DNA of 43,734 bases from Blastocatellia bacterium (GTDB lineage: Bacteria > Acidobacteriota > Blastocatellia > UBA7656). This document shows positions 1 to 43,734 of the stretch, piece by piece (positions within the stretch are counted from its first letter, which is position 1; every line of letters starts with the position of its first letter). The position numbers were made by a program, and so were the translations under genes. Under the pieces are notes generated by a model. It did not search any database. It was not told the origin of the DNA and saw nothing but the letters and a program-made list of their open reading frames with translations. The DNA lies in assembly GCA_023265195.1 (NCBI GenBank), contig JAHFUG010000008.1, forward strand, positions 1 to 43,734, given 5' to 3'.

Positions 1-7
1 CCACCAA

Positions 8-520
8 ATGAAAAAAATCGCGTCACTTCTTTGCGCAGTCACTCTCTTGGCTCTCACGGCTGTTAGGGCGGAGTGTCAAAATCCTGTCGTATGCCGCGTA
101 GCGTCCTATCAGCCCGAAGTTCTTTCCTTTCATGGCGACAGCGCCACTGTGCTGAGTCGTTTGGAAGAGCTCAAAGAGCAGCTTCCAATATCCCGGCTCA
201 GAGTTTACATGTTCCTTCTGGAAACTGCCGGTTCTGCCGAGTTGTCGTTGTTCGAAAGGGCTGATGACAACAACTTCAAAGTGTCGCAATGGAACGGCGC
301 TTCGGCTGGAGATTTGCGAGAGCAGATCACCAATAGAATGCTCTCCAACCGAGGGGTGCTCTGTATCGGCGAGCAGTCTAAGGCATTGCTTGCCCAGAAA
401 GTGAAAACAACGAGTCTCGGCGTTGTGCCCGCCCCAGCCACAGCGCGAGCCGCCTTCGGGCACACGATTCAAAAGCACGGCAACGAGTATATGCGCCTGA
501 CGGTTTTCCTATTCTGCTAG
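8..520 (+). CDS. hypothetical secreted protein
   Basis: 170-aa ORF. The N-terminus MKKIASLLCAVTLLALTAVRA looks like a Sec signal peptide. No family recognised. A strong hairpin follows at 563-599. Confidence 0.5.
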   Translation: MKKIASLLCAVTLLALTAVRAECQNPVVCRVASYQPEVLSFHGDSATVLSRLEELKEQLPISRLRVYMFLLETAGSAELSLFERADDNNFKVSQWNGASAGDLREQITNRMLSNRGVLCIGEQSKALLAQKVKTTSLGVVPAPATARAAFGHTIQKHGNEYMRLTVFLFC

Positions 521-562
521 TCCTCACTTTCTTTCGGAGTGAACCCGTCAGATGACCACGAT

Positions 563-599
563 GCGGAGGAGTTTGACCGTCTCGGTCAAACTCCTCCGC
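563..599 (+). terminator. terminator-like hairpin with a perfect 16-bp stem
   Basis: GCGGAGGAGTTTGACC-gtctc-GGTCAAACTCCTCCGC lies 43 nt after the stop of the 8..520 ORF. There is no clear U tract, so function is inferred from position only. Confidence 0.4.
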
Positions 600-1065
600 T
601 CGGCATTGCGTAGCCCCCCAGCGGCCTGCCGCCTCTACGTGTTCACCGGACAGTCACCAGGGCTTCGGGCCCGTTAGTAATCAGGCGGGGGGAACCAAAA
701 GACGCTAAGACTCAACCTTGCTCCTGAGATACGAGCGCCACTGGCCCATCGGTCGCGCCAAACCTTCTCCATTTGCGGTCGTCGAGACGGTCTATTGGCC
801 AAATAATCGCGAATGCCCCTATATCAACCCAGAGCGTCGCTATCTCGTCCTTGTCGTCCCATCCATCTCGATTCCAATCTGAATTTGTCATATACTACGG
901 CTTCTGTTCCAGACTTGTCCGTCTGAGATCTCTGAGTCTCATCGCGATGACGCGCGCGATGAATGTTGAAACTGATTCCTAAAAGCCCGTCTTAGGTAGC
1001 GCGCGCCCGTGACCGCCTGAACCACTTGGCGGATCTAAACGCTGAAGAACAAATTGGAGGACACT

Positions 1066-3912
1066 ATGCTGACAAACAAGCTGCGTCTCTTGTTTTACTC
1101 GCTGATTATACTGACGGCCGCGGCGGTTGCGGCAACTGCCCAGTCCAGGATCACTAGCCCAAAAGAACAGCTCGGGTTCAACCTCGGAGACGACTATCAA
1201 CTGGCGACCTATGCCCAACTGACCGAGTACTGGAAGAAGCTCGCCCAGCAGTCCGACCGGATGAAACTGGTCGAGATCGGCAAGACCGCCGAGGGACGCA
1301 CGATGCTCATGGCGATCATAACCTCGGCCGAGAATCAGAAGAAGCTCGATCATTATAAAGAGATTTCCCGCCGTCTTGCGCTGGCCGAGGGCTTGAATGA
1401 CGAACAAGCACGGGCGCTTGCCGCCGAGGGCAAAGCCGTGGTTTGGATAGACGGAGGTCTCCACGCAACCGAGGTGCTCGGCGCGCAGCAGTTGATGGAA
1501 ATGGTTTATCAGATGGTCAGCCGCAACGACCCGGAAACGCTCCGGCTGCTAAGGGACGACATAATGCTGGCCGTGTGCGTAAACCCTGACGGCATGGATC
1601 TGGTGTCGAACTGGTATATGCGGGAGGCGGATCCCACCAAGCGCTCCACCTCTGGCTTGCCGCGGCTCTATCAAAAGTATATCGGACACGATAACAACCG
1701 CGATTTTTACATGGTGAATCAGCCGGAGACCGAGGCCATCAACAGGGTTTTCTATCAAGAGTGGTTTCCTCAAATTGTGTACAACCATCATCAGACCGGC
1801 CCGGCCGGCACCGTGCTGTTCGCGCCGCCGTTCCGCGATCCATTCAACTACTACTGCGATCCGCTGATACCGATGGGGATCGATTTGGTTGGCGCGGCCA
1901 TGCACAACAGGTTCGTGGCTGAAGGCAAACCCGGCGCGACTATGCGGTCCGGCTCGCCTTATTCTACATGGTGGAACGGTGGATTGAGGACGACTACTTA
2001 TTTTCACAACATGATCGGTCTGTTGACCGAAAGCATCGGCAATCCAACGCCGATGGAAATACCGTTCCTGCCCAGCCGGCAATTGCCGAAAGGCGATTTG
2101 CCTTATCCAATACCGCCGCAGAAGTGGCATTTTCGCCAGTCGATCGAGTACTCGATCACCGCCAACCGCGCCGTACTCGACGTCGCTTCGAAGTATCGCG
2201 AGGACTTCTTATTCAATATCTACCGAATGGGCAAGAACTCGATCGAACGCGGCAGCCGCGATAACTGGACCGTTCACCCGCGGCTGATCGCGGAAGTGAA
2301 CGACGCGATCGCAAAGGACAATGCGCAGGCGGGCGGAAATCAGCAGGGCGGCCGGCGAGGCGGAGGCGACGCGGCTCCCGGGGGCGATACGGCGGGGGCG
2401 CAAGCGTTTGCGCGCGGCGCGCCGCTGAAATATTACGAGATGCTGCGCAATCCGGCGCTGCGCGATCCTCGAGGGTACGTCATTCCGCCGGATCAGCCCG
2501 ACTTCCTGACCGCGATAAAATTCATAAACACGCTGGTGAAGAACGGCGTCACGATTCATAGAGCGACCGGTTCGTTTCAAGCCGCGGGGAAGACATACCC
2601 GGCGGGCTCATACGTTATCAAGACTGCTCAGGCGTTTCGGCCTCACGTAATGGATATGTTCGAGCCTCAGGATCACCCGGACGACATTCCTTATCCAGGT
2701 GGCCCGCCGACACCGCCTTACGACAGCGCCGGATGGACGCTCGCCTATCAAATGGGGGTCGCATTCGACCGAGTGATGGATGGCTTCGAGGGCCCGTTTG
2801 AAAAGCTGACTGGTTTCGCAAAGCCGCCGGCAGGCAACGTGAGCAATTCCTCGGGCGCCGCCGGATTCCTGTTGAGCCATCGCATGAACGATGCTTTCAT
2901 CGCGATCAATCGATTGCTCGCAAGCAACGAAGAGGTCTATTGGTTGAAGCAGCCTCTCGCGGCGGCCGGGCGTTCGTACGAAGCCGGATCAATCTACATC
3001 CCGGCGAAGCCTTCCACTTTGCCTAAGCTTCAGAAGCTCGCCGACGAGATTGGGCTCTCATTCGAAGGAATCAACGCGAAGCCTTCCGGGGAAGCGCTGA
3101 AGCTGCGTCCACTTCGAGTGGGATTGTGGGATCGCTACGGAGGATCGATGCCTTCGGGATGGGTGAGATGGCTGCTCGAGAAGTTCGAGTTTCCATTCAC
3201 GGTTGTCTATCCGCCTACGCTCGATCAAGGCGATCTCGCCGCGAAGTTCGACGTGCTTATATTCGTTGATGGAGGCGTGCCTATGCGGGAGGCGCGCGGC
3301 GGCGGCGAGAATCCGCAAAACAGAATGCCCGATCCCGAAGCGATTCCGGCTGAGTTTCGCGATCGGCTCGGAAGCGTGACGCTCGGCAAGACGGTTCCTC
3401 AGCTTCGCCGCTTTATGGAGTCAGGCGGCGCCGTTCTTTCCATTGGAAGCTCCACCAGCCTGGGTTATCACGTGGGTCTTCCAATCGCCAATGCTCTTGT
3501 CGAAAGACTCGCGGACGCCAGCGAAAGAACGCTGCCTCGTGAGAAGCTGTACATCCCGGGGTCCATACTTCAATTAAAGGTAGACGCTAACGATCCCCTT
3601 GCTTATGGCGTGACGGACAGGGTCGACGTGTTCTTCGACAACAGTCCGGTTTTCAGGCTAAAGCCCGACGCCGCGCTGAAATCCGTCAAGGCCGTCGCGT
3701 GGTTCGACGGCGACAAACCGCTGCGTAGCGGCTGGGCTTGGGGCCAGAAGTATCTTCAAGACGGCGTGGCGGCCGTGAATGCGAACGTTGGGAAAGGCAA
3801 GTTGTTTCTCTTCGGGCCTGAGATTACGTTTCGCGGCCAGCCGCATGGCAGCTTCAAGTTTTTGTTTAACGGCATCTACTACGGAGGCGCCGAGACTGTA
3901 AAACTGCAATAG
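1066..3912 (+). CDS. M14-family zinc carboxypeptidase-like secreted peptidase, large multi-domain form
   Basis: Motifs seen: GGLHATEVLG (HxxE zinc ligands), IGHDNNRDFY and YNHHQTG. Signal-like N-terminus LLFYSLIILTAAAVAATAQS. The ORF track starts at TTG 1054, but ATG 1066 sits 5 nt after GGAGG (1056-1060). Confidence 0.88.
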   Translation: MLTNKLRLLFYSLIILTAAAVAATAQSRITSPKEQLGFNLGDDYQLATYAQLTEYWKKLAQQSDRMKLVEIGKTAEGRTMLMAIITSAENQKKLDHYKEISRRLALAEGLNDEQARALAAEGKAVVWIDGGLHATEVLGAQQLMEMVYQMVSRNDPETLRLLRDDIMLAVCVNPDGMDLVSNWYMREADPTKRSTSGLPRLYQKYIGHDNNRDFYMVNQPETEAINRVFYQEWFPQIVYNHHQTGPAGTVLFAPPFRDPFNYYCDPLIPMGIDLVGAAMHNRFVAEGKPGATMRSGSPYSTWWNGGLRTTTYFHNMIGLLTESIGNPTPMEIPFLPSRQLPKGDLPYPIPPQKWHFRQSIEYSITANRAVLDVASKYREDFLFNIYRMGKNSIERGSRDNWTVHPRLIAEVNDAIAKDNAQAGGNQQGGRRGGGDAAPGGDTAGAQAFARGAPLKYYEMLRNPALRDPRGYVIPPDQPDFLTAIKFINTLVKNGVTIHRATGSFQAAGKTYPAGSYVIKTAQAFRPHVMDMFEPQDHPDDIPYPGGPPTPPYDSAGWTLAYQMGVAFDRVMDGFEGPFEKLTGFAKPPAGNVSNSSGAAGFLLSHRMNDAFIAINRLLASNEEVYWLKQPLAAAGRSYEAGSIYIPAKPSTLPKLQKLADEIGLSFEGINAKPSGEALKLRPLRVGLWDRYGGSMPSGWVRWLLEKFEFPFTVVYPPTLDQGDLAAKFDVLIFVDGGVPMREARGGGENPQNRMPDPEAIPAEFRDRLGSVTLGKTVPQLRRFMESGGAVLSIGSSTSLGYHVGLPIANALVERLADASERTLPREKLYIPGSILQLKVDANDPLAYGVTDRVDVFFDNSPVFRLKPDAALKSVKAVAWFDGDKPLRSGWAWGQKYLQDGVAAVNANVGKGKLFLFGPEITFRGQPHGSFKFLFNGIYYGGAETVKLQ

Positions 3913-4047
3913 AGTCCGGCCTTCGACAAGCTGAGAGGTAAGGAAGTCCGCGAGTCGTCACCGAAATCACGGCGGCGCGTCTCATGGCCTTCCGTTGTGC
4001 GCCTCTTGGTATATATACTTCGGCTCCGTCTCAAGGAGGAATTCTTA

Positions 4048-6222
4048 ATGCGTTTTCGCTGGTTCACGAGAGTGGCAGTGTCTTTTGCCGCCGCGGTCAG
4101 TCTCTTTACTCCAGTCTTCACTCCCGTCGTTCGCGCCCAGTCGAGATCAGAATCCTTGCGGGGCTACTCCCACGCGCAGTCAAGAATCGAGGTTGACTGG
4201 GAGCGGAAAATGCGGGCGGCGCCAAAGCCCGAGTTGCTCCGCGAGTATATGAAACATATGTCCGCCGAGCCTCATCACGTCGGCTCGAGTTACGACAAGC
4301 AGAACGCCGAGTACATCTTGAACAAATTTCGGTCTTGGGGGCTCAAGGCGGAGATCGAAGAATTCGACGTGCTCTTCCCTACTCCGAAAGAGCGGATCGT
4401 TGAAATGATCGAGCCCGAGCGATTTCACGCAACGCTCAAGGAACCTTCGATTCCGGAAGACCCGGATTCCAGCGATGCGAATCAGTTGCCTACATACAAC
4501 GCGTACTCGGGAGAAGGCGATGTGACCGGCCAGCTTGTTTACGTGAACTACGGCGTACCCGCCGACTATGAAGCGTTGGAGAAGCTCGGGGTTGACGTGC
4601 GAGGCAAGATCGCAATAGCCCGATACGGCGGAAGCTGGCGAGGAATCAAGCCGAAGGTTGCTTATGAACACGGCGCAATAGGCTGCTTGATCTACTCGGA
4701 TCCTCGCGATGACGGGTACTTTCAAGGCGACGTCTATCCTCAGGGTCCGTATCGTCCGGCTCAGGGCGTGCAACGCGGCTCGGTCATGGACATGCCGATT
4801 CACCCGGGAGACCCGTTGACCCCAGGCTGGGGCGCTACAAAGGATGCGAAGCGGATCAAGCGCGAGGACGCGGAAGTCATCATGAAGATTCCGGTGCTGC
4901 CTGTCTCGTACGCGGACGCGCTGCCGCTGCTCAAGGCGCTGCGAGGGCCTGTTGCGCCGGAACCGTGGCGCGGGGCGCTGCCGATCACCTATCACGTAGG
5001 ACCCGGCCCGGCCCGCGTTCATTTGAAGGCTACGTTCGATTGGGGAATCCACACGCTCTACGACGTGATCGCTCGAATCGAAGGCTCCGATTCTCCCGAT
5101 CAATGGATCATCTACGGGAACCATCACGACGCGTGGGTTAACGGCGCGGACGATCCGGTGAGCGGAATGGCGACGGTGATGGAGGTAGCTCGCTCTTTCG
5201 GGGAATTGATCCGTCAGGGTTGGCGGCCAAAACGGAGCATCGTCATTTGCGCCTGGGACGGAGAAGAGCCGGCCTTGTTAGGCTCGACCGAGTGGGCGGA
5301 AACGCACGCGGATGAGTTGAAAGACAAGGCGGTCTTGTATCTCAACTCGGACAGTAACGGCAAAGGCTATCTTGGAATTGGAGGCTCGCATTCGCTTGAA
5401 CGATTTTGTAACGAAGTCGCGCGCGACGTCGACGACCCATCGCGAAACAAGTCCGTTCTCGAGGCGCTGAAGGCTCACCGGATCGAGCAGGCTCGGGTGG
5501 ATGAAGACAGGAAAGACATATCGGAACGGGCGGATCAACGCATCGACGCTCTAGGCTCGGGATCCGACTTCACCCCGTTTCTGCAGCACCTCGGAATCGC
5601 CTCGATGAATACGGCCTTCGGCGGCGACGGGGGAGGGGGCGTCTATCATTCCATCTATGATTCCTTCGCCTGGTACACGAAGTTCAGCGACTCGACGTTC
5701 GAGTACGGACGAGCGCTGGCCCAGGTTAACGGGACTGTGGTTATGCGAATGGCGGACTCCGACGTGCTGCCCTTCGAGTTCACCGATCTTGCGGACACTG
5801 TGCAGAGATACATCGAGGATCTGAAGAAACTCGCCAAGAAAAGCGGACGCGAAGTAGACTTCACGGCGCTCAAGGCCGCGGAGAAATCGCTGAGCGAAAG
5901 CGCAAGCCGTTACGAAGCGGCGTTGGCGGCGGCGCCGCTGGACCGCGTCCGCCGCGCGAAAGAATTGAATGAGCTTTTGTATAAGTCGGAACGAAAGCTG
6001 ACCAACGAGAAGGGGCTGCCGCGCCGCTCGTGGTTCGTGCATCAGCTTTACGCGCCCGGCTTCTACACTGGTTATGGAGTGAAGACGATTCCCGGGGTCA
6101 GGGAAGCGATAGAAGAGAAGCACTGGGATGAAGTCGAGCCCCAGATGAGGAATGTAGTGTCGGCATTGGAGGCGCTTCGAGATCAGGTCGACGCGGCCAC
6201 GAAAATGTTGCAGAGTAAATAA
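4048..6222 (+). CDS. M28-family peptidase with PA domain and transferrin-receptor-like dimerisation domain (glutamate carboxypeptidase II / NAALADase-like)
   Basis: Motifs seen: NHHDAWVNGADDPVSG, CAWDGEEPALLGSTEW and a YHSIYDSF-type C-terminal region. Signal peptide MRFRWFTRVAVSFAAAVSLF. ATG 4048 follows AAGGAGGA (4033-4040); the ORF track begins upstream at 3997. Confidence 0.88.
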   Translation: MRFRWFTRVAVSFAAAVSLFTPVFTPVVRAQSRSESLRGYSHAQSRIEVDWERKMRAAPKPELLREYMKHMSAEPHHVGSSYDKQNAEYILNKFRSWGLKAEIEEFDVLFPTPKERIVEMIEPERFHATLKEPSIPEDPDSSDANQLPTYNAYSGEGDVTGQLVYVNYGVPADYEALEKLGVDVRGKIAIARYGGSWRGIKPKVAYEHGAIGCLIYSDPRDDGYFQGDVYPQGPYRPAQGVQRGSVMDMPIHPGDPLTPGWGATKDAKRIKREDAEVIMKIPVLPVSYADALPLLKALRGPVAPEPWRGALPITYHVGPGPARVHLKATFDWGIHTLYDVIARIEGSDSPDQWIIYGNHHDAWVNGADDPVSGMATVMEVARSFGELIRQGWRPKRSIVICAWDGEEPALLGSTEWAETHADELKDKAVLYLNSDSNGKGYLGIGGSHSLERFCNEVARDVDDPSRNKSVLEALKAHRIEQARVDEDRKDISERADQRIDALGSGSDFTPFLQHLGIASMNTAFGGDGGGGVYHSIYDSFAWYTKFSDSTFEYGRALAQVNGTVVMRMADSDVLPFEFTDLADTVQRYIEDLKKLAKKSGREVDFTALKAAEKSLSESASRYEAALAAAPLDRVRRAKELNELLYKSERKLTNEKGLPRRSWFVHQLYAPGFYTGYGVKTIPGVREAIEEKHWDEVEPQMRNVVSALEALRDQVDAATKMLQSK

Positions 6223-6286
6223 CTCCCGGAGGGTGGCGTAGCGGCGCAGGCCCCAACAAAAGGTCCGCGCCCCTCAACTTCCGTGT

Positions 6287-6418
6287 TACCTGAAGCTCAG
6301 CGACAGGCGAGTCGGCCTGCTTATCAACTTCAACGTGCGTCACCCGCGAGACGGAATCAAGCGGATAGTAAATCGACTGAGACGAGGCCCTACGAGCCCG
6401 CGCGTCCTCCGAGGTTGA
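6287..6418 (+). pseudogene. C-terminal relic of a GxxExxY-family (PD-(D/E)XK-like) small protein
   Basis: Frame translation is YLKLSDRRVGLLINFNVRHPRDGIKRIVN, then a stop at 6416-6418. This resembles the characteristic C-terminus of GxxExxY proteins (..YLK..g..vGLLINF....gIkRiv). No N-terminal part and no start codon are present. Confidence 0.35.
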
Positions 6419-6478
6419 CCCATTCCGGACAGGCTGACCGCGGAGGGCGCAGAGGCGCGCCGGAGGAAAGAAACACAA

Positions 6479-8557
6479 ATGAGCAGGAGACGTTCGGCAA
6501 TCATTGCATGCATAATCTCGGCAAGCTCCTTAGCTGCGCTTGCCCAGGAATACAAATCTCCGCCAAAAACGCGCACGGACAACGTCACTGAAACCATACA
6601 CGGAGTCACGGTAACGGACCCGTACCGATGGCTCGAGGATCAAAATAGCGCCGAGACTCGCGCATGGATCACCGCCCAGAATGAACATACCCAATCGATT
6701 ATCGGGGCGTTGCCGGGCCGAGGCCGCATACGAGAGCGGCTGACACAGTTGCTGAAGGTTGACGCCGTTACCGCTCCGTTCGAGAGAGGCGGACGCTACT
6801 TCTACACAAAACGGCGCGCCGATCAGAATCAGCCGGTGTACTACCTGCGAAGGGGCCTGTCAGGCAAGGAAGAAGTGCTGCTCGATCCGAATACAATGAG
6901 CCCCGACCAAACGACTTCGATCCGCCTGCTCGACGTCACGCCGGATGGAAAGCGCCTCGCATACGGCGTTCAACAGGGCGGAGAGGACGAGATCACCGTA
7001 TCCATCCTCGACGTCGAAACCGGGAAAGAACTCCCAGATCATCTTCCAAGAGGGCGGCTGGGCGTCTCGCTGAAACCCGATATGAGCGGTTTTTTCTATT
7101 CGCGGTTCACGAACAGCGTCGGCCCTCGGGTCTACTATCACGCGATCGGAACGAATACGGCCGGTGATCAGGAGATTTTCGGCAAAGGATTCGGGCCGCA
7201 GAATTTCATCACGGAGAGCGTCACCGATGACGGACGATACTTACAATTGAGCGTGAGTTTGTCGCGGGACAAAACCGATATTTACGTTCAAGACCTGGCT
7301 AACAAGGGGCCGATCGCGCCGATCGTCAAAGACATAGACGCCGCCTTTTCAGGTCAGATCGCGGGCGATCAGCTTTTTCTCTCGACCAACTGGCAAGCGC
7401 CGAACAGGCGAATTCTAGCGGTCGACTTGAAGCACCCGGCCCGCGAACTCTGGCGGGAGGTAACGCCCGAAACAACGTCCGTCATTGACGGCTTCTCGCT
7501 TGCCGGCGGGAAGATTTTCGTGAGCTATCTGGAAAACGTGCGTTCTCGCGTCAAGGTGTTCGATCCTTCCGGAAAGCACGTGCGCGATATCGCTTTTCCA
7601 ACGCTGGGCAGGGCCAGCGGCCTTTCGGGGAACTGGGAGCGCGATGACGCCTTCTACACCTTTAGTTCGTTCGCGCAGCCGCCGACGATCTACCATTACC
7701 ATGTGTCATCGGGAAAGCAAGAGGTGTGGGCGCGCAATAACGTTCCGGTCAAGGCCGATGAGATAGGCGTGAAACAAGTCTGGTTCCAGTCGAAAGACTC
7801 AACCAGGATACCGATGTTCCTGGTGCACAGGAAAGGAATCAAACTCGATGGCAAGCGCCCGGCGCTGCTAACCGGTTATGGCGGATTCAACATCAGCCTC
7901 ATGCCGGGCTTCTCGGCTACTGCGGCTTACTGGGCTGAGGTGGGGGGTGTTTACGCGGTCGCGAACCTGCGCGGCGGAGGCGAACTCGGCGAAAAATGGC
8001 ACAAGGCGGGGATGTTGGAGAACAAACAAAAGGTGTTCGATGACTTCATAGGAGCCGCCGAGTGGTTGATCGAGAACGGGTACACAAACCCATCGAAGCT
8101 GGCGATCAGCGGCAGCTCGAACGGAGGTCTGCTTGCCGGCGCGGCCATGACCCAGCGGCCGGAGCTTTTTCGGGCGGTATTATGTTTGTACCCTCTGCTC
8201 GACATGGTGCGTTATCAGAACTTTCTCGTGGCGCGATTCTGGGTCCCGGAGTACGGGTCTTCGGAGGATCCCAATCAGTTTCCGTACATATACAAGTACT
8301 CCCCATATCACAACGTGAAGAAGGGCGTGAAGTATCCCGCCGTTCTCTTCGTCACCGGCGATTCGGACACTCGGGTGGCTCCGCTGCACGCCCGGAAGAT
8401 GGCGGCGTTGGTTCAAGCCTCCACGGGCTCGGATCGGCCGGTTCTATTGCACTACGACACGAAGTCGGGACACGCGGGGGGCGCTCCGGTTAGTAAGCAG
8501 ATCGAAGACGAAACCGGCGAGTTGAGCTTCTTGTTTTGGCAGCTCGGCGTGAAGTAG
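6479..8557 (+). CDS. prolyl oligopeptidase (S9A family serine peptidase)
   Basis: N-terminal hallmark DPYRWLED. Nucleophile elbow GSSNGGLL, Asp in GDSDTRV and His in SGHAGG. RBS GGAGGAAAG lies upstream of ATG 6479. Signal-like N-terminus. Confidence 0.92.
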   Translation: MSRRRSAIIACIISASSLAALAQEYKSPPKTRTDNVTETIHGVTVTDPYRWLEDQNSAETRAWITAQNEHTQSIIGALPGRGRIRERLTQLLKVDAVTAPFERGGRYFYTKRRADQNQPVYYLRRGLSGKEEVLLDPNTMSPDQTTSIRLLDVTPDGKRLAYGVQQGGEDEITVSILDVETGKELPDHLPRGRLGVSLKPDMSGFFYSRFTNSVGPRVYYHAIGTNTAGDQEIFGKGFGPQNFITESVTDDGRYLQLSVSLSRDKTDIYVQDLANKGPIAPIVKDIDAAFSGQIAGDQLFLSTNWQAPNRRILAVDLKHPARELWREVTPETTSVIDGFSLAGGKIFVSYLENVRSRVKVFDPSGKHVRDIAFPTLGRASGLSGNWERDDAFYTFSSFAQPPTIYHYHVSSGKQEVWARNNVPVKADEIGVKQVWFQSKDSTRIPMFLVHRKGIKLDGKRPALLTGYGGFNISLMPGFSATAAYWAEVGGVYAVANLRGGGELGEKWHKAGMLENKQKVFDDFIGAAEWLIENGYTNPSKLAISGSSNGGLLAGAAMTQRPELFRAVLCLYPLLDMVRYQNFLVARFWVPEYGSSEDPNQFPYIYKYSPYHNVKKGVKYPAVLFVTGDSDTRVAPLHARKMAALVQASTGSDRPVLLHYDTKSGHAGGAPVSKQIEDETGELSFLFWQLGVK

Positions 8558-8639
8558 AGGCCAGGACAGGAGCAGGGGCGGTGAGCTCGGAGGATCCGAA
8601 TCAGATAATGGGAATCTCACACGATTACGAGGAGGCCAT

Positions 8640-9368
8640 ATGATCAAGACAACAAGAACAATCGGGCTTTGGATTGGAGCAGTCTTTCTTCTCGCGGGCT
8701 TTTCGAGAGGTGGTGGTCAGTTAAGCAAGCCATACACTCAGTGGAACGAGAAGGAGGCCCAGAAGTTACTCGACGACTCGCCTTGGGGACAGACCCAGGT
8801 GTGGAGCGACACCTCGCGCATGTTTCAGACTGGGCCGGGCCGGACGGCGAATGCGAGTCAGACTCGGGATTCTTCGGCGGATCACGTGAACTTCCGAATC
8901 AGGTTTCTATCCGCAAGGCCGATACGACAGGCGACATGCCGAGTCATCGAACTCCAGCAAAAGGGCCCCCTGCCCGAGCAACTCACGGCGCAACTCAAAG
9001 CATTTGCCGCGGGCGACTTCCCGGATTATGTTGTTGTCACTTTGACCGTCGACACCAGAGGAACGGAAGCAAGAGACCAGGTTCAAACGGCTGTTTCTTT
9101 GTTGCAGACGCTAACAACGGCGGAATTGAAGAACAACACCTACCTGCTGCCAAGGGGGGGCGAGCGCGTTTTTCTCGAGGAGTATCAGACACCCAAGAAA
9201 GACGGGCTCGGAGCGAGGTTCATCTTTCCGCGGCTTGTTAAAGGCGAACCCTTCGTCAATGTTGAAAGCGGCGAACTTCTGTTCCACTCGGAGTTGAAGG
9301 GCGGCCCAACGATCAACATGCGTTACAAGACAAAGGACATGGTCTACAACGGCAAGTTCGAATACTAG
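8640..9368 (+). CDS. hypothetical secreted protein
   Basis: 242-aa ORF. GAGGAGG lies 4 nt before ATG 8640. N-terminal hydrophobic segment IGLWIGAVFLLAGF. No family recognised. Confidence 0.6.
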   Translation: MIKTTRTIGLWIGAVFLLAGFSRGGGQLSKPYTQWNEKEAQKLLDDSPWGQTQVWSDTSRMFQTGPGRTANASQTRDSSADHVNFRIRFLSARPIRQATCRVIELQQKGPLPEQLTAQLKAFAAGDFPDYVVVTLTVDTRGTEARDQVQTAVSLLQTLTTAELKNNTYLLPRGGERVFLEEYQTPKKDGLGARFIFPRLVKGEPFVNVESGELLFHSELKGGPTINMRYKTKDMVYNGKFEY

Positions 9369-9370
9369 AA

Positions 9371-9423
9371 GGCAGTGGTCAGCGGTCAGTGGTCAGCGGT
9401 CAGCGGTCAGCGGTCAGCAGTCG
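9371..9423. repeat. heptanucleotide tandem repeat (GGTCAGC/GGTCAGT), about 6 full units
   Basis: Read directly: ggcagt ggtcagc ggtcagt ggtcagc ggtcagc ggtcagc ggtcagc agtcgag. It is intergenic, between the 8640..9368 ORF and the M24 peptidase gene. Confidence 0.95.
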
Positions 9424-9528
9424 AGGTGCAAGGTGAGGAAGCGTCAGGGGTCAATCGGGGAGTGAGCAACCCGCAGTTGTGATGGGAGTGATAGATCGAG
9501 AGCGGCGGCTGCTGAGCTAGGTGCTGCC

Positions 9529-9562
9529 GGCTATTAATCACTGGCTGGCTATTAATCACTGG
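9529..9562. repeat. two tandem copies of GGCTATTAATCACTGG (18-bp period) just upstream of the M24 gene RBS
   Basis: Exact copies at 9529-9544 and 9547-9562. Each contains the palindrome ATTAAT within a TATTAAT -10-like hexamer. Confidence 0.9.
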
Positions 9563-9592
9563 CCACTGTCCTCAGTACGGAGGGTTGAAGAA

Positions 9593-10951
9593 ATGATCAA
9601 GCACGCACGCCGTGCAATAGGTCTCTTACTTTGTTTGGCCCCGCTGCATGCCGCCGGCGAAAGCGCGGACTCGCCCAGACCGGTTCCCCCACTCCGAGAG
9701 CAGGCGGCCATTCAACAGAACTGGTTGAAGCTGAGGCTGGAGCGCGTGCTTCCGAAACTCATGCGCAAGCATGGCGTCCAGATGTGGCTCATGGTCTGCC
9801 GCGAATACAATGAAGACCCGGTGTTCTTCTCACTGGTCTCGCCCACGGTCTTCGCGGCTAGAAGACGAACGATCTACGTCTTCCACGACCGCGGCCTCGA
9901 AAAGGGCGTTGAGATGCTGGCCCTTGGCGGAGGTTCCAACGGCGGACTCTACACCGTATACCGGGACCCAGAAGTCGAAGGCCGCGAAGTGTACGGCGAG
10001 GGCCAGTGGGTCTTGCTCAGAAAACTCATCGATGAGCGCAAGCCCGCAACCATAGCAATCAATATTTCCCACACGCATGCTTTTTCCGACGGTCTGTCTT
10101 CCGGAGAGCGCGAAAAGCTAGAGGCCGCGCTTGGGGCTGAGAACTTGCGGCGCGTCGTCAGGGCCGAGAACCTGGCGCTCGAGCTTGTTTCGATTCGGCT
10201 GCCCGAGATGCTTCCCGTCTACCGCAAGATGATGGAGACGGTTCACTCGTTGATTGGACGGGCCTTCTCGAACGAAGTCATAACGCCGGGCAAGACTACT
10301 AACGAAGACGTCGTGTGGTGGCTGCGCCAGCAAGTAAACGACCTTGGGCTGGGAACGTGGTTCCATCCGTCGGTTCGAGTTCAAAAACCGGCTAAGACCG
10401 GCGTTAGCTTGCTTGCCGAAGACGCGCCAGCCGTTATCGATCGAGGCGACGTTCTTCACGTGGATTTCGGAATCACCGCGATGCGGCTGAACACCGACAC
10501 CCAGCATATGGGATACGTCTTGCGCCAGGGTGAGACCGATGTTCCGCCCGGAATCAAGCACGCGCTCGCGAACGCGAACAAGCTGCAGGATCTGCTGCTC
10601 GAGCGAATGAAGCCCGGCCGTTCGGGGAATGACGTGCTGGCCGGCGCGCTTGCGGCTATGAAAGCGGCTGGAATCAAGGGATCGATTTATACGCATCCGA
10701 TTGGAGATCACGGCCACGGAGCCGGCCCGCTGATTGGTCTGTGGGACAGACAGGAAGGCGTCCCCGGCCGGGGCGACGTCACGGTCTTACCGGGCACCTG
10801 GTTCTCGATAGAGCTATCGGCTACAACGCCTGTTCCTGAATGGGACGGCAAAGAGCTTTGGATAGGCCAGGAGGAAGACGCGGCAATCGATGACGAGGGC
10901 AAAATCTCATGGGTGCTGAAACGGCAAACGGAATATCACCTGGTCAAGTGA
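9593..10951 (+). CDS. M24-family metallopeptidase (Xaa-Pro aminopeptidase / creatinase fold), secreted
   Basis: Pita-bread-fold metal-ligand regions DVLHVDFGI, HPIGDHGHGAGP and WFSIELS. Signal peptide MIKHARRAIGLLLCLAPLHA. ATG 9593 follows GGAGGG; the ORF-track start at 9521 would translate the direct repeats. Confidence 0.8.
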   Translation: MIKHARRAIGLLLCLAPLHAAGESADSPRPVPPLREQAAIQQNWLKLRLERVLPKLMRKHGVQMWLMVCREYNEDPVFFSLVSPTVFAARRRTIYVFHDRGLEKGVEMLALGGGSNGGLYTVYRDPEVEGREVYGEGQWVLLRKLIDERKPATIAINISHTHAFSDGLSSGEREKLEAALGAENLRRVVRAENLALELVSIRLPEMLPVYRKMMETVHSLIGRAFSNEVITPGKTTNEDVVWWLRQQVNDLGLGTWFHPSVRVQKPAKTGVSLLAEDAPAVIDRGDVLHVDFGITAMRLNTDTQHMGYVLRQGETDVPPGIKHALANANKLQDLLLERMKPGRSGNDVLAGALAAMKAAGIKGSIYTHPIGDHGHGAGPLIGLWDRQEGVPGRGDVTVLPGTWFSIELSATTPVPEWDGKELWIGQEEDAAIDDEGKISWVLKRQTEYHLVK

Positions 10952-11143
10952 TGATTAACTGGTTCATGTGAGCCGGTGCGAGGCCTTCGCTCAATGACCT
11001 CCCGTACCGCGATTCAATCCAACGCCGTCGTCGCGCGCTAACCCAGTATTGTCGCGTTGTCGGCTTTGCCGTTGTGGGAGAAGCGCCGAAGCGTTGGGCC
11101 GGGTTATACTACCTAGCTTAGATTGTATCCAAGGGGTGCTCCA

Positions 11144-12352
11144 ATGAATCCCGAGTCTAGTCCATTCACGCCGGGACAGCCGGTTCCTATCGAGTTCTTT
11201 GTTGGGAGGGTAAAAGAGATCGAGCATCTGCGCAGCATGGTGCGCGCGTCGATTCAAGGCCGGTTTAAGATTGGTTACGTGACCGGAGAGCGCGGGATCG
11301 GAAAAAGCTCTCTCGTTTCGTTTGTGAGGCACCTGGGTGAAAGGGAGGATTGCATTGCCGGGGTGCACGCTTTCCTGGGCGGCGTGAAGAATCTTTCCGA
11401 CATGATACGCATCGCATACGATCGCCTGCTAAAGGAAAGCATCGATAAGCCCTGGTACGACAACGTGCGCGGCTTCTTCGGTGACCACGTGCGGAAGGTC
11501 GGGCTGTTTGGCGCATCTATAGAACTCAGCGTCACGAAGGAAGACCTTGGAGTTCTGGTAAATGATTTTGTTCCAACCCTGCGCAAGCTGGTTGCGCACC
11601 TGAAGGATGATCGCAAATCTCTGCTGCTTATTTTAGATGATATTAATGGACTCGCCGAGTCCGCTGAATTTGCAAACTGGCTCAAGAGCACGGTGGATCA
11701 GATCGCCACGGAGAATTCCCCACTCTCTTGTTGCATACTGATCGTTGGGCTGGAGGAACGAAGACAGAATCTAATCAAGCTGCAGCCGTCTCTTGCCAGA
11801 TTGTTCGACATTACCGAGATAAGACCGTGGACGGATCAAGAAACCGCCGAGTTCTATACCGAGGCGTTCAAAAGAACCGCCGCTTTAACTGTGGACGACC
11901 TAGCGCTGAAGGAAATGGTTGAGTCAACCGGAGGTCTGCCAGTGTTTGCTCACGAAATTGGGGATGCTGTGTGGCGAACGGCCAAGGGAGTTGAGGTCAC
12001 GCTCCATGAGGCGATGAAGGCGATCCTCGACGCAGCCGAGATCATCGGCAGAAAATTCCTGGAACCACGGGTCTTTCAGGCGATTCGCAGCAAACGTTAT
12101 CGTTCGATACTTCGCAAGCTCGCAGGCGACCAGATTCACAACGTCTCGTTTCAGCGCGCGGAGATCAGGAAGCGTCTTTCACCCGAGGAAGACAAAGGTT
12201 TTGGCAACTTTCTCAATCGAATGAGAGACCTTGGCGCCATCGTCGTCGACTCTGAAGCTGGCCCTGGCGGTTATCGGTTCGCGAGCCGCCTTCATCTAAT
12301 GTACTTTTGGATGGAATCCCTGCGGGCAAGCAAAGGCGGCGACGACACATAA
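11144..12352 (+). CDS. AAA-type ATP-binding protein (ORC/Cdc6-like or 'archaeal ATPase'-like P-loop NTPase)
   Basis: Walker A GERGIGKSS and Walker B LLLILDDING. The C-terminal part is plausibly a winged helix. ATG 11144 is preferred over the upstream TTG at 11123. Confidence 0.65.
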   Translation: MNPESSPFTPGQPVPIEFFVGRVKEIEHLRSMVRASIQGRFKIGYVTGERGIGKSSLVSFVRHLGEREDCIAGVHAFLGGVKNLSDMIRIAYDRLLKESIDKPWYDNVRGFFGDHVRKVGLFGASIELSVTKEDLGVLVNDFVPTLRKLVAHLKDDRKSLLLILDDINGLAESAEFANWLKSTVDQIATENSPLSCCILIVGLEERRQNLIKLQPSLARLFDITEIRPWTDQETAEFYTEAFKRTAALTVDDLALKEMVESTGGLPVFAHEIGDAVWRTAKGVEVTLHEAMKAILDAAEIIGRKFLEPRVFQAIRSKRYRSILRKLAGDQIHNVSFQRAEIRKRLSPEEDKGFGNFLNRMRDLGAIVVDSEAGPGGYRFASRLHLMYFWMESLRASKGGDDT

Positions 12353-12487
12353 AGCGCAGGCGGTCGTAGTTCCGGCTTAGGGGGGCTGCTGCTGCGTGCC
12401 CGAGCCGCACTTCAGCTTATTCTGATAATAGTAAAGCACAAACTGTTGTCACGTCTCCGCGGCTCAATCTCGTCGCCCAGTCGCCCC

Positions 12488-14221
12488 TCAATGCCTTGTT
12501 CGTTGAGGCCGGTCTTTCATCTCAACACTTTGTATCAGGGCGGCGTTGGCCCGATCATTAGCGGTGAGCATCGAGTCGCTGTAGTCGCGCCTCGGAGAGT
12601 ACCACGGCCGAGACTCGAAGTATCGCTGCAGCGCGGGCGTGTCAAAAACCCGGCCGTGACGCGCGTACACTGCATTCCGTAATACACGCAGATCGAATCC
12701 CGTAAGCCCCTGGATATCTCTCTCCACAAGGGCCGAACCGCTCACGACCTTGGCTTCGGCGTACTCAATCGAGTTTTGAGGGAGCGGCTCGGGTTTTGTG
12801 CTTGCGTTCGTGTTTGCCCCAGTTGATGGAAGCTCAGCCTCTGGAATCCCGCGGTTCACGTTGGGAGAGCCGGCCGAAGCTGGCGGAGTCATTGGCTGCG
12901 CAGCCGCCCGCGGAGCCGCTGTTCGAGCCGGCTCTCCACTGGGTTGATCGGAGCGAGCCTGAGACGCCTCCGATGCGTTATTGTCTCGAAGCACAAATGT
13001 GTAAACTCCCGCGCCCGCGGCGAGCAGAACCACAAACGCCGCGGCGCTGACGAAGACTATGCTCCACGATGACTTTCGAGGAGGGTTAGCTACGCTGTGC
13101 GCCACAATCGGGGCGCGCAACGTGTTGGCCCCTGTCCCGATCGAACGCTCGGTTCCAGCCGATTGAGAAGTCTGGCGGTCCGGGTCGTAGCCGCCAGCGC
13201 TCCGCGCGCCAACCGGGGACGCTTCAATCGCGGTTTGCAGCGCGCGGCCAAATTCCGCCGCGTCGTTGTGACGCATTGCAGAATCCTTGAAGAGGCCTCG
13301 CATTACGACGCTTTCCAGTTCGGTCTTTATTTTCAATGCGCCCGGGAACGGCGGCGGTGTTTCAGTAAGATGCTTTGCTATCACGCCCGTAATTGACGCC
13401 GCGGTGAACGGAGGCTGTCCCAACAACATCTCGTACATCATCGCGCTCAAGCTATATACGTCGGAGCGCGAGTCGAGCGTTTCGCCTCGGCACTGCTCGG
13501 GCGACATATAGAACGGCGTTCCTATCACCGTGCCGGTCTGCGTCAATCGAACCTCGGACGCGGCGTCCCGGAGTTTGGCTATGCCAAAGTCGACGACCTT
13601 GACCGTTTCCCGCGGGCGATCCGCTCCGGCCGGCAACACTATCACGTTGTCGGGTTTCAAATCGCGATGGACGATTTCGCTTCGATGGGCGGCGGCGACG
13701 CCGCTGCAAATCTCTTGCATCATCTGAACCGCTCGTGACTGCTCGATCCTTCCCTCGCGCTCGAGGATGCTCCCGAGCGGCTCCCCGTTAACGAGTTCCA
13801 TCACGATGAAAGCCGGCGAATCCACGCCGGGCTCGCCGTAGTCATAGATCGTCACTATATTAGGATGTCTCAGCACCGCCGCGGCCCTTGCTTCTCTCCT
13901 GAAACGTTCTATGGCTTCGGCGTCGGTGACAAGTTTCTGATGAAGGACCTTTACGGCGACCTCGTCTCCAATATGTGTCCGCTTCGCACGATATACGGCG
14001 CCCATGCCGCCGGCGCCGAGCCTTTCGCACAGTTGGTATTTCGAATCGAGGAGACGGCCAACGAGAGGGTCCGCTTCCGGCTGGGGTTCATTGATGACCA
14101 TTCGCTCGGTGGCCGCTTCTTTCGGGTTGACTGAAGGCGGCTCCTTAACGGCGGGCTGACCGCACTTGGGACAAAACTTGGCGCTATCGACAACGGATTG
14201 ATTGCAATTAGAGCAGACCAT
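12488..14221 (-). CDS. Ser/Thr protein kinase with N-terminal zinc ribbon, one TM helix and C-terminal YARHG domain
   Basis: Zinc ribbon CSNCNQ..CPKCG. Kinase motifs GAGGMGAVY, VAVKVL, HRDLKPDNV, DFG and SPE. TM segment WSIVFVSAAAFVVLLAAGAGVYTFV. C-terminal LRNAVYARHGRVF (YARHG). ATG 14221 (MVCSNC) is preferred over the ORF-track start at 14290. Confidence 0.9.
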   Translation of the reverse strand: MVCSNCNQSVVDSAKFCPKCGQPAVKEPPSVNPKEAATERMVINEPQPEADPLVGRLLDSKYQLCERLGAGGMGAVYRAKRTHIGDEVAVKVLHQKLVTDAEAIERFRREARAAAVLRHPNIVTIYDYGEPGVDSPAFIVMELVNGEPLGSILEREGRIEQSRAVQMMQEICSGVAAAHRSEIVHRDLKPDNVIVLPAGADRPRETVKVVDFGIAKLRDAASEVRLTQTGTVIGTPFYMSPEQCRGETLDSRSDVYSLSAMMYEMLLGQPPFTAASITGVIAKHLTETPPPFPGALKIKTELESVVMRGLFKDSAMRHNDAAEFGRALQTAIEASPVGARSAGGYDPDRQTSQSAGTERSIGTGANTLRAPIVAHSVANPPRKSSWSIVFVSAAAFVVLLAAGAGVYTFVLRDNNASEASQARSDQPSGEPARTAAPRAAAQPMTPPASAGSPNVNRGIPEAELPSTGANTNASTKPEPLPQNSIEYAEAKVVSGSALVERDIQGLTGFDLRVLRNAVYARHGRVFDTPALQRYFESRPWYSPRRDYSDSMLTANDRANAALIQSVEMKDRPQRTRH

Positions 14222-14384
14222 AACGCCGCGAGTCCTCACTGCGCCCGCGATCGGGTGACGAGACCGCGGCGTCTGAGGACGTTGTTCCAACAGGTCACCG
14301 ACGCTACGCTTTCAACGCCGTCCAACCAGACACTACGCGAGCGTCGCTGGGTTCATTCCATATTTTCAAGCATGCGGTCCGAGG

Positions 14385-14708
14385 TTACGCTTTGAGTTTT
14401 TGCTCAACGACTGCTTTGATGATGTGACGCGCTTCTTCGGTGAGGTCCAGGAACTTGACCCCCATTCCTATCTGAGGCATGCAATACCGAACTTCCGCGG
14501 ACGCGGCAATCTCAGTCTCTTGGAGGCGGAATCGCAGCTTGAGAATCGAGCCGACGGGAAAGCAGGTCATGGAATCTATGAATACGCCCGAGAGACTCAA
14601 ATCGTTGATTCGAGTATTGAGACGCCCAACGCTGGCGCCCTCGCACTGGACCTCGCATAGATATGCGATTCGCTTTTCTTTTCGTTTTTCCGCTGATCTC
14701 GTTTGCAT
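14385..14708 (-). CDS. PilZ domain protein (putative c-di-GMP receptor)
   Basis: 107 aa. The RxxxR-like KRKEKR near the N-terminus and DLSLSGVF (D/NxSxxG) match the PilZ signature. Confidence 0.72.
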   Translation of the reverse strand: MQTRSAEKRKEKRIAYLCEVQCEGASVGRLNTRINDLSLSGVFIDSMTCFPVGSILKLRFRLQETEIAASAEVRYCMPQIGMGVKFLDLTEEARHIIKAVVEQKLKA

Positions 14709-14765
14709 TGGTTGAGCCCCCGGGTGTGTCGGGCGTGAAGTCAGGTTGACTCTCGGCCTTTCTTG

Positions 14766-15281
14766 CTAAAGCCTATCCAAAGCTTCCGCGCCTGCCTCGA
14801 GGGCGCGAACTTTCCTGATGATCAGCTCGCGGTCGAACCCCAGCCTCGCCAGATGATCGAACAACCGCTTTGTCCCGTTACGGTCAAGCGGCGGCGTTTG
14901 TCTTCGCAATCGTTTTTCAATCGCCCGATCTATGAGGGCTTGCTCATCAAGCCCGCTGAAGACAGCGTCGAGGGCGGCGTCGATCACCGGCCGGGAAACC
15001 CGCTTCGCCGCCAGTTCGCGCGCCACTCTCGATCGCCCGACGAGTTTCGTACTGGTGCGATGGTTCGCATAGCTGACGGCGAATCGCGCATCATTGATGA
15101 AGCCCAGTTCCCTCAGCCGCAGGACACACGCTTCAACCGCGCTTTCTCCAGCCAGCGCGGACAGCCGGTCTCTTATCTCCGACTCGCTCCGCGGCCGGGC
15201 GGCCAGCAACTTCACTGCTTTTGCAAAGAGCTTTCCCGGTTCAAGGTTTGACCCGCGATCCTCACCGGAGGACTGCTTCAT
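14766..15281 (-). CDS. recX: RecX-like regulatory protein
   Basis: Repeated three-helix pattern and RecX-like strings (LLAARPRSESEIRDRL, FINDARFA, YANHR). Internal ATG 15281 gives about 171 aa and avoids overlap with pilT. The ORF track extends to 15383. Confidence 0.68.
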   Translation of the reverse strand: MKQSSGEDRGSNLEPGKLFAKAVKLLAARPRSESEIRDRLSALAGESAVEACVLRLRELGFINDARFAVSYANHRTSTKLVGRSRVARELAAKRVSRPVIDAALDAVFSGLDEQALIDRAIEKRLRRQTPPLDRNGTKRLFDHLARLGFDRELIIRKVRALEAGAEALDRL

Positions 15282-15346
15282 TCTCCCGCCAAACGGGCGG
15301 CCCGTTTCAACGGCGCTTCTCGCCCCTCTTGGCGATTCGGACGGTC

Positions 15347-16555
15347 TTATTTCACCGCGTGCTCTGTTCCTTCCAATAACCAATTAGCGAATTGTTTCGA
15401 CTCTCCCTTGGCCGACTCGAGCGAACCCGTGCGCATGCGGGATCGTTCCATTTCCTCGCGCGCCTGATCGCTTGCGGAGCGGATGCCGGAAGCTCGGAGC
15501 CTGAACTCATCGGGATTTGACGCGCCGCTCAAAGCTTCCTCGTATGTTATCAGCCCTCGAGTATGCAGATCAAACAACGACTGGTCGAAGGTCTGCATTC
15601 CGTATTGCGAGGTGCCCTGCGCTATCGCTTCCCGAATCAGCGGCGTTTTTTCGGGGTGCACAATACAGTCGCGAATATAAGGAGTTGCGATCATGACCTC
15701 GACCGCCGGCACTCGGCCCTGGATCGAGTCCGCCGCCCGGACCAGGCGCATCGATATGACCGCGCGCAACACGCTGGCGAGCTGAAGCCGGACGGATCGC
15801 TGCTGATGCGGCGGAAACACTGAAACAATGCGGCTGACCGTTTCAGTGGCGTCGAGAGTGTGCAGAGTGGAGAGAACCAGGTGTCCGGTTTCGGCGGCCA
15901 TCAACGCCGTCTCTATCGTCTCGTAGTCGCGCATCTCTCCGACGAGGATTACGTCGGGGTCTTGCCTCAAACCGCCCCGCAGCGCATCAGAAAAACACTT
16001 CGTGTCTACATCCACCTCACGCTGATTGACATAAGACTTCTTATCGCGATGCAGAAACTCGATAGGGTCTTCGATCGTGACGATATGGCCGGTCCTGGTC
16101 CTGTTTATGTAATCGATTACGGCCGCCAGAGTCGTGGACTTGCCTGATCCGGTGGTTCCGGTGACGAGAATCATGCCGCGTTTTTCATCCGACACTTTCT
16201 CGATAACGGGTGGAAGCCGCAGCTCGTCTATGGTGCGAACCGTTGTCGGGATCACGCGCAGCACCATTCCAACCGTTCCGCGTTGCTGAAACACGTTGCA
16301 TCGAAAACGCCCGAGCCCCGACACGCCGTACGCAATGTCTATTTCGGCGTTCTCCGTGAATCGCTGCTTCTGGCGATTGTTCATTATCGAAAAAGCCATG
16401 TTGAGCGTGTCCTCGGCGGACAACCGCTGAGCCTCGACCATGGGTTGAAGATCGCCGTTGATTCTTATGAAAGGAAAGCTGCCTGCCTTTATGTGAAGAT
16501 CCGATGCGCACTTGCTGCACGCTATAGTTAATAACTGGTCGATGCTAGGTGACAT
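15347..16555 (-). CDS. pilT: type IV pilus retraction ATPase PilT with a roughly 50-aa C-terminal extension
   Basis: ASDLHIKAGSFPFIRINGDL, Walker A GTTGSGKSTT, Walker B ILVGEMRD and His box TGHLVLSTLHT. Confidence 0.9.
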   Translation of the reverse strand: MSPSIDQLLTIACSKCASDLHIKAGSFPFIRINGDLQPMVEAQRLSAEDTLNMAFSIMNNRQKQRFTENAEIDIAYGVSGLGRFRCNVFQQRGTVGMVLRVIPTTVRTIDELRLPPVIEKVSDEKRGMILVTGTTGSGKSTTLAAVIDYINRTRTGHIVTIEDPIEFLHRDKKSYVNQREVDVDTKCFSDALRGGLRQDPDVILVGEMRDYETIETALMAAETGHLVLSTLHTLDATETVSRIVSVFPPHQQRSVRLQLASVLRAVISMRLVRAADSIQGRVPAVEVMIATPYIRDCIVHPEKTPLIREAIAQGTSQYGMQTFDQSLFDLHTRGLITYEEALSGASNPDEFRLRASGIRSASDQAREEMERSRMRTGSLESAKGESKQFANWLLEGTEHAVK

Positions 16556-16945
16556 TATCTCTGTGCCTCGCGCAGTGCTCCCTGTCCAATTGAGAAAATC
16601 AACCCGCTATGAGCAGGTGGCCATCAGCCGCCAGTGCCTGCGAACGCTTCGTTGCGACCGCCGGCCCACAGGAACCAGTTTCTCGCCTTCGTCATTTTGG
16701 AGGGGCAGTTTCAGTTCGGGGGAGGGTCAAACACGAAGCTTTGGAACGTTCCCGAACCTTCGGGGCGATTATAGACAGAAGAGACGACTGCTTCAACAGT
16801 AATCAGCGTTCACTGGCCAGCAGTCAATCAGTAGTCGGGGAACCAACGATCTCCTTACTCGCCTTGGTGAGTTTTGTGGTTTTGATTCTTTCGCGGCTTT
16901 CCGAAGCAGCGCTCCTGACTTTCCGCTTTAGGAGCGTAAAGAAAA

Positions 16946-17115
16946 AACTTCCCGATTTGAGAGCGTGCTGGGGAATGAATGTACGGGCGGCCTTCTGCGG
17001 CCGACCCTCCTGAGGCAGCGGTGCTTCCGTAAGGAGAACACGGGCCGCAAAGAGGGGCGGGCACGGAGACCAGCCCGTACTTTCATTCCCCAGCACACTC
17101 TCAAACCGGAAAGTT
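16946..17115. other. 170-nt extended imperfect hairpin (candidate structured RNA or MITE-like palindromic element)
   Basis: The 43-nt arms 16946-16988 and 17073-17115 are complementary at 39/43 positions. An inner stem pairs tgcggcc (about 16996-17002) with ggccgca (17043-17049). A 17-nt asymmetric bulge is present. The element lies in a 1.2-kb stretch with no convincing ORF. Confidence 0.6.
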
Positions 17116-17883
17116 AATTGTTCTACGGCTCCTTAGTAGCAGCACAGACCAGTTCCCAAATCCCAGCAACGCAGTTCAGTTGGTGGATCGTTCATACTCA
17201 ATCAACCTACCTGCCTACGGCGGCAACCGGTCATTCCCGATCAGATCAGTCCGCGGGCGTTGCAACGGGAGATACCTCGATAACCGACTCGCACCTTCCA
17301 TCGGACTGCGGACCACATATCTTACGGCGCGATATTGGAAAATAGGCTTGACCTTCGCCGTCAACTCATAGAGAATGCAGTCCGCTCACCCGAATCGGAG
17401 CGAGTCCTCTTTTTTGTGCGCCGAAATCCAGTTGGCTGAAAGGCGTAGCGAGTTAGTTCAACAGCGAAAGAACCCCTGAGGAATTCGCGATGACAACCTG
17501 AGCGTGGAGTGTGCGTCACAGCGGAGTCTTATGGCCTTCACCAATTCACGCGCCGCTTGCATCGGCTGGTTCGTTAACATTTCTCAGTGCGGCTGGAGCA
17601 CCGTTTGTCGAGACGAATGAGAATGATTGGAGTTTGGTTCGCCGGCCCTGAGCGATCGCTAGGCGGCCTTGGTCGGGCGGCGATGGAATTGAGCGCATTA
17701 GACCGACGAATTCGGGACCAATGACAAGGCAACGGATGCGCTCAGGGCGTTCGTCGAGGTTCCATCGAGTCGCGCTTCTTTGTGGGACTCGTTTATCACC
17801 AAGAGCCGGGCAAAAAAGAAGAGCGGGGGAATTTGCCACAAGCCGTCCTCTCACCCAAATCCGAACCAGTGCTGCGCTACCTT

Positions 17884-19359
17884 ATGCAGGTCGCCTCTCA
17901 GCCTTGGACTGGGCTGGCCGGTTTTCTTGACGCCCTCCTGGAAATCGCATTGCAGGAGACCGCTTCGGATACAGGCTGGGTCGTTGTAGATGCGCGGTCG
18001 GTTCAAGATGTTCCTGCCCTTTCGATCAAATCGATGGACGGAGGGCCGGTAGCCAGTGCATCGGATCTTCTGCGATACTGGCGGGCCGCGAAGAAGGCGG
18101 AAGCCGACAACGCGGCGCGTAACGACGGTCTCAAAAACGCGCCCCTCGGCGTTTCAACGGCGCCTCCACGCGCGATCGACGGCGGCTCATCTCTTTCCGC
18201 GCCGCTGCTGGAGGGAAAGAAGGTAGTCGGTCTGCTCCACGTCGAATCGCGGCGGCCGTCAAGATACCCTGAACAGAAACGAGACGAGATCGAGCGGCTG
18301 GCCGGCGCCGCGGTTCCCGCGTTGCATCGGGTGTTGCTGAAAGAGCAGATGCGGAAAGCGGGAGCGGACGTGGATCTTATCGGCGTCAGCCCCAAGTTTC
18401 TCGACCTTGAAAGACAGATCAGGCTCGTGGCCAGCTACGATTGGGGACCGGTGCTCATTACCGGAGAGCGTGGTAGCGGCAAGGAGCTGACGGCTTGGGC
18501 GTTGCATTGCTGGAGTTCTCGACACGGCTCCGCATTTGTGCCCGTGCTTCCGTCCGCCTTCGCCGAAGGGCTGGTTGCCGATGAGCTCTTCGGACATGAA
18601 CGACATGCCTTCACCGGAGCCGCTCAGGAGCGGCTCGGAAAATTCAAAGCCGCCGATGGAGGGACGATATTCTTTGACGAAGTAGCGGACATGCCCCATT
18701 CCGTCCAGTCGGGTCTGTTGCGCATCATCGAAAGAGGTGAGTTGCCTCGAATCGGCAGGGACGTCCAGACAAAGGTGAATGTCCGCATAGTGTCAGCCAC
18801 TAACTGCAATCTGCAGGAACTCATAGCTCAAGGCAAATTCCGGCAGGACCTCTATGACCGTTTGCGGGTCTTCGAGATTCACGTGCCCCCCTTGAGAGAA
18901 CGCCGCGACGATATTCCACTCCTGATCGACCACTTCATTCGCAAGCACTGCAAGACAATGCAACGCCATATCCGATCCGAAAACACCAGCCTTTGCTCCA
19001 CGTGCAGCGAGTTTACCTGTGTGAATTGCGTCGCCGCTCCCGTATATTCCGTCCTGTCCCAGCTTGACTGGCCGGGAAATGTGCGGGAACTCAAGAGCCT
19101 CGTCCTTCGATTGCTTGCCCACACGCCGGACGAGACTATCGAACCTCACCATCTTCCCGCAGAGATTCACGCGCAAAGGCAAAAACCGGGCGGCGCCAAC
19201 ACGGATTTGACACTCGACGGCGCGATTCGATCGCACATCGAGCGTGTGTTGGAGGCGGCCAACCACAATCAAAGCGAGGCCGCTCGACTACTAGGCACTC
19301 CGCTCTCCACGCTCAGAAGCAAGATGAAGAAGCTTGGACTCAAGGTGCGAGAGGCTTGA
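17884..19359 (+). CDS. sigma-54-dependent Fis-family transcriptional activator (GAF sensor, AAA+ domain, HTH_8)
   Basis: GERGSGKE (Walker A), ELFGHERHAFTGA (GAFTGA-loop variant), GGTIFFDEVADM (Walker B), WPGNVREL and C-terminal NQSEAARLLGTPLSTLRSKMKKLGL. The ORF track allows GTG 17782; ATG 17884 starts directly at the GAF-like region. The start is uncertain. Confidence 0.9.
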   Translation: MQVASQPWTGLAGFLDALLEIALQETASDTGWVVVDARSVQDVPALSIKSMDGGPVASASDLLRYWRAAKKAEADNAARNDGLKNAPLGVSTAPPRAIDGGSSLSAPLLEGKKVVGLLHVESRRPSRYPEQKRDEIERLAGAAVPALHRVLLKEQMRKAGADVDLIGVSPKFLDLERQIRLVASYDWGPVLITGERGSGKELTAWALHCWSSRHGSAFVPVLPSAFAEGLVADELFGHERHAFTGAAQERLGKFKAADGGTIFFDEVADMPHSVQSGLLRIIERGELPRIGRDVQTKVNVRIVSATNCNLQELIAQGKFRQDLYDRLRVFEIHVPPLRERRDDIPLLIDHFIRKHCKTMQRHIRSENTSLCSTCSEFTCVNCVAAPVYSVLSQLDWPGNVRELKSLVLRLLAHTPDETIEPHHLPAEIHAQRQKPGGANTDLTLDGAIRSHIERVLEAANHNQSEAARLLGTPLSTLRSKMKKLGLKVREA

Positions 19360-19588
19360 CCCCAGACGTCCATCTCATCCGCACAACTTTTCGTTTCTCA
19401 TAGCGATCCGTCGCAACCGTATGAACTCGTGCAATACAAGGAGATCGAGTATATATAGCTTACTGACGAGCGAGTGGCTTGCGACAGAGCGCTAGTCTCT
19501 CCCGAAATACCGATTCCGGCCTTCAGGCCCAGTCCACGTAATCCCCTCATTTGCCCAATGAGTTAGCGATCTCGACTAAAGCGGCGCT

Positions 19589-19605
19589 CCGGCGCGGGGA
19601 TTGCT
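19589..19605 (+). promoter_or_regulatory. candidate sigma-54 (-24/-12) promoter
   Basis: cCGGCGCGgggaTTGCT compared with the consensus YTGGCACGrNNNTTGCW. GG (19591-19592) and GC (19603-19604) have the canonical spacing, with two mismatches elsewhere. It lies 230 bp after the EBP stop and 65 nt before ABC-gene ATG 19670. Confidence 0.55.
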
Positions 19606-19669
19606 CTCCCTTCAAGCCGCACTCTCTTGAAGCAGGTTGGGAAAGGAAGCCGACCATCTGATCGGCTCC

Positions 19670-21520
19670 ATGGCTCTGAAGCCGGTCGAGGACACTTGCG
19701 TGGAAAAACAAGAGGTTTCTCTCCTGAACGTCTTCGGTCTGTTCGCTAGGTTCAGCGCGGACTTTCTCAGACCCCGCACTCAATCCTGCGTATGGGCGTC
19801 GGTTCTAATCTGTCTAAACACCGGGCTTCAACTGCCTCTGCCTCTGCTGGCCGCGCGATTCGTGGACAGCGTCGTTGGCGCGCGTGCCGGCGCTTCGGCC
19901 CTTTATTACGCGATCGCACTCATTTCAGTCACGGTGGTGGAATACGGTGTTTTGCTGGCCAACCAGCGGATTAATCTGGGATTGCGCGAGGAAGTTCTCT
20001 TAAACGTACAGGCCCGGCTGGCGCGGCATGTCTACAGGTTGCCGATCTCATACTTTCACGACAAGCAGTCATCGTACATTCAATCGCGGATCATGACGGA
20101 CGGCAGGTCGGTTGAGGGTTTCCTGCCGCAGCGCGTGCTCCCTCTCCTTCTCGACTTGCTTCTGTACGCCGCCGTGCTCGGCTGCATCTTCGCAATAAGT
20201 CCGATGATGGGTGGCATGGTTTTGGCCGGCACGGCGTCATTCGGATCCGTTTTCTATTTGACCAGTCACAGAGTCCGCCGTTTGAGAACGAAGCTTCAGG
20301 AAGCGGCGTCGCGTTCGTCGGCGATCGTCGCCGATGGCTTCGCGGGAATCCGCACGGTGAAGATGTACGGCTGCGAATCGCTCTTCAGCAGCAGGGTGGA
20401 GAGCCAACTCTCTCACCTTCGGGATACGCAGTTTCTAGCCAGCATGACCGAAGCCGGCTACACCGGGGCGGCGACTTTCGTTTCCGCCCTCACCGGAGCC
20501 TCGGTCATCACCTACGGAGCATACGCCATTATGCGGAACAGCATGACGGTTGGCCAGTTGTTCGGCGTCATAATGTTTCTGGGTCTGCTCTATCGTCCCA
20601 TCACTACGTTTGTCGCCGAGTACCTCCTGGTGCAGCAGGCGGCGGCGGGCGCGCAGAGGATATACGAACTCCTTGGCCTGCCGACCGAGACGGAAATCCG
20701 AGCGCGGAAGCTTGGCGGCGATGCTCGAAGCGGCGGTAACAGCATCGGATCGAGCCTTTCTTTCGAGGGCGTCAGTTTCAGCTACACCGGGGACTGTCCT
20801 GTCCTCGTGGATATCGACCTCAACATTCAACCCGGAGAGTGCTTCGCCCTCGTGGGCAAGAGCGGGGCCGGCAAGACAACGATGATCAATCTCGTACTCG
20901 GCCTGTACGAAGGCTATGAGGGCGGCATATTCCTTGACGGCGCCGAGATCGGAACGACGCCGTTGCCCGAGCTTAGGCGCCGCATCGGCGTCGTAGACCA
21001 GACGGCATTTCTCTTTACCGGAACTATTCTCGACAACATCCGCATCGCGGAGCCGGATGCGAGCTTTGAAGAAGTCGTAGCGGCGGCGAAGGCGGCGTTC
21101 GCGCACGACTTCGTAAACCGGCTGACCGACGGCTACAACACGCGGATTGGCGAGCGAGGCGCGGGATTGTCCGCGGGTCAGTGCCAGCGGATAGCGCTGG
21201 CGAGGCTCTTTTTGAAGAACCCTGGAATCGTCATCCTCGACGAAGCGATTTCGTCGGTTGATTCGGAATCGGAAGGCGTCATCCACGCCGCCCTTGCCTC
21301 GCTGATCAAGGGAAGGACGAGCATCATCGTCGCGCATCGGTTGTCGTCGCTGATGCTGGCGAATCGGGTCGCGGTGCTGCAAGCGGGGCGAATCGTCGAA
21401 CAGGGAACGCATGGCGAGCTGTTGCTCCATGGCAGCGCATACAAACGGCTCTTCCGGGAGCAATTCGCTCCGTTGCGCGAGCCGTCTGGAACCGACCGAG
21501 CGGCCCCTGTGTTTATGTAG
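19670..21520 (+). CDS. ABC exporter, fused permease/ATPase (MsbA-like half transporter) with no C39 peptidase domain
   Basis: N-terminal six-helix TMD. Walker A GKSGAGKTT, signature LSAGQCQR, Walker B IVILDEA and H-loop IIVAHR. The ORF-track TTG at 19637 is an alternative start. Confidence 0.9.
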   Translation: MALKPVEDTCVEKQEVSLLNVFGLFARFSADFLRPRTQSCVWASVLICLNTGLQLPLPLLAARFVDSVVGARAGASALYYAIALISVTVVEYGVLLANQRINLGLREEVLLNVQARLARHVYRLPISYFHDKQSSYIQSRIMTDGRSVEGFLPQRVLPLLLDLLLYAAVLGCIFAISPMMGGMVLAGTASFGSVFYLTSHRVRRLRTKLQEAASRSSAIVADGFAGIRTVKMYGCESLFSSRVESQLSHLRDTQFLASMTEAGYTGAATFVSALTGASVITYGAYAIMRNSMTVGQLFGVIMFLGLLYRPITTFVAEYLLVQQAAAGAQRIYELLGLPTETEIRARKLGGDARSGGNSIGSSLSFEGVSFSYTGDCPVLVDIDLNIQPGECFALVGKSGAGKTTMINLVLGLYEGYEGGIFLDGAEIGTTPLPELRRRIGVVDQTAFLFTGTILDNIRIAEPDASFEEVVAAAKAAFAHDFVNRLTDGYNTRIGERGAGLSAGQCQRIALARLFLKNPGIVILDEAISSVDSESEGVIHAALASLIKGRTSIIVAHRLSSLMLANRVAVLQAGRIVEQGTHGELLLHGSAYKRLFREQFAPLREPSGTDRAAPVFM

Positions 21521-21546
21521 CCGCGGGGCATTCGCTAGGAGTTGAT

Positions 21547-23460
21547 ATGACTACAACAGTATCGAAAGAACGGCCGGACTCAACGATCCTCGACGGGACT
21601 TCGAATCGAGCGGGGCCGGTCAGAATCGCCCTGATCAACATGCCGTTTGCCGCCGCCAGGCGTCCGTCGATCCAGTGCGGACTGCTCAAGGCGATTTTGA
21701 ATCGAGCCGGGCATCAGACCGACGTCTTTTACTTCAACCTTCGGCTGGCCGCCGCTCTCGGCCACGAACTCTATTCCAAACTCGCCGACAATCAGTGGCT
21801 CAGCTTTTTGGGGGATTGGCTGTTCGGCGCGGCCGCGTTCGGCCCCCGCCAAGACGAGCTTCTCTATCTTCAGACCTCGGGCGCCGCCGGTCACCAGGCT
21901 CACGTTGGTTTGAACGAAGCCGAGTTGATCGAGCTCCGCAATCGGACCTTGCCGGCTCTGCTGGACGTGTGGATTGGCGAAACCGACTGGAGCGTCTACA
22001 CCGCCGCCGGCTTTTCGTGCACCTTCGATCAGAATGCCGCCTCGTTTGCGTTCGCCCGTCTGTTGAAGGAGCGCTTTCCCGGCCTTATCACCGTCTTTGG
22101 CGGGGCCAACTTCGATGACGACAGCGCCCCGGAGTACCTCCGCAAGCTCGATTGGATCGACTACATCGTGGTCGGCGAGGGGGATCAAGCCCTCCCCACC
22201 CTCGTCCAACGCCTTCAAGAAGGTCTATCCGGCGCTGGCGTCGCGGGTGTCGTCGCCCGCTCGAACGGACACGTCTGTTGTACGCCTGCCAAAATCGTTC
22301 CCGATTTGGATTCTCTCCCCGATCCCGACTATGACGACTACTTCGCGGCCTTGAACTCCCTCGGACAGCGCTCCGTGCTCGGCGCGGCGTCCCCTCAACT
22401 TCCCTTCCAGGGCGCTCGCGGATGTTGGTGGGGCCAAAAACACCACTGCACCTTTTGTGGCTTGAATGGGAGCGACATCGCGTTTCGCTCGAGAAACCCT
22501 CGCTTGGTCTACGACGAGCTACGGCGCCAATCGGCTCGCTACCGCACCCTTAAGTTCATCGCTACCGACAACATCCTCGACATGAAGTACATCGACACCC
22601 TCTTTACGTGGATGCGCGACAGCCGGCATGACTACAACCTCTTTTATGAAACAAAGGCCAACCTCACCCGCGCCCAGATCCGCACGCTGGTCCAGGGAGG
22701 CGCCAAAGCGATTCAAGCCGGCGTCGAAAGCCTGAACACCCATGTCCTGCGCCTGATGAACAAAGGGACGACTATGTTGCTCAACTTACGTCTCCTCAAG
22801 TGGGCTCGCTACTACGGCCTCCACGTCGCCTGGAACCTCCTCACCGGCTTCCCGGGTGAAACCCTTGACGACTATCAAGCGCAGGCGAGGCTGATACCGC
22901 TGATCGCTCACCTCGAGCCCCCCGGGATCGCCGACAGCATCATGCTCGAGAAGCATGGGCCTTACGTGATTAGCCGCGATCCTTTCTACCGGAACCTTCG
23001 TCCGGCAAGCGGATACTCGTTCATCTTTCAAGAGAGTATCGATCTCGACAAGATCGCGAAGTACTTTGACGCTGAACGGATGGCGGGCGACTGGCGCCCC
23101 GCCGCCTTCGAAGAGCTGAACAGGGGGGTCGATCGGTGGAACGATTTGTGGCGCGGCGACAAGCGGCCAGCCCTGGTCTGCCAACGATCCGCGGATTGGA
23201 TGCGCATCGAGGATCGCCGCGATCCGGGCGAGCCCAGGACACACTGGCTCACGGCCCCATTCGCGTCGGCTTATGGCGCGTGTTTGGAAACAGCCCAAAA
23301 CGCGGCCGGTGTCGTGCAACGTAGCCGGGAATCCGGCGAAGGCTATAGCTCGGAAAGTGATGCGCGCGGAATGCTCGGCGAAATGACTGAAAAGGGTTTG
23401 ATGGTTGAAGAGAACGGCAATTACCTGAGCCTCGCTATCCCGGTCAATCCGGGCTGGTGA
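21547..23460 (+). CDS. B12-binding-domain radical SAM protein, RiPP-maturase-like (copy A)
   Basis: N-terminal Rossmann-like IALINMPFAA..PSIQCGLLKAILNRAGHQTDVFYFNL. Cluster motif GCWWGQKHHCTFCGLNG (C-x7-C-x2-C, 22423-22458). AGGAG RBS before ATG 21547. I recall this pattern from the TIGR03975-type bacteriocin/RiPP maturation radical SAM family; this was not verified. Confidence 0.88.
   Translation: MTTTVSKERPDSTILDGTSNRAGPVRIALINMPFAAARRPSIQCGLLKAILNRAGHQTDVFYFNLRLAAALGHELYSKLADNQWLSFLGDWLFGAAAFGPRQDELLYLQTSGAAGHQAHVGLNEAELIELRNRTLPALLDVWIGETDWSVYTAAGFSCTFDQNAASFAFARLLKERFPGLITVFGGANFDDDSAPEYLRKLDWIDYIVVGEGDQALPTLVQRLQEGLSGAGVAGVVARSNGHVCCTPAKIVPDLDSLPDPDYDDYFAALNSLGQRSVLGAASPQLPFQGARGCWWGQKHHCTFCGLNGSDIAFRSRNPRLVYDELRRQSARYRTLKFIATDNILDMKYIDTLFTWMRDSRHDYNLFYETKANLTRAQIRTLVQGGAKAIQAGVESLNTHVLRLMNKGTTMLLNLRLLKWARYYGLHVAWNLLTGFPGETLDDYQAQARLIPLIAHLEPPGIADSIMLEKHGPYVISRDPFYRNLRPASGYSFIFQESIDLDKIAKYFDAERMAGDWRPAAFEELNRGVDRWNDLWRGDKRPALVCQRSADWMRIEDRRDPGEPRTHWLTAPFASAYGACLETAQNAAGVVQRSRESGEGYSSESDARGMLGEMTEKGLMVEENGNYLSLAIPVNPGW
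21664..22884 (+). repeat. 1,221-bp direct repeat, copy 1 (nucleotide-identical to 24924-26144)
   Basis: Line-by-line comparison at an offset of 3,260 bp found no mismatch. Identity decays abruptly at both ends. Antisense ORFs in the ORF track are also duplicated exactly. Confidence 0.95.
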
Positions 23461-23505
23461 GTATCAGGGCAAGCTGTTCCAACTCCGTCCTGGGAGGTGC
23501 GCCGT

Positions 23506-24780
23506 ATGTCCTCGAGTCTGCGTGATCTGATCCAAATCTCCACGCGAGAAGCTCCCGCCGCTTCTACCGTAGATATGCCGGAATTCGCCGCTGACGAAAA
23601 AGCGGCTCTTGAAGAACTGCTGGCGGCGCCGTATCCGGAGCCGGGCTTGCCGCCAAGCGTGGCGTTTATCATCCGGACTACGCGCCTGTGCAATCTGCGT
23701 TGTTCCTACTGCTATGTGTGTCCGGACGAATCGGCTCAGACGATGTCGTTTCCCCTGGTGGTGAGGACCATCCGGGATGCGTTGAGGGACCGGCGTCTTC
23801 GCGATGTCACTTTTTACTGGTTTGGCGGCGAGCCCACATTGCTGCCGGTGACGTTTTACGAGAAGGCGCTGTGGCTTCAACGAGCACTGCGCCGGAACGG
23901 TCAGGTAATTCACAACGACCTCATCACCAATGGCACTCGAGTTACGGACGAATGGATCAGACTGTGGCGTGACCACGGTTTCCGGTTACGCGTCAGCCTG
24001 GATGGTCCGCCGGAATCCCACGATGCACACCGGAAATTCGCTGGTGGGAAGCCTACCTCCGAGCTGGTCGTTCGCGGCATTCGGGCTCTAGTCGCCGCGG
24101 GGCTGGGGCCCAGCGTCGACCTTGTCGTGACCCCCGCGGTTCGGCGGATTGGCGCGGCGCGGCTGCTGGAGTACGTGCTGGAACTGGGAGTTAAGGAATT
24201 GCGCGTAAGGTATATGTTGGCTTCGCCCGAGGACGGCCTCACACCGGACGGAGAACGGCCACTTCCGTTCTCCGAATATGTCGGCTATCTTCGCGACTTA
24301 TTCCGAATTTGGTGGCCAAGAGCAGCCGGCAAGCTGGCCATACAGGAACTAACCGATCTCGTGGAGACCCTCCGCTCCGGACCCACCGGTCTGTGCGTTC
24401 ATTCCGGCCAGTGCTTTGGAAGCGTGTACACGATTGAACCGGACGGCGGCGTTTTTACGTGCGATGACTTCTTCGGTTACGACTCGCACCGGTTCGGAAA
24501 CCTCTTTCAAATGACGCTTTCTGATTGCGTTCGCGGCTCCCATCTCCGTCAACTACGTCAGAGGCAACAAATCGAGAGCGCAGACTACGAAGAATGCCGT
24601 TGGTTTTCAGTTTGCCATGGCGGCTGTCCCCGTTGGCGGCTGTCACCGGCGGTCTCCGGCGCGTCGGACGGTCACTGCTGCGGTATGAAGCGCTTGATTT
24701 CAGATATCGCGTCCGCGCTCGGATTAGCCGGACCGGCCCGAAGACCGGTCCGGCAATGCAAGACACAGGAGACGACATGA
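23506..24780 (+). CDS. radical SAM / SPASM-domain peptide-modifying enzyme (anSME-like), copy 1
   Basis: CNLRCSYC (C-x3-C-x2-C, 23689-23712). C-terminal Cys-rich SPASM-like region CVHSGQC...FTCDD...ECRWFSVCHGGCP. GGGAGG lies 8 nt before ATG 23506. The stop overlaps the next gene's start (ATGA). Confidence 0.88.
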   Translation: MSSSLRDLIQISTREAPAASTVDMPEFAADEKAALEELLAAPYPEPGLPPSVAFIIRTTRLCNLRCSYCYVCPDESAQTMSFPLVVRTIRDALRDRRLRDVTFYWFGGEPTLLPVTFYEKALWLQRALRRNGQVIHNDLITNGTRVTDEWIRLWRDHGFRLRVSLDGPPESHDAHRKFAGGKPTSELVVRGIRALVAAGLGPSVDLVVTPAVRRIGAARLLEYVLELGVKELRVRYMLASPEDGLTPDGERPLPFSEYVGYLRDLFRIWWPRAAGKLAIQELTDLVETLRSGPTGLCVHSGQCFGSVYTIEPDGGVFTCDDFFGYDSHRFGNLFQMTLSDCVRGSHLRQLRQRQQIESADYEECRWFSVCHGGCPRWRLSPAVSGASDGHCCGMKRLISDIASALGLAGPARRPVRQCKTQETT

Positions 24781-26720
24781 CATCCATCGGACACCAACTG
24801 GTCGGGCTAGAAGGGCGGCTCACCGCTCCACCTGATCCTTGCGCCGTCACAGCTTCATTCGACGCAAAGGTCAGCCAGGCCCGATTGGCCTTGATAAACA
24901 TGCCGTTTGCCGCCACGACGCGCCCGTCGATCCAGTGCGGACTGCTCAAGGCGATTTTGAATCGAGCCGGGCATCAGACCGACGTCTTTTACTTCAACCT
25001 TCGGCTGGCCGCCGCTCTCGGCCACGAACTCTATTCCAAACTCGCCGACAATCAGTGGCTCAGCTTTTTGGGGGATTGGCTGTTCGGCGCGGCCGCGTTC
25101 GGCCCCCGCCAAGACGAGCTTCTCTATCTTCAGACCTCGGGCGCCGCCGGTCACCAGGCTCACGTTGGTTTGAACGAAGCCGAGTTGATCGAGCTCCGCA
25201 ATCGGACCTTGCCGGCTCTGCTGGACGTGTGGATTGGCGAAACCGACTGGAGCGTCTACACCGCCGCCGGCTTTTCGTGCACCTTCGATCAGAATGCCGC
25301 CTCGTTTGCGTTCGCCCGTCTGTTGAAGGAGCGCTTTCCCGGCCTTATCACCGTCTTTGGCGGGGCCAACTTCGATGACGACAGCGCCCCGGAGTACCTC
25401 CGCAAGCTCGATTGGATCGACTACATCGTGGTCGGCGAGGGGGATCAAGCCCTCCCCACCCTCGTCCAACGCCTTCAAGAAGGTCTATCCGGCGCTGGCG
25501 TCGCGGGTGTCGTCGCCCGCTCGAACGGACACGTCTGTTGTACGCCTGCCAAAATCGTTCCCGATTTGGATTCTCTCCCCGATCCCGACTATGACGACTA
25601 CTTCGCGGCCTTGAACTCCCTCGGACAGCGCTCCGTGCTCGGCGCGGCGTCCCCTCAACTTCCCTTCCAGGGCGCTCGCGGATGTTGGTGGGGCCAAAAA
25701 CACCACTGCACCTTTTGTGGCTTGAATGGGAGCGACATCGCGTTTCGCTCGAGAAACCCTCGCTTGGTCTACGACGAGCTACGGCGCCAATCGGCTCGCT
25801 ACCGCACCCTTAAGTTCATCGCTACCGACAACATCCTCGACATGAAGTACATCGACACCCTCTTTACGTGGATGCGCGACAGCCGGCATGACTACAACCT
25901 CTTTTATGAAACAAAGGCCAACCTCACCCGCGCCCAGATCCGCACGCTGGTCCAGGGAGGCGCCAAAGCGATTCAAGCCGGCGTCGAAAGCCTGAACACC
26001 CATGTCCTGCGCCTGATGAACAAAGGGACGACTATGTTGCTCAACTTACGTCTCCTCAAGTGGGCTCGCTACTACGGCCTCCACGTCGCCTGGAACCTCC
26101 TCACCGGCTTCCCGGGTGAAACCCTTGACGACTATCAAGCGCAGACCGCTCTAGTGCCGGCCATCACGCATCTCGTGCCGCCCAACAGCGTGGACGGAAT
26201 TCTCTTACAGAAACACAGCCCGTACGCGGAGGCTTCGAGTTATTGTGGCGGCGAGTTGCGCCCCGCCGCCGGATACGAGTTCGTTTATCCTCCACGCCTG
26301 GAGCTTGAAGAGATCGCATTTTACTACGATGGGGGCTCGCCGCTTACGGCCGAGAGCGACATCGCCCTCTATGATCTGAAGCAAGCCGTTGAAAAGTGGC
26401 GGAGCCTGTGGAAGGAGGGGACGCGCCCGGTTCTGGTCCATCAGCGGGCCGCGGACTGGATTCGGTTCGAGGACCGGCGTGATCCGGAACGTCCCAAGAC
26501 CACTTGGCTGTCTGCGCCTTATGCGCTGGCGTATGAATGCTGTTCCGACACCGCGCAGTCACCCGCGGCAACAGCCAGCCGGATGCGCGAAACCTCGGGC
26601 AGGCCGACTGGGGAAGATGAAGTCGCTCGGATGCTTCTCGAGATGAAGGATTCGGGCCTGATGGCGGAAGAGAATGGGCACTTTCTGAGCCTCGCTCTTC
26701 CAGCCAATGCAGGTTGGTAG
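24777..26720 (+). CDS. B12-binding-domain radical SAM protein, RiPP-maturase-like (copy B)
   Basis: The core is identical to copy A. The N-terminus (MTSIGHQLVGLEGR...) and the last ~190 aa are distinct. ATG 24777 overlaps the TGA of the SPASM gene. The ORF-track start at 24525 would overlap that gene by 250 nt. Confidence 0.88.
   Translation: MTSIGHQLVGLEGRLTAPPDPCAVTASFDAKVSQARLALINMPFAATTRPSIQCGLLKAILNRAGHQTDVFYFNLRLAAALGHELYSKLADNQWLSFLGDWLFGAAAFGPRQDELLYLQTSGAAGHQAHVGLNEAELIELRNRTLPALLDVWIGETDWSVYTAAGFSCTFDQNAASFAFARLLKERFPGLITVFGGANFDDDSAPEYLRKLDWIDYIVVGEGDQALPTLVQRLQEGLSGAGVAGVVARSNGHVCCTPAKIVPDLDSLPDPDYDDYFAALNSLGQRSVLGAASPQLPFQGARGCWWGQKHHCTFCGLNGSDIAFRSRNPRLVYDELRRQSARYRTLKFIATDNILDMKYIDTLFTWMRDSRHDYNLFYETKANLTRAQIRTLVQGGAKAIQAGVESLNTHVLRLMNKGTTMLLNLRLLKWARYYGLHVAWNLLTGFPGETLDDYQAQTALVPAITHLVPPNSVDGILLQKHSPYAEASSYCGGELRPAAGYEFVYPPRLELEEIAFYYDGGSPLTAESDIALYDLKQAVEKWRSLWKEGTRPVLVHQRAADWIRFEDRRDPERPKTTWLSAPYALAYECCSDTAQSPAATASRMRETSGRPTGEDEVARMLLEMKDSGLMAEENGHFLSLALPANAGW
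24924..26144 (+). repeat. 1,221-bp direct repeat, copy 2 (nucleotide-identical to 21664-22884)
   Basis: See copy 1. Confidence 0.95.
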
Positions 26721-26742
26721 CAGCCGCGGTTTCCCGCGGCTG
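26721..26742 (+). terminator. terminator-like hairpin immediately after rSAM copy B
   Basis: CAGCCGCGG-tttc-CCGCGGCTG, a perfect 9-bp GC-rich stem starting 1 nt after the stop. It is followed by tggtgatggctgtttgat, a weak U tract. Confidence 0.4.
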
Positions 26743-26954
26743 TGGTGATGGCTGTTTGATCAGCTCAAGGATTCCTCCATGGGAGGGCCGCCGCGCCTTG
26801 CGCCGTGTTGGCAGGAATGAAACGCAAAGTCGCAAACCGCCAAATCAAGACGCCGCGCAAGTAGTGTTGTGGCCCTTTCATTTCCTGGGTTCCCCTTTAA
26901 CGGGGACCTGAACAACAAGCAATTCACTAAACCTCTCTAAAAGGAGACACCGCA

Positions 26955-27104
26955 ATGAATACCGAATACGCAGAAGACCAATTGGAAGATTGCACTTTCG
27001 GTAGCCACCCCAGCGTTCAGCTTGGGGCGGACGCCGGACTCAACGACAGCGCTGATGACCTCGACAGCGTCGAGTGGACCTCCGGCGTCAAGTGGTCGAA
27101 GTAA
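26955..27104 (+). CDS. candidate 49-aa precursor peptide, absent from the ORF track because it is under 60 aa
   Basis: AAGGAG (26941-26946) with an 8-nt spacer before the ATG. An in-frame stop lies upstream at 26928-26930. Translation: MNTEYAEDQLEDCTFGSHPSVQLGADAGLNDSADDLDSVEWTSGVKWSK. Bracketed by hairpins at 26721-26742 and 27113-27153. Confidence 0.45.
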   Translation: MNTEYAEDQLEDCTFGSHPSVQLGADAGLNDSADDLDSVEWTSGVKWSK

Positions 27105-27112
27105 CCAAGAGA

Positions 27113-27153
27113 GCCGGCGCCGCGCGCCGCGTCATCAGGAGTGCGGCGCCGGC
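27113..27153 (+). terminator. terminator or attenuator-like hairpin after the small ORF
   Basis: GCCGGCGCCGC (27113-27123) and GCGGCGCCGGC (27143-27153) form a perfect 11-bp GC stem with a 19-nt loop, 9 nt after the TAA. The downstream sequence catcgtcgttatc is only moderately T-rich. Confidence 0.45.
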
Positions 27154-27255
27154 CATCGTCGTTATCGCTCACGTGCGGGCGCGTGGTCCCAGAAAACAAT
27201 GGGTGGAGTTGATATATAATCGCGTTTCTCCCGGCAGCAACACCTTGGAGGCGAT

Positions 27256-29724
27256 ATGACTGATTCCTTGAAGGAGTGGCTCTCCGGATTCCGGCAACTC
27301 AGCCGCAATCCGGGCTTTTCAGCGAGTGTCGTTTTCACCCTTGCACTCGCAATGGGCGTCACTTCCGCGATGATGAGTGTTGGAGACGCGCTGTTGTTGA
27401 AACCTCTTCCCTATCACAAGCCCGGCGAGTTGTTCGACGTCTCGGAGACCTCGGCGCGGTCAAGCGGCGTGACTTCGCTGCCGAACGCACTCGATTGGAA
27501 AGAGCAAAGCCGGACGCTGAAGCCGGTTGCATACTACATGGAAACGGCGCTTCCCCTCGATTTGGGATCAGGGACAACGATTGTGCCCGTGGTCAAGGGA
27601 AGCTATGAGATGTTTGAAACTCTGGGCGTCACGCCGGCCGTGGGCCGCGTCTTTGATCCGCGGGACGAGCGTGAACCCGAAAAGAACGTGGCTGTTCTCA
27701 GCGCCGCGTTTTGGAGGGAAACGTATGGAGAAGATCGCTCCGTCATCGGAAAGACCATAAGGTTGAACCATTCCTCATACACGATCATCGGAATAACGCC
27801 GGCGGAGTTCGCTTTTCCGATCGGCTATCCCACTGCTATTTGGACGCCGTTGGCGCCCGAGCGGGATTTAAAGGAAAACCGCGGCGCAAGGAATCTGTCG
27901 GTGATCGGACGCAGTCATCCCGGAGAAACCCTGAAATCCGTCGAAGCGGAATTCGCAGTGCTTTCGCGGCGATTGAGCGAGCAGTATCCCGACGCGCAAC
28001 AGGGGTGGACGACTCGAGTGAGGAGCTATGACGACTTGGCCAGAGGCCACCTGCGGCCAATGGTGTTGGCGCTGGTAGGAGCCCTGGGGGTGGTCTTCTT
28101 GATTGCATGCGCGAACGTGACGGGTTTGCTCCTGGCGCGTGTCTCGGCGCGCCGCCGCGAATTCACGATCAAGGCCGCCCTTGGCGCGTCAATGTTGCGG
28201 ATCGTGCGGCAAATCCTGATTGAATGCGTCCTGCTATCGCTGATCGGAGCCGGGTTTGGCGCTCTGTTCACCTTGATCATCCTTACGATCTTCCAGCCGC
28301 ATCTCGGAATTCACGTTCGAGAGGCGGGCGAAGTGGCGATGAACTGGCGCGTCGGGCTGTTCGTTCTCGTTCAGGCAATAGCCTGCGGCTCTCTCACCGC
28401 AATCCTCCCCGCCCTGGCTCTGGCCCGCGAGACGTCTCAGTCAGGGTTGCGCGAGGAGGCGTTGACGGTGCTGTCCAGCCGGCGTCAGAACCGGCTGATG
28501 AAAGTCCTGGCCTCCAGCCAAGTGGCGCTGACGTTTGTTCTGCTGGTGGCCGCGGGCCTGATGCTTCGCACCTTGGACCGGCTCCAGCACACGAATACCG
28601 GGTTTGAGCCGGACAACGTGCTGACGGCCGAGCTCTGGCCTTCGCTGGAGCCGGCGGCCGGGGACGCACTCTCGGAAACTTCCGGCCGCGGGGATCTCGT
28701 GCGTGACGCTTACCTTCCGCTGGTCGATCATCTTGGGTCGTTGCCCGAGGTGCAAGCCGCCGGCTTGATCTCCGTGCTGCCGCTCTCGGGATTTTCAGGA
28801 ACCCGGTTCTTTGTCGCGGGCCGGCCTAAACCGAGTTCCGCCGAGACTCCGCGCTGCGAGATCCGCGCGGTCAGCGAGGGATATTTTCGCGCCCTCGGAA
28901 TTCAACTTCTCGCGGGCCGCTTGCCCGGCGCGCAGGACGGCGGCCGAACCTCACCGGTGGCTGTGATCAACGACGTACTGGCTCGGAAGTACTTTCCCGA
29001 CGACGATGCGCTCGGAAAACAGGTCAAACTCCGTTTCGAAGGCCCAAACAAGGAGTCCATCACTATCGTCGGCGTCTTTCGCGCAACCGTCCAGCGCAGT
29101 CTCTCCGACCCGCCGGAGCCGGAGTTGGACTTGCCCTATTCACAACTCACGCCTGACCACCTCCTCTACCCTTATCTCGGCGCGGTGAAAACCAACGTAG
29201 TGCTTCGAACCGCCGTGCCGCCCGAGAGAGTGGCGCCTTCGCTGCGCCGCGCCGTTTACAAAGAGGCGCCGGACCTGGCAATCGACAATGTTCGCTCCTT
29301 GGCCGATCATATGAGGCGTACGCTTACGGGCCGCCAGTTCTCGTTGTTCCTAATCGCCACTTTCGCCCTGCTCGCATTAGCGATGGCTTTGGCGGGGCTT
29401 CACGCGGTGATAGCCCTCTGGGTGAGCCAGCGGACTCGCGAGTTGGGACTGCGCATGGCGCTTGGAGCGCCGCGGTCAAACGTCGTCGGTCTCGTCGTGC
29501 GACAGACCGGCTTTGTCGTCATCGCCGGGTTGATAGCCGGCTGGGGGCTTTTCGCGCCGCTGAGTCATTTGGTAGGGGATTTCCTTCAGGGAGTCGCCGT
29601 CACCGACACACTCACGATCGCGGCCGTCTCCTTGAGCATTTTATTGATAGGGCTGCTGGCGGGCTTCCGTCCGGCGTGGCGCGCAGCCTCCATTTTGCCA
29701 AATGACGTACTGCGCTCCGAATGA
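27256..29724 (+). CDS. ADOP-family duplicated FtsX/MacB-type ABC permease
   Basis: The N-terminus LSRNPGFSASVVFTLALAMGVTSAMMSVGDALLLKPLPYHKPGELF is typical of the acidobacterial duplicated orphan permease family. Two FtsX-like 4-TM modules. GGAGG lies before ATG 27256. A perfect TATAAT sits at 27215-27220. Confidence 0.88.
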   Translation: MTDSLKEWLSGFRQLSRNPGFSASVVFTLALAMGVTSAMMSVGDALLLKPLPYHKPGELFDVSETSARSSGVTSLPNALDWKEQSRTLKPVAYYMETALPLDLGSGTTIVPVVKGSYEMFETLGVTPAVGRVFDPRDEREPEKNVAVLSAAFWRETYGEDRSVIGKTIRLNHSSYTIIGITPAEFAFPIGYPTAIWTPLAPERDLKENRGARNLSVIGRSHPGETLKSVEAEFAVLSRRLSEQYPDAQQGWTTRVRSYDDLARGHLRPMVLALVGALGVVFLIACANVTGLLLARVSARRREFTIKAALGASMLRIVRQILIECVLLSLIGAGFGALFTLIILTIFQPHLGIHVREAGEVAMNWRVGLFVLVQAIACGSLTAILPALALARETSQSGLREEALTVLSSRRQNRLMKVLASSQVALTFVLLVAAGLMLRTLDRLQHTNTGFEPDNVLTAELWPSLEPAAGDALSETSGRGDLVRDAYLPLVDHLGSLPEVQAAGLISVLPLSGFSGTRFFVAGRPKPSSAETPRCEIRAVSEGYFRALGIQLLAGRLPGAQDGGRTSPVAVINDVLARKYFPDDDALGKQVKLRFEGPNKESITIVGVFRATVQRSLSDPPEPELDLPYSQLTPDHLLYPYLGAVKTNVVLRTAVPPERVAPSLRRAVYKEAPDLAIDNVRSLADHMRRTLTGRQFSLFLIATFALLALAMALAGLHAVIALWVSQRTRELGLRMALGAPRSNVVGLVVRQTGFVVIAGLIAGWGLFAPLSHLVGDFLQGVAVTDTLTIAAVSLSILLIGLLAGFRPAWRAASILPNDVLRSE

Positions 29725-29730
29725 CCGGTT

Positions 29731-31332
29731 ATGACACCGCGCTGGCGCCATGACTTTGACGGTATGTCGCGCCAGACTTCTTGCTTGAGGTCAACAACCT
29801 CGGAAGGCAGGCGGACGATGAGTCTCGAGTCTGTTTTGGAAACGACCCTGGAACGGACTGTCAGTGAGAACGAACTCGACGGCCTGATCCTCAAGGCAAG
29901 CCGCGCGAGGTCCAAGAGCGCTCCATACGGCGCCGGCCAGGGGCAGGCCAAGAAGCCGTCATGGCATGCCCGAAAGCCTTTGCGGCTTCTGAAGATGGAG
30001 CTTGGAAACACCCTCGTGCTCCACCCGCAAACCGGCGCCTGGACGATCGTCGCGCCCGAGGGTCTCGGCCAAGTACAAGCTATCCTTCGGGCGTCGGATG
30101 AGGGGCTGCTCGATGACATTCCGGACGTGGAAAACCGGCCTCTCGTAAAGTCGCTGGTGTCGTGCGGTCTTCTCGGGAGGGCTCCGATGCCGGCATTCGG
30201 CGTCAGTGACGTCGCAAAACAGCGGCCGCTAAGGTTGATGATTCTGAAAATCGTGGGCTACTGCAATCTCGCCTGCCGCTATTGCTACGACTATGATGAC
30301 GCAACCTACCACCGCACGCTGGATGTTCAACTTGGGAAAAGAGCGATTGAAGAAGCTCTCGCCTGCACCACACTCAGCCTATCGATCCTGTTCCATGGCG
30401 GCGAGCCGCTGCTGGCGTTCGACGAGATCCGTGTGTTGACGGCGTTCGCCCGGCAAGCCGCTCGGAGAGCCGGTAAGGACGTGAACTTCTCGGTGCAAAC
30501 GAACGGGACTTGTTTTACCGGCGAGATCGTTGATTTCCTTGTAACCGAAGAGTTCGCCATCGGGATTTCGCTGGATGGTCCCTCGCATCTCAATGACCTT
30601 GTCCGAATCGATAGACGCGGACGAGGTTGTCATGCCGCGGTGGAAGCATCTCTCGAGCGATATCCGGTCCTTCGAAGGACGGCCGGTGTCCTGACAACGG
30701 TGACGAGCGTAAACGCACGCGAGCTGCGCCGCGTCGCGGAATACGTGCGCGACCTCGGCATTCGCAGCTTCAACGCCGCGCTTTTCTTGCGGGAAGGGCG
30801 AGCCGCCGGGTCTTCGGACGGACTCTCGCCGTCGCCTGAAGATCTGATCGCCGGATATCTCGACTTGCTGGCGGGCGTCGAGAGCGGCGCGTTCGACGAC
30901 ATTCAAATCTGGCCGGTCCTGTACTATCTGCGGAACGTTCTGACGGACGCCCGCCCGAATGCGTGTCTCCGCAACGGCGGATGCGGCGCCGCCCGCGAAC
31001 TGGTGTCGGTCACCGTCAACGGGACCGTAGAGTCGTGCGACTGCGTCCGGCTCCCTGATCTGAGCTTGGGATCGATGGCGGATTCGACTATCGGAGAGGC
31101 ATTGCATGGGCAGGTGGCCGGCCTGATTAAATCCCGTTCCGAATGCTCGCTGCCTCGGTGTTCGGCGTGTCTCTATCGAGCGTTCTGTGGAGGCACTTGC
31201 TTTGCGAGGGCAGGCGGTTTGGACAAGGTCAACGAAAGCGAGTGCCGCTTGTCGAGGGCGGTCTTCGGCGAGATTTTTAAGAGTCTCAACCGTTCCAGCC
31301 GCCTTGAGCGGTATGCGCAATTGCATTCCTGA
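29731..31332 (+). CDS. radical SAM / SPASM-domain enzyme with a roughly 160-aa N-terminal extension, copy 2
   Basis: GYCNLACRYCYDY (C-x3-C-x2-C). C-terminal SPASM-like cysteines CLRNGGC..ESCDC..CSLPRCSACLYRAFCGGTCFA. The extension contains LVLHPQTGAWTIVAPEGLGQVQAILRASDEG, which is PqqD/RRE-like. Alternative starts at 29764 and 29818. Confidence 0.86.
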   Translation: MTPRWRHDFDGMSRQTSCLRSTTSEGRRTMSLESVLETTLERTVSENELDGLILKASRARSKSAPYGAGQGQAKKPSWHARKPLRLLKMELGNTLVLHPQTGAWTIVAPEGLGQVQAILRASDEGLLDDIPDVENRPLVKSLVSCGLLGRAPMPAFGVSDVAKQRPLRLMILKIVGYCNLACRYCYDYDDATYHRTLDVQLGKRAIEEALACTTLSLSILFHGGEPLLAFDEIRVLTAFARQAARRAGKDVNFSVQTNGTCFTGEIVDFLVTEEFAIGISLDGPSHLNDLVRIDRRGRGCHAAVEASLERYPVLRRTAGVLTTVTSVNARELRRVAEYVRDLGIRSFNAALFLREGRAAGSSDGLSPSPEDLIAGYLDLLAGVESGAFDDIQIWPVLYYLRNVLTDARPNACLRNGGCGAARELVSVTVNGTVESCDCVRLPDLSLGSMADSTIGEALHGQVAGLIKSRSECSLPRCSACLYRAFCGGTCFARAGGLDKVNESECRLSRAVFGEIFKSLNRSSRLERYAQLHS

Positions 31333-31364
31333 CTCTTTTGCCGGGTGGTTCCGGCTAGCCAGCT

Positions 31365-32798
31365 ATGAACTTCGCCGAATCTATCTTTGCAAGGAAGTTT
31401 CTGATCGCCGAATCCGACCTCGAGCGCTACCTGGCGGCCGCGTTGTCCACCGCCGGTGACTATGCCGACGTGTATATTGAACACGTAACATCCACGGCTC
31501 TCTCCATTGATGGTTCGATCGTCAAGACCGCCACGCAAGGAATGTCATTGGGAGCCGGCGTTCGCGTCGTCTCGGGGGAGCGCACGGGCTACGCCCATTC
31601 CGACAGCCTCGCCCCCGAAAGCGTTCTCAAGGCCGCTCGGATTGCGGCCCGCATAGCTCACGGACCGTCGCTGGTCACTAAGACCGGGTTTGAGGAAGTC
31701 CAGAAACCTGATCTCTACTCCATGCTCGCCGCACCCGCCGAATCCGCGCTAGACAAGCGGGTGGAACTAATAAAGCGCGCCGATGCCGCGGCGCGCGCCT
31801 CGGACCCACGCGTAACCGACGTGCACGTCGTCTACGCCGACAACTTACGCCAGGTTCTAGTCGCCACTTCAGAGGGCCGGCTCAGTTGTGACCGGCAACC
31901 CCTCACCCGGATCAGCGTAACCGCGCTGGCCCGCGGGATGGATGGCGCCGTGGGGGAGGGCCGCGCGGGTGGTGGTGGCAGAGTTGCGCTCGACTTCTTC
32001 CAGACTGACAAGACGCCGGAGTACTTCGGCGGCGAGGCCGCCCGCCAGGCCCTTGTGCAGATCAGCGCGGGCGAGGCGCCGGTTGGAGAAATGACCGTGG
32101 TCCTGGGATCGGGGTGGCCCGGCATCCTCATCCACGAAGCCGTCGGTCATGGTCTCGAAGCCGACTTCAACCGCAAAACGCTTTCCGCTTTCACGGGCCG
32201 CATCGGCGAGCGAGTCGCCAGCCCTTTGTGCACGATTGTTGACGACGGGACGATACCGAATGGCCGGGGTTCACTGAATGTGGACGACGAAGGGACGCCG
32301 ACCCGGCGAAACGTCCTGATCGAGAATGGGATTTTATGCGGCTACCTGCAGGACAAACTTTCCGGCGCCCTGATGCGCGCGCGGTTGACCGGCAACGGAC
32401 GGCGGGAGAACTATCAATTCGCCCCAGTGCCGCGCATGACAAACACGTTCTTGCTGGCTGGCGGCAGCGATCCCGATGAGATCGTACGCGGGGTTGGGCG
32501 CGGCCTCTATTGTGCTCGGTTCGGCGGGGGCCAGGTCGACATCACTAACGGCAACTTTGCTTTTACGGCCACCGAATGTTACCTCATCGAGGCTGGCAGG
32601 TTAACCCGCCCGGTTCGGTGGGCGACATTGATAGGGAACGGGCCGGAGTCTCTAAAACACGTCAGCATGGTCGGTCACGACCTCCGGCTGGACGAGGGCG
32701 TTGGCGTCTGCCGCAAGGACGGCCAAAACATCCCGATCGGGGTTGGCATGCCGACAACCAGGATCGACAACGTGACGGTGGGAGGCGTCGCGCAATGA
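31365..32798 (+). CDS. tldD: metalloprotease TldD
   Basis: HEAVGHGLEADF (HExxxH, 32133-32150), GSLNVDDEGTP and the typical length of 477 aa. Confidence 0.92.
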   Translation: MNFAESIFARKFLIAESDLERYLAAALSTAGDYADVYIEHVTSTALSIDGSIVKTATQGMSLGAGVRVVSGERTGYAHSDSLAPESVLKAARIAARIAHGPSLVTKTGFEEVQKPDLYSMLAAPAESALDKRVELIKRADAAARASDPRVTDVHVVYADNLRQVLVATSEGRLSCDRQPLTRISVTALARGMDGAVGEGRAGGGGRVALDFFQTDKTPEYFGGEAARQALVQISAGEAPVGEMTVVLGSGWPGILIHEAVGHGLEADFNRKTLSAFTGRIGERVASPLCTIVDDGTIPNGRGSLNVDDEGTPTRRNVLIENGILCGYLQDKLSGALMRARLTGNGRRENYQFAPVPRMTNTFLLAGGSDPDEIVRGVGRGLYCARFGGGQVDITNGNFAFTATECYLIEAGRLTRPVRWATLIGNGPESLKHVSMVGHDLRLDEGVGVCRKDGQNIPIGVGMPTTRIDNVTVGGVAQ

Positions 32799-34198
32799 GC
32801 GAGTTGGAACGACTCGCACGACAGGGCGTCCTGCTTGCTCTCGATCAGGGCGCCACCAACGCCGAGTGCACGATAGCCGAAGGCGAGCAACTTTCCTTGA
32901 GGGTTCGCATGCACGCGCTCGAGCAGATTGAGGAGGCCATCCGTCGAGGCGCCGGCATCCGCGTGCTGAAGGGGAACCGCGCCGGGTCGGCGACGACAAA
33001 CGACATGTCGGCGGAAGGCGTCAGCCGGATGGTAGGCTGTGCGCTCGATCTCGCGCGGATTGCCTCCGAAGACCCCTTCGCCGGCCTTCCCGGGCCAGGT
33101 GACCTCGCCCGGTGCTCGGATGACCTTGGGATTTACTCGAAAGACGTCACCGAACTGAACACCGAAGAGAGAGTCGCTCTAGCCCGGGCCGCGGAAGAAG
33201 CCGCTCTCCAACTCGACCCGCGCATGGTCGGCTCCGAAGGCGCCACCTTCGGCGCCTACGTCGGCCATCATGTCTTCGCGAATTCTCTCGAGTTCTGCCG
33301 ATCGTATCGCACCACCAATTGTTCCCTCTCGGTCTCCGCGGTCGCTCGGCAGAATGACGGTATGCAGCGCGACTACTACTGTTCAAGCAGCCGCTCGGCC
33401 GCCGGCCTGGAGTCACCCGAGGACGTCGGCCGCGCCGCGGCCGGCCGCGCTTTGCGGCGCCTAAATCCGCGCCGCATTGTAACTCAAAAGGCGCCGGTCA
33501 TCTTCGAGCCAAGGGCCGCCGGCAGTCTGGTTGGTCACTTGTTCAACGCGGTCAACGGCTCAAACATCTGCAGGGGCATGTCTTTCCTCGGCGGAAGACT
33601 CGGCAAGAAGATCGCAAGCGAGCTCCTGACGCTGATCGACGACAGCCAGATCCCGGGGCTGCTTGGCACCAGCCCGTTCGACGATGAAGGTGTTCGCGGT
33701 GGCCGCACGATCGTCATCGAAAATGGCGTCCTCAACAGCTATCTGCTTAACACCTATTCCGCCAGGAGGCTCGGCCTGAAGACAACGGGCAACGCCAAGC
33801 GCGGGCTTGCCGGAAGCGCCTGTGTGGGTCATGGCAATCTGTTCATAACCGGGCCCCGGCCGCCCGCCGGCCATGATTCATCCGGCATCGCCGGCTTCAG
33901 ACAGGCCGCGACGGACGAATTCCCGCCATCCTTGCCTCCCGGTCTCCCTGATTCCCTCCTTGTAACGGGGCTGGTCGGCCGTGGAGTCAACACTACAACT
34001 GGAGACTACTCCCAGGGAGCGGTCGGCTTTTGGGTTGAGAATGCTGAGATAGCTTATCCCGTTTCGGACATAGTCATCTCGGGGAAGCTGCAGCAGATGC
34101 TGATGGACATCGAGTGGATCGGCTCCGACCTTGCATTCCGCTCTTCTCTTGCTTCACCAACGCTCCTAGTGGGGCGGATGATGGTGGCGGGGCGCTGA
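32795..34198 (+). CDS. pmbA: PmbA/TldE metalloprotease partner
   Basis: ATG 32795 overlaps the tldD TGA (ATGA). TGDYSQGAVGFWVENAEIAYPV and SPFDDEGV are typical of PmbA. A roughly 20-aa Pro-rich insertion precedes LLVTGLVG. The ORF-track start at 32576 overlaps tldD and is not credible. Confidence 0.9.
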   Translation: MSELERLARQGVLLALDQGATNAECTIAEGEQLSLRVRMHALEQIEEAIRRGAGIRVLKGNRAGSATTNDMSAEGVSRMVGCALDLARIASEDPFAGLPGPGDLARCSDDLGIYSKDVTELNTEERVALARAAEEAALQLDPRMVGSEGATFGAYVGHHVFANSLEFCRSYRTTNCSLSVSAVARQNDGMQRDYYCSSSRSAAGLESPEDVGRAAAGRALRRLNPRRIVTQKAPVIFEPRAAGSLVGHLFNAVNGSNICRGMSFLGGRLGKKIASELLTLIDDSQIPGLLGTSPFDDEGVRGGRTIVIENGVLNSYLLNTYSARRLGLKTTGNAKRGLAGSACVGHGNLFITGPRPPAGHDSSGIAGFRQAATDEFPPSLPPGLPDSLLVTGLVGRGVNTTTGDYSQGAVGFWVENAEIAYPVSDIVISGKLQQMLMDIEWIGSDLAFRSSLASPTLLVGRMMVAGR

Positions 34199-34216
34199 CA
34201 AAAAACTACTCACGCG

Positions 34217-34485
34217 TTGCCCTCGCGGGAGAATTCCGTAGACGGAGCGAGTCCGTACGCGCCTCCGAGAAGTGAAATTGAAGAATTGCCCGCTAATATT
34301 GGAAGGATGTGTTGAAGCTCTACAAGACCAGCGTGGTAGACGACTTCTTTGAACTCGGAGGTATTCGTTCAAGGCCGTTAAGGGTCGCATCCAATACAGC
34401 AATGGATTTTTACCGACGGATCCTTAAAGATTTAAAGACACGGCGTTCACATAATCTCCCGCCTTTGTCAACAATTTCAGATTGA
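34217..34485 (+). pseudogene. frameshifted relic of a peptidyl/acyl carrier protein (PCP/T) domain
   Basis: Frame A reads ..SPYAPPRSEIEELPANI. After a -1 shift at ~34298-34300, frame B reads WKDVLKLYKTSVVDDFFELGG (DDFFELGG at 34339-34362). After a second shift the sequence reads (H)SFKAVKGRIQ. Together this matches the canonical Y.APr..E..L..IW..VL....v..dDnFFeLGGhSl pattern. No start codon is present. Confidence 0.5.
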
Positions 34486-34574
34486 CTCATCCATCGCGAA
34501 TTTGTTTGAGTCTCCGGCCGTGTCGGCAACCGTTTCGGAAGCAGTCTCCCAGTAAATTAGCTGACCGATGACTC

Positions 34575-35942
34575 TCACTTCTGTTGCGACGGGGTCGCAA
34601 CCTTGATCACCTTGCCCTCGTTATTCCGCAGCTTGACTACCTGATAGCCGGCATACTGGCCTGGGTCGAGATCGAACTCATAGACTCCTTGCTGTCCCGC
34701 TGGAAGCTTATCCGGTATGACCGGTATGCCACGGCTGTCCGGGGCGCCGCCGTCCTTTCTCGTGAGTGCGACCTCGACCGAAAGGCCAGCGAGTTCTTCC
34801 GAGGAGATATTAATGACCGTTCCACGGGCGACCGCCTGGGGCTGGTCCTTAGTAAGCTCCGGCCGTGAAGGGAATATTTGGGCCTTGACTGGTTCCGACT
34901 CTGATAGCGCGCCTGAGCCACGGGTTCGCGCGACCCAATCGTTCACGGCGGAGTGCAGCTTCGGACTAAGAAAGTATGAGGCGACGGCGCCTCCGATTAT
35001 GATCACGACTACGGCGAGGGTTATGGTTCCACCACGCCCTCCCTCATCGTCGGCCGGTTTGCCGTAGTTCGAAAGCGTTCCGATAGAGCTTTGTCTCGAA
35101 GGCTGGCCGAGCACTATTGGCTTGTCGGAAGGTTCGGCGGGCAAGCCGAGAATTGAACCCGCTTTCACCGGACTTGCCGATGTGCTCACACCGGCGGCAA
35201 CGACGGCCGAGTCGGGATGTTCCGGCGGGGCCGGTGAAAATGGCGCGTGAGCCGATCTCTGTCTTACCTCCGCGCCACGGACCATCCCAGCGAGTGGAGC
35301 TTCCACTTCGTCATCATCGGCGCGGACCATTCCCGGCAGCGGCGCTTCGGCCGCATCCGCCTGGTCAAGCTGGGACCAAATCTCATCGCCAAAGGGCGAG
35401 CCAACGTTTTCCGTTGGAGCGGCCAACGTCGAAGCGGGCTCTGCCGCCGGGCTGCTATCGGCAGCGAGATCATGCGGCTCCACTCGGATCGCCGGCTTGT
35501 CCCTGGCTTCAGACTTAGGGAGCGGCTGCGCGGCTGGCTGCTCAGCAACAAGCCCTGCCGACTCGATCGGGGCCTGCCCATTCGTCACTCGCGACGCTGG
35601 TTCCGGCCGTACTTCGAAGGGTGCGGCGGCAAAGTGCTCCTGCTGTTGCGTTGGTTCGGGAATTTGCTCGGGAAAAGGCGACGAGACTGCATTGCCGCTT
35701 GAAACCGATTCTGAAACGCTCTCTTCGGTGGCGCTCTTTACGACGGGCGGTTCAACCGAAAATAACTTCCGTCCGGCGGCGTCCCAGTCTTCCTCAGCTT
35801 CCTGCTCGGTATTCTTCACGCGCCTGAAGAAATAGACGACGGCTGCAACGCCAAGTATGAGAAAGATCGCGGCTCCGATGATCACGGCCTTCGATAGCGA
35901 CGACCGTGGCGTCTGCAAGATTAGAGTAATGAGGTTTTGCAT
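34575..35942 (-). CDS. hypothetical membrane-anchored protein with a low-complexity Pro/Ala/Glu-rich linker
   Basis: TM segment AVIIGAAIFLILGVAAVVYFF and a second hydrophobic segment ITLAVVVIIIGGAVASYF. Internal repeat AEAPLPGMVRADDDE / VEAPLAGMVRGAE. ATG 35942 avoids translating the upstream 52-nt repeat; the ORF track goes to 35981. Confidence 0.55.
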   Translation of the reverse strand: MQNLITLILQTPRSSLSKAVIIGAAIFLILGVAAVVYFFRRVKNTEQEAEEDWDAAGRKLFSVEPPVVKSATEESVSESVSSGNAVSSPFPEQIPEPTQQQEHFAAAPFEVRPEPASRVTNGQAPIESAGLVAEQPAAQPLPKSEARDKPAIRVEPHDLAADSSPAAEPASTLAAPTENVGSPFGDEIWSQLDQADAAEAPLPGMVRADDDEVEAPLAGMVRGAEVRQRSAHAPFSPAPPEHPDSAVVAAGVSTSASPVKAGSILGLPAEPSDKPIVLGQPSRQSSIGTLSNYGKPADDEGGRGGTITLAVVVIIIGGAVASYFLSPKLHSAVNDWVARTRGSGALSESEPVKAQIFPSRPELTKDQPQAVARGTVINISSEELAGLSVEVALTRKDGGAPDSRGIPVIPDKLPAGQQGVYEFDLDPGQYAGYQVVKLRNNEGKVIKVATPSQQK

Positions 35943-35967
35943 ATTCGCTGTTTTATTCCCCGTGTTT

Positions 35968-36077
35968 CGTTTAGAGCTCACGCTTCAACGTGCGGCAGCC
36001 TAAAGGCTGAACTCTGAACTCGCGTCGTTTAGAGTTCACGCTTCAACGTGCGGCAGCCTAAAGGCTGAACTCTGAAC
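35968..36077. repeat. two tandem 52-nt structured repeats with a 58-bp period and one mismatch
   Basis: Units at 35968-36019 and 36026-36077: cgtttagag[c/t]tcacgcttcaacgtgcggcagcctaaaggctgaactctgaac. In each unit, GTTTAGAGTTCA pairs with TGAACTCTGAAC, and an inner hairpin CAGCC-taaa-GGCTG can form. Confidence 0.9.
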
Positions 36078-36113
36078 AATGGTGCGCCGCGAACCAAGAA
36101 GCGGCGCCAAAAG

Positions 36114-37556
36114 CTACTCGTTCATCGAAGCCATTGATTTCGCCGCGCCGCGCGTGATCTCGGCAACCGCGTTGATGATGGTTTCCTCCTCATCTCTTCG
36201 GACCGTTCGAAGATCGATCAACACCCGGTCCCGCTCGAGCCTTGTAATAATCGGGATGCCGTTAGCTCTCAGCCTCGATTCAACCGAGGCGGCTGAAAGA
36301 GCCTTGCTTGTGAGCGCGACGAGAACGGTCGGAATGCCAACCCCCGGCGCCGAGCCTCCGCCGATCAACGATTCCCCATCTTCCGCCGCCGCTTCGATCA
36401 TTCCACGCGCAACGCCATTCACTCGCGAGCAGAACCTCGACGCGCGTTGGCCCAACTCCTGACGAGTCTCAGCCATCGCTCTTATTACCGGAACGCCGGC
36501 GGCGGCTTCGCCGCGCTCGTACAGTCTCAACGTGGCTTCGAGAGCGGCATAGGTCATCTTATCCACTCTAAGCGCGCGCATCAGGGGGTTCTTTCGGACG
36601 CTGTCGACAATCATCCTGGAGCCCGCGATTATCCCGGCCTGGGGCCCTCCGAGCATCTTGTCGCCGCTGAACGTCGCCACCGACACCCCCGCTTTGATCG
36701 AGCCGGAGACCACCGGTTCGTCTTTTACTCCGTAAGGACCGAGGTCAATCAAACACCCGGAGCCCAGGTCTTCGAATGAAGGGATTCCCGCCGACTGGGC
36801 AAGGCTCGCGATCTCGCGCGCCGTTGGTCTCTCGGTGAAGCCGACGATCTTGTAGTTGGAAGGATGCACGCGAAGAATCAGCCGCGTCTTGTCGTTGATG
36901 GCTCGCTCGTAATCGGCCAGCCGAGTCCGGTTCGTCGTTCCCACCTCGCGTAGGGTGGCTCCGCTCTTTTCCATGATCTCCGGAATGCGAAAGCTGCCGC
37001 CGATCTCGATTAGTTCGCCTCTTGATACGATGACCTCGCCGCCTTCGGCCAGGGTGTTCAAAACGAGCAGCACCGCCGCTGCATTGTTGTTTGTAACGAT
37101 GGCCGCCTCGCTGCCGCAGAGGCGAGCTATAATGCCGGCGGCGTGAGACTCTCGATGGCCCCGCTCGCCTTGGCCGAGATCGTATTCGAGATTGGAATAC
37201 CCGGACGCGATATTCGACACCGCCGCGATTGCGGCGGGGGCCAGAGGAGCACGCCCAAGATTAGTATGAATGATGACCCCGGTTGCGTTCACCACGCGGC
37301 ATAACGAAGGGCTAAGCAGAGCTTTGGTCCTCACGAGGAGCCGGCGTTCTATCTCGTTTCCGATGGATTCGGAATCGGCGAAGGCCGAGATGGCTGAGTC
37401 CCTTGCCGCGGTTATTTGCTCGCGCAGTTGCTCGATGATCTCGCGCAACAGGTCTCGGACCAATTCTCGGTTCAGTTCAGCGGACAAACGCTGAGCCAGC
37501 GTTGTCGACAGAGCGCTTTCGATTGACGGCAACAGCCTCAGTAGTTCACTAGGCAT
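36114..37556 (-). CDS. selA: L-seryl-tRNA(Sec) selenium transferase
   Basis: Collinear with E. coli SelA: HTNLGRA, NLEYDL..G.RGHR, VTNNNAAAVLLVLN, VSRGELIEIGGSFRIPE, GTTNRT and FSGDKMLGGPQAGII (PLP lysine). ATG 37556 (MPSELLRLLPSI) is preferred over the ORF-track start at 37751. Confidence 0.93.
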   Translation of the reverse strand: MPSELLRLLPSIESALSTTLAQRLSAELNRELVRDLLREIIEQLREQITAARDSAISAFADSESIGNEIERRLLVRTKALLSPSLCRVVNATGVIIHTNLGRAPLAPAAIAAVSNIASGYSNLEYDLGQGERGHRESHAAGIIARLCGSEAAIVTNNNAAAVLLVLNTLAEGGEVIVSRGELIEIGGSFRIPEIMEKSGATLREVGTTNRTRLADYERAINDKTRLILRVHPSNYKIVGFTERPTAREIASLAQSAGIPSFEDLGSGCLIDLGPYGVKDEPVVSGSIKAGVSVATFSGDKMLGGPQAGIIAGSRMIVDSVRKNPLMRALRVDKMTYAALEATLRLYERGEAAAGVPVIRAMAETRQELGQRASRFCSRVNGVARGMIEAAAEDGESLIGGGSAPGVGIPTVLVALTSKALSAASVESRLRANGIPIITRLERDRVLIDLRTVRRDEEETIINAVAEITRGAAKSMASMNE

Positions 37557-37665
37557 TGAGTCACGTCTTGACGGTGAATTATGTTGACACTGTGAAGTGC
37601 CTGCCGTACATTCTAACACAACCCCCATTCGATCCAAATGCAGCGTCCCCCGCGGCTCGAACCGA

Positions 37666-38238
37666 ATGGAGCAAAAATCCGACAACCCGATAGATCTCGA
37701 TCTCGACAAGCTCGAGTTGGAGATGCGCCGCTTGAAGATAGAATACGACATCTATTTCAACGGTGGAACAGTCAAGCCGCCCCTGGACACGAAAGGCCGC
37801 GTTGAATCGACGATCAAAAGGGTCTTCGACATGCGGGGGCTCTCGTTTGTCCAGCGGTTTCGCTATAACAGCCTTGTCGCGCGCTACAACGCCCTGCGCG
37901 AGTTGTGGCGAAGGCAAACAGGCGATCGCGAAGAGAGCGGCAAACCTCCCACGGCCGAGGCTCAAGCAGCCGCGCGGTCGCACTCGGTCGTAGTGCGCTG
38001 CTCGGATCCCCGGCGCGAACCCGAGAAAGTCAGCGACCTGTACGACCATCTCATCGCCGCAAAGCGTGAATGCGGCGAAAAGATCGGCAACCTGACTTAC
38101 GAGGTCTTCAGCAGGTTCCTCAGTTCACGCACCGACCAGATCAAGAGCGACCTCGACGCGGAAGCGGTTGATTTCGTAGTCGGAGTGGACAACGGGCACG
38201 TCAAATTCGCGGCCAGGCCATCAATTGCCGACGATTGA
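37666..38238 (+). CDS. hypothetical protein
   Basis: About 190 aa counted from ATG 37666 (MEQKSDNPIDLDLDKLELEMRRLKIEYDIYFNG). Divergent from selA. No family confidently recognised. Confidence 0.55.
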   Translation: MEQKSDNPIDLDLDKLELEMRRLKIEYDIYFNGGTVKPPLDTKGRVESTIKRVFDMRGLSFVQRFRYNSLVARYNALRELWRRQTGDREESGKPPTAEAQAAARSHSVVVRCSDPRREPEKVSDLYDHLIAAKRECGEKIGNLTYEVFSRFLSSRTDQIKSDLDAEAVDFVVGVDNGHVKFAARPSIADD

Positions 38239-38440
38239 GCCGTGGCGAGTTGGTGAAGCGGCCAGCGCTGAAGGCGCTAAAAGCCCTGCGCTCGAATTCG
38301 TCCTTCTTCAATATTGAACCTCTCTCTGCTTGACCTGATCCGTTTTGTCCTAAAGTGTGTTGCTATCGAAGCTGGCCACCCCGTCGGTCGATTTGGCTAT
38401 GATTCAATGAAAAGCTCCTGAGTGAGAGTAGTTAGTTTAG

Positions 38441-38611
38441 TCTCGTAGAGACGACCTATCTGTAGTCCGAGCCGCTGAATCCCTCTTAGCGAAGTTAGAG
38501 GCAACCCCTTGCGGCAGAGGATGGGTCGCTCCTAACGGAGCTACGACCCCTAACGGAAGCGGCAGCGGTAGTCATCGCTCGTATCTACAGACAGGTCTCT
38601 CCTACGGAGAT
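38441..38611 (+). ncRNA. candidate structured RNA or 5' leader element (family unassigned)
   Basis: Long-range pairing of gacctatctgtag (38454-38466) with ctacagacaggtc (38586-38598). Enclosed hairpins include GCTCC-taac-GGAGC (38529-38542), GCAA-cccc-TTGC and CCTCT..AGAGG. Flanking hairpins are GTCTC-gta-GAGAC and TCTCC-tac-GGAGA. The strand is not established. Confidence 0.2.
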
Positions 38612-38748
38612 GCGGTACAAGCCGCTAGGTAAAACTCCGCCGATCCGCTGAACACCATCCCGGCTTCGTGGGTATTGTTCTATTGAAAGTATAAGTATCG
38701 AGAGTTACACTTTGCCAAGCATACAAGCCACAAGGAGGATGAACTACA

Positions 38749-38982
38749 ATGACAAGGTCGAAGACACTAAGAAGAAGACTCTACAGATTTCTGGTGCTGG
38801 CCGCGCTAGCGGTCTCATTGGGCGTCCTGCCTGCCGCCAAGTCAAGTTCACAATCCGATTGCTGCACCAAGTGCTTGCAGCGATTTCTGCAATGCGACGG
38901 AACTACGATAGTCTGTTGCAACATCTACAAGACGTGCGTGCAGCAATGCCAGGGTGGATGCCCATCTTGCCCCGATCAATAG
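38749..38982 (+). CDS. small secreted cysteine-rich protein (77 aa, 10 Cys in the roughly 46-aa mature part)
   Basis: AAGGAGG (38732-38738) lies upstream of ATG 38749. Signal peptide MTRSKTLRRRLYRFLVLAALAVSLGVLPAA. Mature part SDCCTKCLQRFLQCDGTTIVCCNIYKTCVQQCQGGCPSCPDQ. A hairpin follows 3 nt after the stop. Confidence 0.55.
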   Translation: MTRSKTLRRRLYRFLVLAALAVSLGVLPAAKSSSQSDCCTKCLQRFLQCDGTTIVCCNIYKTCVQQCQGGCPSCPDQ

Positions 38983-38984
38983 TC

Positions 38985-39006
38985 AAGCTGCCTTCCAGGG
39001 CAGCTT
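38985..39006 (+). terminator. terminator-like hairpin after the Cys-rich ORF
   Basis: AAGCTGCC-ttccag-GGCAGCTT, a perfect 8-bp stem followed by cttcgcc. Confidence 0.45.
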
Positions 39007-39106
39007 CTTCGCCAATACTCGGCGCCCTGGCCCAACACCGCGTGGTTGATAGATCGCACGAATACAATTCGTGGCGTTCGCCGTAGCTGTGTGACGCTGT
39101 CTCGAA

Positions 39107-41179
39107 TTGCTTGCTCATTGGGCCGTGGCTTGCGACATGCGACACGGCAGATCGTTTATGACGGGCTCGCAAAAAGAAGACCTCATCGACGCCACGCGAG
39201 ACACCAGTGTCCCATGCATGGTCACCGCCGTGTTATTCGTGCTCGTCACGATTTGCAGTGGGGGTTACTCGAAATCAATTGGAACAATCCAGACCAACGC
39301 AACGACAGCGAACACCACCGCGGATGAGTGGCCCTGTTACGGCCGCGATCCCGGCGGCGCAAGGTACTCGCCGCTTCGATTGATTTCGCGAGAGAATGTC
39401 CGTGAGCTGAAAGTCGCCTGGGTCTATCGGACTGGAGATCTTTCGAGCGAAAAAACCGCCGAGACCACGCAGTTTGAAGCCACGCCAATAATGGTCTGGG
39501 GTACGCTGTTTCTTCCTACACCGTTCAATAGAGTGATAGCGCTCGATCCGCAAACCGGCCGGAAGCAGTGGGAGTACGATCCCAAGATCGATCTGTCGAC
39601 GCCGTATGGAGACGGACTGACTTGCCGAGGCGTAGCGGCTTGGCTCGACACGGAGCAACCCTCGGGATCGCCTTGCAGCCGGAGAGTGTTTGTTGCGACA
39701 AACGACGGGCGGCTGATCGCGCTGGACGCCGGTCACGGAAACCCCTGCGCGGACTTCGGCGATCGCGGGCAGGTAATGCTCACAAGTGGACTAGGTAAGC
39801 TGAAGCCGGGCGAATACCACATCACGTCACCGCCCGCCGTTATCGGCAGCCTCGTCATAGTTGGATCGGCAATCACGGACAATGAGCGCGCTCATGCTCC
39901 AAGCGGAGTAGTGCGAGCCTTTGATGCGCGAACGGGAGAGCTTCGATGGAGTTGGGATCCGATTCCAAGGCGCGGAAAAGATCCGGCGGCGAAATCATGG
40001 GCAAGAGGAAGCGCATCGAGAACGGGAGCCGCGAATGTATGGTCGATCATTTCAGCCGATCTTGAGCGCGATCTCTTGGTCCTTCCGACCAGCAGTCCGA
40101 GTCCCGACTTTTATGGCGGCAGGCGGCCGGGAGACAATCTGTATTCCGACTCGGTCGTGGCCTTGCGAGCCTCCACAGGCAAGGTTGTATGGAGCTTTCA
40201 AGTCGTTCACCACGATGTGTGGGATTACGACGTGCCCGCCCAGCCTACGTTAATAACTCTCCGCCGTGGCGGCGCCGCCATACCCGCGGTCGCGGTGGCG
40301 ACGAAGATGGGGCACGTCTTCGTGCTCGACCGCATTACAGGCAAAACGCTCTTTCTGATCGAGGAACGCCCCGTGCCTCAGGCGGGTGTGAAGGGGGAAG
40401 CGCTTTCTCGCAAACAACCCTTCCCTGTCCTGCCGCCGCCGCTCGCGCCAGGGAAGCTCACGCCCGACGATGCGTGGGGCGTCACAGCCGAAGATCGGGA
40501 ATGGTGCCGCGAACAAATCAAGCCGCTACGTTCCGAAGGTATTTTCACTCCGCCGAGTCTTCAGGGCTCGATCATCTTCCCGGGCAACATAGGTGGCGCC
40601 CATTGGGGAGGCGCGTCATTCGACCCGGCTCGCGCGGCCCTGGTCGTGAACACGAACAACTTCGCGTTTGTCGTGAAGCTGATCCCTCGAAATCGTTATG
40701 AAGCCGAGATTCAGGCTCATCCTCGCGCCGACGTGGCGCCTCAAGCTGGAACGCCTTACGCGATGCGGCGCGATATACTGCGGACTCCTCGTGGTATATT
40801 TTGCAACGCGCCGCCTTGGGGTAAGCTGACGGCCATCGATCTGGAAAGCGGAAGCATTCGATGGTCGGCCGCGCTTGGGACCGTGCCGGCTCTAGCCGGC
40901 TTGCCCGGTTCAGCCGCGTGGGGGTCGCCAAACCTCGGAGGGTCGATCGTCACGGCGGGTGGATTGGTGTTCATAGCAGCCTCGATGGATAAGTTTCTTC
41001 GAGCATTCGACATCGATACGGGGGCGGAACTTTGGAAAGCAGAGTTGCCGGCAAGCGCGCAGGCGACTCCTATGACTTACAGCGTTAATGGCAGACAATA
41101 CGTCGTCATTGCGGCAGGGGGGCACGGGCGGCTCGGAACGGAACTCGGCGATTACGTGGTAGCTTTGGCGCTTCCTTAG
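39107..41179 (+). CDS. PQQ-dependent dehydrogenase (quinoprotein, glucose/quinate/shikimate-type beta-propeller) with an N-terminal membrane anchor
   Basis: DEWPCYGRDPGGARYSPL matches the W..YG.d...rYSpL hallmark. Also TPIMV, VVALRASTGKVVWSFQVVHHDVWDYD and GGHWGG, with repeated propeller W-motifs. The start is uncertain (TTG 39107, ATG 39137 or ATG 39158). Confidence 0.88.
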   Translation: MLAHWAVACDMRHGRSFMTGSQKEDLIDATRDTSVPCMVTAVLFVLVTICSGGYSKSIGTIQTNATTANTTADEWPCYGRDPGGARYSPLRLISRENVRELKVAWVYRTGDLSSEKTAETTQFEATPIMVWGTLFLPTPFNRVIALDPQTGRKQWEYDPKIDLSTPYGDGLTCRGVAAWLDTEQPSGSPCSRRVFVATNDGRLIALDAGHGNPCADFGDRGQVMLTSGLGKLKPGEYHITSPPAVIGSLVIVGSAITDNERAHAPSGVVRAFDARTGELRWSWDPIPRRGKDPAAKSWARGSASRTGAANVWSIISADLERDLLVLPTSSPSPDFYGGRRPGDNLYSDSVVALRASTGKVVWSFQVVHHDVWDYDVPAQPTLITLRRGGAAIPAVAVATKMGHVFVLDRITGKTLFLIEERPVPQAGVKGEALSRKQPFPVLPPPLAPGKLTPDDAWGVTAEDREWCREQIKPLRSEGIFTPPSLQGSIIFPGNIGGAHWGGASFDPARAALVVNTNNFAFVVKLIPRNRYEAEIQAHPRADVAPQAGTPYAMRRDILRTPRGIFCNAPPWGKLTAIDLESGSIRWSAALGTVPALAGLPGSAAWGSPNLGGSIVTAGGLVFIAASMDKFLRAFDIDTGAELWKAELPASAQATPMTYSVNGRQYVVIAAGGHGRLGTELGDYVVALALP

Positions 41180-41193
41180 GAGGTTTCATCCCC

Positions 41194-41628
41194 TTAGAGT
41201 CTTTGTAACAACTCCTCGTGTGAGAATGTGTCGGCCGGCCAGACAACTGATAACTCATCTCCAAGCAACGGTCTTAACCATTCGATGACGTTTCTAATAT
41301 TCAGAGAGAGACCCAACAACATGGCGGCTGCTCCGAGGCCGAACCAAAGAAAGTTACTTGCGAAACGCAGGCGGCTCGGCTTCCTTCGCGCCGGAATTTG
41401 CAGCCGATGTCGACTTACCCAAAGGACCCCTCCTTTTACGTAGCGAAACAACAGTACGGAATGTCGAACGTTCTTCCAAGTGATTTTCGAACCTGCGGCC
41501 TCCGACCCAGGCGAGCCGGCCTTCTCAAGTTGATCCTCGATGGTATAGACGCAAGACAAGGACTGAGCTATTTGTCGGCGACGTATAAGAGCTGCCCCTT
41601 GTGGTATTCGGCGGAAATCATTGAACAT
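41194..41628 (-). CDS. hypothetical protein (weak call)
   Basis: 144-aa ORF with one hydrophobic segment FLWFGLGAAAMLLGLSL. No RBS and no recognisable family. Confidence 0.3.
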   Translation of the reverse strand: MFNDFRRIPQGAALIRRRQIAQSLSCVYTIEDQLEKAGSPGSEAAGSKITWKNVRHSVLLFRYVKGGVLWVSRHRLQIPARRKPSRLRFASNFLWFGLGAAAMLLGLSLNIRNVIEWLRPLLGDELSVVWPADTFSHEELLQRL

Positions 41629-41668
41629 TGACGCCCAAGAGTCTGCCGAGTCAGCTTCCCGGATTCAC

Positions 41669-41737
41669 CGCTGATCTTCGCGCCTTCGCGTCGCTGATCC
41701 ACGTTGATCAGCGTTGCGCGGTCAGCGCAAATCAGCG
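41669..41737. repeat. cluster of five [A/G][A/G]TCAGCG / CGCTGATC octamers including a perfect palindrome
   Basis: CGCTGATC occurs at 41669 and 41692. GATCAGCG is at 41706, GGTCAGCG at 41720 and AATCAGCG at 41730. CGCTGATC-cacgtt-GATCAGCG is an 8-bp inverted repeat, followed by hairpin TTGCGC-ggtca-GCGCAA. Confidence 0.85.
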
Positions 41738-41945
41738 ATTTCCGGTAAGGCAACTTCAGCCGAGCGCCACTAGGAAATGGTCGGACGATTCTATGGATTC
41801 CCAAGCTCTATGAGATTTATAGGCAGGTGTTCATTCTCTATTTTTCTGATGCGTGAAGCGGAGCGAGTGTTCGTAGTGATAATCCTTGACGCGCTGGGCG
41901 CTCGCTCGCTTAGCCCCCGCGGTCGGTCGCCGAGTATCGGAAAGC

Positions 41946-41971
41946 GGGCGGCGAGCCGGAACCCGCCGCCC
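41946..41971 (-). terminator. terminator-like hairpin downstream of the 41997..43142 gene
   Basis: GGGCGGCG / CGCCGCCC form an 8-bp GC stem with a ~10-nt loop, 26 nt after the stop on the minus strand. Confidence 0.4.
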
Positions 41972-41996
41972 TATACAACAGCAAGCCGCCTGGCCC

Positions 41997-43142
41997 TTAC
42001 TTCACGCCTAGCACGTGAACGATGGGAACAATGCAATCACCGTTGAAGATATACCTCACTGTGTATGCAAACGATCCCGCTGGGATAAGCACGCCAGCAC
42101 TGCTGGTTTGGGTGTCATGAAGTTGATTGAGCGGAACCCCATCATTGCCGTCCCAATCAGTATTGCCGTTGAAAGGCGAGCCCGGACCCTTGATTTGTGT
42201 CAGAGCAAGCGGGTTGGGCCCTATGTACGTCCTTTCATTGGTAGCGAACAGTAACGGGAACGTGCTGAAGCCTACCTGGCCATCGGAGCCAAGCCGAGTA
42301 TGCTTCAAGGTTGTGTATGCGGGCAGCCCCACGCCTAAAGCGTGGTTCACGGTCAGCGCGCCAAAACTCATTTGCACTACAGGGTGGGTGAAGACCCGGG
42401 CAGTCACGGGCACGCTGGCATGCGAGTAAATGATGACCAGACTCGCGCCTTCAGACAGCGGTGTCGGGGCGGGAACCGGCGCCGTCAGCCACGGATCGCG
42501 GCCATCGGTCAGTGAGGATGGCAGGTTGCTCACAAGGTAGTCGGCGTTGATTCCCGGATTCAACAGCGCGATCACACTTGCCGAGTACGCAACAAAGAAA
42601 CTGCCAGGCCAGCACGGCGGAGCCGTCGTCCCCAACAGGTTCCCCGTCACGTTGACGCCTCTAAACGTAATAGTCTGCGTCAGTGGGACGGCCACCCCGC
42701 TGAGTATCTCGCCCCAATAAAGGGTAGCCCTGACCGCGACTGCGCCGGGAGGAACGCCACGCAGCCGGATTGTGCCGTATCCGGTGTTTCTGGTTGCGAC
42801 ACCGTTCGCCACATGATCAAGGCCGCCCGGCAGCGGGACCGCGATCGGACAAAGGCCCGGTGTGGCGGTCGTGGCGGCTTCGGTGATGTTAGCCGCGGAG
42901 GCGGTTGTGTCCGTTCTATCATCAGGAGCAAAGGGGTCCTTCTCGACCGAGTCCTTGTCAAAGGAGTCGCCCTTTTCGATTGTTATTTCCTGATCCGCGG
43001 AGCGAGTTGAATTCGTGCCCAACTTGTCTTGAGTCTGTGCACTAACCAACTGCGAAGTCGTGAAAGGTTGTCCGGCGATTGCCCAAACGAAAAGCACGGT
43101 GGCCGCCAGCGAAAACGCGCGTCGTACGTTCAATCTTCTCAT
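41997..43142 (-). CDS. hypothetical secreted protein
   Basis: 381 aa. Strong RBS (minus strand reads taGGAGGtaattaggATG). Signal peptide MRRLNVRRAFSLAATVLFVWAIAG. Acidic, Thr-rich linker followed by a beta-rich region. No family recognised. Confidence 0.72.
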   Translation of the reverse strand: MRRLNVRRAFSLAATVLFVWAIAGQPFTTSQLVSAQTQDKLGTNSTRSADQEITIEKGDSFDKDSVEKDPFAPDDRTDTTASAANITEAATTATPGLCPIAVPLPGGLDHVANGVATRNTGYGTIRLRGVPPGAVAVRATLYWGEILSGVAVPLTQTITFRGVNVTGNLLGTTAPPCWPGSFFVAYSASVIALLNPGINADYLVSNLPSSLTDGRDPWLTAPVPAPTPLSEGASLVIIYSHASVPVTARVFTHPVVQMSFGALTVNHALGVGLPAYTTLKHTRLGSDGQVGFSTFPLLFATNERTYIGPNPLALTQIKGPGSPFNGNTDWDGNDGVPLNQLHDTQTSSAGVLIPAGSFAYTVRYIFNGDCIVPIVHVLGVK

Positions 43143-43623
43143 CCTAATTACCTCCTAATGGGAGTTCCTTGCTCCCGGTCGTAGTTTGTAGGTGGGGAGA
43201 CAAACCAACTGGGGAGGCGATCGTCACCCGCTCGCGACCGAGCGGAGTACTTCGCCTAATATAATCTTTGTTTCGCCGTGAATCTTTTAAACAGACCCGC
43301 CTATTTTATATGATATGCATCACTATTAAAAAGTCTTTTGTGTTACATTTGTATTGCAATTGCGAATCTACTCCCCTCAGTCTCGAAGGTTCTCGGGATC
43401 ATGAGCAGCAACGTGAAATTCTGGTTAATAAGGCGCAGAGATCGCTGAGAAGAGCCGCAGAGGGTAAGCCCCCTCTGCGGTCTCTGCGGCTCTGCGGTGA
43501 ACTCCCTCGAAAAAGGGAACTTATTTTCTTACGCCTCCCTAGCTCAGTTCGCCGAGGGCTGCAGTTTCAGTATGGTTATCTTTTTGCGCCGGCTTGGTGG
43601 TCCCTTCTTTGCGCGGCGTCCGG

Positions 43624-43734
43624 CTACAAGCGGTCGCGCCAAAATTCGCCGAACAGTTCTTCGACCGGGATTTCGAGGGCGAGCGCGAGTTTCTGCCTGA
43701 TCTCGGGCGAGATTCGCTTTCGCAAGATGCAGTA
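43624..43734 (-). CDS. partial CDS, C-terminal end of an XRE-type HTH protein; the gene continues beyond the window
   Basis: Minus-strand translation from the window edge is YCILRKRISPEIRQKLALALEIPVEELFGEFWRDRL*. The ..isp....kLA.AL.i.veeLf pattern is typical of helix 4-5 of Cro/C1 HTH domains. A hairpin at 43453-43478 lies downstream. Confidence 0.4.
   Translation of the reverse strand, partial: YCILRKRISPEIRQKLALALEIPVEELFGEFWRDRL

Follow-up and report, generated by a model that had tools for sequence, protein, structure and literature searches.

The window analysed here, 43,734 nucleotides from a soil-dwelling Blastocatellia bacterium, carries four radical SAM (rSAM) enzymes, and the question it raises is what these enzymes act on and how many of the surrounding genes work with them. 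The block at 17782-34198 contains ten genes, all on the + strand: a GAF/sigma-54 activator, an ABC exporter, two B12-binding rSAM enzymes (B12-rSAM A and B), two rSAM/SPASM enzymes (SPASM1 and SPASM2), an open reading frame (ORF) of 49 aa, an ADOP-family permease, and the tldD-pmbA pair. The same content, coordinates and domains had been given in a preliminary description of this DNA, and the Pfam and NCBIfam domain calls agreed with it. Both ATGA overlaps that it reported, between SPASM1 and B12-rSAM B and between tldD and pmbA, were read in the sequence, but the gap between ADOP and SPASM2, given as 7 nt, measured 6 nt for the longest ORF and 93 nt from the likely start of SPASM2. The block is flanked by recX, a PilT-like ATPase, and an ORF of no assigned identity followed by selA, and inspection of these flanks agreed with the earlier statement that no sulfatase, cofactor or lipid gene adjoins it. 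Peptidases were seen upstream, at least 7 kb from the block. As a whole, the block is, in our judgement, likely to be a single RiPP cluster with the predicted chemistry set out below.

B12-rSAM A (21547-23460, +) and its paralogue B12-rSAM B (24777-26720, +) scored 577 and 575 bits, respectively, against TIGR03975 (cut-off 282), which places both, by sequence score, in this RiPP C-methyltransferase family; its members are treated as B12-dependent C-methyltransferases (PMC10288494). Enzyme A showed the Cys motif CWWGQKHHCTFC at residue 293. The two genes share an exact direct repeat of 1221 bp on the + strand, with copy 1 (21664-22884) spanning the B12 and rSAM core of enzyme A and copy 2 (24924-26144) 100% identical to it. 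The proteins are 82% identical overall (BLASTP), with residues ~46-446 identical and the C-terminal ~190 aa only ~45% identical. Gene conversion keeps the two cores identical. The A-type C-terminal domain is 72-77% identical to those of L088/L089, and the B-type domain 76-77% identical to those of L086/L087; these domains are probably winged-helix and peptide-binding, a call based on a low-confidence model and non-significant matches. Contigs from other samples were seen to end or collapse at the 1221-bp repeat.

SPASM1 (23497-24780, +; Radical_SAM and SPASM domains) probably starts at ATG 23506, the start of a 424-aa gene call. All of its NCBIfam matches were below cut-off, with 295 bits for DarW and 228 for DarE (650 for both models), 198 for anSME (349), and 166 for DynA, and the Photorhabdus/Yersinia DarE loci were found as 28-30% relatives. 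On these scores the enzyme is closest to the darobactin-type maturases DarW/DarE, not to sulfatase maturases. Its motif CNLRCSYC and its SPASM cysteines were invariant in the family alignment. The scores also bear on the proposal that the rSAM enzymes work in primary metabolism or in the maturation of cofactors, i.e., anaerobic sulfatase maturation, a PQQ/quinohemoprotein-type cofactor with TldD in place of PqqF, or methylation of hopanoids, lipids or bacteriochlorophyll. The JGI annotation of a SPASM1 orthologue is indeed sulfatase-maturating enzyme, anSME is the closest solved structure of SPASM1 by sequence, SPASM2 matched QhpD weakly (122 bits), and a gene for a PQQ-dependent dehydrogenase is found ~5 kb further downstream of the block. 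However, the anSME score stayed below its threshold, as did that for QhpD (cut-off 453), and HpnR, HpnJ and BchE gave at most 50 bits against cut-offs of 480-650, whereas TIGR03975 was passed. No sulfatase, pqqB-D or qhp gene was found in the window by Pfam and flank inspection; the 49-aa peptide, read from its sequence, lacks E-x3-Y, the motif of PqqA; and homologues of the enzymes adjoin Trp-rich precursor peptides in many phyla. We regard a role in primary metabolism as highly improbable. The first proposal that the rSAM enzymes act on a peptide was thus supported by the TIGR03975 assignment, the DarW/DarE-like SPASM1 and a conserved Trp-rich ORF, and, with SPASM2 being CteB-like, the enzymes did not fall into primary-metabolism families.

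The candidate substrate is the 49-aa peptide MNTEYAEDQLEDCTFGSHPSVQLGADAGLNDSADDLDSVEWTSGVKWSK (26955-27104, +), whose gene is preceded at 7 nt by the Shine-Dalgarno sequence AAAGGAG; no other small ORF of the block is conserved. The peptide consists of an acidic leader and a putative core of two V-x-W-x-x pentads, VEWTS-G-VKWSK. Orthologues share 73% and 71% identity with it; the C-terminus DSVEWTSGVKW[S/T]K is invariant among them and Cys13 is not conserved. The pN/pS ratio was ~0.28 for the whole peptide and fell to 0.08 in residues 37-49. This is a real gene under purifying selection, strongest in the core. Directly after its stop codon lies a conserved stem-loop (27113-27153, +), predicted by RNAalifold from three orthologous sequences, with 16 pairs, six of them with compensatory changes, and -32 kcal/mol; no T-run follows it. 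The leader motif LPxxEQxxLxWILxRA of the B12/SPASM1 family is absent from this peptide and from every other ORF of the window, and a full-length profile of SPASM2-family precursors ranked the peptide only 19th (E = 20). For these two reasons, the assignment of enzymes to substrate rests on position, core motif and the lack of a rival conserved small ORF.

SPASM2 (29731-31332, +; Radical_SAM and SPASM domains) likely starts at ATG 29818, since gene calls of 504 aa were obtained and the homologue alignment begins at residue 31. Its best NCBIfam match was PapB, at 147 bits against a cut-off of 340. In the AF2 model (pLDDT 83), residues 49-121 formed strands and helices at pLDDT ~90, and the top Foldseek match was CteB (5WGG, E 1e-23, 468 columns), suggesting an RRE-rSAM-SPASM architecture like that of CteB. 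Upstream of homologues 44-50% identical to SPASM2 are small ORFs whose C-termini read DWTKTIWRRAC, SWSKTIWRRNC or AWTKTVWRRSGP. The resemblance of the 49-aa core to these endings makes it conceivable that the peptide is modified by SPASM2 only, and that a precursor with the LPxxEQ leader, once belonging to the B12/SPASM1 module, has been lost, leaving this module inactive or acting on a peptide from another genomic locus. In line with this, no ORF in the window has the family leader, the leader-like segment at the N-terminus of other family members has likewise been lost from SPASM1 and its close relatives, and the 295 bits of SPASM1 against DarW fall below the 430-460 bits of the rest of its clade. 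Nevertheless, SPASM1 and both B12 genes are intact, with their catalytic cysteines; the A-type and B-type C-terminal domains are each 72-77% conserved between relatives; and the homogenisation of the B12 cores by gene conversion is not as expected of decaying genes. Moreover, the precursor gene is directly downstream of the module, as for family precursors, and its core follows the same hydrophobic-x-W pattern as the cores of the B12/SPASM1 family. Modification by SPASM2 only therefore seems improbable, and we kept the reading that both modules act on the one precursor.

The remaining genes encode the protease pair, the transporters and the activator. TldD (31365-32798, +) and PmbA (TldE; 32795-34198, +) each contain three PmbA_TldD domains; HEAVGH was found at residue 257 of TldD, and HExxxH was not found in PmbA, as in the E. 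coli pair. They scored 494 bits against PRK10735 (cut-off 513) and 337 bits against PRK11040 (cut-off 438), respectively, so TldD is near the orthodox housekeeping enzyme and could be the only copy of the genome. A protease that is not strict about its cleavage site is a plausible partner here. The ADOP permease, a duplicated MacB/FtsX-type protein (27256-29724, +), scored 722 bits against TIGR03434 (cut-off 622) and matched DarB weakly in NCBIfam (32 bits); it is kept in relatives at 70% identity, and no ATPase gene adjoins it. ADOP paralogues are numerous in Acidobacteriota, so this adjacency could be due to chance. The fused TMD-NBD ABC exporter (HlyB/MsbA-like; 19637-21520, +) may start at ATG 19670. 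It contained the Pfam domains ABC_membrane and ABC_tran only, i.e., no Peptidase_C39, as described before, and its NCBIfam matches were all below cut-off (best, type_I_sec_HlyB, 369 bits). The activator (17782-19359, +; start codon uncertain) has a GAF sensor, an AAA+ domain and a Fis-type HTH, with Pfam matches to GAF_2, Sigma54_activat (2.3e-53), AAA_lid_14 and HTH_8, a Walker A GERGSGKE and the sigma-54 contact loop HAFTGA. A candidate -24/-12 promoter, cGGCGCGGGGATTGCT (19590-19605, +), precedes the longest ABC ORF by 32 nt and differs from TGGCAC-N5-TTGCW at two positions. The proposed promoter was upheld in part: the element is present, and in the relative L084, in which the activator-ABC spacer is otherwise diverged, the best-kept island is its GG...GATTGCT block, reading TGGAGCGGAGATTGCT; but the pattern itself is not above chance, since the window has 8 matches where 16 would be expected.

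How far these genes belong with the B12/SPASM1 module depends on their distribution. SPASM1 homologues (38-44%) occur in Actinomycetota, Acidobacteriota, Chloroflexota, Gemmatimonadota and Pseudomonadota, most of them with a B12-rSAM (44-51% identical) directly upstream. The precursors after these distant pairs end in ...KIWTFRW, ...VVVGWQYRFG, ...VTVSWSW or ...FIVAWIR, and that downstream of the true DarW locus (Sulfidibacter) ends in KWRWSWPF. Across phyla only the B12-rSAM and SPASM1, together with a Trp-rich precursor, recur, often with an ABC exporter (~28-34% identical, in at least 10 distant loci). These data leave room for a smaller RiPP unit of ABC exporter, B12-rSAM A, SPASM1, B12-rSAM B and precursor, next to neighbours with separate roles: an orphan permease, a SPASM2 without its own precursor and acyltransferase, and a housekeeping TldD/PmbA. 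TldD/PmbA, a SPASM2-type enzyme and a sigma-54 activator were absent from all of the ~20 distant B12/SPASM1 loci, and ADOP adjoined the module only in L019, with one copy. SPASM2-family enzymes are usually accompanied by a small precursor and a PF03279 acyltransferase, and in no case by TldD/PmbA; the TldD score approaches the canonical model, and between the precursor gene and ADOP stands a strong hairpin. On the other hand, the ten genes are kept in order and on the same strand in relatives (L084/L085 and L088) with unrelated flanks, the proteins being ~63-83% identical and the activator 49%; L150/L151 are the same strain as the window, from other samples. The spacing from ADOP to pmbA is tight (6-93 nt, 32 nt and the ATGA overlap), and the G+C content is evenly raised from ~20 to 34.2 kb and falls after pmbA. 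SPASM2 keeps all of its rSAM and SPASM cysteines and the RRE-like domain, and the block contains neither a second conserved ORF that could serve as substrate nor another protease, whereas actinobacterial versions of the module have an S8 peptidase. We thus consider the smaller unit possible yet unlikely, and favour the ten-gene cluster. The expectation that the gene combination is conserved in relatives held for one narrow clade with differing flanks and failed for distant loci, which keep only the B12-rSAM/SPASM1/precursor core, so the membership of ADOP, SPASM2, TldD/PmbA and the activator rests on this single clade. SPASM2 stems from a second cassette family, and it is only in the narrow clade that TldD/PmbA, ADOP and the activator are added.

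Among known systems, the darobactin/dynobactin/daropeptide clusters supply the best named matches of SPASM1, namely, DarW of Sulfidibacter corallicola, DarE and DynA. As in these systems, the precursor is short and the putatively modified core is a Trp-rich C-terminus; it ends in W-S-K, the triplet of the second ring of darobactin, and a MacB/FtsX-type permease, ADOP, follows it as darB follows darA. The dar clusters, in turn, encode no leader protease, proteolysis being carried out by unidentified host hydrolases (PMC9055067). The window differs in that SPASM1 is far below the DarE and DarW cut-offs, the core lacks W-x-W and has its two Trp six residues apart, and follower peptide, membrane-fusion protein and MacB-type ATPase are missing, while two B12-rSAMs, an RRE-type rSAM/SPASM, a cis-encoded TldD/PmbA and a sigma-54 activator are added. 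The analogy with proteusins drawn at first did not hold: both B12 enzymes pass the cut-off of TIGR03975, the PoyB/PoyC group, but the window has no NHLP/Nif11 leader and no PoyD-type epimerase. Its B12 enzymes are instead two paralogues whose cores are homogenised and whose C-terminal domains diverge; they occur together with a DarE-like cyclase, an association kept across phyla, and darobactin-type enzymes are nearer. The microcin B17 protease shares with the window adjacent genes and HExxxH in TldD but not in PmbA; the pair reportedly removes an unstructured leader from a modified peptide (Ghilarov et al. 2017). In E. coli the genes are housekeeping and unlinked to the mcb operon, whereas here they are the last two of the block, and the modifications predicted to accompany them are rSAM cross-links and methylations, not azoles. 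Triceptide and W-x-K/R maturases (XyeB, YhhB, GrrM/OscB, WprB and WgkB) are likewise rSAM/SPASM enzymes acting on aromatic-x-x motifs; the window core has W-T-S and W-S-K, and SPASM2-family cores have W-x-K/R. Cross-linking of W-x-K/R motifs by rSAM enzymes is documented, with WprB joining Trp-C5 to Arg-Cgamma at WPR motifs (PMC11851443). All equivalog scores to these maturases are, however, far below cut-off, and SPASM2, with its RRE-like domain at the N-terminus, is nearest in structure to the thioether-forming CteB. Finally, the SPASM2-family cassette, named by no curated NCBIfam or Pfam model, combines a small Trp-rich precursor, an RRE-rSAM/SPASM and an LpxL-like acyltransferase. Its cores, e.g., D-W-T-K-T-I-W-R-R-A-C, resemble E-W-T-S-G-V-K-W-S-K, but the window lacks the acyltransferase and the C-terminal Cys, has ADOP between precursor and enzyme, and has an unrelated leader; the profile result given above was negative as well.

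In the proposed pathway, the GAF domain would sense a ligand, upon which the activator would fire the -24/-12 promoter before the ABC gene. The operon would then be transcribed, with the hairpin raising precursor mRNA relative to that of the downstream genes. SPASM1 and SPASM2 would each put a Trp-based side-chain cross-link into the core, likely a three-residue W-x-x ring, e.g., W47-S-K49 as in the W-S-K of darobactin. The B12-rSAM paralogues, with the same catalytic core and different peptide-binding domains, may C-methylate two different unactivated carbons, e.g., in the Val before each Trp. The TldD/PmbA heterodimer would trim the unstructured acidic leader until meeting the cross-linked core, and the ABC exporter and/or the ADOP permease would export the product or protect the producer. 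This enzyme combination was not found in curated family libraries or the accessible literature; of the earlier suggestion of a candidate novel RiPP system, this part stood, but the novelty lies in a combination or variant of enzymes, and the system is of a known kind. We read the locus as two separate rSAM-RiPP cassettes fused about one precursor, and its product is very probably a small ribosomal peptide that carries extensive modifications and is distantly related to the antibiotic darobactin.

The ten consecutive ORFs called on the + strand between 17782 and 34198 encode, in order, a sigma-54 activator, an ABC exporter, a B12-radical-SAM enzyme (B12-A), a radical SAM/SPASM enzyme (SPASM1), a second B12-radical-SAM paralogue (B12-B), a 49-aa peptide, an ADOP permease, a second radical SAM/SPASM enzyme (SPASM2), TldD and PmbA. 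Pfam and NCBIfam scans matched the domains that the preliminary description had listed for these genes, and both of the ATGA overlaps it had pointed out, one of them between tldD and pmbA, are real in the sequence. Its tight junction between the ADOP and SPASM2 genes held for the longest ORF (6 nt) but not from the likelier SPASM2 start, ATG 29818, which leaves a gap of 93 nt; the most likely start of SPASM1 is ATG 23506. In the flanks adjoining the block are recX, a gene for a PilT-like ATPase, and an unknown ORF with selA after it; peptidase genes lie upstream at a distance of at least 7 kb, and a gene for a PQQ-dependent dehydrogenase lies downstream, about 5 kb away. The PilT-like protein has a counterpart of at least 90% identity annotated in a MAG of Blastocatellia, which, taken with the ADOP gene, indicates Acidobacteriota. 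The upstream peptidases form a same-strand run (1054-10951) of M14 carboxypeptidase, M28/PA/TFR-like, S9 prolyl oligopeptidase and M24 genes, and between this run and the block lie a STAND ATPase, a YARHG-domain Ser/Thr kinase, recX and the PilT-like ATPase. No sulfatase domain was found in any window ORF scanned, and the Rfam and tRNA scans gave no matches. The earlier statement that no sulfatase, cofactor or lipid pathway genes stand beside the block was borne out, and the flanks offer the radical SAM enzymes no primary-metabolic substrate. A role of these enzymes in primary metabolism or in the maturation of cofactors is rejected by their HMM scores and by the lack of partner genes, and we regard it as extremely improbable.

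The block was also detected in related metagenomic contigs. In two JGI samples, the contigs L084 and L085 encode, in this order, the activator, the ABC exporter, a B12-radical-SAM enzyme, the precursor, ADOP, SPASM2, TldD and PmbA, with flanks unrelated to those of the window. The proteins are 63-83% identical to those of the window, except for the activator (49%). The single B12 gene in these contigs is an assembly collapse: L088, a 2.3-kb contig of the same sample, combines an A-type C-terminus with a SPASM1 orthologue (73% identity) and a B-type N-terminus, and its ends match that gene. Two further samples yielded contigs of the window's own strain (L150 and L151, 99.9% identical).

Both B12-radical-SAM enzymes (B12-A, 21547-23460, 637 aa; B12-B, 24777-26720, 647 aa) scored well above the NCBIfam cut-off of 281.85 bits for TIGR03975, 'RiPP maturation radical SAM C-methyltransferase', with 577.3 and 575.5 bits, respectively, and both contain the radical SAM motif Cx7Cx2C (CWWGQKHHCTFC). 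The B12-binding model PF02310 reached 20 bits, under its gathering score of 32, and TokK was the sole PDB sequence match (E 5e-5). The B12 and radical SAM core of both genes is spanned by an exact direct repeat of 1221 bp (21664-22884 and 24924-26144), whose 100% identity could be partly an assembly-polishing artefact. Past the repeat, the two enzymes share only about 45% identity in their C-terminal ~190 residues. Each of the two C-terminal domains, A-type or B-type, has counterparts in relatives at 72-77% identity, against 45-54% between the types. Since each type is kept in relatives, the duplication predates the split of these lineages, and gene conversion is homogenising the cores. The short-read contigs L150 and L151 both break at the repeat, and L084 and L088, from a relative about 77% identical at the DNA level, break or collapse there as well, implying that in each of the two lineages the repeat evolves in concert through gene conversion. 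The AF2 model of the B12-B C-terminal region, built from a two-sequence alignment, had a pLDDT of 49, and its last ~90 residues were arranged, with low confidence, in a winged-helix-like strand-strand-strand-helix-helix-helix-strand-strand order. The best local Foldseek matches of the B12 C-terminus were Fur, MarR and the N-terminal domains of O-methyltransferases, none of them significant, and hhalign gave a 25% probability for the C-terminal profile against that of the SPASM2 RRE, a winged-helix domain. Searches of PDB profiles with the C-terminal profile gave no significant match, and the Pfam PqqD model found no RRE in these C-termini. With identical cores and divergent C-terminal domains, the two genes offer a natural experiment on the way in which enzymes of this family encode their selectivity for substrates or sites.

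For SPASM1 (23497-24780), the NCBIfam scores followed the order DarW (295, cut-off 650), DarE (228, cut-off 650), anSME (TIGR03942, 198 bits, cut-off 349) and DynA (166, cut-off 450), and no equivalog cut-off was reached; the true DarW from Sulfidibacter corallicola scored 784 bits, and its downstream precursor ends in KWRWSWPF. A scan of GTDB representatives, with one genome per species and the window's own genome not among them, returned relatives of SPASM1 in many phyla at 36-43% identity, 43% being the best match, and then the DarE genes of Photorhabdus and Yersinia at 28-30%. In most of the loci at 38-44% identity, a B12-radical-SAM gene, whose product is 44-51% identical to those of the window, is found directly upstream of the SPASM1 homologue, often with an ABC exporter near the pair, and downstream of the pair lies a gene for a precursor of ~60-130 aa with the leader LPxxEQxxLxWILxRA and a Trp-rich C-terminus (KIWTFRW, VVVGWQYRFG, VTVSWSW, VTVSWKK or FIVAWIR). 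The locus ties a distant DarE relative to cobalamin-dependent C-methyltransferases, a pairing seen in at least five phyla and named by none of the NCBIfam models. TldD/PmbA, a SPASM2-type enzyme and a sigma-54 activator were found in none of these distant loci. Many SPASM1-family enzymes (proteins P0004-P0011; e.g., L013 9881-10015) were also matched by the leader profile (LPxQEQxVLxWILxRA) over their N-terminal ~35 residues, with E-values between 1e-6 and 1e-4 when calculated for a nominal 1000 sequences, and these enzymes therefore carry a leader-like segment in cis; this segment is absent from the window's SPASM1, from its close relatives and from the 49-aa peptide. A fusion of a protein-kinase domain with an O-methyltransferase stands beside the B12-radical-SAM/SPASM1 pair in unrelated phyla (L002 5978-7969, L011 11627-13624 and L019 14580-16544), and actinobacterial loci of this family also contain an ABC exporter with FHA/cNMP-binding domains, a GAF protein and an S8 peptidase. 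In one locus of the family (L003 4584-12101), the module is accompanied by a class III lanthipeptide synthetase (RamC_N, Pkinase, LANC_like) and by a B12-radical-SAM enzyme fused to DUF5825, with two different precursors downstream, one ending in ITIWTFKFG and the other Cys-rich.

SPASM2 (29731-31332) belongs to a separate cassette. Its AF2 model (pLDDT 83) has an N-terminal RRE-like domain followed by radical SAM and SPASM domains: the N-terminal strands and helices (residues 49-121) were predicted with a pLDDT of ~90, and the top Foldseek match was CteB (5WGG/5WHY; E 1e-23, 468 aligned columns, TM 0.74), ahead of anSME, ChlB and TigE. The Pfam PqqD model did not detect the RRE-like domain at the N-terminus, and the equivalog scores stayed below the cut-offs for PapB (147 vs 340) and the SCIFF maturase (108 vs 425). 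Homologues 44-50% identical to SPASM2 are encoded in cassettes where a small ORF precedes the radical SAM/SPASM gene, and these small ORFs end in cores such as DWTKTIWRRAC, DWMKTIWSRAC, SWSKTIWRRNC, AWTKTVWRRSGP, WDKLC or repeated WTKGTC. A PF03279 LpxL-like acyltransferase follows the radical SAM/SPASM gene in about 15 of the 22 informative loci, and neither TldD/PmbA nor B12 enzymes were present in any SPASM2-family locus examined. The arrangement of small ORF, RRE-radical SAM/SPASM enzyme and PF03279 protein recurs in L090-L108 (e.g., L090 9708-12395 and L104 2599-5256), with the acyltransferase gene overlapping the end of the enzyme gene. The analysis exposes a second widespread cassette, composed of a Trp-rich precursor, an RRE-radical SAM/SPASM enzyme and an LpxL-like acyltransferase, which may represent a family of lipidated Trp/Cys-cross-linked RiPPs.

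The distribution of these cassettes bears on the extent of the unit in the window. It could be that the RiPP unit comprises no more than the first half of the block, with ADOP, SPASM2 and tldD-pmbA as bystanders, and the absence of these genes from all the distant B12/SPASM1 loci, except for an ADOP beside the pair in L019, speaks for this; we consider it unlikely, however, given that the block is kept between unrelated flanks, that its genes are tightly spaced and that it is without any other protease or substrate.

The 49-aa ORF (26955-27104; MNTEYAEDQLEDCTFGSHPSVQLGADAGLNDSADDLDSVEWTSGVKWSK) is preceded by an AAAGGAG ribosome-binding site and has two orthologues in other metagenomes, 73% and 71% identical, in which DSVEWTSGVKW[S/T]K is invariant and the sole Cys of the peptide, Cys13, is replaced by Tyr. 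Substitutions are mainly synonymous, with a pN/pS of ~0.28 overall and ~0.08 in the last 13 codons, and directly 3' of the stop codon there is a 16-bp stem-loop (27113-27153) with six compensatory pair changes among three sequences only. No other conserved small ORF was found in the block, and the 49-aa ORF is a real, conserved precursor-type gene. Upstream of it, a short hairpin (GGTTCCCC...GGGGACC, 26900-26922) has been retained in relatives, with a compensatory change in one pair, and an insertion of ~230 nt separates this hairpin from the precursor gene in the relatives, but not in the window. The peptide had no Pfam or NCBIfam match, and a profile of the three orthologues, searched against 1.84 billion representative proteins, recovered only its own cluster and one spurious repeat protein. 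When seven precursors of the B12/SPASM1 family were used in tblastn, nothing credible with the leader LPxxEQxxLxWILxRA was found in the window, and a full-length HMM of the SPASM2-family precursors did not single out the 49-aa peptide (rank 19, E = 20, among 1028 stop-to-stop window segments). The likeness to the precursors of both families is confined to a short core motif, in which two V-x-W-x-x pentads are linked by Gly (VEWTS-G-VKWSK), giving two Trp and a terminal W-S-K, with no W-x-W; darobactin-type precursors have a C-terminal aromatic-x-aromatic(-x-Lys) core and are encoded beside the enzyme gene. The gene stands at the meeting point of the two syntenies, 3' of the B12/SPASM1 module (downstream of SPASM1, with B12-B in between) and 5' of SPASM2, and its core resembles those of both families; that the B12/SPASM1 module is orphaned and SPASM2 alone acts on the peptide seems to us quite improbable. 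The block is probably a RiPP cluster with the 49-aa ORF as its precursor, and we hold the individual enzyme-to-site assignments with clearly less confidence.

The activator (17782-19359) has the GAF, sigma-54 AAA+ and Fis-HTH domains of a bEBP (Pfam, Sigma54_activat), with the Walker A motif GERGSGKE and a GAFTGA-type loop that reads HAFTGA. A -24/-12-like element with the correct spacing was observed at 19590-19605; its pattern shows no enrichment relative to shuffled sequences, and it coincides with the island of the spacer between activator and ABC gene that is conserved in L084. No second -24/-12 site was conserved before the precursor gene, and scans for sigma-70 promoters and intrinsic terminators gave chance-level results only. 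In L084 (3884-5417), the activator is split: its 456-aa gene is preceded by a 52-aa ORF with homology to the beginning of the GAF region, suggesting a frameshift or sequencing error in that contig. The ABC exporter is fused and has no C39 domain (Pfam). The ADOP permease scored 722 bits against TIGR03434 (NCBIfam cut-off 622), contains two MacB_PCD and two FtsX stretches (Pfam) and differs from the DarBCD exporter, with 32 bits against DarB (cut-off 700); neither a membrane-fusion protein nor a MacB-type ATPase was found in the block by Pfam or NCBIfam. TldD and PmbA, encoded by the adjacent, ATGA-overlapping genes, each contain three PmbA_TldD domains, with HExxxH present in TldD (HEAVGH) and missing from PmbA, and their NCBIfam equivalog scores were below the cut-offs, just so for TldD (494 vs 513) and further for PmbA (337 vs 438).

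Taken as a whole, the locus resembles a darobactin/daropeptide or triceptide pathway combined with PoyB/C-type methyltransferases and a microcin-B17-type protease. Family membership is limited to TIGR03975 and ADOP, with TldD/PmbA and the sigma-54 activator assigned at the domain level only, and the locus falls outside DarE, DarW, DynA, anSME, the proteusins, PapB and SCIFF. Proteusins have an NHLP/Nif11-type leader and a PoyD-type radical SAM epimerase, neither of which was found here, and no radical SAM epimerase family was among the NCBIfam matches listed; the RRE-dependent thioether maturases (SCIFF/ranthipeptide) act with a Cys-rich precursor, whereas that of the window has no conserved Cys. 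HMM scores and missing partner genes also set aside the PQQ/quinohemoprotein, hopanoid/lipid and proteusin readings, and HMM scores and the lack of a sulfatase partner gene the sulfatase-maturase one. Novelty was judged from the NCBIfam/Pfam libraries and a limited literature search: within this scope, we found neither a curated family nor a description of the pairing of B12 and DarE-like enzymes, of the SPASM2-acyltransferase cassette or of the fusion of both cassettes with TldD/PmbA, and prior descriptions are possible for all three.

If the block is a RiPP cluster, the activator would control a single operon, SPASM1 and SPASM2 would install Trp-based cross-links on the C-terminal core, the B12 paralogues would perform two site-specific C-methylations, TldD/PmbA would remove the leader, and the ABC exporter and ADOP would act in export or self-protection. 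The Trp-based cross-links, which in darobactin-type maturation are of the ether and/or C-C type, are proposed because W-S-K, which ends the window's core, is also the triplet of the second ring of darobactin, and radical SAM enzymes linking W-x-K/R are documented (PMC11851443). The role proposed for TldD/PmbA fits the finding on darobactin that its leader is cleaved off by unknown hydrolases of the host (PMC9055067). A tentative and rather doubtful extension is that the locus makes an undescribed RiPP scaffold, a C-terminal peptide of ~10-13 residues with two different Trp-anchored macrocycles, one formed by the DarE-like enzyme and the other by the CteB-like RRE enzyme, and two site-specific B12-dependent C-methylations, with the cis-encoded TldD/PmbA as a dedicated leader peptidase; its product could be a rigid, beta-strand-like peptide directed at a target in the outer membrane, for example BamA.

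Few new scaffolds act against Gram-negative bacteria; darobactin-type peptides belong to these, and their diversity in nature is the subject of active mining. The locus gives a testable candidate for the leader-removing hydrolase of such pathways and, if the proposed scaffold were true, TldD/E would rank among the foremost candidates for the 'unknown host hydrolase' of darobactin-type maturation. With the second cyclase and TldD/PmbA that one acidobacterial clade adds, the block represents a concrete, expressible ten-gene set for a candidate cross-linked, methylated peptide.

What the first reader, a model, noticed from the sequence alone, without database searches (positions are those of the whole stretch)
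21664..26144. Twin B12-rSAM genes share a 1,221-bp nucleotide-identical core but have divergent N- and C-termini
21664-22884 and 24924-26144 are identical base for base at an offset of 3,260 bp. Identity collapses within a few nucleotides at both edges. The first ~40-50 aa are unrelated between the copies, and the last ~190 aa match at roughly half of positions. Compare ARLIPLIAHLEPPGIADSIMLEKHGPY... with TALVPAITHLVPPNSVDGILLQKHSPY.... Sharp boundaries of this kind suggest recent gene conversion or segmental recombination homogenising the B12/rSAM catalytic core. The C-terminal domains, possibly the substrate- or partner-recognition parts, stay distinct. That would be a modular way to give one chemistry two specificities. 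A 1.2-kb perfect repeat only 2 kb apart is also a classic place for assembly artefacts.
Basis: seen in the sequence. Interest (0 to 1): 0.68.

Follow-up and report, generated by a model that had tools for sequence, protein, structure and literature searches.

The report
Twin methyltransferase genes sharing one core
Two neighbouring peptide-modifying enzyme genes in a soil-type acidobacterial antibiotic-like gene cluster carry a base-for-base identical 1.2-kb catalytic middle between old, very different ends, and related metagenomes show that this shared middle has been kept uniform by recombination for a long time and routinely trips up genome assemblers.

Summary
Window 21664-22884 and 24924-26144 are 1221/1221 identical, in frame, inside two TIGR03975 B12/radical-SAM 'RiPP C-methyltransferase' genes: g1 (21547-23460) and g2 (24777-26720). 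The flanks are anciently diverged, with synonymous differences near saturation (pS 0.67-0.71) and 40-45% amino-acid identity.

Related contigs support long-term concerted evolution rather than a one-off event or pure artefact.
- Three short-read contigs of the same strain, and contigs from two related lineages (core dS 0.5-1.2 from the window), end exactly k or k-1 bases inside the same core boundaries.
- In each lineage the unique 2-kb segment between the genes is bounded by core on both sides.

So every lineage has its own (near-)identical pair of cores, with the same codon-precise limits (codons ~40 and 446).

Public 'single-gene' versions and their proteins are partly assembler paths that skip or circularise this loop.

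The exact 100% identity in the window cannot be verified without reads.

The divergent 190-aa C-terminal domains are both under purifying selection. They plausibly set site or substrate specificity on a conserved 49-aa precursor, but this is untested.

This is a new instance of a known process (gene conversion or unequal exchange) and is moderately interesting.

The parts
17782..19359 (+). Sigma-54-dependent transcriptional activator (GAF, AAA+ and Fis-type HTH domains). Likely regulator of the cluster.
   Evidence: Pfam Sigma54_activat 2.3e-53, GAF_2, HTH_8. Same position in L001.
19590..19605 (+). Candidate sigma-54 promoter (GG-N10-GC): CGGCGCGGGGATTGCT, about 30 nt upstream of the ABC gene.
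   Evidence: Relaxed scan. Similar elements lie at the same place in L001 (TGGAGCGGAGATTGCT) and L002 (TGGAGCGGAGATTGCC). A strict consensus search was at chance level, so this is a candidate only.
19637..21520 (+). ABC exporter (fused permease and ATPase, HlyB/MsbA-like).
   Evidence: Pfam ABC_membrane and ABC_tran; NCBIfam below all equivalog cut-offs.
21547..23460 (+). g1: B12-binding radical-SAM RiPP C-methyltransferase (TIGR03975), 637 aa. Built from N-tail type I, the shared core and C-terminal domain type A.
   Evidence: TIGR03975 577 bits against a cut-off of 282. AF2 model pLDDT 89.6. Foldseek top hits are OxsB, TokK, TsrM and CysS.
21664..22884 (+). Core copy 1 (g1 codons 40-446): the B12-binding Rossmann domain plus the radical-SAM barrel, including the Cys293-x7-Cys301-x2-Cys304 motif.
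   Evidence: Identical to 24924-26144. The boundary at residue 446 lies inside helix 440-453 of the model. Invariant Cys residues.
22885..23460 (+). C-terminal domain type A of g1 (191 aa plus stop).
   Evidence: 71% identical to P0003, and 40-45% to type B. dN/dS 0.13-0.24 against L003 and L006.
23506..24780 (+). Radical-SAM/SPASM peptide maturase, DarW/DarE-like. It lies in the unique segment between the two cores. The ORF can also be read from GTG 23497.
   Evidence: Pfam Radical_SAM and SPASM. NF041300 DarW 295 bits, below the 650 cut-off. Orthologues P0122 and P0123 are 73% identical.
24777..26720 (+). g2: second TIGR03975 methyltransferase, 647 aa. Built from N-tail type II, the shared core and C-terminal domain type B.
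   Evidence: TIGR03975 575 bits. ATG with AGGAG and ATGA overlap.
24924..26144 (+). Core copy 2 (g2 codons 50-456).
   Evidence: Same-strain contigs L091 and L092 begin 141 and 30 nt before 26144.
26145..26720 (+). C-terminal domain type B of g2.
   Evidence: 72-75% identical to P0004 and P0005. dN/dS 0.14-0.22.
26955..27104 (+). Candidate 49-aa RiPP precursor: MNTEYAEDQLEDCTFGSHPSVQLGADAGLNDSADDLDSVEWTSGVKWSK. A ribosome-binding site (AAAGGAG) precedes it.
   Evidence: Conserved at the same place in L001 and L002, 71-73% identical. No Pfam family. The precursor role is inferred from position and size.
27256..29724 (+). ADOP-family duplicated MacB/FtsX-type permease.
   Evidence: TIGR03434 722 bits against a cut-off of 622.
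29731..31332 (+). Second radical-SAM/SPASM maturase (PapB/QhpD-like). Gene callers on the same-strain contig start it at 29818.
31365..32798 (+). TldD-type metalloprotease. Candidate leader peptidase, paired with PmbA.
   Evidence: Pfam PmbA_TldD domains 1-3. NF008006 494 bits, just under the 513 cut-off.
32795..34198 (+). PmbA-type metalloprotease. The start is taken from same-strain and orthologous gene calls and has a 4-nt overlap with TldD.

Best explanation
g1 and g2 are two tandem paralogues of a B12-dependent radical-SAM peptide C-methyltransferase. They lie in one operon of a RiPP cluster with this gene order: sigma-54 activator, ABC exporter, g1, DarW-like rSAM/SPASM maturase, g2, 49-aa precursor, ADOP permease, second rSAM/SPASM, TldD/PmbA.

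Their N-terminal tails and their 190-aa C-terminal domains diverged long ago. The 1.22-kb stretch encoding the cobalamin domain and the radical-SAM barrel is kept (near-)identical within each genome. The process is recurrent RecA-type homologous recombination between the two direct copies, by gene conversion and/or rounds of unequal exchange. Exchange stops where homology ends. The limits of identity therefore sit at the same codons (about 40 and 446) in every lineage.

Shown:
- the repeat itself;
- the ancient flanks;
- the lineage-specific cores;
- the shared boundaries;
- purifying selection on all parts.

Inferred:
- that the loop is integrated as in the window;
- that the two enzymes methylate different positions or substrates, because their C-terminal domains differ;
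- that recombination rather than selection explains the identity at synonymous sites.

Side effects of the 1.2-kb direct repeat:
- easy loop-out deletion, giving a single hybrid gene;
- possible amplification;
- systematic mis-assembly in short-read data.
For: 1. Exact 1221-nt identity with saturated synonymous divergence immediately outside. The pair is more than 10 SD from the family-wide relation between core and C-terminal identity.

2. Same strain, other read sets. L091 (MEGAHIT k141, 99.88% identical to the window) starts exactly 141 nt inside the 3' end of the core. L092 (Logan, 99.96%) starts exactly 30 nt inside. The assembly graph therefore branches exactly at 22884/26144.

3. Lineage alpha (JGI 3300081965). 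L006 reads C(A) end, rSAM/SPASM, N(II) start. Both of its ends are 126-nt perfect overlaps with the core of L001 from the same sample. Identity starts at codon 39/40 and ends at codon 446.

4. Lineage beta. L007 and L008 (two Logan samples) are the same loop piece and begin 30 nt inside the 3' core boundary. L008 also ends 30 nt past the last base that distinguishes the copies at the 5' boundary, whereas L007 runs about 45 nt into the core there. L003 reads rSAM/SPASM 3' end, N(II), core, C(A), rSAM/SPASM 5' part. L003 and L002 are 93.5% identical in the core and unalignable in the flanks.

5. Cores differ between lineages (dS window-L001 1.10, L001-L002 0.48), yet they are collapsed within each lineage. 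Loop genes co-diverge with the cluster (rSAM/SPASM dS 0.96 and 0.41). dN/dS is 0.07-0.24 throughout.

6. The boundary motifs RPSIQCG and DYQAQ are the same in all five proteins.

7. Ordinary tandem paralogues exist in this family without homogenisation. In L004 the core is 55% and the C-terminus 35% identical. Identity is therefore not a family constraint.

8. The shared segment carries the cofactor-binding and catalytic parts of a class-B rSAM fold.
Against: - No reads were available. The window's contig may have been threaded through a collapsed repeat by its assembler, which would make the two copies identical by construction. True copies could differ at a few sites.
- Graph topology alone cannot separate 'loop integrated between two cores' from 'single hybrid gene plus a 3.26-kb circle'.
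- All complete relatives in public data show the other combinations, N(I)+C(B) three times and N(II)+C(A) once. None shows the window's combinations.
- L002 (Logan) runs unbranched through N(I)-core-C(B). At least one population may therefore truly lack the loop.
- The mosaic boundary falls inside a helix, not in a linker.
- The C-terminal domain has no significant structural or Pfam match, so its role in specificity is unproven.
- No methyltransferase activity or product is known for this cluster.
Confidence: 0.72

Rival explanations
1. Consensus artefact on a real repeat. The genome has two cores that are very similar but not identical (say 95-99.5%). Bubble-popping, loop traversal or polishing wrote the same consensus twice. 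The arrangement and the concerted evolution would still be real, but the 'perfect' identity would not.
For: Short-read assemblies of this strain and its relatives collapse the core and break at it. The window has no indel differences from the Illumina-type contigs L091 and L092, so it may itself be a short-read assembly. L007 ends 45 rather than 30 nt inside the 5' boundary, which hints at a copy-specific or strain-level SNP near the edge.
Against: The k=31 Logan contigs break exactly k-1 from the boundary, not earlier. The outermost 30 nt at least are therefore identical between copies. Nothing in the available data shows a difference inside the core. This rival cannot be excluded without reads.
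Confidence: 0.2
2. Mis-threaded assembly. The chromosome carries one hybrid gene, N(I)-core-C(B), as in L001 and L002. The 3.26-kb unit (N(II)-core-C(A) plus rSAM/SPASM) is a separate circular molecule or belongs to a co-occurring strain. The window's two-gene order would then be an assembler's loop traversal.
For: Every complete relative in public data has the N(I)+C(B) or N(II)+C(A) combination. L003 is a circular permutation of the loop. L002 passes through the core unbranched. The graph topology is the same under both models.
Against: - The putative circle would have only 36 nt of non-coding DNA and one ATGA gene overlap. It would have no replication or maintenance gene and no room for a promoter.
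- Its genes have co-diverged with the chromosomal cluster over dS of about 0.4-1.0 under purifying selection, in at least five samples.
- In the window's order the genes form a tight, well-formed operon.
- Distant clusters (L009, L010) keep the MT-rSAM/SPASM adjacency on the chromosome.
- L002's cluster looks decayed, with two in-frame stops in its second rSAM gene. That fits a secondary loop-out deletion.
Confidence: 0.08
3. A single recent event confined to this strain. One conversion tract, or a recent partial duplication, copied the core once, with no long-term concerted evolution.
For: Zero differences in 1221 nt show that the last homogenising event in this strain was very recent.
Against: Two other lineages, separated from the window by core dS of 1.1-1.6 and from each other by 0.48, show the same collapsed core with the same boundaries. 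Each has its own lineage-specific core sequence. Under a single ancestral event without further exchange, the copies within each genome would now differ at least as much as the orthologues do.
Confidence: 0.04
4. Extreme purifying selection on the nucleotide sequence of the core (for example an embedded RNA or a regulatory element) keeps the copies identical without recombination.
For: The core has a mildly unusual composition: mean GC skew -0.12 against +0.06 in the flanks, and GC3 0.75.
Against: Orthologous cores differ at 58-66% of synonymous sites (pS). The nucleotide sequence is therefore free to change between lineages. Rfam finds nothing in the window.
Confidence: 0.01

Closest known systems
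Concerted evolution of bacterial paralogues by RecA-dependent gene conversion. The textbook case is tufA/tufB of Salmonella and E. coli; also rRNA operons (from my own knowledge, not checked here).
   Same: Two copies in one genome stay nearly identical while orthologues diverge. Homologous recombination between the copies is the accepted mechanism.
   Different: - Here only an internal 1.22-kb block is homogenised, and both ends of the same genes are anciently divergent.
- The copies are direct repeats only 2 kb apart, so loop-out deletion and amplification are possible.
- The genes are tailoring enzymes of a secondary-metabolite cluster, not dosage-sensitive housekeeping genes.
Gene conversion between modules of assembly-line polyketide synthases, including GRINS elements (Nivina et al. 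2021, PMC8256042).
   Same: Homogenised stretches of more than 500 bp inside biosynthetic genes. Paralogous segments cluster together rather than with their orthologues. It has been proposed as a route to diversification of natural-product pathways.
   Different: - The core fails the GRINS composition criterion. Mean |GC skew| is 0.122, below 0.15; |TA skew| is 0.155 (definition read).
- The genes are stand-alone RiPP radical-SAM enzymes, not multimodular PKS.
- The tract covers the whole catalytic part, with fixed limits across lineages.
'Islands of divergence' in duplicated genes under gene conversion (theory and examples reviewed in PMC3924837; copepod GOT1 paralogues, PMC3728101; abstracts seen).
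   Same: Most of a duplicate pair is homogenised. Regions under selection for different function escape conversion and diverge.
   Different: The divergent parts here are whole terminal segments, not small islands. They are as divergent as unrelated family members (40-45% aa). An origin by acquisition of a foreign C-terminal module cannot be excluded.
Chimeric genes made by deletion between paralogues in E. coli evolution experiments (PMC13626634).
   Same: Recombination between two direct paralogous copies deletes the intervening DNA and leaves one hybrid gene. That is the structure of the N(I)-core-C(B) genes in L001 and L002.
   Different: For L001 the hybrid is at least partly an assembler path, because the loop contig L006 is in the same sample. 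Only L002 may be a real deletion. No experiment was done here.
RiPP pathways with several B12-dependent radical-SAM C-methyltransferase paralogues of different site specificity, such as polytheonamide PoyB/PoyC and bottromycin BotRMT1-3 (from my own knowledge, not checked here).
   Same: Several class-B rSAM methyltransferases in one cluster act on one precursor.
   Different: As far as I know, those paralogues are divergent along their whole length. No shared nucleotide-identical catalytic core has been described for them.

Membership tests
TIGR03975 RiPP maturation radical-SAM C-methyltransferase (class B, cobalamin-dependent rSAM) | Full-length match to the family HMM above the curated cut-off. 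| tested here: met
   g1 scores 577.3 bits and g2 574.9 bits against a cut-off of 281.85. Profile positions 1-606 of 606 are matched.
TIGR03975 RiPP maturation radical-SAM C-methyltransferase (class B, cobalamin-dependent rSAM) | N-terminal cobalamin-binding Rossmann domain followed by a radical-SAM partial TIM barrel. | tested here: met
   Pfam Radical_SAM 49.9 bits (cut-off 29.5). B12-binding scores only 20.1 bits, below its 32.1 cut-off. The AF2 model (pLDDT 89.6) matches OxsB, TokK, TsrM, CysS and MgmA at E 1e-15 to 1e-11.
TIGR03975 RiPP maturation radical-SAM C-methyltransferase (class B, cobalamin-dependent rSAM) | Three-cysteine motif for the radical-SAM [4Fe-4S] cluster. | tested here: met
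   C293, C301 and C304 are invariant in 69 family members. The sequence is GCWWGQKHHCTFCG. The spacing is CX7CX2C, not the canonical CX3CX2C.
TIGR03975 RiPP maturation radical-SAM C-methyltransferase (class B, cobalamin-dependent rSAM) | C-methylation of a ribosomal peptide. | not testable with these tools
   There is only genomic context: a conserved 49-aa precursor candidate, rSAM/SPASM maturases, TldD/PmbA and exporters.
Concerted evolution of paralogues by gene conversion or unequal exchange | Paralogues within a genome are more alike than orthologues between genomes over the tract. | tested here: met
   Window cores are 100% identical, against 76-78% nt identity to orthologous cores. In lineages alpha and beta the two cores are collapsed by the assemblers, while the lineages differ by dS 0.48.
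Concerted evolution of paralogues by gene conversion or unequal exchange | Flanking parts of the same genes show old divergence and group by gene type across genomes. | tested here: met
   pS 0.67-0.71 between g1 and g2 flanks. C(A) groups g1, P0003 and L006; C(B) groups g2, P0004 and P0005.
Concerted evolution of paralogues by gene conversion or unequal exchange | Both copies are shown on one physical molecule (spanning reads or PCR). | not testable with these tools
   No read data. The window contig spans both copies, but its assembly method is unknown.
[quoted passage not shown] | A repeat longer than 500 bp at more than 80% identity, with mean absolute GC skew and TA skew both above 0.15. 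| tested here: not met
   Length and identity are met. Mean |GC skew| is 0.122 and |TA skew| is 0.155, in 150-nt windows with step 30 (criterion read).
Darobactin-type maturases DarE/DarW (for the gene between the two cores) | Score above the NCBIfam equivalog or exception cut-off. | tested here: not met
   DarW scores 295 bits against 650, and DarE 228 against 650. The gene is related but is not a member. The precursor ends in WTSGVKWSK, which contains W and K residues, but no crosslink is known.
Assembly artefact (collapsed or duplicated repeat) | Read depth and spanning reads are inconsistent with two copies. | not testable with these tools
   Only indirect evidence. Independent assemblies branch exactly at the repeat limits. 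That proves two different continuations on each side of a shared core, but not the order of the joins or the exact identity.

The most novel reading that the evidence does not exclude
The identical core is not just a passive product of conversion. It would be a maintained recombination hinge that makes the 2-kb segment (C-terminal domain A, DarW-like maturase, N-tail II) an excisable and amplifiable cassette.

By loop-out, re-duplication and exchange, a population would hold cells with one hybrid methyltransferase, cells with two enzymes plus the extra maturase, or cells with three or more copies. All four N x C chimeras would exist. The result would be heritable heterogeneity in the peptide product.

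Hints only: all four combinations are seen in public contigs; L002 is an unbranched single-gene path in a k=31 assembly; L003 is a middle-copy-like gene.
Probability: 0.12. Interest if true: 0.75.

Novelty: new member of a known kind. Interest (0 to 1): 0.55.

Why it matters
There are three reasons.

1. It is a clean natural example of domain-level concerted evolution in a bacterial biosynthetic cluster. The cofactor-binding and catalytic block of two tailoring enzymes is tied together by recombination over a long time (orthologue dS up to about 1). The C-terminal 190 residues evolve as two separate lineages. This marks a natural 'cut site' (after ...DYQAQ, residue 446) at which C-terminal modules have been combined with one catalytic core. 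Engineers of B12-rSAM methyltransferases could test that cut site directly.

2. It is a practical warning. Several public proteins and 'single-methyltransferase' versions of this cluster (P0003, P0005 with L001, and possibly P0004 and P0152) are likely in-silico chimeras or loop-skipping paths. The maturase between the cores ends up on orphan 2.1-2.3-kb contigs. BGC mining from short-read metagenomes will therefore miscount and mis-describe such clusters.

3. The cluster itself is uncharacterised and may be worth expressing. It combines a 49-aa precursor ending in WTSGVKWSK, two rSAM/SPASM maturases, two C-methyltransferases and TldD/PmbA, in a probable acidobacterium.

Tried and rejected
- **Exact look-up of g1 and g2 in the public gene index.** Neither is on record.
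- **Genome-contig scan with the rSAM/SPASM protein.** No relative found.
- **Metagenome-contig scan with the same protein.** One irrelevant weak hit, L005.
- **Genome-contig scan with TldD.** This was run to name the organism and look for resolved clusters. It returned 80 Acidobacteriota loci; the best were Bryobacterales, Bryobacteraceae and Solibacteraceae at 62-68%. None contains the methyltransferase, the maturase or the precursor. It therefore gives only a rough taxonomic hint.
- **Rfam and tRNA scans of the window.** Nothing found.
- **Strict sigma-54 consensus search.** At chance level. Only a relaxed, position-conserved candidate was found.
- **GRINS hypothesis.** The composition criterion is not met.
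- **GC-biased conversion.** Core GC3 is 0.754 against 0.65-0.74 elsewhere. This is too small a difference to argue from.
- **C-terminal domain as a recognised RiPP recognition element (RRE).** There is no Pfam hit, even at E<10. There is no significant Foldseek hit, only weak local matches of about 55 residues to winged-helix domains at E of about 1. The beta3-alpha3 order of elements in the model is suggestive only.
- **Literature searches.** Searches for DarW and TIGR03975 gave nothing on function.
- **Different 3' conversion endpoint in the beta lineage.** I first read the longer BLAST alignment of L003 against L002 (to codon 463) as evidence for this. The protein alignment shows the same DYQAQ boundary, so the extra stretch was only BLAST extension.
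- **Single-gene loci L001 and L002 as the ancestral state.** I first took this as evidence that the window carries an insertion. The 126-nt perfect end overlaps of L006 with L001 in the same sample showed that L001 is a loop-skipping path.

Full report
**1. The observation**

Window 21664-22884 and 24924-26144 are identical at all 1221 positions, at an offset of 3260 nt. The exact match cannot be extended by one base on either side.
- The 30 nt upstream are 25/30 identical.
- The next 30 nt further upstream are 14/30 identical, and beyond that identity is random (5-9/30).
- Downstream it falls at once to about 50%.

No other long repeat exists in the window apart from a 58-nt tandem unit near 36.0 kb.

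The repeat lies in phase inside two + strand genes.
- g1 is 21547-23460 (637 aa).
- g2 most likely starts at ATG 24777 (647 aa), not at the upstream TTG 24525 of the mechanical ORF. This ATG follows an AGGAG and overlaps the stop of the preceding gene as ATGA.
- The repeat covers codons 40-446 of g1 and codons 50-456 of g2.

Amino-acid identity between g1 and g2 is 39.5% (N tail), 100% (core) and 44.5% (C-terminal 191 residues). The proportion of synonymous differences is 0.67 in the N flank and 0.71 in the C flank, close to saturation, and 0 in the core.

I calibrated this against 2016 pairs of other family members. Core and C-terminal identities correlate at r=0.94. Pairs with a C-terminal identity near 0.445 have a core identity of 0.62 +/- 0.034 and never above 0.69.

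**2. What the genes are**

Both genes match NCBIfam TIGR03975, 'RiPP maturation radical SAM C-methyltransferase', over the full profile. They score 577 and 575 bits against a cut-off of 282. Pfam sees the radical-SAM domain and a sub-threshold B12-binding domain.

An AlphaFold model of g1 built on 69 homologues has a mean pLDDT of 89.6. Its best PDB matches are the cobalamin-dependent radical-SAM enzymes OxsB, TokK, TsrM, CysS and MgmA.

The shared segment holds the cobalamin domain and the radical-SAM barrel. It includes the invariant Cys293-x7-Cys301-x2-Cys304 motif. The 3' limit of identity, after DYQAQ at residue 446, lies inside helix 440-453, the last helix of the barrel.

The divergent C-terminal 191 residues fold confidently on their own (pLDDT 88). 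They have no Pfam match and no significant structural neighbour. There are only weak local resemblances of the last ~60 residues to winged-helix domains.

**3. The surroundings**

The surroundings form a RiPP-type cluster.

| Window coordinates | Gene |
|---|---|
| 17782-19359 | sigma-54 activator |
| 19637-21520 | ABC exporter |
| 21547-23460 | g1 |
| 23506-24780 | radical-SAM/SPASM maturase related to DarW/DarE, well below their cut-offs |
| 24777-26720 | g2 |
| 27256-29724 | ADOP-family permease |
| 29731-31332 | second radical-SAM/SPASM enzyme |
| 31365-34198 | TldD and PmbA |

Between g2 and the permease lies a 49-codon ORF with a good ribosome-binding site (26955-27104). It encodes MNTEYAEDQLEDCTFGSHPSVQLGADAGLNDSADDLDSVEWTSGVKWSK. 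It is conserved at the same place in related contigs at 71-73% identity. I take it as the precursor peptide, by inference from position and size.

TldD best hits point to Acidobacteriota, order Bryobacterales or near it. Identity is only 62-68%.

**4. Related sequences: the decisive evidence**

The closest full-length relatives of g1 are P0003, P0004 and P0005. Cut at the window's boundaries, they give an unexpected pattern.
- P0004 and P0005 have the N tail of g1 but the C-terminal domain of g2 (72-75% identical).
- P0003 has the N tail of g2 but the C-terminal domain of g1 (71%).
- P0003 and P0004 come from different samples. They are 96.6% identical in the core and 42% in the C-terminus.
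- The window core is equally distant (82.6-82.8%) from all three.

C-terminal domains therefore fall into two old types, A and B. Cores group by lineage. The motifs at both boundaries are the same in all five proteins.

Context explains the swapped combinations. The loci of P0005 (L001) and P0004 (L002) show the same cluster with only one methyltransferase and no DarW-like maturase. The maturase's closest homologues sit on orphan contigs of 2.1-2.3 kb.

*Lineage alpha.* One orphan contig, L006, comes from the same JGI sample as L001.
- It reads [end of a type-A C-terminal domain] - maturase - [start of an N(II) tail].
- Each of its ends runs into the core.
- The terminal 126 nt at each end are perfect matches to L001's core. 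All mismatches lie outside, in the flank-specific sequence.
- Symmetric perfect overlaps of 126 nt are what neighbouring edges of a de Bruijn graph built with k=127 look like. That k value is my knowledge of common metaSPAdes settings.

L001 is therefore a path that enters the collapsed core from N(I) and leaves to C(B), skipping the loop. In that genome perfect identity runs from codon 39/40 to codon 446, the same limits as in the window.

*Lineage beta.*
- Two Logan contigs from two other samples, L007 and L008, are the same loop piece. Both begin 30 nt inside the 3' core boundary. L008 also ends 30 nt past the last base that distinguishes the two copies at the 5' boundary (k=31, from my knowledge), whereas L007 runs about 45 nt into the core there.
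- L003 reads maturase 3' end (with the same ATGA overlap) - N(II) - core - C(A) - maturase 5' part. It is a circular permutation of the loop.
- L003 and L002 are 93.5% identical over the core and unalignable outside it.

*The window's own strain.* The exact precursor sequence occurs on three more contigs.
- L091 is a MEGAHIT contig named k141_..., 99.88% identical to the window. It begins exactly 141 nt before position 26144.
- L092 is a Logan contig, 99.96% identical. It begins exactly 30 nt before position 26144.
- Both initial stretches match both core copies perfectly.

Independent read sets from the same organism therefore branch exactly at the window's 3' repeat limit.

**5. What follows from this**

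(a) The shared core and its sharp limits are real features of the DNA in at least three lineages. They are not a peculiarity of one assembly.

(b) The lineages are well separated.

| Segment compared | Pair | dS |
|---|---|---|
| Core | window - L001 | 1.10 |
| Core | window - L002 | 1.24 |
| Core | L001 - L002 | 0.48 |
| Maturase | window - L006 | 0.96 |
| Maturase | L006 - L007 | 0.41 |

Yet in each lineage the two cores are similar enough for assemblers to collapse them. Had the cores been homogenised only once, before these lineages split, the two copies in each genome would now differ at least as much as the orthologues do. Homogenisation has therefore recurred. This is concerted evolution.

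(c) All parts are under purifying selection. dN/dS is 0.07-0.13 for the core, 0.13-0.24 for C(A), 0.14-0.22 for C(B) and 0.17-0.19 for the maturase. Both C-terminal types are therefore functional.

(d) Homogenisation is not a property of the family. The tandem pair in L004 is an ordinary divergent pair, 55% identical in the core and 35% in the C-terminus.

(e) Distant clusters (L009, L010) keep a methyltransferase immediately followed by a DarW-like maturase, and then a precursor ending in GPVKIW(A/T)FRW. The g1-maturase adjacency is therefore old.

**6. Is the two-gene order of the window correct?**

In every sample the unique 2-kb segment is bounded by core on both sides and has no other exit. 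It must therefore be one of two things: integrated between two cores one or more times, as in the window, or a separate 3.26-kb circle. Graph topology and depth cannot tell these apart.

I favour integration (about 0.9) on biological grounds.
- The circle would consist of two genes with a 4-nt overlap and a 36-nt spacer. It would have no replication function and no room for a promoter.
- The loop genes have co-diverged with the chromosomal cluster under purifying selection across several samples.
- The window order forms a tight operon behind a candidate sigma-54 promoter that is conserved in position.

The unbranched single-gene path in the k=31 contig L002 may be a real loop-out deletion. 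That cluster also has two in-frame stops in its second rSAM/SPASM gene.

It follows that P0003 and P0005, and possibly P0004 and P0152, are probably chimeric reading frames created by assembler paths.

**7. Is the identity exactly 100%?**

I cannot tell. If the window was assembled from short reads with a loop resolver, the same graph edge was written twice and identity is by construction. Bubble removal could hide a low level of difference. The window shows no indels against the Illumina-type contigs, so this remains possible. I give about 0.2 to 'very similar but not identical'. That would not change the main conclusion.

**8. Mechanism**

The best explanation is RecA-type homologous recombination between two direct 1.22-kb repeats. 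This could be non-reciprocal conversion, cycles of unequal sister exchange (triplication followed by deletion), or both.

Heteroduplex extension and branch migration cannot proceed into the flanks, whose synonymous sites are saturated. Tracts therefore pile up at the edges of homology, and the limits stay at the same codons in all lineages.

The origin of the mosaic is not resolved. One route is an old tandem pair whose ends diverged while the middle stayed tied. The other is replacement of a terminal module from a distant homologue. C(A) and C(B) are hardly closer to each other (42-45%) than to other family members (up to 42%).

Functionally, the two enzymes share the identical cofactor and radical machinery and differ in the C-terminal domain. 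In solved class-B enzymes the C-terminal domain closes over the active site (my knowledge of TokK and TsrM). I infer from this that the C-terminal domain sets which residue of the 49-aa precursor, or which intermediate, is methylated. This step is inference only.

**9. Comparison with what is known**

The process is the known one of concerted evolution by gene conversion. The tuf genes are the bacterial textbook case, from my own knowledge.
- In natural-product genes the closest parallel is conversion between PKS modules, including GRINS (PMC8256042). The core does not meet the GRINS skew criterion.
- The pattern of homogenised sequence with persistent divergent regions matches the 'islands of divergence' literature (PMC3924837, PMC3728101; abstracts).
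- Hybrid genes formed by deletion between paralogues have been seen in E. coli experiments (PMC13626634).

I found no report of this in RiPP radical-SAM methyltransferases, but the literature search was shallow. I therefore rate it as a new member of a known kind, of moderate interest. It also carries a practical lesson for metagenomic BGC mining and marks a natural module boundary for enzyme engineering.

Noticed in passing
window 35967-36077 (between the start of the 34575-35981 minus-strand ORF and the end of selA at 36114-37751): A 53-nt unit is repeated in tandem with a 58-nt period, two copies at 98% identity. The same-strain contig L091 (99.9% identical) has only one copy, so the copy number is polymorphic or was mis-assembled. 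There is no Rfam match.
   Followed up: partly
window 16939-17009 and 17052-17122: A 71-nt inverted repeat (79% complementary, 42-nt spacer) lies in the 1.2-kb non-coding stretch upstream of the sigma-54 activator gene.
   Followed up: no
window 19590-19605; L001 8084-8099; L002 504-519: A GG-N10-GC element with a TTGC -12 box lies about 30-65 nt upstream of the ABC exporter gene and is conserved in position in three lineages. It is a candidate sigma-54 promoter for the operon next to the sigma-54 activator.
   Followed up: partly
window 26955-27104; L001 12348-12497; L002 about 4760-4906; L009 11373-11675; L010 11435-11737: A conserved 49-aa candidate precursor ends in SVEWTSGVKWSK. Distant clusters with the same methyltransferase-maturase pair have 100-aa precursors ending in GPVKIW(A/T)FRW. 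The shared V-K-(x)-W motif suggests a Lys/Trp-directed modification.
   Followed up: partly
g1 residues 293-304 (window 22423-22458) and the whole TIGR03975 alignment A1: The radical-SAM cluster motif in this family is CX7CX2C (GCWWGQKHHCTFCG, invariant in 69 sequences), not the canonical CX3CX2C.
   Followed up: partly
Public proteins P0003 (L003), P0005 (L001), P0004 (L002), P0152: These database proteins combine the N tail of one window gene with the C-terminal domain of the other. At least P0005/L001 is an assembler path that skips the loop, because the loop contig L006 is in the same sample. The 'single methyltransferase' form of this cluster in public data is therefore unreliable.
   Followed up: yes
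L003 2822-2824; L002 7568-9145: Possible decay in the beta lineage. The maturase in L003 has a TCA-to-TAA nonsense codon where L006, L007 and L008 have Ser. The second rSAM/SPASM gene of L002 has two in-frame stops. These could also be sequencing errors.
   Followed up: partly
L004 5978-9702: A more distant tandem pair of TIGR03975 genes lies next to integrase fragments. The pair shows ordinary divergence (65% nt, 55% aa in the core). It served as a control showing that homogenisation is not general in the family.
   Followed up: yes
window 21664-22884 compared with its flanks: The core has a consistently negative GC skew (mean -0.12, about the 95th percentile of 1.2-kb tiles in the window) and the highest GC3 of the cluster (0.754). 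Both C-terminal segments have a positive skew. It is below the GRINS threshold and its cause is unknown.
   Followed up: partly
window 1054-10951: Upstream of the cluster is a run of secreted-type peptidase genes: M14 carboxypeptidase, M28/PA/TFR-dimer, prolyl oligopeptidase S9 and M24. A Ser/Thr kinase with a YARHG domain lies at 12488-14290 (-). No link to the cluster is evident.
   Followed up: no

Follow-up and report, generated by a model that had tools for sequence, protein, structure and literature searches.

The window, by which we mean the whole stretch of 43,734 nucleotides analysed here, carries a cluster of about 16.5 kb (17.8-34.2 kb) in which a small ORF at positions 26955-27104 lies among genes for radical SAM (rSAM) enzymes, transporters, a TldD/TldE pair and a regulator (Table 1). 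Gene order is shared with two other loci, L001 and L002. The ABC exporter lacks a C39 peptidase domain, and the ADOP permease has a probable role in export or immunity; its presence points to an acidobacterial host.

Table 1. Features of the cluster around the small ORF, in window coordinates.
Feature	Position	Strand	Remarks
Sigma-54-dependent activator (GAF, AAA+, HTH_8)	17782..19359	+	true start probably 3' of 17782; syntenic in L001/L002
Sigma-54-type -24/-12 element CGGCGCGGGGATTGCT	19590..19605	+	5' of ABC gene; aligns with L001 5737-5752
ABC exporter, transmembrane domain and ATPase	19637..21520	+	HlyB match from model position 123; 83% identical to L001 orthologue
B12-binding radical SAM copy 1, TIGR03975 (RiPP C-methyltransferase subfamily)	21547..23460	+	577 bits vs cutoff 281.85
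rSAM/SPASM enzyme, extended DarE/DarW/DynA clade, without RRE domain	23497..24780	+	NCBIfam; 73%-identical orthologues in other lineages
B12-binding radical SAM copy 2	24777..26720	+	ATG overlaps stop of preceding gene; TIGR03975, 575 bits
Shine-Dalgarno AAGGAG	26941-26946	+	8 nt 5' of peptide ATG; AAAGGAG invariant in all orthologous loci
Acidic leader, residues 1-40 (predicted)	26955..27074	+	blocks MNT, FGSHPSVQL, DAGL and DSVE invariant; leader/core boundary predicted
Putative core W41-T-S-G-V-K-W47-S-K49 and stop	27075..27104	+	two Trp-X-X motifs, W-T-S and W-S-K
GC-rich stem-loop, 13-bp stem	27113..27153	+	9 nt 3' of peptide stop; no U-tract
ADOP-family duplicated MacB/FtsX-type permease	27256..29724	+	TIGR03434, 722 bits vs cutoff 622; syntenic
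RRE-rSAM-SPASM peptide maturase, unnamed family	29731..31332	+	gene start called at 29818
TldD metalloprotease	31365..32798	+	domain match
TldE/PmbA partner	32795..34198	+	start overlaps TldD stop

The two B12-rSAM genes have a 1,221-nt exact repeat in common; their products share an identical catalytic core and diverge solely at the termini, the C-terminal ~200 aa being different. The DarE/DarW-clade gene located between them seems to be absent from L001 and L002, and we considered that it might be an insertion specific to the window. This was rejected in favour of an assembly collapse over the exact repeat: the single B12 gene of L001 is a chimera of the copy 1 N-terminus and the copy 2 C-terminus, and the missing module was found on short contigs, of the same samples or of similar ones, that break at the repeat.

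The small ORF (ATG at 26955, stop codon at 27102-27104) encodes a product of 49 aa, MNTEYAEDQLEDCTFGSHPSVQLGADAGLNDSADDLDSVEWTSGVKWSK. The frame is closed by a TAA 9 codons 5' of the ATG, at 26928, and no alternative start lies between them; these features, together with the Shine-Dalgarno sequence, are as an earlier note on this DNA had described them. Length says little here, as 49 codons are by themselves within chance expectation: such ORFs commonly arise by chance at the 58% GC of this DNA, and 18 kb contain 195 ORFs with a length of 30 aa or more. What raises the ORF above chance is its conservation, together with purifying selection. Orthologues of equal length occupy the matching position in syntenic metagenome loci (P0002, 73% aa identity; P0003, 71%), identical copies are present on contigs of three further samples, and gene callers independently predicted the ORF in every assembly. 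The family is known from three lineages only, and the conservation statistics that follow represent two independent comparisons. Among these lineages (dS 0.8-1.2), the gene is 75-79% identical at the DNA level with 0 indels across 150 nt, whereas the flanking intergenic DNA is gap-rich on both sides and only ~40% (upstream) or 54-60% (downstream) identical. Substitutions respect the reading frame, with 21/32 differences at third codon positions (Fisher p = 3e-5 and 2e-6) and dN/dS of 0.14-0.18, and the amino acid identity falls inside the range of the neighbouring genes (63-83%). The orthologous loci also preserve the Shine-Dalgarno sequence and both the start and the stop codon. The earlier note had proposed to look for homologous small ORFs in syntenic loci and for codon-level conservation, and both were found. 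The ORF is thus a real, conserved coding gene under purifying selection. A chance ORF whose conservation stems from an RNA element or from constraint on the DNA could draw on the strong RNA stem-loop that adjoins it, but the substitution pattern and the lack of indels argue against this, as do the conserved translation signals, and an Rfam search of 26400-27500 returned chance-level matches only; we regard this explanation as barely credible.

The stem-loop lies within 27-nt arms that are 78% complementary, and it is more stable than shuffled sequence (z = -3.2). L001 (z = -4.35) and L004 (z = -2.5) each have an equivalently placed stem of 13-15 bp that differs in sequence. Intrinsic-terminator scoring was negative, and the structure is probably an attenuator or a stabilizer of the mRNA. 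The 11-bp GC hairpin reported earlier downstream of the ORF is therefore present and structurally conserved, although its stem is longer than stated. The 9-bp hairpin reported upstream did not survive scrutiny: within 26840-26954 a 6-nt seed yields no inverted repeat (the best local stem is 5 bp, UCCCC/GGGGA), folding is no better than for shuffled sequences (z = -0.47), and the segment is not conserved in orthologous loci. Moreover, a search for sigma-54 and sigma-70 promoters immediately 5' of the peptide gene found none. Of the arrangement proposed earlier, an attenuated transcript specific to the peptide gene, only the 3' hairpin remains. The sole conserved promoter-like element is the sigma-54-type sequence 5' of the ABC gene, which is also the sole conserved island in its intergenic region; it is recognized by position and conservation only, the number of sigma-54-type matches in the window being not above chance.

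The peptide is acidic, with 11 D/E within positions 4-40 (the earlier note gave the same character with a slightly different count, about 12 in residues 4-39), and there is no K/R in residues 1-40. The tail DSVEWTSGVKW[S/T]K is kept in all three lineages with S48T as its sole variation, so that the C-terminal motif singled out earlier is indeed conserved. The best reading is a leader of about residues 1-40 followed by a nonapeptide core, WTSGVKWSK. No double-glycine cleavage site is present in the peptide. Its only Cys, C13, is not conserved, and the core is Cys-free.

We consider that this ORF encodes the precursor peptide of an rSAM RiPP cluster, with a probability of about 0.8, and that the cluster is probably an undescribed acidobacterial natural-product cluster. 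The proposal that the ORF specifies a precursor was already made in the earlier note, and is now supported by the syntenic orthologues, the purifying selection and the invariant tail. It could be objected that purifying selection shows only that the product is important, and that a gene directly 5' of a permease gene might encode a small acidic operon protein (immunity, chaperone or regulatory) that is not a substrate, the true precursor being elsewhere. Furthermore, TIGR03975 enzymes usually go with NHLP or Nif11 precursors, and the peptide is neither, as previously suggested: it matched no model in NCBIfam (E <= 0.01) or Pfam (E <= 10), including NHLP TIGR03793 and Nif11 TIGR03798. However, the peptide has the usual leader-plus-core layout, an RRE-containing maturase requires a leader-peptide partner, and the most conserved part of the peptide is the C-terminal Trp/Lys motif, which matches precursors found with relatives of both SPASM enzymes (see below). 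Other candidates are also lacking: the window contains no second copy of the peptide and no other precursor-like ORF, and between 16.5 and 35 kb there is no further conserved small ORF and no NHLP/Nif11-like gene. We thus find a non-substrate role quite improbable. A profile of the peptide alignment searched against 1.84 billion representative proteins recovered only the family itself and one unrelated repeat protein, and a DNA pattern for EWTSGVKW searched across metagenome contigs gave five chance matches and 0 true family members.

Which reactions the two SPASM enzymes might catalyse is less easily read from their families. Both fall below every curated NCBIfam cutoff, including those of XyeB, YhhB, GrrM/OscB, FxsB and AmcB, and their chemistry is thus not confidently transferable. 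For the enzyme at 23497-24780, the NCBIfam scores are 295 bits to DarW, 228 to DarE and 166 to DynA, all under the cutoffs (650 for both DarE, NF038005, and DarW, NF041300). Intermediate relatives score higher than the window enzyme against the DarW/DarE models (365-461 bits), and they co-occur with a B12-rSAM and with precursors ending in IW[T/A]F[R/K][W/F]. The closest solved relative is an anaerobic sulfatase maturase (129 bits), and JGI labels an orthologue likewise. A literature search for DarW returned no relevant paper.

In the enzyme at 29731-31332, Pfam detected Radical_SAM and SPASM domains and no PqqD domain. Its AF2 model (pLDDT 83) nevertheless predicts an N-terminal beta3/alpha RRE-like domain, in which residues 49-78 form strands and residues 80-115 helices (pLDDT about 90). 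The top PDB match of this model in Foldseek is CteB (5wgg), over the full length (E = 2.6e-25); ChlB is also among the top matches, and SuiB is weaker than CteB, anSME and ChlB (TM about 0.5). The predicted architecture is an RRE fold, an rSAM core and a SPASM domain, the RRE being assigned by structure only. Among NCBIfam models, the best matches are PapB and QhpD, which are thioether formers. No StrB-type model appears among the best 25 of the 59 and of the 66 families matched by the two SPASM enzymes.

Scanning GTDB genomes with the single sequence of the 29731-31332 enzyme revealed no close relative, and the relatives discussed here were obtained by an alignment-based scan of these genomes. 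The ORF immediately 5' of the relative contains W-x-[K/R] in 26 of the 28 loci, while random anchors in the same loci gave 6.4 +/- 2.2 (maximum 14 in 2,000 trials). The nearest of these precursors carry AWTKTVWRR, AWTKTIWKR and GWIKTIWRR, to be compared with EWTSGVKWSK in the window. The resemblance is a short motif without demonstrable homology, as hhalign gave no significant match between the peptide family and the W-x-[K/R] precursors (E = 0.33). These precursors have a different and longer leader and usually carry a Cys after the motif, and their loci include an acyltransferase partner that is absent from the window cluster. None of the putative precursors matched a family in Pfam or NCBIfam.

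Taken together, these data suggest a pathway in which the assignment of enzymes to sites, the cross-link chemistry, the methylation, the role of TldD/TldE and the regulation are all inferred. The acidic leader, with its invariant FGSHPSVQL block, would be bound by the 29731-31332 enzyme through its N-terminal RRE domain, and the C-terminal nonapeptide would receive side-chain macrocycles at both Trp-X-X motifs, made by the two rSAM/SPASM enzymes. Judging from the motif of its family, W-x-K/R, the 29731-31332 enzyme would most likely act on W47-S-K49; the DarE/DarW-clade enzyme, whose relatives have the motif W-T-x, would most likely act on W41-T-S43. This division of labour is a guess, since the nearest RRE-rSAM relatives pair W-T-K-T-V-W-R-R precursors with a single rSAM. 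As residue 43 is a Ser, and hence non-aromatic, a correlation reported in PMC10705402 would speak for a C-C link rather than an ether at this site. The two B12-rSAM paralogues may then modify two different sites, by C-methylation or by another B12-rSAM reaction, and the TldD/TldE pair may trim the leader as far as the first macrocycle, leaving a product of roughly 9-10 residues to be exported by the ABC exporter and the ADOP permease. Transcription would start from the sigma-54 promoter 5' of the ABC gene under the control of the adjacent GAF-domain activator, and the stem-loop 3' of the peptide gene might attenuate read-through or stabilize the precursor message.

The specific chemistry, i.e. 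two Trp-to-C-beta macrocycles with C-methylation, falls somewhat short of even odds in our estimation. A genuine precursor could also be processed by different reactions: Ser43 or Ser48 might be converted to formylglycine or a beta-oxo residue by the DarE/anSME-like enzyme, the B12-rSAMs might make the cross-links or only methylate, and the RRE-rSAM might not link W-x-K. The sulfatase-maturase affinity of the 23497-24780 enzyme, on which JGI naming agrees, points in this direction, as do the formation of beta-oxo residues and formylglycine by DarE on variant substrates (PMC10705402), the biaryl C-C link formed by the B12-rSAM PbsB (PMC12257519) and the resemblance of the 29731-31332 enzyme to thioether formers. 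Nonetheless, a thioether is impossible in a core that lacks Cys, TIGR03975 is matched far over its cutoff, and an invariant Trp with Lys/Arg two positions on, common to the related precursors, is the signature of Omega-X-X cross-links. We therefore judge a chemistry other than Trp-to-C-beta cyclophanes rather unlikely, and keep the two macrocycles as the preferred reading of the core.

If this reading holds, the peptide might, more tentatively, represent the first member of a new RiPP family, which would probably be acidobacterial, with a product of about nine residues bearing two separate Trp macrocycles made by two different rSAM/SPASM enzymes, C-methylated by two B12-rSAMs and released by TldD/TldE. 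Such a molecule would amount to a darobactin- or xenorceptide-like scaffold with added C-methyl groups, and it might prove to be a novel bioactive agent that targets the outer membrane. Few new scaffolds act against Gram-negative bacteria, and the Trp-cross-linked rSAM peptides (darobactin, dynobactin, xenorceptides) belong to them. To our knowledge, all such peptides characterized so far come from Proteobacteria, and we know of almost no characterized RiPPs from Acidobacteriota. The locus provides a defined and testable pairing of substrate and enzymes in another, largely uncultured phylum, and its combination of a DarE-clade rSAM, an RRE-SPASM rSAM, two B12-rSAMs and TldD/TldE is not reported in the literature cited here. 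Knowing which gene encodes the precursor is a prerequisite of heterologous production. In addition, two wider groups of loci, whose core motifs are recognizable, could be mined: RRE-rSAMs with an acyltransferase and W-x-[K/R]-x-x-C precursors, and DarE/DarW-clade rSAMs with a B12-rSAM and IW[T/A]F[R/K][W/F] precursors.

Among known systems, proteusins and other NHLP/Nif11 RiPPs resemble the cluster in that both B12-rSAMs match TIGR03975, but the window precursor is much shorter and has no NHLP or Nif11 leader, and the cluster contains neither an epimerase nor a nitrile-hydratase-like leader partner. Release of RiPP cores by TldD-type proteases is known from the pbs/biphenomycin pathway, and pbs clusters pair a B12-rSAM, PbsB, which cross-links instead of methylating, with such a protease (PMC12257519). 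A TldD-type metalloprotease is a feature common to the window, microcin B17 and pbs/bpm, and here a dedicated leader-cleavage route is lacking in both the transporter and the peptide. However, the window has a TldD and TldE pair, no MNIO, arginase or heterocyclase, and another core sequence. Streptide (StrA/StrB, SuiB), with which the Trp/Lys-rich tail had been compared, shares with the window an RRE-bearing SPASM rSAM and a short Lys/Trp peptide. This part of the analogy stands, but streptide is not the closest analogue: its link joins Lys2 and Trp6 in K-x3-W, whereas the window tail has no K-x3-W and carries its Lys at Trp +2, SuiB is a poorer structural match, and the taxonomic and regulatory contexts differ. 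Darobactin and the triceptides are nearer, given the DarE/DarW-clade neighbour, the W-S-K motif and the Omega-X-X pattern.

In darobactin, W-S-K is the C-C cross-link motif (Trp3-Ser4-Lys5), and cluster IV daropeptides have the core WT(F/Y)RF (PMC9055067). The window core contains W-S-K, as well as W-T-x as in cluster IV. These sub-motifs are all that it has in common with daropeptide cores, as neither W-N-W-x-[K/R]-x-F nor W-T-[F/Y]-R-F is present. Its two Trp motifs lie apart (W-x5-W) instead of being fused as in the W-N-W of darobactin, and its C-terminal residue is Lys instead of an aromatic Phe. The enzyme scores stay well under the darobactin cutoffs, the probable host is an acidobacterium and not an enterobacterium, and the cluster adds an RRE-containing rSAM/SPASM enzyme, two B12-rSAMs and TldD/TldE. 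A MacB/FtsX-type permease adjoins the peptide gene, as in darobactin clusters, but it does not represent a DarBCD system (32.5 bits against the DarB cutoff of 700), DarC and DarD homologues not being seen in the cluster. On the other hand, the precursor is short, as are those of daropeptides (49-58 aa), its core likewise lies at the C-terminal end or close to it, and the best NCBIfam matches of the 23497-24780 enzyme are the darobactin and dynobactin enzymes DarW, DarE and DynA. Triceptides differ in that their named cyclophane-synthase models (XyeB, YhhB, GrrM, FxsB, AmcB) are not reached, and in that the window lacks both a Gly-Gly leader site and a C39/HlyD export set, B12-rSAMs and TldD/TldE being extra. 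They nevertheless share rSAM/SPASM maturases, the structural match to ChlB and a short C-terminal core that holds two Omega-X-X units, since W41-T-S and W47-S-K both fit the Omega1-X2-X3 motif of triceptide cores. Xenorceptide cores of type D follow an Omega-x4-Omega-x2 pattern (bioRxiv 10.1101/2024.12.16.628070), which is that of the nearest related precursors (WTKTVWRR), and the window peptide follows Omega-x5-Omega-x2.

The earlier note had singled out a 49-aa ORF as the best candidate for the precursor gene of a radical SAM (rSAM) cluster. Its product is as described there, and direct reading confirms AAGGAG 8 nt before the ATG (26941-26946) as well as an in-frame upstream stop (TAA at 26928); no other start codon separates the two. 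The peptide is indeed acidic, although it carries 11 acidic residues rather than about 12, all at positions 4-40; its only basic residues are H18, K46 and K49. As 18 kb of this DNA contains 195 ORFs that reach 30 aa or more, a length of 49 codons is unremarkable by itself.

A search of 5.8 billion proteins identified two further protein clusters, each exactly 49 aa long and 73% and 71% identical to the peptide, and a homologous small ORF is present in two syntenic metagenome loci (L001 and L002), between the same genes. Aligned with its orthologues, the ORF shows no indels and a nucleotide identity of 75-79%. Of its flanks, the upstream intergenic DNA, at 40% identity, is practically impossible to align, and the downstream DNA, at 54-60%, contains many gaps; SD sequence, start codon and stop codon are kept. 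Substitutions respect the reading frame: 21 of the 32 differences between the window and L001 fall at third codon positions, dN/dS (Nei-Gojobori) is 0.18, 0.14 and 0.15 across the three pairs (dS 0.34-1.24), and the synonymous excess is significant (Fisher p = 3e-5 and 2e-6). Peptide divergence (73% identity) is in line with that of the neighbouring genes (63-83%). Contigs of three more samples, 99.3-99.96% identical to the window, carry the peptide unchanged, and no Rfam family accounts for the region. The peptide ORF is a real gene, and its conservation, synteny and purifying selection support its role as precursor of the rSAM cluster.

Across the three lineages, the blocks MNT, FGSHPSVQL, DAGL, D37-S-V-E-W-T-S-G-V-K-W47 and K49 are invariant and residue 48 is S or T, so that the C-terminal motif is conserved; Cys13 is not. 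The family is tiny, with three lineages in 5.8 billion proteins: neither a profile search of 1.84 billion representative proteins nor a DNA-pattern scan of metagenome contigs yielded a further member. A 61-aa ORF (called as 55 aa in contigs L099 and L100) covers the last part of the peptide gene, the hairpin that follows it and the permease start; as it is uncalled in L001 and L002, where the intergenic region is shorter, it is probably spurious.

Features of the cluster and its surroundings (gene order assigned by Pfam and NCBIfam; window coordinates unless indicated)
Feature	Position	Evidence
Sigma-54 activator with GAF domain	17782-19359	Pfam/NCBIfam
Sigma-54-type -24/-12 element, upstream of ABC exporter gene	19590-19605 (L001: 5737-5752)	Conservation
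ABC exporter without C39 peptidase domain	19637-21520	Pfam/NCBIfam
B12-rSAM copy 1, subfamily TIGR03975	21547-23460	577 bits vs cutoff 282
Exact direct repeat, 1,221 nt	21664-22884 = 24924-26144	
rSAM/SPASM, DarE/DarW clade	23497-24780	DarW 295, DarE 228, DynA 166 bits, all below cutoffs
B12-rSAM copy 2, TIGR03975	24777-26720	Pfam/NCBIfam
Peptide ORF, 49 aa	ATG 26955, stop 27102-27104 (+)	
61-aa ORF, probably spurious	27074-27259 (+)	
3' stem-loop, 13-bp stem	27113-27153	z = -3.2 vs shuffles
ADOP-family duplicated permease	27256-29724	722 bits vs 622
rSAM/SPASM with N-terminal extension (~140-170 aa)	29731-31332	Below every cutoff; PapB best, 147 bits
TldD	31365-32798	Pfam/NCBIfam
TldE	32795-34198	Pfam/NCBIfam
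468-aa ORF	34575-35981 (-)	No Pfam family
SelA (selenocysteine synthase)	36114-37751 (-)	

The peptide gene lies between B12-rSAM copy 2 and the permease, whose family name, ADOP, derives from Acidobacteria. ATGA start/stop overlaps (24777-24780, DarE/DarW-clade rSAM/B12-rSAM copy 2; 32795-32798, TldD/TldE) suggest translational coupling of both gene pairs. The flanks are unrelated: genes for a T2SSE/PilT-like secretion ATPase, RecX and a Ser/Thr kinase precede the cluster, and a SelA gene follows it. Given this SelA gene, just beyond the cluster, the source organism probably makes selenoproteins. Right after TldE, on the opposite strand, is a 468-aa ORF also found in L099 and L100.

Of the two hairpins earlier described around the ORF, the downstream one is real and stronger than described, with a stem of 13 bp instead of 11. 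The 9-bp upstream one was not reproduced: 26840-26954 contains no inverted repeat, its predicted folding is no stronger than that of shuffled sequence (z = -0.47) and the segment is not conserved in orthologous loci. The 3' stem-loop is conserved in structure and, as it lacks a U-tract, does not qualify as a canonical intrinsic terminator; it may provide partial attenuation or mRNA stabilisation inside a putative sigma-54-driven operon. No promoter-like site was found immediately ahead of the peptide gene, for which the earlier note had suggested a transcript of its own. The -24/-12 element (CGGCGCGGGGATTGCT in the window, TGGAGCGGAGATTGCT in L001) is the sole conserved island of the intergenic region before the ABC gene and adjoins the GAF-domain activator.

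The two B12-rSAM copies share the exact repeat and are identical over their central ~400 codons, differing in the first ~40 aa and the last ~200 aa (the latter only 25-53% identical), a pattern suggesting that gene conversion or domain swapping took place recently. L001 and L002 apparently have a single B12-rSAM gene and no DarE/DarW-clade gene, an architecture that we reject as an assembly artefact or recombination product. The lone B12 gene of L001 joins a copy-1-type N-terminus to a copy-2-type C-terminus, and the missing module (copy-1 C-terminus, DarE/DarW-clade rSAM at 73% identity, copy-2 N-terminus) is carried by contig L089 (2.3 kb, from the same sample) and by contig L090 (from a Logan run). 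In the window's own species, too, short-read contigs break at the repeat, where L099-L101 begin. The repeat causes breaks or collapse in short-read assembly, and the full gene set is very probably common to all three lineages.

Close relatives of the rSAM/SPASM enzyme with the N-terminal extension number only two (71% identity) and come from the peptide-bearing lineages; beyond them lies a large family (30-50% identity) hosted by Planctomycetaceae, Sphingomonas, Labrenzia, Deinococcaceae, Thermoanaerobaculia, Mucilaginibacter and others. Its AF2 model (pLDDT 83) contains an N-terminal RRE-like domain of three strands and a helix; the best PDB match, over the full length, is the RRE-containing sactisynthase CteB, the next matches being anSME and leader-bound ChlB, a cyclophane synthase. 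In related loci, the rSAM gene comes after a 66-190-aa ORF and, where genes were called (the four loci L005-L008), before a Lip_A_acyltrans-like gene. W-x-[K/R] is found near the C-terminus of 26 of the 28 upstream ORFs, versus 6.4 +/- 2.2 at random anchors in the same loci (maximum 14 in 2,000 trials). Precursors of the closest enzymes carry AWTKTIWKRAC-stop, TWTRTVWRRGG, AWTKTVWRRSG, GWIKTIWRRFC-stop and PWLRSVWRRKG, and those of more distant enzymes WDK[L/A/F]C-stop, WSKTTCC-stop, WSKATC (two copies in a single precursor), WTRACC and WSRAC. In the window, the tail EWTSGVKWSK-stop has the two-Trp layout of WTKTVWRR-type precursors plus one residue, and ends in W-S-K. Homology to these precursors is not significant (hhalign E = 0.33), and the likeness is at the motif level only. 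The related loci (L005-L028, L031, L032, L036, L038, L042, L048 and L082, upstream of the rSAM match) form a widespread group combining an RRE-rSAM-SPASM of ~470 aa with a 66-190-aa precursor, in which W-x-[K/R] is often followed by x-x-C; these precursors share a leader (h-h-x-h-P-D...) and have no Pfam or NCBIfam model.

Relatives of the DarE/DarW-clade enzyme at 41-44% identity score higher than it does (DarW 433-461, DarE 365-391 bits). In this small sample of three loci, of which two are closely related, they directly follow a B12-rSAM and precede ~100-aa precursors ending in KIWAFRW, KIWTFRW or TIWTFKFG, tails that resemble the daropeptide core WT(F/Y)RF (PMC9055067). Their leader/core junction, D-V-S-G-[Y/F], is loosely like D-S-V-E-W in the window. 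The modules (L091 6109-9675, L092 5091-8737, L093 4340-9101) adjoin the precursors with the IW[T/A]F[R/K][W/F] end. L091 contains two more precursor-like ORFs with the D-V-S-G-[Y/F] junction. In L093 there are a B12-rSAM that is fused to DUF5825, a RamC_N-Pkinase-LANC_like gene and a 92-aa peptide, rich in Cys, whose leader is weakly NHLP-like.

The chemistry and product of the cluster are predictions. The RRE domain would bind the leader (residues ~1-40), with the invariant FGSHPSVQL block as a likely recognition element. Both Trp-X-X units would then be cross-linked: W47-S-K49 matches the Trp-Ser-Lys C-C unit of darobactin and the RRE-rSAM family motif, and W41-T-S43 the W-T-x of precursors of DarE/DarW-clade relatives. 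As residue 43 is Ser rather than an aromatic residue, the correlation reported by Woodard et al. (PMC10705402) would make a C-C link more likely than an ether. Alternatively, this Ser may be oxidised. With their identical core and divergent termini, the two B12-rSAMs may direct the same chemistry at two sites. C-methylation is the default chemistry of TIGR03975, but there are B12-rSAMs that cross-link, such as PbsB (PMC12257519). As there is neither a C39 domain nor a GG site, TldD/E is the obvious candidate protease for leader removal, with precedents in microcin B17 and PbsP (PMC12257519).

By analogy, the peptide may work like a darobactin or triceptide precursor, and these replace the streptide comparison of the earlier note; the K-x3-W streptide motif is missing. 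The peptide and cluster nevertheless fall outside every named family tested. The DarE/DarW-clade enzyme of the window does not reach the DarE and DarW cutoffs of darobactin and daropeptides, the darobactin core W-N-W-x-K-x-F is not that of the peptide, and the DarBCD transporter set is absent. No named cyclophane-synthase model of triceptides is reached by the window enzymes, and the peptide has no NHLP or Nif11 leader, in line with the earlier note. We predict a radical-SAM cross-linked RiPP cluster, which combines an orphan precursor family with an unusual set of enzymes.
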